This document shows positions 1 through 64,000 of a DNA stretch of 64,000 nucleotides, in pieces; position 1 is the first letter of the stretch, and each line of letters starts with the position of its first letter. This stretch comes from Haliotis rubra (taxonomy: Eukaryota), in contig NW_025767262.1 in assembly GCF_003918875.1 (NCBI RefSeq), forward strand, positions 1-64,000. The letters are read 5' to 3'. The position numbers were made by a program, and so were the translations under genes. The notes beneath the pieces were generated by a model. That model worked only from the letters and a program-made list of their open reading frames with translations. It was not told the origin of the DNA and made no database searches.

Positions 1-88
1 GAGGCTACGTATTGGAGTATAATATATCTGATTTACTCTGCCTAAGGTTGATTTGGAGCCAAAGACTGGTTGATGATTACAACGGAAA

Positions 89-286
89 CCCACAGGAGTT
101 CGAATCACTGTTTGGACAATAACAAAATGTACGAGAGTAGCGGGAGATTTTTCTAAAAATTCCATTTCTTCACCGATTTCGTTTAAATTTGAAATATACG
201 TTACTCATAACATGTCAAAATAATATAATACGGTTGCAAAATCTAGATTTTATTGTTAAATATTATTGTCCAAACAGTCCTGTGGG
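89..286. mobile_element. Small MITE-like element with terminal inverted repeats
   Basis: Left end cccacagga(+insert)ctgtttggacaataa is the reverse complement of right end ttattgtccaaacagtcctgtggg. Confidence 0.55.
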
Positions 287-499
287 AAAACCTGCTAAAA
301 TTAATGGATGTCGCACTAATTTACAAATGTGACCAGATAGGATACTAGATAGAGTCTGAGACGAGGTGGAAAGTGGAAAATATATCACAAGATCTAACAC
401 ACTTTAGTCTAGTGGAAATACAGAATGATCACGCTAAATAAGTAGATAAAGTTCAAACGAGTTTATTGATTAAACTTTGAACTGAAAGGTATTGTACAA

Positions 500-1232
500 A
501 AATTCGAGATTGCGAGACACGATGCCATCTGTCAACTGGGTAATTGAATACATCGCTCAAGTATTGTCTGTCACATCGAAACTGTAGAATGGCATTTGTC
601 TGTATCCTTCCCCACGATTGGTATACCTGGACTGTCAAACAAAATAAACTGTCTAATAAATTTGAAAGTATATGAACTTGTAGAATCCATAAACAATACA
701 TTCCGAAGTCACGTGACCCGAAATGAATGCCAAGGATGCCACATACCCATCAGCTATCAAACCGTGATGCAAGCCGTGAAGAAGACTAACCCCGCCACAG
801 CAGTCAATAGGATATATAGGATCGGGTCTCTTGAACACCCCCGGCAGAAGTTCAATGGTTGTGACGGCCCCTTGGCGAACTTTTATTCTTGGTTTGGCAT
901 ACTACCGCACTCAGCAATATTCTCGCTATATGGCGGCGGTCTGAAATCATCGAGTTTGATCCAGACAACCAGTGACTTCAAACAGCATGAGCATCGATCT
1001 ACGTAATTGGGAGCAACTTTATAATGTAACACTGAAGGCTCTTGACCTGATTCCGACGGGTGTGGGCGATGACCTTGTATCCCCGGATCGCGATGAAAGC
1101 AAGGACTGTCAAACTTGTAAATAGACTGTAAACCCAATTGCTCTACAATAACCTTTTTCCAGAAAGGTATGGACAATTAGTCTGTTTCACAAATCCTAGT
1201 CCCTACCCGCAACTTTAACAAATTGTTTGTTT
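500..1232 (-). pseudogene. Possible decayed class-A GPCR exon (TM1-TM3 remnant), interrupted by a SINE
   Basis: The minus strand reads ...FC...ILYILLTAVAGLVFFTACITV**LMGMWHPW, resembling TM3 with a frameshifted DR motif. It occupies the same position downstream of the orphan gene as the clearer GPCR remnants in units C-E. Confidence 0.3.
888..1012 (-). mobile_element. Partial ~250-bp SINE-like repeat (family 2)
   Basis: ccgcactcagcaatattc...ccagacaaccagtga...cagcatgagcatcgatctacg matches the family-2 copies elsewhere in the window. Confidence 0.7.
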
Positions 1233-1426
1233 CTACAACAAAATATAAATATACATCCACAATAATAACGCTTATCATTACAAACTTCTGTTAAATATAC
1301 TACTATTGTATTCTGTGTGAAGCAAAACATGTTAAATGAAAAAGCCAAAATAGTCCAAAATGATTTGGTCCGAAAGGTCCAAAAACTATCAGTTCACACA
1401 ACACTGGCACAACAAACACATCCAGT

Positions 1427-4129
1427 CTATCTCTCAGTGAAGAAACTTGGAACATGTGTTTCACACAGGACACAAGGACAGCTGAGCACGACTGGGGCTG
1501 CTTCAATTCTTCACCAAGATCGATCTCACAACTCTGAGGACGGGCTCTGGGGGCAAGGACGGGGAAGGAGGGCAGGGTGTCGGCAGGGGAGAGGGGGTTG
1601 ACGGTGATCGTGATGACACCGGTGCTTACAGAGAGGAAACATAATTCTAAATCCACTGAAACCAGCATTGATGGACGGTTTAGTCAGACGGTTTGCACTA
1701 AGAAAACGTGGGAAAGTAAATTTCATATTTTGTATTCTATTGTATCGGGATATAAACAATTAACAAGTGAAGTATAGCACATTATGACATACATAAATAC
1801 AATTGACAAATCCATTTCTAAAATCACAAGAAATCTCTACAAAACACTGTTTACTGGATGATTCCCACAATGCTATAAGAATGTTTTTTCAGAGTCACTA
1901 CCAGAGGTATAGTGTTGTTTGTGTATTCAGGAGGGTAAGCAGTTTTATCATACATTTCAGAATAACAACTTCAGTTATGTACACGTGAGTGGTAGGAAAA
2001 TGTCATAACCCTATTGTGTTTTGTTGAAAAAGAGTACTGATCTGATTGTAAGAAGCTGGATTGTACTGAATAAATCTGCGTCAGGAATGTCTGGTGTCTT
2101 GTTGAATATTAGGAAATAGAATGGACATACCGACCACATGTCATGGACGCATTTACGTTGGAAACAAACTTCGTTTAATGTAGTTGAAAACGTCAAATGA
2201 CTATGTAAGTTGTTTATATTTATAACGTGGTTTTAAACATTATTATTTCATTATTTTTCTTAAACTCTACTTAAATTCCATAATTTTCTTAAAACAACGA
2301 CCGTAGTTACAACTGGTTCTCGATTACTTCTTTACAGAACACATTTAAACAACATGAACCCAAAGATGACCTAATACTGGATCAAGGACCGGAAAGTCTT
2401 TTGGGAGACAGGGCCGGGTAGGTCCTAAACTTGTGGAGATCGTCCACAGCTGGAATAAAATTAAACAGAAATACATATAAATATCAATCGACAATCAATC
2501 GATCCTCAACTCTATGACTTAATACACAGTGTAGGACGCATTGTTCATAGACTGTTGGCTTAAGATGGACGAAAGTTTATTGTAAGAATTCATGGTGATT
2601 TCTATTAGTTTGTTTTTGTTTTGTCACGAGGATAATCCAATTATACCAACGTTAAACGGTTCGGTGCTAGTTCCCTTTAGTAGAGGTAATATATACTTGG
2701 ACATGAAAGACAAAACTTTACCAGTACTCGTTCTTGACACCAGACTGAAATTACAGTCCGGTGAATGAAACCCTTTAAGACTCTTAATGAATAGGATATT
2801 TTATCAAAAGAGATATTATTCTAAAATATTCTACATACATTTAATCCCCTGGACGCCGATATATTTTTCTGACGCACATACTCCATAAGATCTCAAAAGT
2901 GAACATTGCCCAATATTTCGCCAGAAATGGTCATTGTTTTATGTAAACATTGTTCAAACTAACAAACAAAATTCAAAACAAAAATAACTTATCAGTCATC
3001 ATTCACGTGATATGATATTGAACAAAGAAATTAGTTTCTGCGTAAAAAAAATGCATTGAAAGATACTTGTGCTGCAGATGTGAATACTTAAATGTAGCTG
3101 GATAGGATTATCGTGTCTGCTTCTGACAACCGACCTTCACCTCCAAGAATTTACCAAATATGTACAATGGCAACAATGTTGACGCTACAACCAGTGACCG
3201 ATGTCTTACAAAATCACCGTCTTGCTTCTTCGATTCTAAGAATGGACTCTTCGCATTTACACATTACTTGGTACTGGTGACAAAGACCACTTAGTTTTTA
3301 TACTCAAAATGTATGAAGAAATTAAGTGATGTATAGCCTAATAGTCTTTTCATGACTGGTCCCAGCGTTGAAGAATGATTTTGTAAAACACAAGTCAGTG
3401 CGCAACAGAAAGCTCACTTTTGTCGTTGGTGTATTTCAAAATCATCGGTTTACATTGGTGATTTGAAGAAAAACTGATAACAGTGATCCACTAAAAACGC
3501 TAGTTTTGAAATTCCTAGTAATTATCTGATTTTCACATTTTCAATACATACAATGAAATAGCGACGTGAATCATAGTTTTGTAAATTGTCAAAAATGGCG
3601 ACAGGAAATGTCCCAACAAATTAAAATACTTTGAAGTGTATTTGTGTACGTGATATAGTTTGAACCTTATTCCGACTTCAAAGTGAAGTGCAAATAGTAG
3701 GGGAAGTTTTGTACTAGGGAGATGTTCCTCTCATAACCCATGCAGGTGATTATCTTGGGTAGGAGATCTGGAGAGACATGGATTTCCATGTACCTGGCCC
3801 ATTTCCATCATTTATCATAGTTATTCATGAAAAATAACATGGTTACAATTAATATCAATAACGAAAATCACCTTTACCTCTTTCTAAATGAATATGTCAC
3901 TCATTCCCTATCGACTGCAAATCGGAGAAGTACATAAAGTGTTCTGCTAATGAGTCAGTCACTAATAACTCAATCGTTACCAAATCTTCAGGACACGATT
4001 CAACTTTTGGAAAGCAACTATTTAAAGGCATCGCTAGCCGAAATCTACGATGAAAAAGCAAAAAATATCAACACAGACACCACTTCTATGATACCTTGTT
4101 TGATGGGCCAAAGCAACAGAAGCATACAT
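1427..4129 (-). pseudogene. Orphan three-exon gene family, copy A (disabled): exons 4129-4095, 2449-2378, 1624-1427
   Basis: Homologous to copies B and E. Exon 1 has +1 nt, exon 2 has two 1-nt deletions and exon 3 has further indels. The spliced frame stops early (MYASVALAHQTSCGRSPQV*). The X-box and 3'UTR element are retained. Confidence 0.8.
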
Positions 4130-4227
4130 CGTGCAGAACGTGAGATGCGTGCGGTATAAAAGAGCGAAATGCAAACCACTGGGTACAAAGCAGCAACAAC
4201 CAAAAATGGCGTCGTTTTAGAACATAG

Positions 4228-4241
4228 GTCTCCATGGAGAT
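4228..4241 (-). promoter_or_regulatory. X-box (RFX-type) palindrome, copy A
   Basis: GTCTCCATGGAGAT; on the minus strand ATCTCC AT GGAGAC fits the relaxed consensus RTHNYY WT RRNRAC. Confidence 0.55.
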
Positions 4242-4782
4242 CCGCCTGTAAACCGCTGCATTTCGCCCCTTCCGTAAACTGGGCAGCTCAATCAGACTGG
4301 CCTCGCGATCGGCCTCTTACTGTGCAGCCGCTAGCGAAGGGTGGGACACCAGCAGAGTGGGCCCTGAATTTTACAGTAAAATGCCAGCGAAACCTTCTCA
4401 GTCCACAAATGGATTTTCGCCAAATGTACAATTGTAGTGTTAATCTTGATTTCGGCTGGCGCAGCACCATATGCACGAAGAATTATATTCTGAACCTGTT
4501 TCTTTTAACGTTTTCAGCGTTTGTTTCACTCCATAAAAAAGTGGATTCAACACTCGGGAATAATATTTGGCTCTTCATCTAAGCTTCTGAAAAGATCAAT
4601 TTTGACCACTTATAGCTTACAGCAAAATATAGAAAGAATAACATTGCTGGACGCTGTTGGCTGATAAGCATATATCAATTTATGTGCTGCTTGATTTTGA
4701 TTTTGACATACGGTGACCGCAAACGTTGCCAAGACGCAGCAGCAAGTAGCAGATAATCTTTTATTAACAACAATCAGCTTTG

Positions 4783-4966
4783 AGTGAGTGAGTGAGTGAG
4801 TGAGTTTTCGTTACAGTTCCGACCCTCAAATCGCCTTTCGAGAGTGAAAGTATTTAGAATGGTTTTAAGTCCGCTTGCAATATTTCAGAAGCGATATAAC
4901 TGCGGGGACACCGGGTTGAAATGGATCTCACACATTGTACCCATGTGTGGAATCGAACCTGGGTCT
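4783..4966 (-). mobile_element. Degenerate tRNA-derived SINE (family 1)
   Basis: (gagt)n tail, body cacattgtacccatg, B-box remnant gaatcgaacc. Confidence 0.7.
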
Positions 4967-5543
4967 GTAACTCATAGTGAAACACTGTGTATGTCTAAAA
5001 TAACAGCTAAGTCTTTGTTTTCTCGACAGTCTCAAACAAATCCGTCGTTGGTCCTGGCTCATGTCAGACGATGTTATCGCAAGGGGAGACCACTCGTTGT
5101 ATTAATCCTTTCATCGCCGTTTCGATCTCGAAATTTCTCTCCATTAACTCAAGAAGGTCTTTATGGAACCGTACATGGTGGATAAGCCAAACACGAAACG
5201 CTTATTGACAAGATTAAGCAACCATGATCAAATAGAAATCAGAAATATGATATTAAATATATAATTTGATCCAAAATATGTATGAAAACATAATATGAGT
5301 GTTAAAAGAAGATGGAAATTGACAAACACAACAGACGCATGCATTGTACATCCAGAAAATATCTGGTTTTGCAGCGAAAGGCACTTTCAGCACATTATTG
5401 GAATGCCTCAGGACAGCACCCTGCTTAACCCTACAGTGAAAAGAAGAAAACACCGACGGTTCGACCGCAAGACTTTTGAATAATATTGAAAGATATACCT
5501 GATGATAGTTCACACAACACTGGCACAGCAAACACATCCAAGT

Positions 5544-7360
5544 CTATCTCTGTGTGAAGAAACTCTGGAACATGTGTTTCACACAGGACACAAGGACAGC
5601 CGAGCACGACTGGGGCTGCTTGGATTCTTCACCAAGATCGATCTCCACAACTTGAGGACGGGCTCTGGGGGCAAGGACGGGGAAGGAGGGCAGGGTGTCG
5701 GGCAGGGAGTAGAGGGGGTTGACGGTGATCGTGAAGACACCGGGCCGCTTATAGAGAGGAAGAAGATTTTTTTGAATCAATGAAACAAGTATTTATCGAT
5801 ATTTCAATTAAATAGCTTGTATTAAGAAAATATGGGAAAGTCGACAATTTTAGACATTTGCACTCTGTTGTATCTGGGTATTTAAACAAAAAGTAAATAA
5901 AATTATACCATCTTCCAAAACATATAAATAGAAAAGACAAAATCATTTCCAAAATTATAAGAAATCACTAATAAAACAGAGTTCACTGAATGATTCCCCT
6001 ATGTTAAAAGCATGTAAAATAATGCCAGGATTTTCTTTGCTTGAAATGGGTGCTGATTTATTTGAAGCTTATCGAATATTTAATATTTTCCTGTAATAAT
6101 AGTTCTGGAGTAGCCAAACAATAAGTTTACGGAATATTCTAAATAGAGTTACAAAGCATACATATGTTTAATAACTCTGGCGTTGTGAATGTTAGTCCAG
6201 CAATCGAAATTGCCATAGTGTCCATATTTCATGACAAGTGTGTATTTACAAAGGAACAACATATTTCTGTCAATGGAATATGAGCTGTTAATTTCTTGGA
6301 AATTTGGTAGAGGTTCAGAAATGTTAGATTTGAATGTCTCTGGGTTGCATTTAACTTTCATAACACGCTACTAAAATCCATATTGTATTTTTAACTGTAA
6401 ACAGTATCTGCCTCTAACTGGCTGTGGATATTTCGACATTTTGGTGTGTTATTAAAACCAACAGGACACATTCAAACAGCTTGAACCTATCCATGACCTA
6501 CAGGATCAGGGACTGGGGGTGTCTGTTGGGAGACGGGGGCCGGGTAGGTCCTAAACCTGTGGAGATCGTCCAGAGCTGGAATGGAACAAAAACGGAAATA
6601 TATAAATGCACACATCAATCGACATGGTGACAGCTGTTAAGGTGGATCCTCATTTTTGACGACCTTATTCAATCAAATTATGCCAACCTTACTGGGTTCG
6701 GTGCCGTTGTCGAGGTAATGAGGTATTTTGACATGATATTGGGGCAGAAAAGACACGAGTTCCTCGACACCAGAACGAATAAGAAGTGTCTGTAAACTCT
6801 GAAAACCCCAGTGAATACGTTATTTCATGATGGAGTTTCTATTCTCCAAAACAACTTTGGGTAAGCATTGGATAGATCCCATAGACATGGGAAAGGGAGA
6901 CATGTAGTGTTATTCCCATTATTTATAAAAAAAAGATTATTATTATGCTTTATCACTGGAATCTGAATTGAAGAATATGAATTAATAACATATATCAGAC
7001 AGCTGTGAAATCAAAAAGGCATTTTACAAGCCTAAATAGAAAACAAAAAGAAGCGACATTATCCACACATTCAAATTCATGCACTTTCACTTCAAATGTG
7101 ACAAATACATTGAGAAAATGATATAGTTCATGAAAACAGACGAGGAACCCGCATTGTGCATGGCTTGTCTCTTCCTGCGTCTGTCAGTCGTTTCCTTAGA
7201 CATTTTATTGTCTTCAGGGCACGATTCAGCTTTGGGATACCATCCGTCAAAATTCATCAAAATGAAATCTACGAAATAAAAGGTAAAAAGCAAAAATAAT
7301 TGAATTCAGATACCACAACTAGATACCTTGATGATAGACCGAAGCAACAGAGGCATACAT
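5544..7360 (-). CDS. Orphan small proline-rich protein, copy B (103 aa): exons 7360-7327, 6575-6502, 5747-5544
   Basis: Canonical splice sites CAAG|gtat, ttccag|CT, CCT|gtaggt, ctataag|CGG give 34+74+204=312 nt: MYASVASVYHQALDDLHRFRTYPAPVSQQTPPVPDPRPGVFTITVNPLYSLPDTLPSFPVLAPRARPQVVEIDLGEESKQPQSCSAVLVSCVKHMFQSFFTQR*. The structure is conserved with paralog F. Confidence 0.85.
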
Positions 7361-7465
7361 CGTGCAGAACTTGGGATACGTGCGGGATAAAGAGCAAAAT
7401 GTCAACACAGACGTGGAAACAAAGTGCAGCATCAACAACCAAAATGGCGTCGTTTGTGTGTGAAG

Positions 7466-7479
7466 GTCTCCATGGAGAT
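7466..7479 (-). promoter_or_regulatory. X-box (RFX-type) palindrome, copy B
   Basis: GTCTCCATGGAGAT about 106 nt upstream of the ATG, next to a CGCCATTTT (YY1-like) motif. Confidence 0.6.
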
Positions 7480-8519
7480 CCGTCTCAGCGACCGTCGCCT
7501 CTCGTCCCTTTCCGTAAACTGGGTAGCAGTTACCTGAATGTTTACACTAGTCCGAGGACTCTGTTGTGCAACCGCAAGCGAGGGGCAAGGGTGCCACCTT
7601 AGTGTTAATATGTTTACGGTTACAAATGATGCATTCTGAAGCAGTAAACTGAAAAGAATTATATGGTTGGACGGTGGAAAGAGTATTTTCGTGCTGCCTG
7701 ATTTCAACATGGCTATCGCAGCTACCTTAAGATACAATCATCTTGTATAACTCACATAGAAATTCTGTGTATATCTGAAATAACAACAACCGTAGTATTA
7801 CGCCCAACAAGGGGCAATTATCATGAAAATATACATATTCCGTCGGGAAAGAGGGACAGTAAATCAGTATTAGATTCCTGGCCTACGTGTGATGGTGATA
7901 ACACAAGGGAGACCACTCCCATTGTATTGCTTTCTTACATAAACTAGAATTGTTCCATTCATGTCACTCTAGTGGTTACTAAACAAAAACGTGCGCCCAT
8001 TTCACACAGTATGCACTAAGTTGAAAAGCATGGAGCAAGTTGCTTAATTCCGTTAAAAAGGAATTTCAGACACCTCAACTCATTTTAGATCATGAGCAGT
8101 AACAATGTTAATTGTCTGACTTAAATATTACTGAGACAATTCTCTTTGAGAGGAGGAACGAAGTCTGTTCCTATACTCCCAACTTCAACAACAAAGGAAT
8201 TAAGCCCCTACTCCGCTAAGCTGACACACCTTGAAAGTGTAGCATAGTTGCATTCATGTCAGTCCAGTGGTCTCTAGACAAAACCCCGTGTCATTATTTC
8301 ACACAGTTTGCGCGAAGTTGAAAAGGATGGAGCAAGTACCATTACTCCATAAAATGACTTTCAGACCCCAATTGTCAAATACATTTAAGACTGAGAAGTA
8401 ACATCAACAGAGTACAATTTTAATTATCTGACTTAAATAGTTACTGGGAAAGTTGTTCTCATAGAGTTTCGTCCCTACACTTCCCGACCAACTTCTAAAA
8501 TAGGATAATAACTAAAATA

Positions 8520-8700
8520 GTATTGTAAGGATGCAGAGACCAGCTTACTCGTCGGAGCTGGCACCAATAAAGCATCGTTGGGATGTCCTTGGTCGAGGGT
8601 TGCGTTTAATCACCCACCTTCTATAAATCATAATCAGCTCATTAAGGTTCTCCAGAGTGGCAAGCTGTCCCCCAGGCAACTCAAGGAGACTTGTTATTGA
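8520..8700 (+). mobile_element. Tc1/mariner transposase C-terminal remnant
   Basis: Same segment as 39945-40136 (PAYSSDLTPVEHRWDVLGR). Confidence 0.65.
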
Positions 8701-8967
8701 AGCTTTTAACGAGAAAACAAACCAGACTCGGTATGAGTTTTCATTCTTTGCCCTTTCTCAGTCATCTCTTATTTCAGAAGCCGAGCCACGATTCTCAATT
8801 CACCTTAAAGAAGACGAGTTGCTTCCTCCTAAACCACACCTACTTGACCATGGCACTAATAAGCCAACTGAAGATTGTGGTAATGTAAACGTGAAGATAA
8901 TTCCCTTGTTACCCTTCATTTATGCATAGCTGACACTGATGTGTATTCTAAGTGCCCATTTAACTAA

Positions 8968-10307
8968 CGTCATATGTCCGAGTCTAATCCTGCTTAACTG
9001 TGATTATGATTTTATCACATTCATTTCTGCTGCCGGCATTGATGGAAAATAAGTGTCTCCTCCTTGGCAACGTCATATCCTCTAACGAGTCAATTAAAAA
9101 TAAATATAATACATACAAATCCATACAGATGGGTCAAAGGAACTGCCACTGTTTTCCCGAACAATATCTTCTCGACTACCAAACAGCTCTATTTTCACAG
9201 CAGAGGCTTTATTACAGCTCTTAAATATATTAATAAACGCCGTAAATATAAAGAATACATAATATTTTCTGATTTCTTGTTCTTCAGGCTCTTGGGCTTT
9301 TATTGAAATTATTGAATTAAAGCCATGGCCAATACGACATTTCTGCTGCCGGCATTGGAGCTGGAAAATATAGCTCCTTGACACCCGTCTTCTTTAGAAC
9401 TTCATCCTCTGATGCAGGCAGTGGGACTAATTAATAAATTACATAAAATAAAACCCTATATTGGTTACACCTACTTGGGTTGTCAGTCAGATTTGAAGAG
9501 GTCATCATGCGACGATGTCGTATTGGCCATACAAGGTACACTCACAAATATTTGTTAAAGGTGAAGATCCTCCGTTTTGTATCCCTTGTGATGAGAGAAC
9601 CACGGTCAAGCATGTCCTGCTTGACTGTGTTGAATTCTCCATCATAAGGGATAAATACTCAATGTGAAAACAGTTAAGGATCTTTTAACACTGTTAATTT
9701 TCATTTAATTATTGGCTTTTTAAAAGAAATTGATTTAATGAATGAATTTTGAATAATATGTTCTGTACATATATGTATTTTAATTATTGGTAGATTTGAT
9801 TAGTAACTTAGATTGTTAGTGGCAGTGCCCTCAAAGGGGGTTGAAGTAGTGTAAAATTATTGTCCTCCTGAGAGGGTACGTAAGTCCCAAAACATTCAAA
9901 GTAAATTTAAACCTACTACTATTTTAATCGTAGAATATATGTCCGTTTAATTTATGGCTAGATTATCTAACATTGCTAATAGCTGAGGGATGGTGTAAAT
10001 CCAGCTAGGGTCCATGCAGGAAGCAAATGTACTGTAAGTCCCCATGGTCCCTAGTATGGTGATCTACCTTCAGCTGTTGGCAATATATAGCCTGTTTTTA
10101 CCTTGTATTGTCATCTATAGTTGGACTGTTTTAGATTTGATTGCTAGTTTTAAATTCGAATCTGTGATAATCTAGTTATTTTACTGTCCTTCGTTGACAG
10201 GTTTTGATAGTTTACCATTTCTTACTATGCATAAAATTAATTGTTCTCGTCACGATATGGCTGAAATATTGCCGATGTGACGTTAAATTTTAACTCACTC
10301 ACTCACT
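8968..10307 (+). mobile_element. I-group LINE 3' fragment, copy 1 (5' part scrambled)
   Basis: Duplicate of 15379-16444, plus jumbled RNase H pieces (IHTDGSK, FTAEA, ALKYI...IIFSD). The right TSD is at 10308-10320. Confidence 0.8.
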
Positions 10308-10871
10308 CTACGTCATATCCAAAAGGGTTGATGTTGGATTCTTGCAACGCTCTTTTTAAATTCCTACACTATGCTCGTTAAGGAGTCCAAAAGAAGTGTC
10401 GACCAAATTTACATGTATTTCATAAAATGTGTAAATTCATGATCCGTACTTCTTGTATTATCGATATTTCTGAATATAAGAGCTGGGTAATTGGGTAAGA
10501 AGCCGCACTGTGTAGGATGGATCTAACTGATGCAGCGAATCGAGACCTTCGGGCATTCATTTGTTGCCGAGCACAGGCTCAAGAAAATAACGCTGTTGTA
10601 ATTCCTCCTTAGGCAAGAATACATGCATACCTCTTCAACAGTAAATGAACACGAAGAAATCTGATGTTATATTTTCAGTGGATAATTGGCTTGGTGCACG
10701 GGGTTTTCATGGTGTAGGTGGAGATGAGTTATGTTAAGTAGTACTTTATCTATCTATCTCTATCTGTTTCTCTCTCACACACACACATACACAGACGCAG
10801 GTAAACATTCGGTGGGAGTAAAAGGTGCCGACAGGAATTGTGTATTTCAAATGTAAATAACGGCTGCGTCT

Positions 10872-11111
10872 GTTTTGTTTGTTTGTTGTTTAACGACACA
10901 CTCCAGCAATATTACAGCTGTATGGTATCTGTCTGTAAATAATCTGGACCAGACAATCCAGTGATCAACAGCATGAGCATTAATCTACGCAATATGGATA
11001 CGATGACATGTGTCAACCAAGTCAGCGAGCCTGACCACCCGATCCCGCAAGTCGCCTCTTACGACAAGCATGGGTTACTGAAGACCAATTCTAACCCGGA
11101 TCTTCATAGGT
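10872..11111 (-). mobile_element. SINE-like repeat family 2
   Basis: Core tcgcctcttacgacaagcatgggttactgaagaccaattctaacccggatcttca. Confidence 0.8.
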
Positions 11112-12863
11112 TTGTTACGTTTGTAAACAATACACTTCAAATCATAATGTTACAACCAGTACGTTTCCAAACATAATAATAAAGTCATCACTTTCATCGA
11201 CAACCAATAAACTAATATGTCAAACTGTTACTTGCTGTGCCAAACAATCCACAATTCTAGCCACCAAAACCGCTGTGTCATAAGCATTCAGAGTTAACCT
11301 TCTGCTGTGCCACTAATATCCATTCATGAAAATAATATGAACATCAAGCTTTTCTTCTCAAGAAGACGAAATTACCCTCAGGGGATACAGATTTGAAGTT
11401 GCCATCTAACATACTATCAACCTTGACTCTTCAAAGCAATTTCTTCTCTGGCTCTTTATGGTTCAATCTCCAGCGCAGTCTCTGCAAATGGTCCCCGCCC
11501 TGAGCCAAGCCACAACATCACGTACTTATTACAGATGGTCTGTTTACCGGGTATCGACTTACACAAGCACGAGTTCGCTGTCCTTCTTTTGCACCATGTC
11601 AACATGAGAAGTGCAGCCAAGTCGCCTAGAGACCAAACTTGAGAAGTCCTTGACCTTTGATCGTGCAGCGACAGTCGACTTGAAAAATTAGGTATCAACG
11701 GAAAAGGAATGATGTCTCGATGTCTCCATGGGACACGAGTGTATGTCGTCTTGTTCGTCTTAATCGGCTTGACTGAACATTGTATAAGAAAATGCAGAGG
11801 AATATACACGACCAAGCTGGAGGTTTTCATCGTCTCCTGCCACTCTTGACCTATCAAGGGCTTTTCTCTGAACACCGTTACCCTTTTGCCATCGGCTGCA
11901 AATTGTACTTGAAGAAGCGTCTGTTCCCCGGAGCCAAGGAACTGGTTGAGCATTTTCTGGATGGTCAATAACGCCAGCTTTCACATTACTGGTAGATTCC
12001 GTTACTCATATCTTTGTTTGAATGTATTTTGTTTTTGTTGGAAATAAATATAGTCTGTAGGATGAGACTAAATGATCAATGACATTGATGTTTAAAATGA
12101 TTTAATAGTTAGTGATTCGTCTGAGATATTATCTATCATCTAATAACTATTGGTGTCATTTGGCCCTCTTTTAATTTTATAAAACGAATGTAATGTTTTC
12201 AACATACCATTTCAAATACATCGTCTATAAAAAAAACGCTGGCGACGAAATAAGAAATCATTCAAAGTTAATATGAAAATAATAGTTCCGTCTTTTTCAA
12301 GAGTAAATTGATTGAAATGATGGTTCAAAATTAGGTATAATTAATAAAATGATCTCCATTATTGAAAAATAACAGAGCATTTAAACAAAAAGAATAACGT
12401 CACGAATGTGTTTTACTTGAATACTGCAAGTCATATGCAAGATTGTGCAACATTTCTTCAGATGGTTTGACGACTCTTTGTTTACCAAGACAGACACTCT
12501 ATTGTCCACCAGCTTCTTTCTAGCTTCGTGACAAGGACCAGGCTACCTATTCTCGAAACATTCGTAGCCCTACGAACTTCTTAAGCCCATTCTTAAAAGT
12601 GTGTATTTACAAAAGGAACAACATATTTCTGTCAATGGAATATGAGCTGTTAATTTCTTGGAAATTTGGTAGAGGTTCAGAAATGTTAGATTTGAATGTG
12701 TCTGAGTTGCATTTAACTTTCATAACACGCTACTAAAATCCATATTGTATTTTTAACTGTAAACAGTATCTGCCTCTAACTGGCTGTCGATATTTCGACA
12801 GTTTGGTGTGTTATTAAAACCAACAGGACACATTCAAACAACTTGAACCTATCCATGACCTAC

Positions 12864-13722
12864 AGGATCAGGGACTGGGGGTGTCTGTGCGGAGACGGGG
12901 GCCGGGTAGGTCCTAAACCTGTGGAGATCGTCCTGAGCTGGAATGGAACAAAAACGGAAATATATAAATGCACACATCAATCGACATGGTGACAGCTGTT
13001 AAGGTGGATCCTCATTTTTGACGACCTTATTCAATCAAATTATGCCAACCTTACTGGGTTCGGTGCCGTTGTCGAGGTAATGAGGTATTTTGACATGATA
13101 TTGGGGCAGAAAAGACACGAGTTCCTCGACACCAGAACGAATAAAAAGTGTCTGTAAACTCTGAAAACCCCAGTGAATACGTTATTTCATGATGGAGTTT
13201 CTATTCTCCAAAACAACTTTGGGTAAGCATTGGATAGATCCCATAGACATGGGAAAGGGAGACATGTAGTGTTATTCCCATTATTTATAAAAAAAAGATT
13301 ATTATTATGCTTTATCACTGGAATCTGAATTGAAGAATATGAATTAATAACATATATCAGATAGCTGTGAAATCAAAAAGGCATTTTACAAGCCTAAATA
13401 GAAAACAAAAAGAAGCGACATTATCCACACATTCAAATTCATGCACTTTCACTTCAAATGTGACAAATACATTGAGAAAATGATATAGTTCATGAAAATA
13501 GACGAGGAACCCGCATTGTGCATGGCTTGTCTCTTCCTGCGTCTGTCAGTCGTTTCCTTAGACATTTTATTGTCTTCAGGGCACGATTCAGCTTTGGGAT
13601 ACAATCCGTCAAAATTCATCAAAATGAAATCTACGAAATAAAAGGTAAAAAGCAAAAATAATTTAATTCAGATACCACAACTAGATACCTTGATGATAGA
13701 CCGAAGCAACAGAGGCATACAT
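12864..13722 (-). CDS. Orphan family copy B' (exons 1-2 only): 13722-13689, 12937-12864
   Basis: Splice sites are intact; encodes MYASVASVYHQAQDDLHRFRTYPAPVSAQTPPVPDP. It has no exon 3 of its own because the duplication starts inside intron 2. Confidence 0.6.
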
Positions 13723-13827
13723 CGTGCAGAACTTGGGATACGTGCGGGATAAAGAGCAAAATGTCAACACAGACGTGGAAACAAAGTGCAGCATCAACAA
13801 CCAAAATGGCGTCGTTTGTGTGTGAAG

Positions 13828-13841
13828 GTCTCCATGGAGAT
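13828..13841 (-). promoter_or_regulatory. X-box palindrome, copy B'
   Basis: GTCTCCATGGAGAT at the same spacing from the ATG as in B. Confidence 0.55.
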
Positions 13842-14879
13842 CCGTCTCAGCGACCGTCGCCTCTCGTCCCTTTCCGTAAACTGGGTAGCAGTTACCTGAA
13901 TGTTTACACTAGTCCGAGGACTCTGTTGTGCAACCGCAAGCGAGGGGCAAGGGTGCCACCTTAGTGTTAATATGTTTACGGTTACAAATGATGCATTCTG
14001 AAGCAGTAAACTGAAAAGAATTATATGGTTGGACGGTGGAAAGAGTATTTTCGTGCTGCCTGATTTCAACATGGCTATCGCAGCTACCTTAAGATACAAT
14101 CATCTTGTATAACTCACATAGAAATTCTGTGTATATCTGAAATAACAACAACCGTAGTATTACGCCCAACAAGGGGCAATTATCATGAAAATATACATAT
14201 TCCGTCGGGAAAGAGGGACAGTAAATCAGTATTAGATTCCTGGCCTACGTGTGATGGTGATAACACAAGGGGAGACCACTCCCATTGTATTGCTTTCTTA
14301 CATAAACTAGAATTGTTCCATTCATGTCACTCTAGTGGTTACTAAACAAAAACGTGCGCCCATTTCACACAGTATGCACTAAGTTGAAAAGCATGGAGCA
14401 AGTTGCTTAATTCCGTTAAAAAGGAATTTCAGACACCTCAACTCATTTTAGATCATGAGCAGTAACAATGTTAATTGTCTGACTTAAATATTACTGAGAC
14501 AATTCTCTTTGAGAGGAGGAACGAAGTCTGTTCCTATACTCCCAACTTCAACAACAAAGGAATTAAGCCCCTACTCCGCTAAGCTGACACACCTTGAAAG
14601 TGTAGCATAGTTGCATTCATGTCAGTCCAGTGGTCTCTAGACAAAACCCCGTGTCATTATTTCACACAGTTTGCGCGAAGTTGAAAAGGATGGAGCAAGT
14701 ACCATTACTCCATAAAATGACTTTCAGACCCCAATTGTCAAATACATTTAAGACTGAGCAGTAACATCAACAGAGTACAATTTTAATTATCTGACTTAAA
14801 TAGTTACTGGGAAAGTTGTTCTCATAGAGTTTCGTCCCTATACTTCCCGACCAACTTCTAAAATAGGATAATAACCAAA

Positions 14880-15060
14880 ATAGTATTGTAAGGATGCAGA
14901 GACCAGCTTACTCGTCGGATCTGACACCAGTAGAGCATCGTTGGGATGTCCTTGGTCGAGGGTTGCGTTCTAATCACCCACCTTCTATAAATCGTCCTCA
15001 GCTCATTAAGGTTCTCCAGAGTGGCAAGCTGTCCCCCAGGCAACTCAAGGAGACTTGTTA
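14880..15060 (+). mobile_element. Tc1/mariner transposase C-terminal remnant
   Basis: MQRPAYSSDLTPVEHRWDVLGRGLRSNHPP, a degenerate WPAYSPDLxPIEHxWD motif. Confidence 0.7.
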
Positions 15061-15378
15061 TTGAAGCTTTTAACGAGAAAACAAACCAGACTCGGTATGA
15101 GTTTTCGTTCTTTGCCCTTTCTCAGTCATCTCTTATTTCAGAAGCCGAGCCACGATTCTCAATTCACCTTAAAGAAGACGAGTTGCTTCCTCCTAAACCA
15201 CACCTACTTGACCATGGCACTAATAAGCCAACTGAAGATTGTGGTAATGTAAACGTGAAGATAATTCCCTTGTTACCCTTCATTTATGCATAGCTGACAC
15301 TGATGTGTATTCCCCATTTAACTAAGTGCCAACTTATGTGATTAGTTATCACACACATAAGTGTCCTACGTCATATCC

Positions 15379-16444
15379 TCTAACGAGTCTAATCCTGCAT
15401 TTAACTGTGTTTTCAATCCCCTTTATGAGGATTTATACAACAAAAAGTCTTTTCTTGTTCCGCCTCTTGGGCACAGAATTAAGCCATTCATTTCTGCTGC
15501 CGGCATTGAGCTGGAAAATATAGCTCCTTCCCGTCTTCTTTCTTCTCCTCCTTGGCAACTAATTAATAAATTACATAAAATAAAACCCTATATTGGTTAC
15601 ACCTACTTGGGTTGTCAGTCCAGATTTGAAGAGGTCATCATGCGACGATGTCGTATTGGCCATACAAGGTACACTCACAATAATTTGTTAAAAGGTGAAG
15701 ATCCTCCGTTTTGTATCCCTTGTGATGAGAGAACCACGGTCAAGCATGTCCTGCTTGACTGTGTTGAATTCTCCATCATAAGGGATAAATACTTCAATGT
15801 GAAAACAGTTAAGGATCTTTTTAACACTGTTAATTTTCATTTAATTATAGGCTTTTTAAAAGAAATTGATTTAATGAATGAATTTTGAATAATATGCTCT
15901 GTACATATATGTATTTTAATTATTGGTAGATTTGATTAGTAACTTAGATTGTTAGTGGCAGTGCCCTCAAAGGGGGTTGAAGTAGTGTAAAATTATTGTC
16001 CTCCTGAGAGGGTACGTAAGTCCCAAAACATTCAAAGTAAATTTAAACCTACTACTATTTTAATCGTAGAATATATGTCCGTTTAATTTATGGCTAGATT
16101 ATCTAACATTGCTAATAGCTGAGGGGATGGTGTAAATCCAGCTAGGGTCCATGCAGGAAGCAAATGTACTGTAAGTCCCCATGGTCCCTAGTATGGTGAT
16201 CTACCTTCAGCTGTTGGCAATATATAGCCTGTTTTTACCTTGTATTGTCATCTATAGTTGGACTGTTTTAGATTTGATTGCTAGTTTTAAATTCGAATCT
16301 GTGATAATCTAGTTATTTTACTGTCCTTCGTTGACAGGTTTTGATAGTTTACCATTTCTTACTATGCATAAAATTAATTGTTCTCGTCACGATATGGCTG
16401 AAATATTGCCGATGTGACGTTAAATTTTAACTCACTCACTCACT
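15379..16444 (+). mobile_element. 5'-truncated I-group (RNase H-type) LINE with 13-bp TSD
   Basis: The ORF ends with RCRIGHTRYTH..CIPC..TVKHVLLDC (C-terminal CCHC region). The 3'UTR ends in (actc)n. TSD ctacgtcatatcc lies at 15366-15378 and 16445-16457; empty sites are at 25455 and 40449. Confidence 0.9.
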
Positions 16445-16994
16445 CTACGTCATATCCAAAAGGGTTGATGTTGGATTCTTGCAACGCTCTTTTTAAATTC
16501 CTACACTATGCTCGTTAAGGAGTCCAAAAGAAGTGTCGACCAAATTTACATGTGTAAATTCATGATCCGTACTTTTTGTATTATCGATATTTCTGAATAT
16601 AAGAGCTGGGTAATTGGGTAAGAAGCCGCACTGTGTAGGATGGATCTAACTGATGCAGCGAATCGAGACCTTCGGGCATTCATTTGTTGCCGAGCACAGG
16701 CTCAAGAAAATAACGCTGTTGTAATTCCTCCTTAGGCAAGAATACATGCATACCTCTTCAACAGTAAATGAACACGAAGAAATCTGATGTTATATTTTCA
16801 GTGGATAATTGGCTTGGTGCACGGGGTTTTCATGGTGTAGGTGGAGATGAGTTATGTTAAGTAGTACTTTATCTATCTATCTCTATCTGTTTCTCTCTCA
16901 CACACACACATGTACACAGACGCAGGTAAACATTCGGTGGGAGTAAAAGGTGCCGACAGGAATTGTGTATTTCAAATGTAAATAACGGCTGCGT

Positions 16995-17235
16995 CTGTTT
17001 TGTTTGTTTGTTGTTTAACGACACACTCAGCAATATCACAGCTGTATGGTATCTGTCTGTAAATAATCTGGACCAGACAATCCAGTGATCAACAGCATGA
17101 GCATTAATCTACGCAATATGGATACGATGACATGTGTCAACAAAGTCAGCGAGCCTGACCACCCGATCACGCAAGTCGCCTCTTAGGACAAGCATGGGTT
17201 ACTGAAGACCAATTCTAACTCGAATCTTCATAGGT
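16995..17235 (-). mobile_element. SINE-like repeat family 2
   Basis: Duplicate of 10872-11111. Confidence 0.8.
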
Positions 17236-19049
17236 TTGTTACGTTTGTAAACAATACACTTCAAATCATAATGTTACAACCAGTACGTTTCCAAACATAA
17301 TAATAAAGTCATCACTTTCATCGACAACCATAAACTAATATGTCAAACTGTTACTTGCTGTGCCAAACAATCCACAATTCTAGCCACCAAAACCGCTGTG
17401 TCATAAGCATTCAGAGTTAACCTTCTGCTGTGCCACTAATATCCATTCATGAAAATAATATGAACATCAAGCTTTCTTCTCAAGAAGACGAAATTACCCT
17501 CAGGGGATACAGATTTGAAGTTGCCATCTAACATACTATCAACCTTGACTCTTCAAAGCAATTTCTTCTCTGGCTCTTAATAGTTCCAATCTCCAGCGCA
17601 GTCTCTGCAAATGGTCCCCGCCCTGAGCCAAGCCACAACATCACGTACTTATTACAGATGGTCTGTTTACCGGGTATCGACTTACACAAGCACGAGTTCG
17701 CTGTCCTTCTTTTGCACCTTGTCAACATGAGAAGCAGCCAAGTCGCCTAGAGACCAAACTTGAGAAGTCCTTGACCTTTGATCGTGCAGCGACAGTCGAC
17801 TTGAAAAATTAGGTATCAACGGAAAAGGAATGATGTCTCGATGTCTCATGGGACACGAGTGTATGTCGTCTTGTTCGTCTTAATCGGCTTGACTGAACAT
17901 TGTATAAGAAATGCAGAGGAATATACACGACCAAGCTGGAGGTTTTCATCGTCTCCTGCCACTTGACCTATCAAGGGCTTTTTCTCTGAACACCGTTACC
18001 CTTTTTGCCATCGGCTGCAAGTGTACTTGAAGAAGCGTCTGTTCCCCGGAGCCAAGGAACTGGTTGACATTTTCTGGATGGTCAATAACGCCAGCTTTCA
18101 CATTACTGGTAGATTCCGTTACTCATATCTTTGTTTGAATATATTTTGTTGAAATAAATATAGTCTGTAGGATGAGACTAAATGATCAATGACATTGATG
18201 TTTAAATGATTTAATAGTTAGTGATTCGTCTGAGATATTATCTATCATCTAATAACTATTGGTGTCATTTTGGCCCTCTTTAATTTGTACGAATGTAATG
18301 TTTTTCAACATACCATTTCAAATACATCGTCTATAAAAAAAACCGCTGGCGACGAAATAAGAAATCATTCAGTTAATATGAAAAATAATAGTTCCGTCTT
18401 TTTCAAGAGTAAATTGATTGAAATGATGGTTCAAAATTAGGTATAATTAACAAAATGATCTCCATTATTGAAAAATAACAGAGCATTTAAACAAAAGAAT
18501 AACGTCACGAATGTGTTTTACTTTAATACTGCAAGTCATATGCAAGATTGTGCAACATTTCTTCAGATGGTTTGACGACTCTTTGTTTACCAAGACAGAC
18601 AATCTATTGTCCACCAGCTTCTTTCCAGCTTCGTGACAAGGACCAGGCTACCTATTCTCGAAACATTCGTAGCCCTACGAACTTCTTAAGCCCATTCTTA
18701 AAACATTGAATTCTTAGCGCTACGAACGTTTCGAGAATATGGGCCAGTGACTAAGCCTTCGTAGCGTTACGACCAACTCAATCAATGCCAGAACAATCTC
18801 CGGTAACCGTCCAAACTGACTGTGCTAGGTGGGACGTCAGTGGATTAGCGGATTTACCGAGATTTACCACGAACTGTTTACAATTAACATTGCTGTACCC
18901 AGTTACTGATTGATACATGGTGACGAGAAATTATGAAGATGTATTGAAATGTATGGTAATGTAGAATAATATACTTTCATCTGACAACATTGGATGTGAT
19001 GTTGCTACCTGTTATGAGTTTTCTGAGTTGATGAAACATTTCTGAGTGA

Positions 19050-19365
19050 TAGGGGCAAAGGTAGGGAAAGGCTTGGGGAAAGGCTTGGGAAAAGAATAGG
19101 GGAAAGGATGGGTAAAGGGTAGGGGGAAAGGATGAGGGAAAAGGAAGGGTAAAGGCTTGTGAAACGATCGGGAAAGAGTAGGGGAAAAGATGGGTAGGGG
19201 GAAATGTTGGGGAAAGAGTAGGGGAAAGGATGGGTAAAGGGTAGGGGCAAAGGTAGGGAAAGACTTGGAGAAAGAGTCGGGGGAAAGGATGGGGAAAGGG
19301 TAGGGGGAAAGGATGAGGGAAAGGGTAGGCGTCAAGGTTGGGAGAAAGGACGGGGAAAGGGTGTG
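19050..19365 (+). repeat. Purine-rich ~12-bp degenerate tandem repeat (GGGGAAAGGRTR-like)
   Basis: Repeated ggggaaaggatg / gggtaaagggta / ggggaaaggctt units. Confidence 0.8.
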
Positions 19366-21019
19366 TGTTGTCTGATCCCTGGTGTTTCCGTTGTCTTGTT
19401 CCTGGTGGGGTGTCAAACCGTGTTTTAGGCTTGCCAGCACCATACCCGTGCTGTCACGGCAACAACGTGATTAATGTCAGCAACCTGCATCTTTCGGTTT
19501 TTCTTTCCATGATACTCCGACAAACCGTAATACAACTGGGATACTGTTCGAAAAGACGTTAAGACCAACTCACTCACTCACTCACTATCATATTCAAATT
19601 GCTTCTTCTGTATTGTGGTTTACGCTCTACTTTTGAAATAGACATTAAAACTAATAACCCTCGGTGAACTTCCGACTGAATGTTGGGATGTTGTATAACA
19701 TGAGCTCAGATTAACTCAAATATGCACCCGACGGTAATTGTTGCAATAACTGAGGAATTAATAGATATTTTAGCACAGAGAAAAGGTCAACGCCATAACT
19801 GACGCAACATCATACACACTGACGTCAGTATCCGTGTATCTTTCCACGTAGTCAAGGATAGAATGGACACATAAACGGAAATAGAAACACATTGATGTCA
19901 GACTGATTCTGATAACGTAACCTACTTGACTCACTTTTATATGAAATCCCTACTCTGAACACCACGGCAAGGGAGATGAGGGTGATGACTTTCAATCTTC
20001 AATTTGAACTTGAATATCCATGAAAATCTTTTCACTTAGTAAATTTCACTGCCGCGGTTTATGTACAGGTATATGTTTCTATGACTGATAAATATTAACA
20101 ACATACATGTAATAAAATTTATGAGTTTTAGCTTTTTGACTATACGAAAAAATTAACATTCAATTTGCAACATACATGTATACACATTCCTTGGGAGAAT
20201 ATGAAATATTCATAATGGAAAATGGATATAAATAGCTATATTAAGCCCCTTTATCTTGAGATAATATAAAGTATATGCACATTTGTATACCTGATGGAAG
20301 TGTGAACAGAATATGAGTGTTCATAAATACTGACATTCTTTCCTTTTAATCGAACTTGCCTTACTATGAAAGTATATATTATAGATATTTCTTCTGGAAT
20401 TTTCTTATGAGTCAGTAAATGCATTACAAAATGAACATATTAAAAACCTTTGGTATCTGTAATGTGGGAACAGTCTGGATACATATGAATAAATAGCTGC
20501 TGGACTGTATTAATGTCAACCGTAGCAAATAAACACATTGATATATTCTGGCATTTTGGGGTTTTTGTAGGGCGTGGTTCGGACATGAAGGATAACGTTT
20601 ATGCATAGCAGAGTTATGCCCCCTTTGTCTTTGTACGGGTTGACCTCTCCGCCGTATTTTGACGTTATGGGGGAAAATTCACTTCAACCCTTCAAAGTTA
20701 ACATGACCATACGAATCTAACATTTATATGTCATCATGTCGCTCAGATAATAGGCAGTATTTAGTTCGCTTACAGTTTACATAAAGCCGTAGCGGTATTT
20801 TATCGATGTACCATAAAACGTGGTTATATTAACAGGTTTATGTGTACACAAACTTGGACATTTAGCACTCTCGGATTTTCAAACCGGTATTGAATCTTAA
20901 ACAATGAGTTAGAAAATTGAACACAAAATTATTCCGTTAAATTGCAAAGTTACAGTGACCGCAACTCTCGCGGAGCGTTCAGTTTTCCAAATATGTATGA
21001 ATTCACAATTCCATTTATA

Positions 21020-21405
21020 AAGTGGTCAAATGTAACAAATGTTATATTTGGGATTACACTTTCTTTAGTAAAGTACAGATTCTAGTACTTTTGGGGGGTT
21101 GAGTCCCATCCGGGATTCGAACCCACACCCTCAGAGTCAGGCACCTGTAGAAGTCGCGGTGGCTGAGCAGGTTAGGGTTAAGAAAGTGTAATCCCAAATA
21201 TAACATGTGTAACTTTCTTTGTAAAGTGCAGATTCTAGTACTTATTTATTGGGTTGAGTCCCATCTGGGATTCGAACCCACATCCTCCGAGTCAGGCACC
21301 TACTGGCCAGCACACAAAGTCAGCCTCCTAACACAACCAGCCGTGTAACCCACTTGTGGAAGCCACGGTGGTTGGGTAGGTTAGACGGCTGACTTTGTGG
21401 GCTGT
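21020..21405. mobile_element. Fold-back repeat with inverted tRNA(Leu/Ser)-like heads
   Basis: Perfect inverted repeat gttatatttgggattacactttctt / aagaaagtgtaatcccaaatataac (about 21041-21204). A-box-like GGTGGCTGAGCAGGTTAGG, B-box GGTTCGAATCCC on the minus strand twice, and a second palindrome at 21313-21399. Copies occur at ~31290-31675 and ~35900-36280. Confidence 0.65.
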
Positions 21406-21477
21406 TCACACAGCGGTGAATGGATACCCGGTAGGCAGATTTGGGAATGTTATTATTAACCTTGGTTGTATACTCAC

Positions 21478-22131
21478 CAGGGAGCTGAAAATAAAGTCCG
21501 AATGCACACTGAACCATAGTTATGGTAGTACAATCATCATACAAATATCCTACTCCACTTGTACAGAAGCGATTGTAAGACGACATGGATTTAAGATCGC
21601 GATCGCAGCTAAGATCGGCATCTTCGACGGTGGAGGCACCAATTTCATAAACTTGACTCCTGTCTACAGTTGTCTGCAAGTGGGCATAGCATGCTGCGCA
21701 AACTAAAAGTAGAACCGATCTGGGTTCACAAGAAGTAAATGTATGATCTGCCACTTTAAATCGTTGGTGCGTTCTCCGTGCAGTTAAAACAGTCGAGGCG
21801 AATCATGCATAGATCTAACCTTACATCTAGAAGTCATGGTGTCAAACGGTTCGGTGCAAATCTGTCATGATGGTTGTCTTAGCAAGTGTACACAGAGTCA
21901 GACTTTGGAACAAACGAAACACTCGTTCGGTAGCGCTCAACAGCAATTGTCACAGATCCGCATGTGTGTAATAATAATCTCCAAACTTAGGGACGCGATT
22001 ACCTAATATTCGGACAACGGGTGGGAAATGAGGACTGGGATGTTTTATTTTTCGCTGCACACACCAGACAATTTTTACACGAAAACAGCCCCGATCTGTA
22101 CCCCCACATGATTGTATCAAATTGTCTCTTC
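21478..22131 (-). pseudogene. Decayed class-A (rhodopsin-like) GPCR exon, unit C
   Basis: Acceptor tttactccag and donor gtgagt bound frame-broken pieces in the expected order: DTIMWGY, SVTIAVERY (TM3/ERY), SCEPRSVLLLVCAACY (TM5-like), TITMVQCAFGLYFQLP (TM6-like). Confidence 0.5.
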
Positions 22132-22329
22132 CTGGAGTAAAATATGAAAACACACACGCTTTCTTGGAAGAACAATGTTTACCATACACATCGAAAGTAT
22201 ATTATCATATGATTTTTAATCATGTATGAAACAATACGTATATTATAGCCAAAATAGTCCAAATGATTTGTCCGAAAGGTCCAAAAGCTATCAGTTCACA
22301 CAGCACTGGCACAACAAACACATCCAAGT

Positions 22330-23977
22330 CTATCTCTGTGTGAAGAAACTCTGGAACATGTGTTTCACACAGGACACAAGGACAGCCGAGCACGACTGGG
22401 GCTGCTTGGATTCTTCACCAAGATCGATCTCCACAACTTGAGGACGGGCTCTGGGGCAAGGACGGGAAGGAGGGCAGGGTGTCGGGCAGGGAGTAGAGGG
22501 GGTTGACGGTGATCGTGAAGACACCGGGGCGCTTATAGAGAGGAAACATAATTTCTAAATCACTGAAACCAGTATTGATGGACAGTTTAGTCAGACGGCT
22601 TGCATTAAGAGATCTGGGAAAGTGGACAATGTTTTTTGGAGTAGACAAACAATAAGTTTACAGAATAGATTACACAATACCATACATACATGTTACAATG
22701 CATACTTATGGATAATAACTTTAGGGTTCTGGTGTTAGGATAGCAAAAACGTGCTGGAACATTGTGAAGGTTAGTACAATAATCGAATATAGAATTGCTA
22801 TAGTGAGCACATTTCATGAAATGTGTGTGTTTCAATAAGGAATATGACATATTACTGTCAGTGGAATATAAACTGGTAATGTCTTGGAAAATTAGTATTG
22901 ATCGGGATTTGGAAATGTTAGATATGTATGTGGTCTGTTGAGTTATTGATAATATGATTTTAAACTTTGTGTCTTTTTTTTATCAAAACTCTATTCCATA
23001 ATCGTCTTAATAACATAATTCCATGAAACTGGTTGTCGATATTTGTTATATTGCTCTAGCTAATGGGACAAACTCGAACAACTTGAACCTGAAGATGACC
23101 TACAAGATCAGGGACTGGGAGAGTCTTTTGGGAGACGGGGGCCGGGTAGGTCCTAAACCTGTGGAGATCGTCCAGAGCTGGAATGGAATTAAAAAGAAAT
23201 ATATAAATATACACATGGATCAACATAGTAGCAGGTAAATGCTCAATGAACAGAGCAAATACAACAGACAAATTGACTATTAGCTATCGCCGCAAATGGA
23301 GACCTGAGTTTAAATGTAAGAATCATGAGGATTTTTGTTGTTCGTTAATGCTATTTGTTTTGAAGAGTCTAATCAATCATCCTAACTTCACAGGGTTAAG
23401 TGTCAGTGAATTTATTCAATGTGGTATTTTGATATATTGGGGCAGAAAAAAACCCCTTTTCCTCGCCTTGACACCAGAGTGAATAAGAAACTAAAAATAC
23501 TTCCAATGAATACTGTTGTACTTTCTTTTATAATGGACGCTCTATTCTCAAAACATCTTGTTACATTTCAGTTAATCTTGGATAGATCCCATAGACATGG
23601 GAAAGGGAGATATAGATCTGCATGAAGAAGTTACTTCACCGAGATCATCAAAAAATGCATTTTAGAAGCCTTTGCAAAATAGAAGCGACATACACACATT
23701 CACTTCACAGACAGACAAAAAGAAAATGATCTAGCACTTGAAAGTAGACGAGGAACCTACGAAGTACATGGGGTGTCTCTTACTGCGTCTGTCAGTCATT
23801 TCCTTAGACAGGGTTAGTGTTACCAAAGCTTCACCACACGATTCAACTTTGGGATACAATCCGTCAAAATTCATCAAAATGAAATCTACGAAATAAAAGG
23901 TAAAAAGCACTAACAATTTAACATAGACACCACTACTAGATACCTTGATGATAGGCCAAAGCAACAGAGGCATACAT
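22330..23977 (-). pseudogene. Orphan family copy C: exons 23977-23944, 23177-23104, 22531-22330 (exon 3 frameshifted as assembled)
   Basis: Exons 1-2 are intact (MYASVALAYHQALDDLHRFRTYPAPVSQKTLPVPDL). Exon 3 is 202 rather than 204 nt because of two 1-nt losses in G runs, so this may be an intact gene with sequencing errors. Confidence 0.7.
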
Positions 23978-24082
23978 CGTGCAGAACGTGAGATACGTGC
24001 GGGATAAAGAGCAAAATGTCAACACAGACGTGGAAACAAAGTGCAGAATCAACAACCAAAATGGCGTCGTTTTTGTGTTAAG

Positions 24083-24096
24083 GTCTCCATGGAGAT
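24083..24096 (-). promoter_or_regulatory. X-box palindrome, copy C
   Basis: GTCTCCATGGAGAT at the conserved spacing. Confidence 0.6.
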
Positions 24097-24959
24097 TCGT
24101 CTCAGCACCGTCGCCTCTCGTCCCTTTCCGTAAACTGGGTAGCACGTTTAGACTGGTCCTCGGCCGCTGCTGTGCAGACGCTAGCAACGCTAGACGGGGT
24201 TGCCAGCCAAGTATTAACAGTTCAATGCCGCAAAACCTTCCCAACCGACAAACTCTTTTAGGCAAATCTATTATTTGTTGTAATAAAATCAGATTTTGAC
24301 AGCATAGTATGTATTTTTATACAATATTATTCGGAATATCAATATTTTAAATGTTTAGAGAAGAAAGGCCACCAACCAAGTAATCTGTTTTACAGCTGAA
24401 TGCCATAAAATCTTCACAGTACACAGACTGATGTCGCCATATATACTATTGTAGCATTAACACTAGAGTTTGGCAACTAAAGTTTCATCTGTTCAAAGTT
24501 TTCAGCATTTGTTTCACGAAGAAAAAAGAAATCATTCAGCACGGGGAATAATATTTACATCCATAAAAGAACAGCATGGCTCTTTGTGTTTCATTCAGAA
24601 GCTAAAAAACAGAAAAGAATTAAATGATTGTCACGTTAAACGTCGGGAAATGGGGACGGTAAATAAGTCTTTGGTTCCTGGCTCGCGTCAGACGGTGATA
24701 GCACAAGGGGAGGCCACTCCCATTGTACTGATGTCTTAGTTAAACTAGCATCGTAGCTTCTGAATCACCATTTCACACAGTATGCACCAAGTTGAAAAGC
24801 ATAGAGCAAGCACCTTAACTGCGTAAAAGGAATTTCAGACACCAATTGTTAAACTCATTTAGATCATGACAAGTAACAATGTTAATTATCTTACTTAAAT
24901 AGTTACTGAGAAAACCCCCATTGACCTCTGTTCGTCTACTGCCAACTATGAGGCGGGGG

Positions 24960-25150
24960 ATGATAAACCAACATAATATTGTAAGGATGCAGAGAGCTGT
25001 TTACTCACCGATTCTGACACCAGTAGAGCATCGTTGGGATGTCCTTGGTCGAGGGTTGCGTTCTAATCATCCACCTTCTATAAATCGTCCTCAGCTCAGG
25101 TTCTCCAGAGTGGCAAGCTGTCCCCCAGGCAACTCAAGGAGACTTGTTAT
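24960..25150 (+). mobile_element. Tc1/mariner transposase C-terminal remnant
   Basis: YSPILTPVEHRWDVLGRGLRSNHPP in ORF 24921-25364. Confidence 0.7.
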
Positions 25151-26032
25151 TGAAGCTTTTAACGAGAAAACAAACCAGACTCGGTATGAATTTTCGTTCT
25201 TTGCCCTTTCTCAGTCATCTCTTATTTCAGAAGCCGAGCCACGATTCTCAATTCACCTTAAAGAAGACGAGTTGCTTCCTCCTAAACCACACTTACTTGA
25301 CCATGGCACTAATAAGCCAACTGAAGATTGTGGTAATGTAAACGTGAAGATAATTCCCTTGTAACCCTTCATTTATGCATAGCTGACACTGATGTATATT
25401 CCCCATTTAACTAAGTGCCAACTTATGTGACTAGGTATCACACACACAAGTGTTCTACGTCATATCCAAAAGGGTTCATGTTGGATTCTTGCAACGCTCT
25501 TTTTAAATTCCTACACTATGCTCGTTAAGGAGTCCAAAAACAAGTGTCGACCAAATTTACATGTATTTCATAAAATGTGTAAATTCATGATCCGTACTTC
25601 TTGTATTATCGATATTTCTGAATATAAGAGCTGGGTAATTGGGTAAGAAGCCGCACTGTGTAGGATGGATCTAACTGATGCAGCGAATCGAGACCTTTGG
25701 GCATTCATTTGTTGCCGAGCACAGGCTCAAGAAAATAACGCTGTTGTAATTCCTCCTTAGGCAAGAATACATGCATACCTCTTCAACAGTAAATGAACAC
25801 GAAGAAATCTGATGTTATATTTTCATCTAATTTTTCAGTGGATAATTGGCTTGGTGCACGGGGTTTTCATGGTGACGGTGGAGATGAGTTGTGTTAAGTA
25901 GTACTTTATCTCTCTATCTCTATCTGTTTCTCTCTCTCACACACACATGTACACAGACGAAGGTAAACATTCGGTGGGAGTAGAAAGTGCCGACAGGAAT
26001 TGTGTATTTCAAATGTAATGAACGGTTGTGTC

Positions 26033-26265
26033 TGTTTTGTTTGTTTGTTGTTTAACGACACACTTAGCAATATTACAGCTGTATGGTATCTGTATAATAA
26101 TCTGGACCATCCAGTGATCAATATCAAGAGCATTGATCTACGCAATATGGATACGATGACATGTGTCAACCAAGTCAGCGAGCCTGACCACCCGATCACG
26201 CAAGTCGCCTCTTACGACAAGCATGGGTTACTGAAGACCAATTCTAACCCGGATCTTCATAGGTT
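26033..26265 (-). mobile_element. SINE-like repeat family 2
   Basis: Same insertion as 10872-11111, carried by the duplicated unit. Confidence 0.8.
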
Positions 26266-27945
26266 TGTTACGTTTGTAAACAATACACTTCAAATCATAA
26301 TGTTACAACCAGTACGTTTCCAAACATAATAATAAAGTCATCACTTTTATCGACAACCAATAAACTAAAATGTCAAACTGTTACTTGCTGTGCCAAACAA
26401 TCCACATTTCTCACCACCAAAACCGCTGTGTCATAAGCATTCAGAGTTAACCTTCTGCTGTGCCACTAATATCCGCTCATGAAAATAATATGAACATCAA
26501 GCTTTCTTCTCAAGAAGACGAAATTACCCTCAGGGGATGCAGATTTGAAGTTGCCATCTAACATACTATCAACCTTGACTCGTCAAAGCAATTTCTTCTC
26601 ACGACTCTTCATGGTTCCAATCTCCAGCGCAGTCTCTGCAAATGGTCCCCGCCCGCAGCCAAGCCACAACATCACGTACTCATTACAGATGGTCTGTTTA
26701 CCGGGTATCGACTTACACAAGCACGAGTTCCTTGTCCTTCTTTTGCACCTTGTCGACATCAGAAGCAGCCAAGTCGCCTAGAGACCAGACTTGAGAAGTC
26801 CTTGACCTTTGATCGTGCAGCGACAGTCGACTTGAAAAATTAGGTATCAACGGAAAAAGAATGATGTCTCGATGTCTCATGGGACACGAGTGTATGTCGT
26901 CTTGTTCGTCTTAATCGGCTTGACTGAACATTGTATAAGAAATGCAGAGGAATATACACGACCAGGCTGGAGGTTTTCATCGTCTCCTGCCACTTGACCT
27001 ATCAAGGGCTTTTTCTCTGAACACCGTTACCCTTTTTGCCATCGGCTGCAAGTGTACTTGAAGAAGCGTCTGTTCCCCGGAGCCAAGTAACTGGTTGACA
27101 TTTTCTGGATGATCAATAACGCAAGCTTTCACATTACTGGTAGATTCCGTTACTCATATCTTTGTTTGAATATATTTTGTTGAAATAATATGGTCTGTAG
27201 GGTGAGACTAAATGATCAAACTTAAGTGGCAATCTCCCTGAAACACATATACACAAAGACATTGATGTTTAAATGATTTAATAGTTAGTGATTCGTCTGA
27301 GATATTATCTATCATCTAATGACTATTGGTGTCATTTTGGCCCTCTTTTAATTTGTACGAATGTAATATTTTTCAACATACCATTTCAAATACATTGTCT
27401 ATATTTTGATTAATCGTCTCGGTCACATTCCTTTGCCTTCGAGTGACTTACACACTTGATATTTTCATACAGTAACGCATGCAAATATTAAGTCTACCGT
27501 GACAGTCGAAGAGCATCCTTTATATTCCGGGGCAGTTTAACAAATACTCTTTCAACCGTTGCCACCATGCTTGTAACTTCCAGTCCGATTTAAGATACGC
27601 GATGATACAAACGGTTGTCTAATCACATCACGAGACACAATCTGTGTGAAATTTTAAAACAGGAAAACTTGCGTAGCTTACAAAAGGAAGGTATTGTTGC
27701 AAAAGGTCAAGGGATTTTAATTTCACAAAATGGAGATATAAAATACTCGAATATCGAGGATGATAATCCTGTTCTTTGAGAAGATAAAACAAATGGTCTA
27801 GTTATCGTATTTCCTGACGGGGCAAACCGTCACTGAGGCTCGAAAAGAAATGTGGATGTCCTAAGTTACAGGTGAATTCAAAGCACATGCTCACAAAGCA
27901 CATGATCAACTAGACGATCTGTAACCAGCCACACAGAGATGCTGA

Positions 27946-28385
27946 GGCCACACTTCTTTATTACTTGCTTTACGGATTTTTCACAGCAATATTCCTGTCG
28001 GTTGGCGGTAAAAAAATGCTATTTCAGAATTCCCCACCTACCCACCCCCCAGTGGCTTTCACCACAAGTAGGCTGTTTAAAAAGTAATAGAATATGCCAT
28101 TAGCCATTGTTTTATTTCCTACCATAATAGGTTTTAAAAAACAGCATTTTCACTCGGTAAACGTTAATTCGGGGATTTTATGTGTTTCAATATTTACACT
28201 TTTCTTTTGCACTGATGCTAAATTCGTAATAGAAAATCGATTTCAATAAAATAGATTTTTAAATTATTTGTTTGGATTTTATTTATCGGCAGTATTTTAA
28301 AAATGGCAAAACTGAATTTGTATTTTTTTTTCCACTTCAGCAAAAATTACAGTCGGCGGATCCGTAAACCAAGTAATAAAATACC
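27946..28385. mobile_element. MITE with 21-bp subterminal inverted repeats
   Basis: tttattacttgctttacggat (27957-27977) versus atccgtaaaccaagtaataaa (28360-28380), one mismatch. Confidence 0.6.
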
Positions 28386-29167
28386 TCTTTCACCATAGCC
28401 AGAGTGTGTGAGTTATAAATTAAAAAATATGCTGCGACTAAAATTTGAGGAATAAAACACTTTGAAAAATGTGGTCTTGAATACCATTTCACTGGCACAA
28501 TAATCGCTACATCTCACCAGGATATTATCTTCAAACCGTGAGAACAGACTGTTCAGATTTGACCCACTGCAAAAAAATCTTCGATTCCCGATTTCATTTC
28601 TCGCTATAATGCTAGACAAATATCTAAGGATATGCCATTACAGTGAACATTGACCGACAAATGACGTTTCCGAAGTCGAAATTAGCCAGTCAGAAAGCAG
28701 CTTTCTCCAGCTCGAGTTTTACGGCACAACATTCGAATTAGTGACTTGAGCCAAAAACTGCTACCATTACTTATAATAGTGGAGCCGTAGGCGTACAGGC
28801 CTGTACCGTTATGTGTCGTCGGAGCTGAGGTTGAAGATGCTGTCCTCAAACGAAAAACCCGCTGGCGACGAAATATAATTATGAAATCATTCAGTTAATA
28901 TGAAATATAATAGTTCCGTCTTTTTTAAGAGTCAATTGATTGAAATGATGGTTCAAAATTAGGTATAATTAACATAATGATCTCCATTATTGAAAAATAA
29001 CAGAGCATTTAAACAAAAGAATAACGTCACGAATGTGTTTTACTTTAATACTGCAGGTCATATGCAAGATTGTGCAACATTTGTTCAGATGGTTTGACGA
29101 CTCTTTGTCTACCAAGACAGACAATCTATTGTCCACCAGCTTCTTTCCAGCTTCGTGACAAGGACCA

Positions 29168-29310
29168 GGCTACCTATTCTCGAAACATTCGTAGCCCTAC
29201 GAACTTCTTAAGCCCATTCTTAAAACATTGGCTACGATCAAAGTTAAGAATTCTTAGCGCTACGAACGTTTCGAGAATAAGGGCCAGTGACTAAGCCTTC
29301 GTAGCGTTAC
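29168..29310. mobile_element. Short hairpin MITE
   Basis: tattctcgaaacattcgtagccctacgaa...ttcttagcgctacgaacgtttcgagaata. It is absent from the paralogous site at ~41735, internally deleted at ~18648-18770 and truncated at 12540-12599. Confidence 0.65.
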
Positions 29311-29666
29311 GACCAACTCAATCAATGCCAGAACAATCTCCGGTAACCATCCAAACTGACTGTGTTAGGTGAGACGTCAGTGGATTAGCGGATTTACCAC
29401 GAAATGTCTGCGTGTGTTAACCACCGAGTGGTTCAGAGATTATCCTAACTGTTCACAATTATCATTGCTGTACCCACGTACTGATTGATACATGGTGACG
29501 TGATCTGTCGTTACACGGGGAGACGAGAAATTATGAAGATGTATTGAAATGTATGGTAATGTAGAATAATATGCTTTCATCTGACAACATTGGATGTGAT
29601 GTTGCTACCTGTTATGATGTGAGTCATGTTCTGAGTCTTCTGAGTTGATGAAACATTTCTGAGTGA

Positions 29667-29856
29667 TAGGGGCAAAGGTAGGGAAAGGCTTGGGGAAAGG
29701 ATGGGGAAAGAGAAGGGGAAAGGATGGGTAAAGGGTAGGGGCAAAGGTAGGGAAAGGCTTGGGTAAAGGGTAGGGGAAAGGATGGGTAAAGGGTAGGGGG
29801 AAAGGATGAGGGAAAGGGTAGGGGGTCAAGGTGGGGAGAAAGGACGGGGAAAGGGT
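29667..29856 (+). repeat. Purine-rich ~12-bp tandem repeat, shorter version
   Basis: Paralog of 19050-19365 with fewer units and the same flanks. Confidence 0.8.
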
Positions 29857-31747
29857 GTGTGTTGTCTGATCCCTGGTGTTTCCGTTGTCTTGTTCCTGGT
29901 GAGGTGTTACACCCTGTTTTAGGCTTGCCAGCACCATACCCGTGCCGTCACGGCAACAACGTGATTAATGTCAGCAACCTGCAACTTTCGGTTTTTCTTT
30001 CCATGATACTCCGACTAACCGTAATACAACTGGAATACTGTTCGAAAAGACGTTAAGACCAACTCACACACTCACTATCATATTCAAATTGCTTCTTCTG
30101 TATTGTGGTTTACGCTCTACTTTTGAAATAGACATTAAAACTAATAACCCTCGGTGAACTTACGACTGAATGTTGGGATGTTGTATAACATGAGCTCAGA
30201 TTAACTCAAATGTGCACCACGACGATATGAAATACATTGATGTCAGACTGATTCTGATAACGTATATGTTTCCATTACTGATAAATATTAACAACATACA
30301 TGTAATAAAAATTTATATGGACCTAAAATTTATGAGACCTTTGATATTTAGCTTTTTGACTGTACGAAGAAATTAACATTCAATTTGCAACATATACCCA
30401 TTTCCTTGGGAGAATATGAAATATTCATAATGGAAAATGGATATATATTTAGCCCCTTTATATTGAGATAATATAAAGTTAGCACATTTTATATTGAGAT
30501 AATAAAAAGTATATGCTGACATTAATCGATACCGTTGATGGAAGTGTCGAACAGCAAAATGAGTGTTCCCCGCCATAAATACTGACATTCTTTCCTTTTA
30601 ATCGAACTTTTCTTACTATGAACGTATATATTATAGGTATTTCTTCTGGAAATTTCTTATGAGTCAGTAAATGCATTACAAAATGAACATGTTAAAACCT
30701 TTGGTATCTATTGTGGGAACAATCTGGATACATATGAATGAATACCTGCTGGAATGTATTAATGTCAACAATAGCAAATTTACACATTGATATATTCTGG
30801 CATTTTGGGGTTTTTTGTAGGCCGTCGGTAGGACATGAAGGATAACGTTTAAGCATAGCAGAGTTATGCCCCCTTTGTCTTTGTACGGGTTGACCTCTCC
30901 GCCGTATTTTGACGTTATGGCGGAAAATTCACTTCAACCCTTCAAAGTTAAACATGACCATACGAATCTAACATTTATATGTCATCATGTCGCTCAGATA
31001 ATAGGCAGTATTTAGTTCGCTTACAGTTTACATAAAGCCGTAGCGGTATTTTATCGATGTACCATAAAACGTGGTTATATTTTACAGGTTTATGTGTACA
31101 CAAACGTGGACATTTAGCACTCTTTGATTTTCAAACCGGTATTGAATCTTAAACAATGAGTTAGAAAATTGAACACAAAATTATTCCGTTAAATTGCAAA
31201 GTCAGAGTGACCGCAACTCTCGCAGAGCGTTCAGTTTTCCAAATATGTATGAATTCAGTTTTCCAAATATGTATGAATTCCATTTATAAAGTGGTCAAAT
31301 GTTACAAATGTTATATTTGGGATTACACTTTCTTTAGTAAAGTACAGATTCTAGTACTTTTGGGGGGGTTGAGTCCCATCCGGGATTCGAACCCACACCC
31401 ACAGAGTCAGGCACCTGTAGAAGTCGCGGTGGCTGAGCAGGTTAGGGTTAAGAAAGTGTAATCCCAAATATAACATGTGTAACTTTCTTTGTAAAGTGCC
31501 GATTCTAGTACTTATTTATTGGGTTGAGTCCCATCTGGGATTCGAACCCACATCCTCCGAGTCAGGCACCTACTGGCCAGCACACAAAGTCAGCCTCCTA
31601 ACACACCCAGTCGTGTAACCCACTTGTGGAAGCCACGGTGGTTGGGTAGGTTAAACGGCTGACTTTGTGGGCTGTTCACACAGCGGTGAATGGGTACCCG
31701 GTAGGCAGATTTGGGAATGTTATTATTAACCTTGGTTGTATACTCAC

Positions 31748-32407
31748 CAGGGAGCTGAAAATAAAGACCGAATGCACACTGAACCATAGTCATGGTAGTA
31801 CAATCATCATACAAATATCCTACTCCACTTGCACAGAAGCGATTGTAAGACGACATGGATTTAAGATCGCGATTGCAGCTAAGATCGGCATCTTCGACGG
31901 TGGAGGCACGAATTTCATAAACCTGACTCCTGTCTACAGTTGTCTGCAAATGCGCATAGCATGTTGCGCAAACCAAAAGTAGAACCGATCTGGGTACACA
32001 AGAAGTAAATGTATGATCTGCCACTTTAAATCCGTGGTGCGTTCTCCGTGTAGTTAAAAGAGTTGAGGCGAATCATGCATAGATCTAACCTTACATCTAG
32101 AAGTCATGGTACCAAACGGTTCGGTGCAAATCTGTCATGATGGTTGTCTTAGCAAGTGTACACAGAGTCAGACTTCGGAACAAACGAAACACTCGTTCGG
32201 TAGCACTCAACAGCAATTGTCACAGATCCGCATGTGTGTAATAATGTCTAATGATCTTCAAAATTAGGGACGCGATTACCTAATATTCGGAGAACGGGTG
32301 GGAAATGAGGACTGGGATGTTTTATTTTTCGCTGCACACACCAGACAATTTTTACACGAAAACAGCCTGATCTGTACCCCCACATGATTGTATCAAATTG
32401 TCTCTTC
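31748..32407 (-). pseudogene. Decayed class-A GPCR exon, unit D
   Basis: Paralog of 21478-22131. Confidence 0.5.
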
Positions 32408-32605
32408 CTGGAGTAAAATATGAAAACACACACGCTTTCTTGAAAGAACAATGTTTACCATACACATCGAAAGTATATTATCATATGATTTTTAATCATG
32501 TATGAAACAATATGTATATTATAGCCAAAATAGTCCAAAATGTTTGTCCGAAAGGTCCAAAAGCTATCAGTTCACACAACACGGGCACATCAAACACATC
32601 CAAGT

Positions 32606-34344
32606 CTATCTCTGTGTGAAGAAACTCTGGAACATGTGTTTCACACAGGACACAAGGACAGCCGAGCACGACTGGGGCTGCTTGGATTCTTCACCAAGAT
32701 CGATCTCCACAACTTGAGGACGGGCTCTGGGGCAAGGACGGGGAAGGAGGGCAGGGTGTCGGGCAGGGAGTAGAGGGGTTGACGGTGATCGTGAAGACAC
32801 CGGGGCGCTTATAGAGAGGAAACATAATTTCTAAATCACTGAAACCAGTATTGATGGACAGTTTAGTCAGACGGCTTGCATTAAGAGATCTGGGAAAGTG
32901 GACAATGTTTTTTGGAGTAGACAAACAATAAGTTTACAGAATAGATTACACAATACCATACATACATGTTACAATGCATACTTATGGATAATAACTTTAG
33001 TGTTCTGGTGTTAGGATAGCAAAAACGTGCTGGAACATTGTGAAGGTTAGTACAATAATCGAATATAGAATTGCTATAGTGAGCACATTTCATGAAATGT
33101 GTGTGTTTCAATAAGGAATATGACATATTACTGTCAGTAGAATATGAACTGGTAATGTCTTGGAAAATTAGTATGGATCGGGATTTGGAAATGTTAGATA
33201 TTATAGATATGTATGTGGTCTGTTGAGTTACATTTATTATATGATTTTAAACTTTGTGTCTTTTTTTTATCAAAACTCTATTCCATAATCGTCTTAATAA
33301 CATAATTTCCATGAAACTGGTTGTCGATATTTGTTATATATGTTCTAGCTAATAGGACAAACTCGAACAACTTGAACCTAAAGATGACCTACAGGATCAG
33401 GGACTGGGAGAGTCTTTTTGGGAGACAGGGCCAGGTAGGTCCTAAACCTGTGGAGATCGTCCAGAGCTGGAATGGAATTAAAAAGAAATATATATATAAA
33501 TATACACATGGATCAACATAGTAGCAGGTAAATGCTCAATGAACAGAGCAAATACAACAGACAAATTGACTATTAGCTATTGCCGCAAATGGAGACCTGA
33601 GTTTAAATGTAAGAATCATGAGGATTCTTGTTGTTCGTTAATGCTATTTGTTTTGAAGAGTCTAATCAAATTATCCCAACGTCATAGGGTTAAGTGTCAG
33701 TGAATTTATTCAATGTGGTATTTTGATGTATTGGGGCAGAAAAAACCCTTTTCCTCCCCTTGACACCAGAGTGAATAAGAAAGTATAAAAAAATACTCCA
33801 ATGAATACTGTTGTACTTTCTTTTATAATGGACGCTCTATTCTCAAAACATCTTGTTACATGTCAGTTAATCTTGGGTAGATCCCATAGACATGGGAAAG
33901 GGAGACATAGATCTGCATGTAGTGTTATTTCCCATCATTCATCACAATTATCACTTACATGCTTTTTCACAGGATAGAACTAAAATTAATAACAGAAGTT
34001 ACTTCACCTAGATAATCAAAAATGCAGTTTAGAAGCCTTTTGCTAAAATAGAAGCGACATACACACATTCACTTCACAGACAAACACAAAGAAAATGATC
34101 TAGCACTTGAAAGGAGACGAGGAACCGACGAAGTACATGGGGTGTCTCTTACTGCGTCTGTCAGTCATTTCCTTAGACAGGGTTAGTGTTACCAAAGCTT
34201 CACCACACGATTCTACTTTGGGATAAAATCCGTCAAAATTCATCTACGAATTCTACGAAATAAAAGGTAAAAAGCACAAACAATTTAACACAGACACCAC
34301 TACTAGATACCTTGATGATAGGCCAAAGCAACTGAAGCATACAT
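32606..34344 (-). pseudogene. Orphan family copy D: exons 34344-34311, 33466-33393, 32807-32606 (exon 3 frameshifted as assembled)
   Basis: Exon 2 has compensating indels (YLALSPKKTLP). Exon 3 is 202 nt, with 1-nt losses in two G runs. Confidence 0.7.
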
Positions 34345-34449
34345 CGTGCAGAACGTGAGATACGTGCGGGATAAAGAGCAAAATGTCAACACAGACGTGG
34401 AAACAAAGTGCAGCATCAACAACCAAAATGGCGTCGTTTGTGTGTGAAG

Positions 34450-34463
34450 GTCTCCATGGAGAT
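34450..34463 (-). promoter_or_regulatory. X-box palindrome, copy D (second RFX-like site GTCGCTAGCAAC at 34555-34566)
   Basis: GTCTCCATGGAGAT at the conserved spacing. Confidence 0.6.
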
Positions 34464-36350
34464 CCGTCTCAGCGACCGTCGCCTCGCGTCCCTTTCCGTA
34501 AACTGGGTAGCATATACTAGATCGTTTAGACTGGTCCTCGGCCGCTGCTGTGCAGTCGCTAGCAACGCTAGACGGGTTGCCAGCCAAGTATTAACAGTTC
34601 AATGCCGCAAAACCTTCCCAACCGACAAACTCTTTTGGGCAAATCTATTATTTGTTGTAATAAAATCAGATTTTGACAGCATAGTATGTATTTTTATACA
34701 ATATTATTCGGAATATCAATATTTTAAATGTTTAGAGAAGAAAGGCCACCAACCAAGTAATCTGTTTTACAGCTGAATGCCATTAAATCTTCACAGTACA
34801 CAAACTGATGTCGCCATATATACTATTGTAGCATTAACACTAGAGTTTGGCAACTAAAGTTCCATCTGTTCAAAGTTTTCAGCATTTGTTTCACGAAGAA
34901 AAAAGAAATCATTCAGCACGGGGAATAATATTTACATCCATAAAAGAACAGCATGGCTCTTTGTGTTTCATTCAGAAGCTAAAAAACAGAAAAGAATTAA
35001 ATGATTGTCACGTAAAATGGGGACGGTAAATAAGTCTTTGGTTCCTGGCTCACGTCAGACGGTGATAGCACAAGGGGAGGCCACTCCCATTGTACTGATG
35101 TCTTAGTTAAACTAGCATCGTAGTTTCTGAATCACCATTTCACACAGTGAGCACCAAGTTGAAAAGCATGGAGCAAGCACCTTAACCGCGTAAAAGGAAT
35201 TTCAGACACCAATTGTTTAGATCATTTAGATCATGACAAGTAGCAATGTTAAATATCTTACTTAAATAGTTACTGAGAAAACCCCCATTGATCTCTGTTC
35301 GTATACTACCAACTATGAGGCGGGGGGATGATAAACCAACATAATATTGTAAGGATTCAGAGAGCTGCTTACTCACCGATTCTGACACCAATAAAGCATC
35401 TTTGGGATGTCCTTTTGGGATATATTCTGGCATATAGTTTTTTTTGTAGGGCGTGGGTTGGACATAAAGGATAACGTTTAAGCATAGCAGAGTTATGCCC
35501 CCTTTGTCTTTGTACGGGTTGACCTCTCCGCCGTATTTTGACGTTATGGGGGAAAATTCACGTTAAGTTCAAGTTAAACATGACCATACGAATCTAACAT
35601 TTATATGTCATCATGTCGCTCAGATAATAGGCAGTATTTAGTTCGCTTACAGTTTACATAAAGCCGTAGCGGTATTTTATCGATGTACCATAAAACGTGG
35701 TTATATTTACAGGTTTATGTGGACACAAACTTGGACATTTAGCACTCTTTGATTTTCAAACCGGTATTGAATCTTAAACAATATGAGTTAGAAAATTGAA
35801 CACAAAATTATTCCGTTAAATTGCAAAGTTAGAGTGACCGCAACTCTCGCAGAGCGTTCAGTTTTCCAAATATGTATGGAATTCACAATTCCATTTATAA
35901 AGTGGTCAAATGTAACAAATGTTATATTTGGGATTACACTTTCTTTAGCAAAGTACAGATTCTAGTACTTTTGGGGGTTGAGTCCCATCCGGGATTCGAA
36001 CCCACAGAGTCAGGCACCTGTGGAAGTCGCGGTGGCTGAGCAGGTTAGGGTTAAGAAAGTGTAATCCCAAATATAACATGTGTAACTTTCTTTGTAAAGT
36101 GCAGATTCTAGTACTTATTTATTGGGTTCAGTCCCATCTGGGATTCGAACCCACATCCTCCGAGTCAGGCACCTACTGGCCAGCACACAAAGTCAGCCTC
36201 CTAACACACCCAGCCGTGTAACCCACTTGTGGAAGCCACGGTGGCTGGGTGGGTTAAACGGCTGACTTTGTGGGCTGTTCACACAGCGGTGAATGGATAC
36301 CCGGTAGGCAGATTTGGGAATGTTATTATTAACCTTGGTTGTATACTCAC

Positions 36351-37010
36351 CAGGGAGCTGAAAATAAAGTCCGAATGCACACTGAACCATAGTCATGGTA
36401 GTACAATCATCATACAAATATCCTACTCCACTTGCACAGAAGCGATTGTAAGACGACATGGATTTAAGATCGCGATTGCAGCTAAGATCGGCATCTTCGA
36501 CGGTGGAGGCACGAATTTCATAAACTTGACTCCTGTCTACAGTTGTCTGCAAGTGCGCATAGCATGCTGCGCAAACCAAAAGTAGAACCGATCTGGGTAC
36601 ACAAGAAGTAAATGTATGATCTGCCACTTTAAATCGTTGGTGCGTTCTCCGTGCAGTTAAAGAGTCGAGGCGAATCATGCATAGATCTAACCTTACATCT
36701 AGAAGTCATGGTGCCAAACGGTTCGGTGCAAATCTGTCATGATGGTTGTCTTAGCAAGTGTACACAGAGTCAGACTTCGGAACAAACGAAACACTCGTTC
36801 GGTAGCGCTCAACAGCAATTGTCACAGATCCGCATGTGTGTAATAATGTCTAATAATCTTCAAAATTAGGGACACGATTACCTAATATTCGGACAACGGG
36901 TGGGAAATGAGGACTGGGATGTTTTATTTTTCGCTGCACACACCAGACAATTTTAACACAAAAACAGCCCCGATCTGTACCCCCACATCATTGTATCAAA
37001 TTGTCTCTTC
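36351..37010 (-). pseudogene. Decayed class-A GPCR exon, unit E
   Basis: Paralog of 21478-22131; TIAVERY is retained. Confidence 0.5.
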
Positions 37011-37208
37011 CTGGAGTAAAATATGAAAACACACACGCTTTCTTGAAAGAACAATGTTTACCATACACATCGAAAGTATATTATCATATGATTTTTAATC
37101 ATGTATGAAACAATATGTATATTATAGCCAAATAAGTCCAAAATGTTTGTCCGAAAGGTCCAAAAGCTATCAGTTCACACAACACTGGCACAACAAACAC
37201 ATCCAAGT

Positions 37209-38946
37209 CTATCTCTGTGTGAAGAAACTCTGGAACATGTGTTTCACACAGGACACAAGGACAGCCGAGCACGACTGGGGCTGCTTGGATTCTTCACCAA
37301 GATCGATCTCCACAACTTGAGGACGGGCTCTGGGGGCAAGGACGGGGAAGGAGGGCAGGGTGTCGGGCAGGGAGTAGAGGGGGTTGACGGTGATCGTGAA
37401 GACACCGGGGCGCTTATAGAGAGGAAACATAATTTCTAAATCACTGAAACCAGTATTGATGGACAGTTTAGTCAGACGGCTTGCATTAAGAGAACTGGGA
37501 AAGTGGACAATGTTTTTGGAGTAGACAAACAATAAGTTTACAGAATAGATTACACAATACCATACATACATGTTACAATGCATACTTATGGATAATAACT
37601 TTAGTGTTCTGGTGTTAGGATAGCAAAAACGTGCTGGAACATTGTGAAGGTTAGTACAATAATCGAATATAGAATTGCTATAGTGAGCACATTTCATGAA
37701 ATGTGTGTGTTTCAATAAGGAATATGACATATTACTGTCAGTGGAATATGAACTGGTAATGTCTTGGAACATTAGTATGGATCGGGATTTGGAAATGTTA
37801 GATATTATAGATATGTATGTGGTCTGTTGAGTTACATTTATTATATGATTTTAAACTTTGTGTCTTTTTTTTATCAAAACTCTATTCCATAATCGTCTTA
37901 ATAACATAATTTCCATGAAACTGGTTGTCGATATTTGTTATATGTTCTAGCTAATAGGACAAACTCGAACAACTTGAACCTAAAGATGACCTACAGGATC
38001 AGGGACTGGGAGAGTCTTTTGGGAGACAGGGGCCGGGTAGGTCCTAAACCTGTGGATATCGTCCAGAGCTGGAATGGAATTAAAAAAGAGATATATAAAT
38101 ATACACATGGATCAACATAGTAGCAGGTAAATGCTCAATGAACAGAGCAAATACAACAGACAAATTGACTATTAGCTATTGCCGCAAATGGAGACCTGAG
38201 TTTAAATGTAAGAATCATGAGGATTCTTGTTGTTCGTTAATGCTATTTGTTTTGAAGAGTCTAATCAAATTATCCCAACGACATAGGGTTAAGTGTCAGT
38301 GAATTTATTCAATGTGGTATTTTTAAATATATGTGGGCAGAAAAAACTCCTTTTCCTCCCCTTGACACCAGAGTGAATAAGAAAGTATAAAAAAATACTC
38401 CAATGAATACTGTTGTACTTTCTTTTATAATGGACACTCTATCCTCAAAACATCTTGTTACATGTCAGTTAATCTTGGGTAGATCCCATAGACATGGGAA
38501 AGGGAGACATAGATCTGCATGTAGTGTTATTTCCCATCATTCATCACAATTATCACTTACATGCTTTTTCACAGGATAGAACTAAAATTAATAACAGAAG
38601 TTACTTCACCTAGATAATCAAAAATGCAGTTTAGAAGCCTTTTGCAAAAATAGAAGCGACATACACACATTCACTTCACAGACAAACACAAAGAAAATGA
38701 TCTAGTCCTTGAAAGTAGACGAGGAACCGACGAAGTACATGGAGTGTCTCTTACTGCGTCTGTCAGTCATTTCCTTAGACAGAGTTAGTGTTACCAAAGC
38801 TTCACCACACGATTCTACTTTGGGATACAATCCGCCAAAATTCATCTACGAATTCTACGAAATAAAAGGTAAAAAGCACAAACAATTTAACACAGACACC
38901 ACTACTAGATACCTTGATGATAGGCCAAAGCAACTGAAGCATACAT
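37209..38946 (-). CDS. Orphan small proline-rich protein, copy E (103 aa): exons 38946-38913, 38068-37995, 37412-37209
   Basis: 34+74+204 nt with canonical splice sites: MYASVALAYHQALDDIHRFRTYPAPVSQKTLPVPDPRPGVFTITVNPLYSLPDTLPSFPVLAPRARPQVVEIDLGEESKQPQSCSAVLVSCVKHMFQSFFTQR*. Confidence 0.88.
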
Positions 38947-39051
38947 CGTGCAGAACGTGAGATACGTGCGGGATAAAGAGCAAAATGTCAACACAGACGT
39001 GGAAACAAAGTGCAGAATCAACAACCAAAATGGCGTCGTTTGTGTGTGAAG

Positions 39052-39065
39052 GTCTCCATGGAGAT
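39052..39065 (-). promoter_or_regulatory. X-box palindrome, copy E
   Basis: GTCTCCATGGAGAT about 106 nt upstream of the ATG. Confidence 0.6.
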
Positions 39066-39944
39066 CCGTCTCAGCGACCGTCGCCTCTCGTCCCTTTCCG
39101 TAAACTGGGTAGCATATACTGGATCGTTTAGACTGGTCCTCGGCCGCTGCTGTGCAGACGCTAGCAACGCTAGACGGGTTGCCAGCCTAGTATTAACAGT
39201 TCAATGCCGCAAAACCTTCCCAGCCGACAAACTCTTTTAGGCAAATCTATTATTTGTTGTAATAAAATCAGATTTTGACAAAATAGTATGTATTTTTATA
39301 CAATATTATTCGGAATATCAATATTTTAAATGTTTAGAGAAGAAAGGCCACCAACCAAGTAATCTGTTTTACAGCTGAATGCCATTAAATCTTCACAGTA
39401 CACAAATTCATGTCGCCATATATACTATTGTAGCATTAACACTAGAGTTTGGCAACTAAAGTTTCATCTGTTCAAAGTTTTCAGCATTTGTTTCACGAAG
39501 AAAAAAGAAATCATTCAGCACGGGGAATAATATTTACATCCATAAGAGAACAGTATGGCTACTTGTGTTTCATTCAGAAGCTAAAATACAGAAAAGAATT
39601 AAATGATTGTCACGTTAAACGTCGCGAAATGGGGACGGTAAATAAGTCTTTGGTTCCTGGCTCACGTCAGACGTTGATAGCACAAGGGGAGGCCACTCCC
39701 ATTGTATTGATGTCTTAGTTAAACTAGCATCGTAGTTTCTGAATCACCATTTCACACAGTGTGCACAAAGTTGAAAAGCATGGAGCAAGCACCTTAACTG
39801 CGTAAAAGGAATTTCAGACACCAATTGTTAAACTCATTTAGATCATGACAAGTAACAATGTTAATTATCTTACTTAAATAGTTACTGAGAAAATCCCCAT
39901 TGATCTCTGTTCGTATACTACCAACTATGAGGCGGGGGATGATA

Positions 39945-40136
39945 AACCAACATAATATTGTAAGGATGCAGAGACCAGCTTACTCGTCGGATCTGACACC
40001 AGTAGAGCATCGTTGGGATGTCCTTGGTCGAGGGTTGCGTTCTAATCACCCACCTTCTATAAATCGTCCTCAGCTCATTAAGGTTCTCCAGAGTGTCAAG
40101 CTGTCCCCCAGGCAACTCAAGGAGACTTGTTATTGA
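39945..40136 (+). mobile_element. Tc1/mariner transposase C-terminal remnant
   Basis: QHNIVRMQRPAYSSDLTPVEHRWDVLGRGLRSNHPPSINRPQLIKVLQ. Confidence 0.75.
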
Positions 40137-41026
40137 AGCTTTTAACGAGAAAACAAACCAGAATTTTTGTTCTTTGCCCTTTTTCAGTCTTCTATAATTT
40201 CAGAAACCGAGTCAATATTCAGAACTCACTTTATACAAGAAGAGCTGCTTCTCCGTCAGCCGGCATGCTTGACCATGCCAATAAATAGGCCAACTGAAGA
40301 TCGTGGTAATTTAAACATGAAGATCATTCCTGTAAACCCTTCATTATGCATAGGAGACACTGTTGTGTAATTCCCCATTCAACTAAAAGTAGGATGATTG
40401 GTATATCATAAAAATGTTTTTGAAATGAACTGACACAAGCCAAAATTTCTACGTCATATCTAAAGGGCTGGTGTTGGATACTTGCAACGCTCTTATTAAA
40501 TTCCAACACTGTGCTCGTAAAGGAGTCTAAAAACAAGTGTCGATCAAAATCAATTTCATAAAATGTGTAAATTCATGATCCGTACTTCTTGTGTTAATTC
40601 TCGAATATAAGAGCAGGGTAATTGGGTAAGAAACCACAATGTGCAGGATGGATCTAATTGATGCAGCGAATCCCGACCTTCGGGCATTCATTTGTTGCCT
40701 AGCACAGGCTCAAAAAATGAAATGAAAATAACGCTGTTGAAATTCTCCTCAGGCAAGAGTATGTGCACAGTTAATGAACACAAAGAAATCTAAACTTATA
40801 TTTTCATGAAATGTTTCAGTGGATAGGTGGAATTGAGTTATGGTATGTTAAGTAGTATTTAAAAACAAGATTCAGATTCGTTTTACACGTTGGTTTAAAC
40901 ATCTCCTTCTTTCAACAAGCTGTCGTAAACATGGATGGAAGTCATGGCCATTCCGGATTTGAAAGAAGTCTTCATGAAACAGTGAGCGTGCTGTCAATAT
41001 GTTGCGAGCAGTATCAGCAATATTTT

Positions 41027-41266
41027 TGGTTGGTTGGTTTGTTGCTTAACGCGGCACTCAGCAATATTCCAGCTATTTGGCGGGGCTCTGAAAATAATCG
41101 AGTACAGACAATCCAGTGATCAGCAGCATGAGCATCAATCTAAGCAATTGGGATACGATGACATGTGTCAACCAAGTCAGCGAGCCTGACCACCCGATCC
41201 CGTTAGTCGCCTCTTACGACAAGCATGTGTTACTGAAGACCAATTCTAACCCTGATCCTCACGGGT
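41027..41266 (-). mobile_element. SINE-like repeat family 2
   Basis: Full body ending ...ctcacgggt. Confidence 0.8.
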
Positions 41267-42100
41267 ATAACAGTTATGTAGTGTGATCGAGAAATCATAC
41301 TTGAACGTGATAACATGGCTAACGGCAGGGGAGACAAAAATACACATGTTTATGGTATGATGGCAGGCTGTGTTAGACATACTCCGCCTGTACCGTTATG
41401 TGTCGTCGTAGCTGAGGTTGAAGATGATGTCCTCAAACGAAAAAACAGCTGGCGCCGAAATATGAAATCATTCAGATAATATGAAAAATTATAGTTTCGT
41501 CTTTTTCAAGAGTAAATTGTTTGAGATGATTGTTCAAAATTAGGTATAATTAGCAAAATAATAGAGCATTAAAACAAAAGAATAACATCACGGATGTGTT
41601 TTACTTTAATACTGCACGTCACATGCAAGATTGTACTATATTTGTTCAGACAGTTTGACGACTGTTTGTGTACTAAGATAGACAATCTATTGTCCACCAG
41701 CTTCTTTTCAGCTTCGTTCTTCGTGACAAGGACCAGACATCCGACCAACTCAATCAATGCCAGAACAATCTCCGGTAACCATTCCAGCTGACTGTGTTAG
41801 GTGGGACGTCAGTGGATTAGCGGTTTTACTGAGATTTACCACGAAATGCCTAAGTGTGTTATACACCTAGAGGTTCAGAGACCATCCTGGCTGTTCTCAT
41901 TTAACATTGCTATACCGAGGTACTGATACATGGTGACGAGATCTGTCGTTACACGGAGGACAACTGTGGATTATGAAAATTATTGAAATGTATGGTAATG
42001 TAGGATAATATGCTTAAACGTGACGACAGCCTTCTTGTGATAACGGTGGATGTGATCACAGGTTATGACGTTCTTCAGCCGTTTTCATAGTTGATGAGGC

Positions 42101-42330
42101 TTGGTTGGTTCGTTTGTTGTTTAACACCACACTCAGCAATATTCCAGCTCTATGGCGGCGGTCTATAAATAATCGAGTCTGGACCAGGCAATCCAGTAAT
42201 CAACATCATGAGCATCGTACTATGCAATTGGGAACCGATGACATGTGTCAACCAAGTCAGCGAGCCTGACCACCCGATCCCATTAGTCGCCTCTTACGAC
42301 AAGCATGGGATACAAAAGACTTCACGGGTT
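42101..42330 (-). mobile_element. SINE-like repeat family 2
   Basis: Family-2 body; absent from the paralogous positions at ~19030 and ~29650. Confidence 0.8.
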
Positions 42331-42479
42331 TAACCAAGATCTTCACGAATTATTTAGTGTGTTGATGAGGCAGTTCTGGCGGAGATGATTTGCAAGGATG
42401 GGGAAAAGGATTTGAGGGTATTTTCTAGTTGCATAAATAAAAATCCCGGCTTTCTCAAACTTGAGCTGGACCAAGTTCA

Positions 42480-42920
42480 TTGGCTGGCAGTCTTCAAAGA
42501 ATTTTACAGGCCGACTTCATAAACTTATTTTCATTGATTGAGAGAAGAATGATAGTGGTGAGCTCCTTCGTTAGACATGATCCTAGTGAGCTGGTTAAGA
42601 CTCCACATATCTTATTTCGTACAATCAACCTCTTCAAGGACAGACACAGCACAGGTATTTGTAGCTTTGATCTAATTTTCTTTAAACGAGATTTAAACTG
42701 AATGTTTTCTTGAATGTGGGCACTTCTGGAGCTTGAACTCCCTAATTGGCCCAAGCTGATGCTCCAACAGAAGCTCAAAGGGATGAAGGATATGCCTATA
42801 TCTTTAGAGAAGGGCTCAGCAAAGAGAGCCTGGTCTTTAAAATGAATTTCTCTGCGTGAGGAAGCTGACGTCGAAGGACATTGGAGATCTATGCTACGAC
42901 GGTACAGCCCACTTCTCAAT
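42480..42920 (+). mobile_element. Possible decayed tyrosine-recombinase (DIRS/Ngaro-type) fragment
   Basis: Frame-broken KTPHILFRTINLFKD...LIFFKR and ...GHWRS...RY loosely resemble YR motifs (PITP..L; GxWxSD.y..Y). Confidence 0.25.
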
Positions 42921-43751
42921 TCAGCAAAATACTCATAACATTTACTGACCAACAAACACCGCAGCACAGAAGTCAGAACCTGCCCTTATAGGTACATTAA
43001 AGGCAGCAAGTTGTGGCTCGTAAGCTAATTCCGTAAAGAATTCCGTAAAGAATTCTGACCTTAGAATTTGTCTAGAACTACCAATAACCTGGACATTTAG
43101 TCAACAGATTTTAGTGTGCAATCACCAAGAAGCAGCTTATAAAACACCAGACCAAAAAAAGCCGTGGGGAAAACTATTTTGGGACTGTGTTATTAATAGA
43201 GGTTATCATCATCACCTCGCCATATTATATATGAAACAAACAAACACGAACCTGTGAATCAGATCGATGTTCCGTAAAATGATCATTGCAGCAAATATGT
43301 ATTTGCACGGCTGAGAACATAGTGATTACGCTTCATTCTGACACGTGTTTGTATTCACTGAAATGGACCAGATATACTTAAAAGAAACTCAAAAGTCACG
43401 CAAAAGTCACGCTACAGCTTATTTCAACAGGTTGCAGTGAGATATGGCTGACGATTAGAAATATAGAGCACTAATTCACGACATCAATATAATCAAATGC
43501 ACAATAATTCTTATAATAAACACAACATGTTTGTGTTTAGTTACTTTTTACTTAATACAAATTCATAAAGGAACGAACCGGAGTTTACGAATAACGATTT
43601 ACATATTTTCTTGCTTTGGGTGTATAAAACACTGGTAACAAAAATTATCTTAGACTGACAAAAAAGTGTATTCTGTTTCAACATGTCATATGAATTAAAT
43701 GCAAAATCTAATTTGCGGCTGTGATATTACCTACCTTTTCTTAGCTGGACC

Positions 43752-43928
43752 GGGGCGGTGGGGTAGCCTAGTGGTTAAAGCGTTGGATCGGCACGCCGAA
43801 GACCCGGGTTCGAATCCCCATGTGGGTACAATGTGTGAAGCCCATTTCTGGTGTTCCCCGCCGTGATATGATATTGCTGGAATATTGCTACAAGCGGCTT
43901 AAAACCAAACTCAGTCAGTCAGTCAGTC
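43752..43928 (+). mobile_element. tRNA-derived SINE family 1
   Basis: A-box TAGCCTAGTGG, B-box GGTTCGAATCC, (cagt)n tail. Confidence 0.85.
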
Positions 43929-44210
43929 TTAACTTGACCAGTTCCCATCATGTAAATCATTGTTTATGGTGAATATCTTTATACATTTAAGATGATGAAT
44001 GTTTATTTAGACCAAAGGTCAATCACATTCAATAGTAATTCAACATGTGCACATGTGCATAGCACTTCTCACCCCGCCCACTCCGGATCCCGTCCCTTCA
44101 TGGTGGCAGACTCGAGAACCATCAGTGTTACACATAAGTTACTTAACAAATTTTATGTTGGCAGTATGTTTATGAAAAAAATTCAAGTAAATATTTCATA
44201 TAAGTATATA

Positions 44211-45077
44211 CACTAGACGCCAAAACAAACGTTACCCTCCTACCTTTATGAATTACTGAAAAACTATCAAAGATATGTCAGAAGGTTTTAGTTTACAAGA
44301 AACCTTAACAACACAGCTTATGCAAATCACGAAGTAAAATTCTAAAATGCATTCATATTTGGGTAAAATGCATCTTTTTCAGAAGAGTTAAATTGTCCTA
44401 TATTCGTCCATGCTGAAATAAACCTATAATAGTGATTTTGATGTCCAAAAGAAAGGTTGAAATATAATTCTGCTTTGGGACAATGATAAACCATTTAAAG
44501 TCACCATTTTTCAACTACTATAACAAGAAACAACTGTTGTAGAGTGTGTAAAATTGTAAAATAATCATTGCTATGATTTCAGTCTTTTAAAACATTTTCT
44601 ACTGATTTGCATTAGTGAAAACAAGTAAAACGTGTCTTTGATATTGTGAAAAATGTTTAGGAACATCAAAAATTATCTTTGTTAATATTTTTGCTTGCAA
44701 TGTAACTTGCAATATTCAAAACGCAGCAATATTCAAGCAGTATTTACATCCATTTCAGACGTGGAATGATTCTATAGGGTATAAAGAGAGCCCAGAATAC
44801 ATGATATGATACACAAGTACGAGAAATATGCCACAATTAATAGCTGAAGGGAGAGAAAGAACCATTGGGATGGTGCAGATGGGGTCGACATACAATGCTG
44901 TTGCCAACGCCCTCGGATGCCACCGTATCACGGTTATAAGACTTATTTAGGGCTTCAGACAGACTGGGGTCACCGTAGACAGACCAAGAAGTGGACGTCC
45001 ACGCATCACAACGCCAGCTAAAGATAGGTATCTCCGTCATTAAGGAAGGAGGGTAACGTTTCTGTTGGCGTTTAGTG
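44211..45077 (+). mobile_element. Internally deleted Tc1 transposon with TIRs and TA TSD
   Basis: TA|cactagacgccaaaacaaacgttaccctcct ... aggagggtaacgtttctgttggcgtttagtg|TA. Bases 44828-45043 encode a Tc1 N-terminal HTH (RERTIGM...DRPRSGRPRITT..DRYLR) with one internal stop. Confidence 0.85.
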
Positions 45078-45620
45078 TATGAGAAGATCATGCATATATG
45101 AAGCATGTATGAAAATAATCACACTAATGACGCATCCTTCATTTCTGCTTAAGTCCGATTTAGTCCCTAAATATAGCACTCAGCTGTTAAACTCACACAG
45201 GCCAAACTCTCCGCCGTCTTCAACGCCCTTCGGGGGCAGGATCAAGCCACTTTGAGCTCTTTGATTCCGTTCTGGGATCACTTGAGCTCACCCACTCGGC
45301 AGCTATTAACAAGTCATATAGTTCACTCCGTCTGGTTACAGGGTCTTGTATCTCGCATTACGGCTATTATTGGCACCGTTGGTGCTCTGATGTGACAGTG
45401 AGTATTTTGGCGAAGGGATATAGAGAAAACCAGGCCCTAATGATGTAGCCTGTGCGCTGCTATATGTTTGTATGGGTTTTTTTGCTATGGACAGCTGCAG
45501 TAAGTCGTTTTGTGATATGATGCATTCTCCGGTTCCATTCTTCTGTTTGATTACGGATTGGTCAATAAATCGTCAAACATGTTTTGTTAAAAGGACCTGT
45601 TCCATAAGGAAAGATAATAA

Positions 45621-46046
45621 AGAAGTTTGTTCATCCCTATACTGTAATATAGAAGTTGTTCATCCCTATACTGTAATATAGTTGTTGTTCATCCCTATAC
45701 TGTAATATAGAAGTTGTTCATCCCTATACTGTAATATAGAAGTTGTTCATCCCTATACTGTAATATAGAAGTTGTTCATCCCTATACTGTAATATAGAAG
45801 TTGTTCATCCCTATACCGTAATATAGAAGTTGTTCATCCCTATACTGTAATATAGAAGTTGTTCATCCCTATACTGTAATATAGAAGTTGTTCATCCCTA
45901 TACTGTAATAAAGAAGTTGTTCATCCCTATACTGTAATATAGAAGTTGTTCATCCCTATACTGTAATATAGAAGTTGTTCATCCCTATACTGTAATATAG
46001 AAGTTGTTCATCCCTATACTGTAATAAAGAAGTGGTTCATCCCTAT
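45621..46046 (+). repeat. 29-bp minisatellite, about 15 copies
   Basis: Unit gttgttcatccctatactgtaatatagaa, nearly invariant, with no spacers. Confidence 0.95.
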
Positions 46047-47550
46047 ATCGTTATCCTTCCTTACTGCTCCAAGTTCTAAATGCCTCTCAAAGAAGTGCCA
46101 TGTGCCATGTTACTGGATGGTAAAGAAAAACACATATTCCACTATTCCGGCTGATAAGAACAATCGAATTGACATCAGATGTTTTGCTTCGAAACGATTT
46201 GTCTTGACCGGGAGAGGTATTAGCATGTGCATCCATAGCAGCGCCTTATGCATTCGCGAAAAAACCGTCTCTGGTTCTGGGTATTTTAAAGACCACGCAA
46301 AGCAATATAAGCTGTCCCCAGTTTATGTAATAATAGTTCCGCTGCAGTTGCTCATACATTCGTAAAAGACGCGCCTGTACACATAATAAAGATGACGCAA
46401 CGCAAAATACGACATCCCAAGTCTATGAGTGCCACAGTCTAAATTCTTTTTAACATCTACGTAGATGATGCTTACAACTTTCATGTTGTTCTGTTGTTCA
46501 ACGCTGCATGCGACAGCATCCCAGTCATATGACGACGCTCTGTAAATAATCGTGTCGCTACCACACAATCAAGTGATTGACATCATGAGCATCCATCTCT
46601 ACACTTGGATATGATGACGTGTCAACAACGCCAGCGACGGAGACCGCCAAGTTCCATTGTCGCCATTCGACAAGAATGTGTTCCTGAAGATCGATTCTGT
46701 TAAAATGAACGCCAAAAACAGAACAAACAACAACATAGGCAAGTAACAACTAACCAACAAGGAATATTAGATATGCCAACCAGAGTTATTCCCCTTCATG
46801 CACCAATACGTGCATGCCTAACGTTAAGTGATTTGACTGAGTGAATGTGTAAGAAGACCAGTGAGATTAAGATGACAACATATGTTTAGTAGTCACTGAA
46901 AGAAACAATTAATCCTATTGTAAAATAATTGCACTGGAAAACTCAGCTTTGATCAAATATTTGCTCACATTATCCCTTCAATTTTACGCATTGGGGACAT
47001 GTTCAGTAAACACTTGTTTTAGTTTAGTTTTAGTTTAAACATATTTTATGCACAATGTGAAAAGGATCGGGGATAAGTCCTTACAACTTATGAAACCCCT
47101 CTCCAAAGATATTTACAATAACTAATTACATCACAAACAATTATTAGAAACAGACACAGGAAGATGGACAGTTCAGGGGAAATGTTATAATACAGAAGGT
47201 GTATAGAAAGAATACTACTGGAATACTTCTTTTTTTAGTTATTGCTATGAAGTTTGGTAAAGGCCACATCACTTTCACGTGAACACTTAAGATACTGTCC
47301 TAAGAGATACGAAGGTGGTAAGGTATAGATCAGTGGTTAAAGCGTTCATTGAAAGGGGAAGTGTACATTTATTCCTATGTAACACAAAACGGAATTTTAG
47401 AATCAGTTAAAAACACGTACGTAAATTTATGATGGGATTTTTCAACAAAACTCATTACCCGTGAATATCCGGGCTAGAAGAAGCATTTCTACAAAATCAG
47501 CAAACTCGCTACCGTGTCATTGGATCGTCTCCGTCATTTGGTAGTCTCAT

Positions 47551-47804
47551 ACCCGTGAAGATCCGGGGTAGAATACATCTTCAGTAACCCATGCTTGGCG
47601 TAAGAGGCGACTAACGGGATCGGGTGGTCAGGCTCGCTGACTTGGTTGAAACGTGTCATCATATTCCAACTGCGTAGATCGATGCTCATGGTGTTTGATC
47701 ACTGGTTTGTTTGGTCCAGACTATTTACAGACTGCTGCCATTTAGCTGGAATATTGCTGAGTATGGCTTAAACCTAAACTCGCTCACTCACTCACTCACT
47801 CACT
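47551..47804 (+). mobile_element. SINE-like repeat family 2
   Basis: acccgtgaagatccggg...cgtaagaggcgactaacgggatcgggtggtcaggc...(actc)n. Confidence 0.85.
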
Positions 47805-48000
47805 TACTTGACAGTCTGGTCACAAAGCCGTCGTCGTATGGCGGGAGTACTGCATTGTAGCTTGAGGCAACAACGAAATACCTGGAGTCTGTGTTTTTCA
47901 CTGATTCATCCATATAAGCATCGCACCTGTGCCTATTACACCCAATGGAACCTGTTTAACCTGTTGAAACTATTTGTTTTGTTGTTTTGGGTTTTTTCTT

Positions 48001-48337
48001 GACCGCCTCCGTGGTGTAGTGGTTAGAGCGACCGCCCGGAGGTCCCCGACCGCGTCATACCAAAAAACGTTAAAATATGGTACTTGTTGGTCCCTGCCTG
48101 GCGCTCGGCATTAATGGGAACAACAAGGACTGGTCGGCTCGGAGTCAGTATAATGTGTCTGAGTGGGGTATTAATGCTTCACTGCGGCATGGTATCTCAG
48201 TGGGCGAACACTATAAAACCAGCTTCAGTCTGGGATTGTACAAGCAGCCCCACATACACGTACACACGCATGCACGTCGTCATATGAGCGAATTATTCTC
48301 CAGCGCGACGTTAAACCCAATTTCACCTCACCTCACC
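48001..48337 (+). mobile_element. tRNA-headed V-domain-like SINE (RUDI-like)
   Basis: A-box gtggtgtagtgg, central ggactggtcggctcggagtcagtataatgtgtctgagtgggg, (tcacc)n tail. The family name is from recall. Confidence 0.65.
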
Positions 48338-48366
48338 TTGTTTTTTCTTGTTGGTCACTTTACACT

Positions 48367-48525
48367 GAGTGAGTGAGCTGGGTTTTGCGCCGCTTTTAGC
48401 AATATTCCAGGAATATCAAGGCGGGGAACACCAGAAATCCATACATTGTATCCAAGTGGGGAATCGAACCCGGGGTTTTGGCATAACGAGCGAACGCTTT
48501 AACCACTAGGCTACCCCACCGCCCC
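48367..48525 (-). mobile_element. tRNA-derived SINE family 1
   Basis: Reverse complement of the family-1 consensus. Confidence 0.85.
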
Positions 48526-48857
48526 TCTTTTTGGGCAGACAATAGTCACTGGTCATTCAGCTATTGTTGTTTTTTCAGAGTTTTTTCCTTGTTAGCCATT
48601 GCGCACTGAGGATGAGTGAGTGAGTTTAGTTTTACGCCGCACTCAGCAATATTCCAGCAATATGGCGGCGACACTGAAGATGAGTATGTGATAGTATTCC
48701 ATGACATGCAAATACAGACTGACAACTGGCATAAATTTCCCCATTTGTTTAATCAACACAAGAATGTTTAAATACAATAAGTTTCAGTTTTCCATTTTTT
48801 GATTACACACACCCATTATATACTGAATTTGATGAACGCGGAAGCTCCACACAAAAT

Positions 48858-49025
48858 GGGGGCGATGGGGTAGTTTAGTGGTTAAAGCGTTCGCTCGTCA
48901 CGCTGACGACCCGGGTTCGATTCCGCACATCGATCGGCACAATGTGTGAAGCCCATTTCTGGTGTCCCTCGCAGTGATATTGCTGGAATATTGCTAAACG
49001 CGGCGTAAAACTAATCTCACTCACT
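48858..49025 (+). mobile_element. tRNA-derived SINE family 1
   Basis: A and B boxes and actc tail. Confidence 0.85.
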
Positions 49026-49920
49026 CTACAGAAAATGAACCGTGTAACCTATTCATTCACCATGCGGTTACCTCCCTACTTTTATGTACATCCTTGCAAG
49101 CACGTTGAATTAGCCCTTTCTCTATTTTGCATGTTAAAAATATATTAACAACATATACCCAAACTGAATTGTCACAGACATTCTGAGCAATCTATATAGA
49201 TTATGAATAGTCTAGAGAGCTCTACATGGCAGAGCAAAACGCTTTGAAAGGAGCAAAATGGATTTGTAGAACAACAAATTTCACCGTATATATTTTAGTA
49301 TGCTCGACCAGATCAAACTGTGAGCATAAAGGAAAGAAAGCTAATTCTGACACAGGGGTATTACTGTTGTAAGCTGTCTGGTAAATTGTTCACGGCTGTT
49401 TTGAATAATCGGTTTTAGACATGACTGCATGACGTCAAACGGTTTGAAACCTGACCCGAAACAGATAATTATTCATTTCGCTTTATTCAACATTCGACAT
49501 CTGATTTGGGTTTTGGGGCTTGTGTAAATTTCTTTCGCTGCTAGATAAATATTAACTTTTACAAATCAATGGTTTCGGTAATGGGGTGATATTGAGGAGG
49601 ATGTTATTCGTATTTTCGTAGTTCATGGCCATTAAACCTGAATGAAGGAGGTCAACTGATTGTAAGTATAAGTTCAAGTACTCATTACAAAGGTACTTAT
49701 AACCAGGGATACTCTACAACCTTATATAGTCTCCCTGTTATAACACAACAAAACAAAATGGCGGCCATTTTGATTTTTTTTCCAAAACAAAAATATGTCG
49801 AATAATTGTTACATCCATTAGCAATACACAGAAATCAAAATTAAAGTGCTCAGATTGATAGTAGTAAAACTATCCATGATGAACTTTGAGGTGTTGACGG
49901 GCAGCAAACCAAATGTGACG

Positions 49921-50084
49921 NNNNNNNNNNNNNNNNNNNNNNNNNNNNNNNNNNNNNNNNNNNNNNNNNNNNNNNNNNNNNNNNNNNNNNNNNNNNNNNN
50001 NNNNNNNNNNNNNNNNNNNNNNNNNNNNNNNNNNNNNNNNNNNNNNNNNNNNNNNNNNNNNNNNNNNNNNNNNNNNNNNNNNNN
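49921..50084. other. Assembly gap (164 N)
   Basis: Run of n. Confidence 1.
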
Positions 50085-50849
50085 ACACACACTAAAAAAA
50101 TTAATTGATACCACAATCTGAGAGTATTACAGGCCTTTTTATGAGCCCAAGAGATCATACTGACTGATAATAGTGTCAAACAAAATCAGTACTGGCTACG
50201 ATTTCAAATTATTCAGCTGCCTCCTCCTGGACTATTAGCACCAGACACAATATGGGCGACTTGCATTTCAATGACCATGTATAGAAAGATCGTTAATCTA
50301 ATGGCATTATGTTTGAGAATATGTGAATACAAAGCTTGATCATAAGGTAGATAATTGATAGCGTTTTTCAAAATTGTACTTTAAGTTGATTTACGGAAGC
50401 CTCGTGGTGCCTACATTTGATACCATAAATCATTAAAACAAAAATAGAATTGCACCTCTTATGCAGCAACTTCCAAAAGGAAACGGTTTTTAGATGCTGT
50501 TTGGTGGCGTTTTCACGATCTAACCAGTGTATTCGACATTGTTTCCGACTGTAGCCTATTCATGTAGATCGCTAAGCGGCCACTGCCGTACCGCATCACC
50601 CAATGTGTCGTTTGACGTTTCATATGTGCATATGAATTTCGTGCAGCACGTGCCCTACAGTCTCACTGGTTCACGGTGGACAAGAAGCCTATGATGAAAC
50701 GGCCTTGTTCTGGTTATAAAACTTGGATCGACTGTAGGAGGGCTGGTTGATGACTGAGTTGAGCGTTGGACCACTATATGCTCTGGGTATATGTTTTTCA
50801 CTCTAAACCACACGTCGTCGTTTTTGTTGAACGCAATAACTATAAGGTG

Positions 50850-51040
50850 CTGGTCTGTAAATAATAGAGTCTGGACAATAAAATCCAGTGATCAACAGCA
50901 TGAGCATCGAACTACCCAAATGGGATACAATGACGTGTCAACCAAGTCTGCGAGCCAGACCACCTGATCCCGTTAGTCGCTCTTACGACAAGCATGGGTT
51001 AGGCTACTGAAGATCAATTCTAACCCAGATCTTCACGGGT
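50850..51040 (-). mobile_element. SINE-like repeat family 2
   Basis: Family-2 body; shares its 5' flank with the 47551 copy. Confidence 0.8.
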
Positions 51041-52433
51041 ATGAGACTATCAAGTGACGAAGCAGACAATCCAATGACACGGTTTCGAGTTTGCTGATTT
51101 TGTAGAAATGCTTCTTCTAGCCCGGAGTTTTGTTGAAAAATCCCATCATAAATTTACGTACGTGTTTATAGTAGAGCTCTGAAACATCCAAAAGTACATT
51201 CGTACTCAGTACTGATATTGCTTATGCCTAGGTCACATATCCATTTTTACCATGAAAGATAAGTTTACGATGCCCGGTCGGGCTGAAAATCGGCAAAATT
51301 GAGAGATACCCGACGGGAACTGGACGATCATCGGCTGTTTTTGACATTGGAAAGACCGATTCTGTCGGGAATCGATCACTACTCGGATTGTTCCTGTTCG
51401 TTGTCCGTGCGAATAAACCAATCGGAAGGTGACCAACCATAGTCTGGACATGCATCGAGCAGGCGCCGCACGGGTATCCTTTAGACACTGGGAATCTTGA
51501 CGTGCCTGGTCCGGGGTATAAATAATGATCTGAATGGGTTGAGCAGTATATCAGGATGCCTGACCCACCACACTTGCTGAGACTGGCCCGGCTCTGTATG
51601 GAGTATGCCAGAGCCCCACACTTGCTGAGACTGGCTCTGTATGGAGTATGCCAGAGCCCGACACCGTCAGAATGTCATTCTAGCAGCGTTGTTGCAGGAA
51701 GAAAAGAGGGTGACAAGACTGGAGCAGCGTCAACGGCGGTGGTTGATCCGGCCTTAGCTGTTGCGTCGTCCCGAATACGGCCAGTTCAATAAGGGCAGAG
51801 TTACAGAGGGAAAAAATAAACAAACATCACTGCAGTTCAATAATTTTATAAGTGAATTTACTTTACTAAGAAATTGTAATCCCAAATATAACGTATGTTA
51901 CATTTGACCACTTTCTAAATGGCATTGCGTAATCAGACCTTTGAAACATGAGGTACATGTGCCCCGGGCATAAGACTGCAAACTGTCCCAGGAAGTCTGA
52001 ATGCAATAGATTGCCTAGATCAGGTACCGTTATCGATGAAAATGATGTAATTAGCGTTACCTAGCTGGCATTTCAAATCCATTGTAGGGGTGTTGGGGTA
52101 GGCTATTTGTTAGCGATTACTCGTTACACTGAAAACCCGGGTTTGATTCCCCAAATGGGTACAAGGTGTGACGGCCATTGCCATTGCTGGTGTCCAGCAC
52201 TTTTTGGGCGGAAGGTTGGGTGGAATAAGCTCTTTCGTCTCGTTGTGTTATCAAGAGTGACCTACGTTGGACAAGAGGACACACGGGGATTAATAATGAT
52301 ATGGCCCTCGAATAATGTTTCGGGTGTGTTGATGTGTTAGGTTTTGGTCCTGTTAAAACTGTTATATCTTTCTGATGACCGATCAGTATGACTTTTGGGG
52401 AGAGTATGTATGTAACACGAATAAATGGCGTAA

Positions 52434-52640
52434 GGGGCGGTGGGGTCAGCATAAGTAGGTGAAAGCGTTTGCTCGTCACGCTGAAGACCCGGGTTGTCGA
52501 TACTCGATTTATTACAGACCACATAGGGTACAATGATTGAAGCACCTAAACATTTCATTTTGGTGTCCCCCGCCGTGATATATGTATTGCTGTGAATAAA
52601 TTGCTAAAAAGCGGCGGAAAACTCAAACCTCACTCACTCA
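52434..52640 (+). mobile_element. tRNA-derived SINE family 1 (indel-rich)
   Basis: ggggcggtgggg...gaagacccgggtt...tggtgtcccccgccgtgata...actcactca. Confidence 0.75.
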
Positions 52641-53304
52641 ATGACTATAAATGGCGACGACAGTTAAACAGTCAGTATCTAAGATGCAGGCGGTAGCCTA
52701 CCTCTTGGAAACTGAAGGTCGAGTTCACTTGGTGGGCATGCTGTATTTATCTAATTTAACAATTTAGATTGATTAAATTTAAATGGCATTCTCCTACAAT
52801 CATTGAAGGGACCCACACCAAATCATTGTCAACTTAACGAAAGTACCTTTCAATAGACCATATTATATACGCTAAATGCTGGCAGTGCAACTACAAGATG
52901 TCTGCGTGAAGCGAGACAAGAACCTTCTCAAAGTAAACGCTTCCTTTATTGGAAAATAAATCATGTCTGATACTATGATAACATTATCGAGATATATGCC
53001 CCGCATGTCCGCTCAGTTGACACTAGTAAATGAATGTCGGCATTGGATGGGAGATGTGGGCGGGGGACTAAATTGCGCCTTGAGTTATTGGGGATGTTGT
53101 CGTCGTCGTCACTGAAGTGGGATCAGTGTTGCTCCCGGCTCCATGCAGTCAGTCAGACTTATGTTTATGTGCATGTAGTCTGCCAGTCTTTTTTGTATTG
53201 CATGTGGGTAATATACCACCTAAATCTATTGGTATGTTATAATCTAAATTGGGTTAAATTAGATGAAGGAATTAAGAACGGATGTACTCAAGTCAGTGTT
53301 TGGA

Positions 53305-53548
53305 ACCCGTGAAGGCCCTGGTTAGAATTGTTATCCAGTAACCCATGCTTGTCGTAAGAGGCGAATAACGCGATCGGGTGGTCAGGCTCGCTGACTTGGT
53401 TGACACATGTCTTTTCATCCCAATTGTGTAGATCTATGCTCATGCTGTTGATCACTGGATTGTCTGGTCCAGAATCGAGTATTTACAGGCCGCCGTCATA
53501 GAGCTGGAATATTGCTGAGTGCGGCGTAAAACTAAACTCACTCACTCA
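53305..53548 (+). mobile_element. SINE-like repeat family 2
   Basis: Full body with (actc)n tail. Confidence 0.85.
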
Positions 53549-53883
53549 GTGGCCAGGAAAATCATTTATACAGACATGAATGATAAGAATTATATAGAAG
53601 TCCTCATAACTCCATGCTTGTCGTAAGAGCCCACTGATATGAATCTGGTGGTTATTGCGTGTCACCGTTTCTCATGATATCTGCCATTGGTTATGTGTCC
53701 ACAACAGTTAGCTGGGATGTGAATTGCTGACCAAGGCCTTAAAACGAACTGCGTTCATTCCTGAATTGCCCATTCTGGTATTCTTCAAATTTACATTGTT
53801 AGTTGTTTTTATTATGCAATATTTTATTATAGTAATAGTCTTTCGTTGTCGAAGGCGCCGCTGTGCAGAGTTGCATCCATTAA

Positions 53884-54243
53884 GCGGCCTTCGCATGGCA
53901 CACTAACGTTTGACAACACATGTTAGTTGAAATTTTAAAAGTTGTCAAACTCGCGTTTTCACACGTCAAACGCATGTTGTCAAACTTTTGTGTCATTTGA
54001 GCGCCATGTCTCTATCGGTGCGGTCAGGTGACAATTTGGTTGACTGCGATTGGTTGTTTCTGATCAACACGAGTTTGACAACACTTTACACGTCAAACTC
54101 GAGTTTGACAACGCCGAAAGTTTGATGGAAAAGTTGGTGAGAATAGAGACCGATCCTTTTTCTCGACAACAGTTTGACAACTCTGAAATTGGTGTTGGTG
54201 GCGAGTTGTGTTGTCAAACTTTAGTTTGTCGTGTAAACGCCGC
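53884..54243. mobile_element. MITE (PIF/Harbinger-like) with ~40-bp TIRs and internal GTTTGACAAC repeats
   Basis: gcggccttcgcatggcacactaacgtttgacaacaca versus tgtgttgtcaaactttagtttgtcgtgtaaacgccgc, with TAA-rich flanks. Confidence 0.65.
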
Positions 54244-54280
54244 TTTAAGCAAACTGTGATCGTGGGTTGAATCCTCAAGT

Positions 54281-54447
54281 AGGGCGGTTGGGTAGCTTGG
54301 TGGTTATAGCGTCCGCTCGTTACGATGAAGACCCGGGTTCGATTCCCCACATGGGTACAATGTGTGAAGCCCATATCTGGTGTCCCCCGCCGTGATATTG
54401 ATGGAATATTGCTAAAAACGTAGTAAAACCAAACTTAATTACTCACT
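54281..54447 (+). mobile_element. tRNA-derived SINE family 1
   Basis: Family-1 consensus match. Confidence 0.85.
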
Positions 54448-55569
54448 GAGTCCTCAAGTTGTCCTTATTCTATTGGAACTACCATGACCGTGCTCGTGAG
54501 TTTCCCAAAGTGATAAAAGTCAAATACTTACAACAAAATGTTCCTGACAGATTAGGCTGACACGCCGTGAAACAAGTATAACATTGTTCAAAGTGACGTT
54601 AAATATCACTCACTCACTCACTCATTTACTGAATCTCCCTTTCATCCGCCCACTTATTTACTCTGTGACTCCCCCGCTCATTACAGTCATTACCATATCA
54701 ACAATAGTTATATTCATGCTATATAATATTACATTCGACTGCATAACACTGGCTAAAAAAAACCCTTCAGCATTATATGTTGGGACAAGCGCGCATATGT
54801 ATATCAGATGTACGATATTCTATTTCATTTTTCACCGAAAATGCATTCTTAAGTAATTTAGACACCAATCAAGATAATATGTATTGCAGATGCAATGTTG
54901 CAGAAAGGTTTCATTCACATTGTAAAAGCCGGAAGGTACAAACACCATGCGTAAAACAACATTCGATGGCATACAATTTCAAGTGGTAAATATATTTTAT
55001 AAGGAACAACTACCTCTAGTTCACAAGTGCCTTTAACACGGCACGCAGTGTACCTACTGGAAGAGTGGGCGGCAGTGCTAGCAAGCAAAAGGAAAGGCTG
55101 TTTCACGCCATACGTTGAAAGAGACCTCCAAAGACCAAGGGAGATTACTCTCAACTAAACACAAATCTCGAAAGCTCGGTCAAACGTCGTACTTATGGTC
55201 GACTTTTTAATCGCCCAAAACACCCAAATACGAGGGTTATTGGTTAAAAACAATTTTACATATAAATCAAGTGTTTAATCACACTTAAGAAGGACGAAGG
55301 AAATTAAATGATACTGATGTGATACCAGTGCATGTAAAGACAATTTAGTAAGAAAGTCAAATAAATATCCTCAGAAATCATCTTCTGAACTGGGCTCCGT
55401 TTGTGCAAATCGCAAGTTAACACTGCGCAGAAACATCCTAGCACTATTTTAAGAATCCACTCGAACGTTAGACCGGAATCTGAACGTATTTTTGTGATCT
55501 CTTCCAATCCATCGTAGGAACATGCGCGAACCAGTCTAAGACAGCACGAAATGTTGCGAGATTAGCAGC

Positions 55570-55583
55570 GTCTCCATAACAAC
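55570..55583 (+). promoter_or_regulatory. X-box (RFX site), copy F
   Basis: GTCTCC AT AACAAC fits the strict consensus GTHNYY AT RRNAAC. It lies about 108 nt upstream of the ATG and is followed by the conserved cacaaacgacgccatcttg. Confidence 0.65.
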
Positions 55584-55690
55584 CGTTGTCTAACACAAAC
55601 GACGCCATCTTGTTGTTTATTGCTGACGCAAATCTCACGACTCTGCTGTCATTTCGCTCTGTGTTCCTCACATCTGGTGAATTGTGCATC

Positions 55691-57315
55691 ATGTATGCTA
55701 ATGCTGCCAGGGTTTACCACCAAGGTATATTTCTGTGTTCTTTATATCCTCCGTTTTCTTTGTTTATGCTTTGAATTCCAATGTTCTAGTCTAGCCTAGG
55801 GTCACAAAAGATAATAAGTGATTCCCTGAACTTGTCTTCTGTATAAACTGCAATGTTTGTTAATCAGTAGTGGTGGTCCGACTAATTGAAATAATCGAGG
55901 ATTGGTCGCAGTGACCAAACGACCACGCAATCGATCACATTTTCTCATAATCGAACACAAACGACTTTGGAACTAGATTCTACTGTGTTGACGATGGAAC
56001 ATATCTCAGAAGTTGTCAGGGCCTGAAAACGTGTTTTAATCTTTAGAAAACTCACTTCAATTACTGAAAAGTCGGACTGAATATTTCTTGAGGACTCTGG
56101 GAGGTTTGTGTTCATGATATGTTAGTCATCCCTTTTAATAGGCAAATTGCATCAGTTTACATTGGATGTGGAATTTGCGCAATTTCTAAATATAAAACAA
56201 AACACAACAGAAAATCTCGTGTTTTTTTCTGTATACTTATGTGCATTAACAACCTGAACACGAACATCTGCAACCCAATGACGCTAACCATTTTTTTCGG
56301 TGATTGCACGCTGGTAATGAACCAATGATTAATTGTGAGAGTTCAACCAATTCCAAACACTATTAATCAATTGAATCAGAATACCCCGTTCCTGTTGGAA
56401 ACCTCTCTTCTGTAATACATGTTAGCGTAGCTTTCAGCCATGAGAGCCATGCTAAGATACACAATTACATGTCAGAGAGGTACACAAAGTATGTGATTTA
56501 GACTACCGGTTGTCCGACTTTCATTTTTTGTAAAGTCTTGGTGCCTCATTCTGTGTGTGTAAGATGGGACTCAGCCAAAAACTACTAAAATCTGTACCTT
56601 CGTAAGAAAGTGTAATCCCAATAGCCCATTACATAGACAATCAGATGGTAATGGGTGCCTGTTTTTGATGTTGTCGCCCCTGACAATTTCAAAGGACTGG
56701 GTTTATGGTACCTGTGTATGTCTAGACTTGTCATGAATCTCTGTATTTCCAATATTCTTAATTGCTTATTTTCCTTCCGCAGGTCAAGTCAAGCTCCACA
56801 AGAAAGTATCTCCTGTGCAGATGGTCTCCCCTACCTCTGCTCCTGCCTCCACTCCTGCCTCCGCCCCTGCCTCCATCCCTACCTACACTCCTGTCCCTCA
56901 TCCAGTAGGTTGTATGTAGTGACTACTTGAAAACACCACAAGGCTCCCTACATCCATGAACACCTTGAATTGTAACTTATTATTGTTCAATTATATAATT
57001 CTTTCACTAAAAGATAATTGTCCTATGTAGTTTTGTAGTTTACATGGTACATTGAGTGCTTTTTCTGCCTCTATGGTCCTTTGTTTTATGACTTAAAGAC
57101 TGGTTTCTGTCTCCCCTCTTAAGTGCCCCAATACTGAGTGGATGGTCCACATCAACCCCCTGTCTGTCCTGCCCAACCCCCTGACCTCTGTCCCAACCCC
57201 TAAAAGCACTGCCTACATGGAGATTGTTCTTGTGGACGAAGATGCCTTGAAACAGCCACGATCATGTGTGCCATCCTTGTTTAGTTTTCTCAAGAGTATC
57301 TTCACTGTGTGTTAG
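55691..57315 (+). CDS. Orphan small proline-rich protein, diverged paralog F (115 aa): exons 55691-55724, 56783-56904, 57124-57315
   Basis: CAAG|gtat, ttccgcag|GT, CCA|gtaggt, ctcttaag|TGC give 34+122+192 nt: MYANAARVYHQGQVKLHKKVSPVQMVSPTSAPASTPASAPASIPTYTPVPHPCPNTEWMVHINPLSVLPNPLTSVPTPKSTAYMEIVLVDEDALKQPRSCVPSLFSFLKSIFTVC*. Intron phases match B and E. Confidence 0.85.
55868..56362. mobile_element. hAT-like MITE in intron 1 of gene F
   Basis: Ends TAGTGGTGG...CCAAACACTA, flanked by 8-bp ttaatcag/ttaatcaa (7/8 TSD match). Confidence 0.6.
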
Positions 57316-57372
57316 GTGAAAATGCACCTACTAATATGGTCGACACTGGGTGTACTGTGTCGATCCCTTTCA

Positions 57373-57413
57373 GGAACTTTCGGACAAACCTTTTGGATAT
57401 TCAATTTTGGACA
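57373..57413 (+). promoter_or_regulatory. Conserved 3'UTR element of the orphan family
   Basis: GGA[A/C]CTTTCGGACAAAC[C/A]TTTTGGA is shared with minus-strand copies at ~1344-1385, 22248-22284, 32524-32562 and 37127-37165. Confidence 0.55.
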
Positions 57414-57965
57414 TTTTCAACAGTTATTGGTTATATGAAACAATGATAATGTTAATGATATCTATTAAATATATCAGTACCTCAACTGTAGTTCAGTTAT
57501 TTATTCATCCCCTGTAATTTAGTGTCTAGGTGATATCATCGTTCAGCCACTTCCATATATGTTTATTTCATTACATGTGTCTCATTTTTAAAATGTGTTT
57601 TGATATTTCTTCATTTAAGGATTTTTTGTAAGATATATTCACATATTAATCTCACAAGCCTTTTTGTTACCTATACAGAATGAGATATCCATTGATGTAA
57701 TTTGCAATTGGTCAGAAACATTTGATGAGCGCAGTGTTAAACAATAAACAAACAAACAAACAAACAAACCAGAGCATGTAATAGAGTGAATACAATACTG
57801 GTGTACATTACTTTGGTATTTTATGTGTGTTTCTCTTAAGCATTACGATACCACTTTTTGTTCTTAAAGTTTTTGCCTAAATCAGCACTTGAGAGTCCAT
57901 GTAGGATTTTCTTTCTGAAAAGTGGTTTAGGGTCCATTTATTCCAAATGTATCTTTTAATGATAA

Positions 57966-58006
57966 GTTTGTTTGCTGTTTTACCCACACTTAGCAAGATT
58001 CCAGCT

Positions 58007-58037
<31 letters not shown>

Positions 58038-58390
58038 ACTATGAACTTATGTAGGGCAAGAATCCAGTCAGTATAACTGCTCAAAAGTGCTTTGAGAGGA
58101 TGCATGTCACATGTATCACCAATGTCCACTCAGTCTAGGCCTATGTCTTTTGAGAAAAGGTGGGTCTTGAGATTGGTTTTAAAAGTGGCCAAGTTATTTA
58201 TAAGTACATTACAGCAGTCTATATGACAGAAGTCTGTAAATAATCGAGTCTGGACCAGACAATCCAGTGATCAGCATCATGAGCATTGATCTACGCAATA
58301 ATTGACATGTGCCAACCAAGTCAGCAAGCCTAACCACCCCATCCAGTTAGTCGCCTCTTCCGACAGTCATGGATTGCTGAAGACCAATTC
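57966..58390 (-). mobile_element. Family-2 SINE interrupted by a LINE 3' end
   Basis: The SINE tail is at 57966-58006 and its body resumes at ~58220. Confidence 0.7.
58007..58218 (-). mobile_element. CR1/L2-type LINE 3' fragment with (GAT)n tail
   Basis: The minus strand encodes NNLATFKTNLKTHLFSKD, a typical ORF2 terminus. The (atc)10 at 58007-58036 is its tail. Confidence 0.65.
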
Positions 58391-59152
58391 TAACCGGATC
58401 TTCACAGGTACCTTTATTAATAGGGCAACATTTCTTTATGCACCTCCAAATAGAGGGTACTTTAATGACATGCATTGATGCTCACTATATCAATCACTAC
58501 TTTGTCTGGTACAGATTCGATTAGTTCCAGTCCACAGTCATCTTCATCTTGGCGTTTCTGAGTGCAAACTTAAGCAACAACTACAGAAATATAACTAAAT
58601 CACAATAGCAAAGACATCAAGTTAAGAGATGTTTAGATCCACTTTCGCCAATGCCAACAGACATAATTGAGAAGCCATTTCATGGAATACCAAAAGGACG
58701 CACTTATATAAGCGCTTGAATATGACGGCCAGTGTTACAAGAAAATCAATGTTTCAATGTTATAGCGTATAACAAGGAACACGACAAATTCTCATGAATA
58801 CATTCAGTTTGACCACTGTTCGGCTGGATCGTTGCATTAACCAGACTAGTGGTCACTGATTGTCCGAGCCAGCCCCATGGCCACAGTCCCATTAAGGTCT
58901 CGAATGTTCATTAAGGCGCGGACGCGTCCAATGAGTCCCACATCGCTTGTTAGATCAATCCAAATCAGCTTTACACTTAACTCGTCTTGACTGATGTGCT
59001 TTGGGTTAGTCAGTCATACATACCATAGCGTAAACACCATTGATGTAACCACGAATAGCACAGTCGTAGGGTCCGCCATTTGTACATGAGGTCTCGTCGG
59101 TGGCAGCATATACGTAGACAAACATCTATTTATAGACATATATTGCAATGGG

Positions 59153-59312
59153 TTAGTGAGTATGGTTTTACGCCGCTTTTAGCAATATTCCAGCAATATC
59201 AAGGCGGGGGACACCAGAAATGGGCTTCACATATTGTACCCATGTGGGGAACCGAACCGGGGTCTTCGGCGACAGAGCGAACGCTTTAACCACTAGGCTA
59301 CCCCACCGCCCC
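59153..59312 (-). mobile_element. tRNA-derived SINE family 1
   Basis: Family-1 consensus match. Confidence 0.85.
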
Positions 59313-59584
59313 ACATATATTTCAGAAAAAAATGGTTTCTTTGTTTTCATAAAATGAAACGGTGGTGATTTAGACTGTCCACATGTTCTTGATTTGGTTG
59401 TCTATTTGGTTGTATTTGTATCAGGGGCTGTATGACACACTAGTGTCAGTGTGGTTTTGTTTTGTTTTCCACAAAACTCCCAATACTGTTTAATATGTAA
59501 AGAGTATGTTATGTATATCTTTATACAGTTTTGGCAATGTTTTAAAAAAGTTTCGCGTACTGCGACAGTTCGGGCAGGTTTTCG

Positions 59585-59740
59585 GGTTGGTGGGGTATTC
59601 TTGTGATTAAAGCCCCCGCTCATCACGTTGAAGCCCCGGTTCTATTCCCCACATGGTACAATTTGTGAAGCACATTTCCCGTGTCCCTCGCCTTGATATT
59701 TCTGAAATAATCAGTAGAATCGACGTAAAACCATACTCAG
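59585..59740 (+). mobile_element. Degenerate family-1 SINE
   Basis: Diverged match to the family-1 consensus. Confidence 0.65.
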
Positions 59741-60023
59741 TAGCTTAGGGGCAGATTTTCCACACGTCTGTTTTATACTGGGACAGTGTTAATGATTCTA
59801 CATTTTATGTCCGCTTCTTGTTTCGTCACTGTAAATCCCCAGATGTTTTCATGTAAACCCCCATGACAAACAAAAGAAATGGCGTGTTTAACATGTTTCA
59901 AAATGCTTTCAATGTTTAAAAGTTTCAGTTGATAGGCACACTTTTCATGTCACATTAGAGCCGTTTTGATTGTGTCGTATGAATAGGAATGTCATAATGT
60001 TTTGTAATTTTCCACATTTTTTA

Positions 60024-60272
60024 ACCCGTGAAGATCCGGGTTAGAATTGGTCTACAGTAATCCATGCTTGTCATAAGAGGCGACTAACGGGATCTGGTGG
60101 TCAGGCTCGCCTACTTCGTTGACACATGTAATCGTATCCCAATTGCGTAGATCGATGCTCATGCTGTTGATCACTGGATTGTCTGGTCCAGACTCGATTA
60201 TTTACAGACCGTCGCCATATATAGCGGGAATATTACTGAGTGCGTCGTAAGACTAAACTCACTCACTCACTC
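60024..60272 (+). mobile_element. SINE-like repeat family 2
   Basis: Full body with (actc)n tail. Confidence 0.85.
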
Positions 60273-60345
60273 CATATTTTATATTTGTTTAGCTGGCTAG
60301 ACACCTTTGTGTGTTCGCGTATATCTGTCTATTCTTACTCAACGA

Positions 60346-60511
60346 GGGGCGGTGGGGTAGCCTAGTGGTTAGAGCGCTCCCTCGTCACGCTGAAGACCCT
60401 GGTCCGATTCCCTACATGGGAACAATGTGTGAAGCCCATTCCTGGTGTTCACCGCCGTGATATTGCTGAAATATTGCTAAAAGCGGTGTAAAACTAAACT
60501 CACTCACTCAC
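60346..60511 (+). mobile_element. tRNA-derived SINE family 1
   Basis: Family-1 consensus match. Confidence 0.85.
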
Positions 60512-61191
60512 TTTTCTTCCCCAACGGAACTGACGCGCAAAACTGTGCCATGATTTCCTGTCGATCTTAATCAGATCAGTTTAATAATATTAATGTAGAT
60601 TGTAAGAACGATCATGGGTGCTAAATGACAGTCAGCCCCAGGCAGTGAGTGAACGAGGTCACGCGAATTAATCGAAAATAACTCCAATATCAGATTTGAG
60701 ATGTAGCAAATGACCATTTGACAGACAGACATGGCTAACGTTTTCTCGGGTCTGTATAAATCATTCTCCCGATCGTGTGTACATTTTGTAGTGGTCACCA
60801 CAGGGCATAACGTGGTTGGGGTGCCCGTCTCACGACGTTAATGGTGTCGTGGTATATAATGATTACCCCCATGCATAATTCATCGTATACCGCCATCGAC
60901 ATTAGCTTTCTGGAGATAAGTACATTGTACATGTCTCGTGGTAATGTCGTCAGTCTGACAGAAGACGCAGATTTGATGGAGTTGGAGGTTGCTGATGTAC
61001 CGTATTGTCTTCAATACAGTGTTCGAAATAAACGTTTGCCCGTAGGTCAGTGGCATGTAGATTTTGTGTCAGGTCAGTTTTAAATGCGCATGCGTCGTTA
61101 TGGCCCTCTGTAAATGTACGTAATTTACTACAAGGGGATTTATTTGTCATAAGTTACAACCTTTTGGGTTTGGGGTATTTGGTGTGTTAAA

Positions 61192-61353
61192 TGAGTGAGT
61201 TGGATTTTACGCCACTTTTAGCAATATTCCAGCAATATTAGGGCGAGTGACATCAGGAATGGGCTTCACATATTGAACCCCTGTGGGGAATCGAACCCGG
61301 GCCCTCGACGTGACGAGCGAATGCTTTAACCACTGGGCTACCCCATCGCCCCA
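61192..61353 (-). mobile_element. tRNA-derived SINE family 1
   Basis: Family-1 consensus match. Confidence 0.85.
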
Positions 61354-61876
61354 GTGGCCTGGAGAGTTTAGTGCACCTTCTCAAGTGCGTGGGTGCGATG
61401 GTAGCCTGGCATTTTTCATTTAAAATTTCAATTACTGCTTGAAAAATGTCTGATTTAATTATAATTGATTGCCTTTGGGTGCATGAAAGAATCAAAGTTA
61501 TTTGAAATTAGAAATTTTTGCTTTGATTATAATCCGTCCGCGAGTAATATTCAGGTTATTATAATCATGGCCTGAAAGTGATGGAGTCTGCATGGGCTGG
61601 CAAACCAGTGGTTGATACGATACGATGGGTAACGTCCGGGGTAGTTAGGATAAATTAGCCACTGAGCCAGGTCGATACATTTGAGTCGCTTCTTATACCC
61701 ACAAGCGAATGAATGAGATTTCACGAGGCTTTGAAAAGTGTTTCAGTTATGTCGCAACCTGTCAGCGTGATGAACACCGGAAGTGATGAAGGTCATACAA
61801 TATTCTTATCACTTTGAACCCCAAAGAGCAGGGTTACGGTATTTGCGGCGGTATGAACCCATGATCATAATGCTCT

Positions 61877-62047
61877 GGGGGCAGCGGGAGTAGCCAGGTG
61901 GTAAGAGCGTTCGCTCGTCACACCAAAGACATGTGCACAGGTTCGATTCCCGACATGGCTGCAATGTGTGAAGCCCATTTCTGTTGTTCCCTCGTGATAT
62001 TGCTGGAATATTGCTAAATGTGGCGTAAAACTAAACTCACTCACTCA
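61877..62047 (+). mobile_element. tRNA-derived SINE family 1
   Basis: Family-1 consensus match. Confidence 0.8.
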
Positions 62048-62651
62048 GTAGTGCTGCTTGCACGTCCAAGGGACGCAACTCTGCTCAGTGATTTGCAGCG
62101 CCAGACGACAGGGAGATGTTCCTCAAGCAGCAACAGATTGCTCGGGGCATATTCAAGCACGCGTCTTCACGTGTCCCTGCAAGTGGACTCACTGATTTGT
62201 GCAGTTTGCGTTTGTTTGGAAATATATAAAAAAATTCACCAACTCAAGTTATGGGGTACACGAACAACAAACACGATTCTGGTTAGTTTAATCAGGAATC
62301 TATGGTAAATGTAGGTTTGCGTGATCAGCATATATGTTGGTCTGAATATTTCGCCTGCAGCGAGACAACGAATGGGAATTTGTGTCCTCCTGTGACCTTG
62401 TAGAAATGTCATGTAATCAACAATCACTTCTGGGCACCAGAATCGGGACAACGCTGGAGGTGGCCATGCACCGGGATATGGATGAAAAGAAATGTCGCCA
62501 GTACTTTGACGTATTGTCATGTGGGGAGTAGCTCTAGATAAAATAGAGGACATTTGACATTTCTAGTAAAATGCCAGGTATATATTTTCAGGAAAATGTA
62601 GTTTGTCTCTAAATGCATGATCAATAAATAAATACAAGTCGTCTTTTCTTT

Positions 62652-62808
62652 GGGCAGTGGGGTAGCCTAATGGTTAAAAGCGTCCGCTGGTCAGGCTGGA
62701 GACCCAGTGCAATTCCCTACATGGTACAATGTGTGAAGTCCATTTCTGATGTACCCCGCAGTGATATAGCTGGAACATTGCCAAAAGCGATGTAAAACCA
62801 TACTCATT
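62652..62808 (+). mobile_element. tRNA-derived SINE family 1 (diverged)
   Basis: Family-1 consensus match. Confidence 0.75.
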
Positions 62809-63830
62809 CTTTTCTTTTGTAATCTGTGTATTTGCCCTTTGTGGATATAATATTCTGTATAAAAATCCAGTTTCAAACATTGTAATAGTGCGCTACCAAT
62901 GTATCCATTGACTTGAAGCTCCCAAATGTGTGTACTTTCACCTAAACCTTGTTTTGTTTATGTGCTGATGTTGTTTATGCCTTTGGATTCCATGTAGAGT
63001 GAAAGATGTGGTTTCTTGGGGTGAGTTTTCAAGGATGCTGTTACCTTGAAAATATTATTAAAAATGTCCCGCCAATGACTGCTGTGATTGTCTGATCAAA
63101 ACCTTTGAGTCATTTAATGATAAATATACAACCTGAAATGTCATTATCCCCTACACTTCAGAACATGATACATTGCACACCTGTCAATACATGATATATA
63201 CAACCAAGGAGAATGATAGACAGGTGCTATGTACACAGCAGGAAGTAATCAGCTGTGGGCAGCAGTGAATGATCTCTCATTATTTCATTGGTTAATCGCT
63301 GGTCAATTAGTCTCCATCAGGAAGGTCAGATAGTAATGGACATGAGTCAGTTCAACATTCTTAACATATTAATCCCTTGTCAACATATTATATATGAAGT
63401 ACTTTATACCAGGAATGCAAAGTGCCTTTCAGCAAATTAATGACTGAAGGAATTTAGAGAAAACCAACATTCTTCACATTCACATTTGTCAATTTCATGA
63501 CAAGTTATTTGGACAATTTACTTCGTTAAGAGAAATTATGCCCATTATGAGTTTCCATTTGAAATGTTCAACTATACAGCATATTAAGCAATTAAGTTGA
63601 CCAAATCAGGCAACTCATTTCTTATTGACATTTATACCAGACTCAAAATGCATAAAGACAAAAATGTGATTAAAATTACTATAATTTTTGTTTTATCGTA
63701 ATTTTGCTCCTACACAAAAACTGTCTGATTTTGATAATGTTTCAATTTAAAATTTGTAGGCAAGTAAAACTGGGTTTAATGCCAGATTATAGATTACTGT
63801 GCTCATATTAAATACATTTCCACAGTTTAA

Positions 63831-63990
63831 GGGGCGGTCGGGTAGCCTAGTGGTTAAAGCGTTCGCTCGTCACGCCGAAGACCCGGGTTCGATTCACCAC
63901 CTGGGTACAACGTGTGAAGCCCATTTCTGGTGTTCCCGGCTGTGATATTGCGAATTTGCTTAAAGCTGCGTAAAACCAAACTCACTCACT
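63831..63990 (+). mobile_element. tRNA-derived SINE family 1 with TSD
   Basis: Full-length copy; ccacagttta is repeated on both sides (63820-63829 and 63991-64000). Confidence 0.9.
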
Positions 63991-64000
63991 CCACAGTTTA

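What the first reader, a model, noticed from the sequence alone, without database searches (positions are those of the whole stretch)
1427..57315. Hidden family of small three-exon proline-rich orphan genes: six-copy tandem array plus one inverted, diverged paralog
Seen: three short blocks recur on the minus strand (copies A, B, B', C, D, E) and once, much diverged, on the plus strand (F). Joining them at canonical GT-AG sites gives open frames of 103 aa (B, E) and 115 aa (F). Both have a 34-nt coding exon 1, phases 1 and 0, and the same donor contexts (CAAG|gtat; CCW|gtaggt). Shared residues across E and F are MYAxxAxxYHQ, H[RK], PVP[DH]P, [VI]NPLxxLPxxLxSxP, EIxL, and KQPxSCxxxLxSxxKxxF, while the introns do not align. 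Inference: this is a real protein family under purifying selection, largely disordered, with a C-terminal Cys-containing amphipathic helix that could associate with membranes or be acylated. I recognise no named family, and single-exon ORF calling cannot see it.
Basis: partly seen in the sequence, partly recalled or inferred. Interest (0 to 1): 0.9.

Follow-up and report, generated by a model that had tools for sequence, protein, structure and literature searches.

The report
Annotated abalone-only small gene family
The repeated blocks are real copies of a small three-exon gene found only in abalone, but the two best copies are already in NCBI's annotation of this genome as uncharacterised proteins, so the family is orphan and unstudied rather than hidden.

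Summary
The window is Haliotis rubra scaffold QXJH01000564.1, bases 1-64000. It carries six minus-strand copies (A, B, B', C, D, E) and one diverged plus-strand paralog (F) of a 34-nt / 74-nt (122 in F) / about 200-nt three-exon gene with GT-AG introns.

The family is not hidden. F (115 aa) is identical to XP_046543953.1, which is misnamed "WAC-like". Dozens of 103-aa relatives with the same exon structure are annotated in H. rubra, H. rufescens, H. cracherodii and H. asinina.

An exhaustive HMMER search of 1.84 billion representative proteins found no relative outside Haliotis. There is no hit in Pfam, in PDB sequences or in the ESM Atlas.

As assembled, only B and E are intact. C and D are broken only by 1-nt changes in C or A runs, in a Nanopore-based assembly. 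A is degenerate and B' lacks exon 3.

Purifying selection is real but weak: ML omega is 0.55, and omega = 1 is rejected at p = 0.0017. Pairwise values are 0.55-1.0, and the E-versus-F value is saturated.

The protein models as two low-confidence helices flanking a disordered proline-rich linker. The assembly gap lies between E and F and touches no exon. It leaves only F's orientation and distance unverified. Function remains unknown.

The parts
1343..4287 (-). Copy A: a degenerate copy. Exon 1 is about 4095-4129 with a +1 nt change. Exon 2 is about 2379-2450 and is 2 nt short. Exon 3 is about 1444-1626 with several indels and an altered C-terminus.
5544..7360 (-). Copy B: intact 103-aa CDS. 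Exons are 7327-7360, 6502-6575 and 5547-5747, with the stop at 5544-5546. An in-frame upstream ATG would give the 127-aa form, identical to XP_046556572.1, which is annotated on scaffold QXJH01000995.1.
12864..13722 (-). Copy B': exon 1 (13689-13722) and exon 2 (12864-12937) only. Exon 3 is missing because the 6.36-kb B/B' duplication ends at 12597, inside intron 2.
22330..23977 (-). Copy C: exons 23944-23977, 23104-23177 and 22333-22531. Exon 3 shows no substitution against E, but two 1-nt deletions in C runs (near 22465 and 22454) break the frame.
32606..34344 (-). Copy D: exons 34311-34344, 33393-33466 and 32609-32807. Exon 2 has a -1/+1 pair of homopolymer changes. Exon 3 has two 1-nt deletions in C runs (near 32776 and 32730) and no substitution against E.
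37209..38946 (-). Copy E: intact 103-aa CDS. Exons are 38913-38946, 37995-38068 and 37212-37412, with the stop at 37209-37211. This is RefSeq LOC124254107 / XP_046543935.1.
38947..39120 (-). Conserved 5' leader and promoter of E; the same blocks precede B, B', C and D. It holds the palindrome TCTCCATGGAGA, the motif ACGACGCCATTTTGG (resembles a YY1 site; recalled from memory) and a conserved 93-nt leader.
37137..37161 (-). 3'UTR element GGACCTTTCGGACAAACATTTTGGA, about 50 nt after the stop. It is shared with F and with copies in all four species.
49921..50084 (.). Assembly gap (164 N) between the array and F. It lies outside every family exon and intron.
55560..55690 (+). F's 5' leader, with the same conserved blocks (GTCTCCATAACAACC, ACGACGCCATCTTG). 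Relative to its ATG they are read in a different frame than in E.
55691..57315 (+). Copy F: intact 115-aa CDS. Exons are 55691-55724, 56783-56904 and 57124-57315 including the stop. This is RefSeq XP_046543953.1. The 48 extra bases of exon 2 are an in-frame short tandem repeat at 56828-56893, which encodes the PAS(T/A) run.
57373..57397 (+). F's copy of the conserved 3'UTR element.

Best explanation
This is a tandemly amplified gene family that, in the protein libraries searched, occurs only in the genus Haliotis. Each gene is small and has three exons. The window is the first 64 kb of H. rubra scaffold QXJH01000564.1. It holds a compound array: a 6.36-kb B/B' duplication, C/D/E units of about 4.6 to 10 kb, and an older degenerate copy A. 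An old paralog, F, lies about 17 kb away across an assembly gap. Shown: the gene models are correct and are already in RefSeq. The product is about 103 aa (115 in F), has no known domain, and models as an N-terminal helix (2-21), a proline-rich disordered linker with conserved short motifs (LPVPDP; VNPLxSxPDP), an acidic patch and a C-terminal hydrophobic helix (84-101) containing the invariant QPxSC...L.S..K..F. The coding sequence evolves fast under weak purifying selection (omega about 0.55). Exon 3 is kept nearly identical among the array copies, which fits gene conversion or selection on the mRNA sequence. Promoter, leader and 3'UTR elements are conserved even between E and F, so these look like regulated transcription units. 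Inferred, at roughly 25% for this particular mechanism: the protein is a small disordered adaptor. Its C-terminal helix, perhaps S-acylated on the conserved Cys, would dock it to a membrane or a partner, and the linker motifs would recruit other proteins. The tissue of expression is unknown.
For: The same 34/74/201-nt exon structure with GT-AG introns occurs in 14 distinct intact 103-codon copies from four species. Only Haliotis proteins were found among 1.84e9 representatives, and the other hits are repeat artefacts whose best single stretch scores 4-5 bits. Nothing matched in Pfam, PDB sequences or the Atlas. E and F are homologous, BLASTP E = 5e-11. Exons are 85-93% identical between species, against 53-65% for introns and 72-78% for alignable intergenic DNA. 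Exons carry no indels, while 6-18% of intron positions are gapped. The GY94 codon model gives omega 0.55, with 2dlnL = 9.86 and p = 0.0017 against omega = 1. By region, omega is 0.40-0.58. AlphaFold2 places helices at 2-21 and 84-101. Leader and promoter blocks and the 3'UTR element are conserved across species and in F.
Against: No transcript or peptide evidence could be examined here. Pairwise dN/dS reaches 0.9-1.0, and differences show no third-position excess. The AlphaFold2 model has low confidence (mean pLDDT 56, pTM 0.17). The C-terminal helix has only a modest hydrophobic moment, and KD19 of 1.0-1.26 is below the usual 1.6 for a membrane span. F has no annotated ortholog in the other three species. 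The intact copies were picked by requiring a continuous exon-3 hit, which biases the claim of no indels. Gene conversion among tandem copies can distort the codon-model test.
Confidence: 0.8

Rival explanations
1. The true product is longer (126-190 aa). It would start at an upstream in-frame ATG in the conserved leader. The added hydrophobic N-terminal segment (PFWLLLLHFVSTSVLTFCSLS) would act as a signal peptide or membrane anchor, making this a secreted or membrane protein.
For: Many RefSeq models in H. cracherodii, H. rufescens and H. rubra carry this extension. The upstream frame is open for 57-113 codons in B, C, D, E, the L001 copy (H. cracherodii) and the L002 copy at 17176 (H. asinina), which is longer than the other two frames in each of these except the L001 copy (70 against 75 codons). 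The segment reaches KD19 1.75. The 12-nt length difference between the palindrome and the CGCCAT motif preserves the frame.
Against: E and C have no in-frame ATG anywhere in the open stretch. The H. asinina copy at L002:10001 has a 2-nt deletion and in-frame stops in the leader, yet keeps the leader sequence. F has a stop 38 codons upstream and no ATG, and it reads the invariant ACGACGCCAT block in a different frame. Several copies with an upstream ATG are nevertheless annotated as 103 aa. The block resembles a YY1 site (CGCCATnTT, from memory), which fits conservation as DNA or RNA rather than as protein.
Confidence: 0.12
2. The spliced RNA is the functional product, a long non-coding or regulatory RNA. 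On this view the 103-codon frame is incidental or barely constrained.
For: Substitutions are spread evenly over codon positions. Pairwise omega is 0.55-1.0. Synonymous divergence in exon 3 (about 0.09-0.11) is far below that of the surrounding non-coding DNA. The protein has no detectable fold or domain.
Against: Omega is significantly below 1 across 14 copies. All of those copies keep exactly 103 codons, while their introns differ in length by hundreds of bases. Every E/F length difference is a multiple of three (74 against 122 nt; 201 against 189 nt). E and F are recognisably similar as proteins but not as DNA within the coding exons. The start codon, the splice phases and, in the E-like copies, the stop position are conserved.
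Confidence: 0.08
3. Part of the apparent array is an assembly product. Some copies would be uncollapsed haplotypes or mis-joined contigs, and the frameshifts in C and D would be uncorrected Nanopore homopolymer errors. The true locus may therefore differ in copy number and have more intact genes. F's inverted orientation may also come from the scaffold join.
For: The assembly is a Nanopore/Illumina meta-assembly with a single Pilon round, RNA-seq scaffolding and haplotig purging (PMC6774278). The end of scaffold QXJH01000995.1 is 99.5% identical to the B region. All frame-breaking differences in C and D are 1-nt changes in C or A runs of four or more, and their exon 3 has no substitution against E although the units differ by 2.6-3%. 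The gap separates F from the array.
Against: C, D and E differ by 2.6-6% in substitutions, and B/B' by 1-3%. That is more than expected from pure duplication artefacts. Tandem arrays of the family are also seen in the chromosome-level assemblies of H. asinina, H. cracherodii and H. rufescens.
Confidence: 0.4

Closest known systems
RefSeq 'uncharacterized protein' models of Haliotis, for example LOC124254107, LOC124281973 and LOC124282061-63 (H. rubra), LOC124140157 and LOC124136285 (H. rufescens), XP_071083286 (H. cracherodii), XP_067684530 (H. asinina)
   Same: E is identical to XP_046543935.1. The relatives are 74-98% identical, are also 103 aa, and share the three exons and phases. They sit in tandem arrays on several chromosomes.
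   Different: Nothing differs, because this is the same family. None of these entries has a described function, a Pfam family, or a mention in the searched literature.
WAC (WW domain-containing adaptor with coiled-coil), the name NCBI gives F
   Same: The only resemblance is a low-complexity Pro/Ser/Ala/Thr run, which in F comes from an in-frame short tandem repeat in exon 2.
   Different: F is 115 aa and has no WW-domain hit and no other Pfam hit. Its real relatives are the 103-aa Haliotis proteins. The name is an automatic mislabel.
Fast-evolving, lineage-restricted abalone reproductive proteins (sperm lysin and sp18); recalled from memory, not tested here
   Same: Both are confined to abalone, arose by duplication, and diverge rapidly in protein sequence.
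   Different: From memory, lysin and sp18 are secreted helical-bundle proteins under positive selection. This family's conserved 103-aa form has no signal peptide, it is predicted to be mostly disordered, and omega is 0.55. No sequence comparison with them was made.

Membership tests
Haliotis LOC124254107-like uncharacterised protein family (RefSeq) | Protein sequence identical or highly similar to annotated members | tested here: met
   E is 100% identical to P0026 / XP_046543935.1 and F is 100% identical to P0005 / XP_046543953.1. B with its upstream ATG equals P0025. The profile search gives E-values of 1e-49 to 1e-54 to other members.
Haliotis LOC124254107-like uncharacterised protein family (RefSeq) | Three coding exons (34 nt; 74 nt; 201 nt plus stop), intron phases 1 and 0, GT-AG introns | tested here: met
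   The same boundaries occur in the window and in loci from H. asinina, H. cracherodii, H. rufescens and other H. rubra scaffolds.
WAC (WW domain-containing adaptor with coiled-coil) | N-terminal WW domain | tested here: not met
   hmmscan of F against Pfam at E up to 10 returns only a chance BcsO match (E = 1.3) and no WW domain.
Transposable element or TE-derived gene | TE protein domains, or a copy distribution typical of interspersed repeats | tested here: not met
   The family proteins and the ten longest window ORFs have no Pfam hits above threshold. The copies are spliced genes in tandem units rather than dispersed insertions. Terminal repeats were not searched for.
Tail-anchored or single-pass membrane protein | Hydrophobic segment of about 19 residues with mean Kyte-Doolittle hydropathy of at least about 1.6 | tested here: not met
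   The best 19-residue window is the C-terminus, at 0.97-1.26 in E, F, P0010 and P0004.
Secreted protein with N-terminal signal peptide | Hydrophobic core directly after the initiator Met | tested here: inconclusive
   The conserved MYAS start is followed by an amphipathic helix, not a hydrophobic core. A hydrophobic segment (KD19 1.75) exists only in upstream-extended models. Its frame or ATG is missing in E, C, F and one H. asinina copy. No signal-peptide predictor was available.
   A conserved palindrome sits about 115-130 nt upstream of the ATG in all copies and species. By eye, the E-like GTCTCCATGGAGAC has 3 mismatches to the consensus and F's GTCTCCATAACAAC has 2. No matrix scan or binding data were available.

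The most novel reading that the evidence does not exclude
The family could be an abalone-specific invention. Its exon 3 is held nearly constant at synonymous sites too, either by exon-limited gene conversion or by selection on the mRNA. All members, including the deep paralog F, share one regulatory cassette: an X-box-like palindrome, a CGCCATnTT site and a 3'UTR element. That would point to a single tissue programme, possibly cilia or sperm, for a new class of small disordered proteins.
Probability: 0.12. Interest if true: 0.45.

Novelty: already known. Interest (0 to 1): 0.15.

Why it matters
The finding was rated highly because it seemed to expose genes that annotation cannot see. Standard eukaryotic annotation already has E, F and dozens of relatives, so there is no hidden-gene discovery here. 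What remains is an ordinary but genuinely uncharacterised family: genus-restricted, tandemly amplified, fast-evolving and mostly disordered. It offers a modest case study in how young gene families are maintained. The points of interest are concerted evolution of one exon, weak protein-level constraint, and shared regulatory elements between old paralogs. It also gives two practical cautions. The RefSeq name of F ("WAC-like") is spurious. The frameshifts in copies C and D look like homopolymer errors in a Nanopore-based assembly.

Tried and rejected
Pfam, PDB sequence profiles and two ESM Atlas searches gave nothing above chance.

The three non-Haliotis hits of the exhaustive search were rejected. 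They are a Harmonia 'glutamic acid-rich' repeat protein and two other repeat proteins. Their scores are sums of 10-11 repeats of 4-5 bits each.

dS is saturated, and omega ranges from 0.07 to 0.87 depending on method.

A fold search was not run because the model is too poor (pLDDT 56) to give meaningful matches.

An NPxY motif (NPLY in E) was considered and dropped, because the Tyr is not conserved. SH3 class II, PP1 RVxF and CaaX motifs were checked by eye and are either not conserved or not matched.

The 187-aa ORF that runs from intron 2 into exon 3 of E (37209-37772) has no significant Pfam hit. No ORF of 120 aa or more is listed at the matching place in B, so it is treated as chance.

Literature searches for eleven locus or protein accession numbers found no paper. 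Rfam found nothing in the window. No ortholog of F could be found in the protein collections. Eukaryotic genomes cannot be searched at the DNA level with these tools.
Full report
**Source of the window.** The window's protein F was found letter for letter in the protein collection as XP_046543953.1 of Haliotis rubra. Its gene lies at bases 55691-57315 of scaffold QXJH01000564.1 in assembly GCA_003918875.1, the same numbers as in the window. E was found the same way at 37209-38946 of that scaffold. The window is therefore the first 64 kb of that scaffold of the blacklip abalone genome.

**Assembly gap (checked first, as asked).**
- The only N run is 49921-50084, 164 letters.
- It lies 10.8 kb beyond E's 5' flank and 5.5 kb before F's conserved leader, and is inside no exon or intron of any copy.
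- The gene calls stored for 27209-48946 and 45691-67315 list only E and F.
- The gap affects no reading frame. It does mean that F's inverted orientation and its 17-kb distance from the array rest on a scaffold join.
- The assembly paper describes a Nanopore/Illumina meta-assembly with RNA-seq scaffolding and haplotig purging (PMC6774278).

- Exon 1 is 34 nt in all three. Exon 2 is 74 nt (122 in F). Exon 3 is 201 nt plus stop (189 plus stop in F). Introns are GT-AG, with phases 1 and 0.
- tblastn and blastn recover all three exons for A, B, C, D and E, exons 1-2 for B', and F on the other strand.
- E and F are homologous along their whole length: BLASTP E = 5e-11, 33% identity.
- Their introns align at 45%, which is chance level. 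blastn links the two genes only through the 5' leader plus exon 1 and a 25-nt 3'UTR element.

**Anatomy of the array.**
- Self-comparison shows a compound structure.
- Blocks 6236-8967 and 9338-12598 recur at 12597-15325 and 15489-18703 at 97-99% identity (B and B').
- Units D (30789-35414) and E (35419-40025) are 96% identical over 4.6 kb, and C matches both at 89-96%.
- B' lacks exon 3 because its duplication starts inside intron 2.
- A has indels in all three exons and no intact frame across them.
- C and D are frameshifted as assembled and stop at codon 75.
- Every frame-breaking difference in C and D is a 1-nt length change in a run of four or more C or A.
- Their exon 3 has no substitution against E, although the units differ by 2.6-3% overall. 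About 5-6 substitutions would be expected in 201 nt.
- The assembly was built from Nanopore reads with one Pilon round, so these frameshifts are more likely assembly errors than decay. This is an inference.
- The end of another scaffold (QXJH01000995.1) is 99.5% identical to the B region. It may be a remaining haplotig or a continuation of the array.

**The family is not hidden.**
- E is LOC124254107 (XP_046543935.1) and F is XP_046543953.1.
- Searches with exon 3 and with a family profile found annotated relatives in four species:
  - H. rubra, at least nine, on four scaffolds;
  - H. rufescens;
  - H. cracherodii, more than twenty, on four chromosome-scale contigs;
  - H. asinina.
- In the loci fetched from those genomes I rebuilt 14 distinct intact copies. 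Each has exactly 103 codons and the same exon boundaries, while intron lengths range from about 550 to 1250 nt.
It also shows that ordinary eukaryotic annotation sees the family.

**Taxonomic range and known families.**
- A profile of the exon-3 domain (E, B, F and four relatives) was scored against all 1.84 billion representative proteins.
- Only the E-like cluster and F came back, plus three long repeat proteins.
- In those three, the best single stretch scores 4-5 bits, so they are artefacts.
- Pfam, PDB sequences and the ESM Atlas gave nothing.
- NCBI's name for F, "WW domain-containing adapter protein with coiled-coil-like", is not supported: F has no WW domain.
- F's Pro/Ala/Ser/Thr run is an in-frame short tandem repeat inside exon 2, at 56828-56893.
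- No paper in the library mentions any of eleven accession numbers of the family.

**Selection.**
- Pairwise Nei-Gojobori values are 0.32 for B/E, 0.55-1.0 between species, and about 0.6-0.7 for E-like copies against F.
- Differences are spread evenly over the three codon positions.
- A GY94+F3X4 model on the 14 distinct E-like sequences gives omega 0.55. It rejects omega = 1 with 2dlnL = 9.86, p = 0.0017.
- By region, omega is 0.47 (codons 1-36), 0.58 (37-77) and 0.40 (78-103). The tail has a 2.3-fold shorter tree than codons 1-36.
- Constraint on the protein is therefore real but weak. Gene conversion among the tandem copies could bias this test.

**An unexplained pattern.**
- Exons are much better conserved than their surroundings.
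- Between H. rubra and H. asinina, exon 3 is 93% identical, introns 53-65%, and alignable intergenic DNA 72-78%.
- This holds at synonymous sites too: dS in exon 3 is about 0.09-0.11.
- Within the window, B and E share exon 3 at 99.5% identity, while their introns are 68-74% identical.
- Gene conversion centred on exon 3, or selection on the mRNA sequence, would both fit. I could not separate them.

**Evidence for translation.**
- Omega is below 1 across the family.
- Frame length is invariant across copies, and all E/F length differences are multiples of three.
- The start codon and splice phases are conserved throughout, and the E-like copies also keep the stop position.
- E and F resemble each other as proteins where their coding DNA no longer aligns.
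- I put the non-coding alternative at about 8%.

**The upstream extension.**
- Many RefSeq models are 126-190 aa because an in-frame ATG lies in the leader.
- The extension would add a hydrophobic segment with KD19 of 1.75.
- The upstream frame is open for 57-113 codons in several copies.
- Against this reading:
  - E and C have no ATG in the open stretch.
  - One H. asinina copy has a 2-nt deletion and stops there, yet keeps the leader sequence.
  - F reads the invariant block ACGACGCCAT in another frame and has a stop.
- I read the leader as conserved 5'UTR and promoter DNA.
- It contains a 12-nt palindrome, TCTCCATGGAGA, and CGCCATnTTG. The second motif resembles a YY1 site; that resemblance is from memory and was not tested.
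By eye it has 2-3 mismatches to the textbook consensus, so I leave that open.
- A 3'UTR element about 50 nt after the stop is conserved in copies from all four species and in F.

**The protein.**
- AlphaFold2, run with the family alignment, gives helices at 2-21 and 84-101 and nothing else. Mean pLDDT is 56 and pTM 0.17.
- The Atlas model of F has pLDDT 0.40.
- The C-terminal segment is moderately hydrophobic (KD19 1.0-1.26, below a membrane span) and modestly amphipathic (muH 0.14-0.41).
- Invariant residues cluster in MYA, PxP, NP, and QPxSC...L.S..K..F.
- My working mechanism is a small disordered adaptor docked by its C-terminal helix, possibly through S-acylation of the conserved Cys. It is an inference held at about 25%.

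**Verdict.** The sequence observation is right and the gene models are right. The claim of a hidden family is wrong, because the genes are already annotated. The claim of purifying selection is only weakly true. This is an already catalogued, uncharacterised, abalone-restricted gene family, and I rate its interest as low.

Noticed in passing
window 479-628 (-): This stretch matches the alternative last exon (FRYIN...DTDKYRI...) used by H. rufescens isoforms X3 and X5 of LOC124140157, at 45% identity and E = 3e-6. It lies downstream of copy A, so some copies may splice exon 2 to a different 3' exon.
   Followed up: partly
window 10868-11115, 16993-17239, 26029-26268, 41018-41268, 42097-42309, 47548-47797, 50840-51043, 53305-53551, 58219-58410, 60024-60272: An interspersed repeat of about 200-250 bp occurs on both strands. 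It is also present many times in the H. cracherodii and H. asinina loci at 70-86% identity, so it looks like a SINE-like element shared across the genus.
   Followed up: no
window 45615-46047: A very regular 29-bp tandem repeat: 14.9 copies, 97% matches.
   Followed up: no
window 19064-19362 and 29670-29856: A G-rich minisatellite (unit about GGGAAAGGGTTG) recurs in two places of the array, inside the homologous blocks 18337-19736 and 28853-30227.
   Followed up: no
window 38947-39120 (-) and 55560-55690 (+); also L001, L002, L006-L008: The promoter and leader blocks are conserved in all copies of four species and in F: CAGTTTACGGAAAG, the palindrome TCTCCATGGAGA, ACGACGCCATnTTG, and CACGTCTGTGTTGACATTTTGCTC. 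Their factors are unknown.
   Followed up: partly
L005 (QXJH01000995.1, last 14.7 kb): The end of another H. rubra scaffold is 99.5% identical to window 5503-8217 and 86% identical to window 14-1884. It may be a surviving haplotig or the continuation of this array beyond the scaffold start.
   Followed up: partly
L006 17641-19110 and L007 2178-4650, 18365-20700: Intact 103-codon family copies are present in H. cracherodii and H. rubra loci but do not appear in the stored list of called genes for those loci.
   Followed up: no

What the first reader, a model, noticed from the sequence alone, without database searches (positions are those of the whole stretch)
55570..55615. Positionally conserved RFX X-box upstream of every family member suggests a cilia/sperm programme
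Seen: all six minus-strand copies carry ATCTCC-AT-GGAGAC (sense strand) and F carries GTCTCC-AT-AACAAC, about 100-110 nt upstream of the ATG. Each is followed by a conserved aaacgacgccatYtt (YY1-like) block. The sequence changed between E and F yet both versions fit the X-box consensus. Established: X-boxes bound by RFX factors (DAF-19, RFX2/3) mark promoters of ciliary and spermatid genes. Inference: the family is expressed in ciliated cells or testis, so these are candidate lineage-specific flagellar, ciliary or sperm proteins.
Basis: partly seen in the sequence, partly recalled or inferred. Interest (0 to 1): 0.8.

Follow-up and report, generated by a model that had tools for sequence, protein, structure and literature searches.

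The report
Conserved X-box-like promoter module, abalone family
A 14-base palindrome and a nearby CGCCAT box sit in front of every gene of an abalone-only family of small proline-rich proteins and have been kept by selection. The palindrome is mostly a weak match to an RFX (cilia) site, and nothing yet shows cilia or sperm expression.

Summary
The window is Haliotis rubra. ATCTCCATGGAGAC lies 112-119 nt before the ATG of six minus-strand genes, and GTCTCCATAACAAC lies 121 nt before the seventh. Each is followed by ACGACGCCAT(T/C)TTG.

The same two boxes precede at least 17 further family members in the genome, and homologues in H. asinina, H. cracherodii and H. rufescens. Between the two subfamilies the boxes are 76% and 93% identical. 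The flank (25%) and the spacer (34%, 10-24 nt long) are at random level. So this is a selected two-part DNA element.

The RFX reading is only partly supported. Scored against 29 validated nematode X-boxes, copy F is typical (18.6 bits). The common form (12.6 bits) falls just below the weakest validated site. Two H. asinina copies fall lower. By a fly-derived model all but F fail.

The second box fits YY1 (CGCCATNTT) well.

RefSeq long isoforms start at or before the palindrome, so in those genes it is transcribed rather than lying upstream of the start site.

No RNA evidence for tissue or start site could be obtained, so the cilia/sperm inference is untested.

Another scan note (s1-339977) reports X-box-like sites on another piece of this genome. 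I did not check it.

The parts
55570..55613 (+). Copy F module: X-box-like box GTCTCCATAACAAC (55570-55583), a 13-nt spacer, and the CGCCAT box AAACGACGCCATCTTG (55597-55612)
   Evidence: RFX PWM score 18.6 bits, equal to the median of validated C. elegans sites.
39025..39065 (-). Copy E2 module: ATCTCCATGGAGAC (39065-39052 on the sense strand) and ACGACGCCATTTTGG (39039-39025)
   Evidence: PWM score 12.6 bits.
34423..34463 (-). Copy E module (same two boxes)
24056..24096 (-). Copy D module (same two boxes)
13801..13841 (-). Copy C module. Its promoter is identical to that of B, but the gene lacks exon 3.
7439..7479 (-). Copy B module (same two boxes)
4201..4241 (-). Copy A module: the same box, with CGCCAT box ACGACGCCATTTTTG (one extra T)
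37209..38946 (-). Gene E2 (type I, 103 aa): exon 1 at 38946-38913, exon 2 at 38068-37995, exon 3 at 37412-37209 including the stop codon
   Evidence: I read the splice sites. The length and exon layout match the 103-aa RefSeq proteins of H. asinina and H. cracherodii.
55691..57315 (+). Gene F (type II, 115 aa): exon 1 at 55691-55724, exon 2 at 56783-56904, exon 3 at 57124-57315 including the stop codon
   Evidence: The translation is identical to XP_046543953.1 of Haliotis rubra.
38947..39039 (-). Leader of E2, from the CGCCAT box to the ATG. It is open in the main reading frame and encodes TTPFWLLILHFVSTSVL..., the same peptide that forms the N-terminal extension of long isoforms in other copies and species.

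Best explanation
The box and the CGCCAT block form a two-part cis-regulatory module. Selection maintains it at the DNA level, at the 5' end of a Haliotis-restricted, tandemly amplified family of small (103-115 aa) proline-rich proteins.

The upstream half is an X-box-type imperfect palindrome (RTYTCC-AT-RRNNAC). I take it, as the single most likely reading, to be a mostly low-affinity site for an RFX dimer. The downstream half (CGCCAT-N-TTG) is a YY1/Pho-type site close to the transcription start.

Shown: the existence, position and selective maintenance of both boxes, and the degree of match to validated X-boxes.

Inferred: which proteins bind them, where transcription starts, and any link to cilia or sperm.
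For: Conservation islands. Between the two subfamilies, whose exon-3 proteins are only about 36-39% identical, the box is 76% and the CGCCAT box 93% identical. The 60 nt upstream are 25% identical and the spacer 34%. The spacer varies from 10 to 24 nt.

Species range. The box is unchanged in H. cracherodii, H. rufescens and two H. asinina genes.

DNA-level constraint. The box is read in two different frames (DLHGD or ISMET). The CGCCAT box is also read in two frames (TTPFW in type I, NDAIL in type II). Coding constraint therefore cannot explain their conservation.

X-box likeness:
- The left halves ATCTCC-AT, GTCTCC-AT and ATTTCC-AT equal those of validated C. elegans X-boxes (che-11, tub-1, bbs-5, xbx-5, nph-4).
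- The right halves AGCGAC and AACAAC, and the half GTCTCC, occur in validated fly sites.
- F scores 18.6 bits (validated median 18.4). The perfect palindrome in two array copies scores 15.7.
- At the type I score, the 64-kb window holds only one site outside the family.
- Substitutions seen in the box cost on average 0.67 bit, against 3.4 bits for random ones (P = 0.035).
- The distance to the ATG (112-131 nt) lies within the range of validated nematode sites (60-285 nt).

YY1 likeness. The one variable base of CGCCAT[T/C/A]TT sits where I recall the YY1 consensus having its free base. The exact 16-mer occurs 17 times in the genome, 6 of them at loci without the family's exon 1, against 0 for the reversed control. 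YY1 motifs cluster just downstream of start sites in human promoters (PMC8384218).
Against: - The common type I box (12.6 bits) lies just below the weakest of 29 validated nematode sites (13.0). By a symmetric half-site model built from fly sites, every family box except F falls below all 26 validated sites.
- Two intact H. asinina genes have GGACAC, and one H. cracherodii gene has a TT spacer. These lower the score to 8-13 bits.
- Position 4 is the least informative in RFX sites but is invariant here. Positions 1 and 12 are informative for RFX but vary here. The rank correlation is -0.31 and not significant.
- The canonical X-box 14-mer GTTGCCATGGCAAC is strongly over-represented in the genome: 133 sites against about 2.6 expected from base composition. 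The family palindrome outside the family lies largely in satellites and repeats.
- There is no binding, start-site or expression evidence of any kind.
Confidence: 0.4

Rival explanations
1. The palindrome is a real transcription-factor site, but for a factor other than RFX. It could be an unidentified dimeric factor that reads TCTCC-AT-GGAGA. It could also be a second, weaker CCAT-core site read by the same YY1/Pho-type factor as the CGCCAT box.
For: - The invariant core is TYTCCAT plus AC. It includes position 4, which RFX ignores. RFX-critical positions 1 and 12 drift.
- Most copies score below validated X-boxes.
- Both boxes share a CCAT core in the same orientation.
- From my own memory, not tested here: CTCCAT is the core of known YY1 sites such as the AAV P5 initiator.
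Against: - No named factor could be matched with the tools at hand.
- The bases after CCAT (GG, AG, AA) do not fit the nTT of YY1 sites.
- The invariant AC six bases further on, and the exact 14-nt extent of the footprint, fit a two-half-site reader such as RFX better than a single CCAT site.
Confidence: 0.3
2. The box acts mainly after transcription, in the 5' leader. Its CCATGG supplies an alternative start codon, which is an in-frame extension in some copies and a short upstream ORF in others. Its conservation would then reflect control of translation or a choice between isoforms.
For: - In all 11 genes of the C2070 array, the ATG inside the box is in frame with the main ORF. It adds 37 codons with a hydrophobic core, PFWLL(L/M)LHFVSTSVL.
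- In H. cracherodii and H. rufescens an ATG 5 nt before the box is in frame, and 131-146-aa RefSeq models use it.
- The leader shows pN/pS of 0.51 in the main frame against 2.06 and 1.15 in the other two frames. Changes by codon position are 10, 11 and 20.
Against: - Type II boxes have no ATG, and F has a stop codon inside the box, yet they keep TYTCCAT..AC.
- In the window's own type I copies the box ATG is out of frame and opens only a 13-codon ORF.
- The start codons of the long forms lie at three different places in different lineages, while the box itself stays fixed.
- The -3 base before the box ATG is T, a poor start context.
- The codon-position bias is not significant on its own (my chi-square on the counts, about 4.4 with 2 df).
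Confidence: 0.15
3. The boxes have no function. They are shared only through descent and gene conversion among recent duplicates.
For: The six window copies are 75-98% identical across the whole promoter. Conservation among them alone therefore says little.
Against: - The boxes persist between subfamilies whose flanks are at random identity (25%).
- They persist across four species.
- They persist across spacers of different length and sequence.
- Substitutions inside the box are filtered.
Confidence: 0.07

Closest known systems
Validated DAF-19/RFX X-boxes of C. elegans ciliary genes: che-11 ATCTCCATGGCAAC, bbs-5 GTCTCCATGGCAAC, tub-1 ATCTCCATGACAAC, xbx-5 GTCTCCATGACAAC, che-2 GTTGTCATGGTGAC (PMC3245922, Table 1)
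   Same: A 14-nt site with two 6-nt halves and an AT spacer. The left half, RTCTCC-AT, is identical. The distance to the ATG is about 60-285 nt there and 112-131 nt here. A right half ending in GAC occurs once, in che-2.
   Different: Almost every validated site has a strong right half ending in AAC. The common abalone form pairs two weak halves (ATCTCC and GTCTCC). It scores 12.6 bits, against 13.0-23.0 for the validated sites.
Drosophila dRFX target X-boxes: CG14870 GTCTCC-CG-GGCAAC, CG4525 GTTGCC-A-AGCGAC, CG13809 GTTGCC-AC-AACAAC (PMC2375033, Table 2)
   Same: Each half-site used by the abalone family (GTCTCC, AGCGAC, AACAAC) occurs in a fly site that is conserved and lies before an RFX-dependent gene.
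   Different: In flies each weak half is paired with a canonical GTTGCC or GGCAAC half. The abalone boxes never have one. The only fly consensus that the family fits is RYYNYY-N1-3-RRNRAC, which the authors found not to be predictive.
MDBP/RFX1 methylation-dependent sites, where 5-methyl-C stands in for T (reviewed in PMC3185043)
   Same: The reverse complement of the type II right half AGCGAC is GTCGCT. With its CpG methylated it would mimic the canonical half GTTGCT. F's AACAAC carries the C-to-T change at that CpG, read on the opposite strand.
   Different: This is purely an inference from sequence. The methylation state of these promoters in abalone is unknown.
[quoted passage not shown] 2007, as cited in PMC8384218)
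   Same: A GCCAT core followed by nTT, with a fixed orientation relative to the gene, in promoters without an evident conserved TATA box.
   Different: The start site is not mapped here, so the position relative to +1 is unknown. The abalone box has a longer invariant 5' part (ACRACGCCAT).

Membership tests
RFX X-box | Imperfect inverted repeat of two 6-nt half-sites separated by 1-3 nt | tested here: met
   RTYTCC-AT-RRNNAC in all copies. Two array copies are the perfect palindrome GTCTCCATGGAGAC.
RFX X-box | Fit to a restrictive consensus: RTNRCC-N1-3-RGYAAC or GYTRYY-N1-3-RRHRAC (PMC2375033), or GTHNYY-AT-RRNAAC (the nematode form, which I recalled from memory and checked against the 29 sites of PMC3245922) | tested here: not met
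   No family box fits the two fly consensus forms. Only F fits the nematode form. All others fit only RYYNYY-N1-3-RRNRAC, and the two H. asinina GGACAC boxes fail even that.
RFX X-box | PWM score within the range of experimentally validated sites | tested here: inconclusive
   Nematode PWM: F 18.6, palindrome 15.7, type II 10.2-14.6, type I 12.6, GGACAC forms 10.0-13.1. Validated sites score 13.0-23.0 by leave-one-out. Fly half-site model: only F is within range.
RFX X-box | Lies within a few hundred nt upstream of the ATG, or near the start site | tested here: met
   112-131 nt before the main ATG. Validated nematode sites lie 60-285 nt before the ATG. The position relative to the start site is unknown.
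RFX X-box | Conserved in orthologous promoters while the flanks diverge | tested here: met
   Four Haliotis species and two subfamilies.
RFX X-box | Bound by an RFX protein, with RFX-dependent expression in ciliated or spermatogenic cells | not testable with these tools
   No usable RNA run was found. The runs guessed to be RNA looked mainly like unspliced or genomic DNA of relatives. No paper mentions these genes.
YY1/Pho binding site | CGCCAT core followed by nTT, with the n free (consensus recalled from memory) | tested here: met
   ACRACGCCAT[T/C/A]TTG in all 19 distinct promoters. In the CGCCATNTT core only the n varies.
YY1/Pho binding site | Used at unrelated promoters of the same genome | tested here: inconclusive
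   The exact 16-mer occurs 17 times against 0 for the reversed control, 6 of them at loci that lack the family's exon 1. I did not establish what those 6 loci are.

The most novel reading that the evidence does not exclude
The palindrome is a dual-use element: a transcription-factor site that also carries an alternative start codon (CCATGG). Depending on where transcription starts relative to it, and on a 1-nt difference in the spacer, a gene would make one of two products. One is the short 103-aa protein. The other is a form extended by 37-46 codons with a signal-peptide-like hydrophobic core. The family would then switch between an intracellular and a secreted or membrane-anchored product through one 14-nt element.
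Probability: 0.15. Interest if true: 0.55.

Novelty: new member of a known kind. Interest (0 to 1): 0.3.

Why it matters
If RFX does read this box, a genus-specific, rapidly evolving and tandemly amplified gene family (about two dozen exon-3 matches in H. rubra) has been wired into the ciliary or spermiogenic programme. That would be a clean case of new genes joining an ancient regulon through weak sites. It would also give candidate abalone sperm or cilia proteins in a genus famous for fast-evolving reproductive proteins.

If RFX does not read it, the case is a caution. A match to the loose X-box consensus, repeated across recent duplicates, looks more convincing than it is.

Either way, the module is a well-delimited pair of footprints that is ready for EMSA and reporter tests.

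Tried and rejected
- **RNA evidence.** Two searches of public runs, with exon 3 of E2 and of an array copy, found no holder recorded as RNA. I laid four runs guessed to be RNA, from two related species, on the gene. Most contigs carried diverged introns, so they are genomic or unspliced. They gave no start site, and run and sample names are coded so no tissue could be read.
- **RNA hairpin.** The palindrome could fold as a 5-bp stem around CAUG. Type II, F and the GGACAC variants break the pairs without compensating changes, so I rejected this.
- **General use of the palindrome in the genome.** The counts are inflated by satellites and dispersed repeats. The eight non-family contexts I read have no CGCCAT box and do not look like promoters.
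- **X-boxes of true ciliary genes in this genome.** I did not try another route to them.
- **Protein identity.** There are no Pfam hits and no convincing atlas neighbour. A profile search of 1.84 billion representatives found only Haliotis proteins, plus one weak hit to a repetitive fish protein that I take as spurious.
- **Literature.** No paper mentions these LOC ids or mollusc X-boxes.

Full report
**What is in the window.** The window is from Haliotis rubra. The 115-aa protein I derived for copy F is identical to XP_046543953.1 of that species. The genome has 1.378 Gb in 2855 contigs.

The window holds a tandem array of a small three-exon gene. There are six copies on the minus strand, which I call A, B, C, D, E and E2, and one diverged copy, F, on the plus strand.
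- My gene model for E2 has exons at 38946-38913, 38068-37995 and 37412-37209. It gives a 103-aa proline-rich protein. RefSeq proteins of exactly 103 aa with the same layout exist in H. asinina and H. cracherodii, and one of 104 aa in H. rufescens.
- Copy C lacks exon 3.
- Copies D and E carry 1-nt deletions in runs of C in exon 3. These are either pseudogenes or homopolymer assembly errors.

The protein has no Pfam domain. A profile search of 1.84 billion representative proteins found only Haliotis relatives and one weak hit that I take as spurious. The family is therefore genus-restricted as far as these data go.

**The observation.** ATCTCCATGGAGAC occurs six times on the minus strand, and GTCTCCATAACAAC once at 55570. 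Each is followed by ACGACGCCAT[T/C]TT. The box starts 119 nt before the ATG in five copies, 112 nt in A and 121 nt in F.

Because the six copies are recent duplicates, they count as roughly one observation. I therefore looked for more distant relatives.
- The genome has about two dozen exon-3 matches to the family. They include an 11-gene array on contig C2070, two genes on C2069 and one on C2850. Further F-like genes are on C2070, C2067 and C872.
- All of these carry both boxes.
- Type I genes have [A/G]TCTCCATGGAGAC. Two array copies are the perfect palindrome.
- F-like (type II) genes have ATCTCCATAGCGAC, ATTTCCATAGCGAC or CTCTCCATAGCGAC.
- Across species, H. cracherodii, H. rufescens and two H. 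asinina genes keep ATCTCCATGGAGAC. Two H. asinina genes have [A/G]TCTCCATGGACAC, and one H. cracherodii gene has ATCTCCTTGGAGAC.

**Is it under selection?** I aligned 19 distinct promoters. Mean identities per block are in the table.

| Block | Type I vs type II | Within type I |
|---|---|---|
| 60 columns upstream of the box | 0.25 | 0.63 |
| Box (14 nt) | 0.76 | 0.96 |
| Spacer | 0.34 | 0.35 |
| CGCCAT box (16 nt) | 0.93 | 0.90 |
| Leader, CGCCAT box to ATG | 0.52 | 0.84 |

The spacer ranges from 10 to 24 nt. So there are two islands of conservation, with edges that coincide with the 14-nt box and the CGCCAT block.

The box is translated in two different frames in different genes (DLHGD or ISMET). 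The CGCCAT box is also read in two frames (TTPFW in type I, NDAIL in type II). The constraint is therefore on the DNA or RNA, not on a peptide.

An RNA hairpin does not explain it either. The variants break the potential stem without compensating changes.

**Is it an RFX X-box?** I built a weight matrix from the 29 validated 14-nt C. elegans X-boxes in Table 1 of PMC3245922. I also built symmetric half-site models from those sites and from 26 proximal X-boxes of dRFX-dependent fly genes in Table 2 of PMC2375033.

In favour:
- The family's left halves (ATCTCC, GTCTCC, ATTTCC, each followed by AT) are letter-for-letter those of che-11, tub-1, bbs-5, xbx-5 and nph-4.
- AGCGAC, AACAAC and GTCTCC each occur in validated fly sites.
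- F scores 18.6 bits against a validated median of 18.4. That score is expected once per about 700 kb of background.
- At the type I score, the window holds only one site outside the family.
- The six single substitutions seen in the box lose 0.67 bit on average, against 3.4 bits for random ones (P = 0.035). The multi-step changes from type I to type II and from type II to F raise the score.

Against:
- The common type I box scores 12.6 bits. That is just under the weakest validated site (13.0), and is expected once per about 35 kb of background.
- Type II boxes score 10.2-14.6 bits, and the GGACAC and TT-spacer variants 8.1-13.1.
- In the fly half-site model, everything except F is below all validated sites.
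- Validated sites pair a weak half with a strong one. The family pairs two weak halves.
- Position 4, which carries almost no information in RFX sites, is invariant here. Positions 1 and 12, which are informative, vary.
- The only published consensus that the common box fits is RYYNYY-N1-3-RRNRAC. Its authors found it equally often before control genes, and called its presence not predictive of RFX-dependent expression.
- The canonical 14-mer GTTGCCATGGCAAC is strongly over-represented in this genome: 133 dispersed sites against about 2.6 expected from base composition, and 0 for the reversed control. The family's palindrome outside the family lies largely in satellites and repeats.

One side point concerns the type II right half, AGCGAC. 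Its reverse complement is GTCGCT, which would mimic canonical GTTGCT if its CpG were methylated. This is the known behaviour of MDBP/RFX1. It remains only an idea here.

**The second box.** Its core is CGCCAT[T/C/A]TT. The one variable base lies where I recall the YY1 consensus CGCCATNTT having its free position (from memory).
- The exact 16-mer occurs 17 times in the genome against 0 for the reversed control. Six of these lie at loci without the family's exon 1.
- YY1 motifs are concentrated just downstream of start sites in human promoters (PMC8384218).
- This is the better of the two factor assignments, but it is still untested.

**Where does transcription start?** I could not obtain RNA evidence. 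No public run recorded as RNA holds the gene. The four guessed-RNA runs of related species that I laid on it gave mainly contigs with diverged introns, meaning genomic or unspliced material.

Annotation gives an indirect hint. RefSeq models of 146 aa in H. cracherodii, and isoforms of 131-132 aa in H. rufescens, begin at an ATG 5 nt upstream of the box. They read through the box and the leader in frame. To my knowledge of the NCBI pipeline, multiple isoforms require transcript support. That would place at least some start sites upstream of the box.

**An unexpected feature.** In most type I genes the leader between the CGCCAT box and the annotated ATG is open in the main frame. It encodes a conserved hydrophobic stretch, TTPFWLL(L/M/I)LHFVSTSVL.
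- In all 11 genes of the C2070 array, the ATG inside the palindrome (CCATGG) is in frame and adds 37 codons.
- In the window's own copies a 1-nt difference in the spacer puts that ATG out of frame, where it opens a 13-codon upstream ORF.
- The leader shows pN/pS of 0.51 in the main frame, against 2.06 and 1.15 in the other frames. Changes by codon position are 10, 11 and 20. This is suggestive but not significant alone.
- The box may therefore also matter for translation or isoform choice. That cannot be the whole story, because type II boxes lack the ATG.

**Verdict.** The module is real and selected.

| Reading | Confidence |
|---|---|
| RFX dimer site (best single guess) | about 0.4 |
| Another factor, possibly a second CCAT-type site | about 0.3 |
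| Role in the 5' leader or at translation | about 0.15 |
| No function | under 0.1 |

The step from X-box to a cilia or sperm programme has no support yet. It needs start-site mapping, tissue RNA-seq and binding assays.

The N run at 49921-50084 was left untouched.

Noticed in passing
G000 contig C2070, about 616.9-699.4 kb (loci L045-L055); compare window 38947-39065: In all 11 genes of this array the ATG inside the palindrome is in frame with the main ORF. It adds a 37-codon N-terminal extension with a hydrophobic, signal-peptide-like core. In the window's own copies the same ATG is out of frame and opens a 13-codon upstream ORF.
   Followed up: partly
window 22270-22650 (copy D), 32550-32930 (copy E), 12595-13941 (copy C): D and E have 1-nt deletions in C-runs of exon 3 that shift the frame. 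These are either pseudogenes or homopolymer assembly errors. C has a promoter identical to that of B but no exon 3.
   Followed up: partly
whole genome G000: RTCTCCATGGCAAC is the exact che-11/bbs-5 type of X-box. It occurs 624 times against about 13 expected, and about 92% of the listed hits are the A form, dispersed over many contigs. It is probably carried by a dispersed repeat.
   Followed up: no
G000 C258:327.9-333.5 kb, C26:36.8-37.3 kb, C1:5.702 Mb (loci L062, L067): The 12-mer TCTCCATGGAGA is part of several tandem satellites, with units of about 44-90, 130 and 181 nt. These inflate its genome count.
   Followed up: partly
window 57373-57413 and 37126-37165: A 3' UTR element (GGAMCTTTCGGAC..TTTTGGA) is shared by F and the type I copies although their coding sequences are highly diverged. 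An earlier scan note flags the same element.
   Followed up: partly
window 55691-57315 (copy F): RefSeq names this 115-aa protein 'WW domain-containing adapter protein with coiled-coil-like'. It has no Pfam WW or other domain. The name probably comes from low-complexity Pro/Ser/Thr similarity.
   Followed up: partly
window 37995-38068 (exon 2 of E2), run X3 record 11: One contig of a related species matches exon 2 exactly from boundary to boundary. It then continues upstream into 30 unrelated letters that do not end in an acceptor AG. This could be splicing to a different first exon in that species.
   Followed up: no
window 45540-46148: A tandem repeat of a 29-nt unit, about 20 copies.
   Followed up: no
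G000 C2850:342.8-344.7 kb (loci L002, L044): The promoter stretch and the exon-3 protein are identical to those of window copy B. This may be a haplotig or a very recent duplication.
   Followed up: no
exon 3 of type I genes across species: Between species, exon 3 shows pN/pS of about 1.0 at 11.7% divergence. Within H. rubra, the exon-3 proteins of B and E2 are identical while the adjacent intron is about 70% identical. This suggests fast protein evolution between species with conservation, or gene conversion, within a species.
   Followed up: partly
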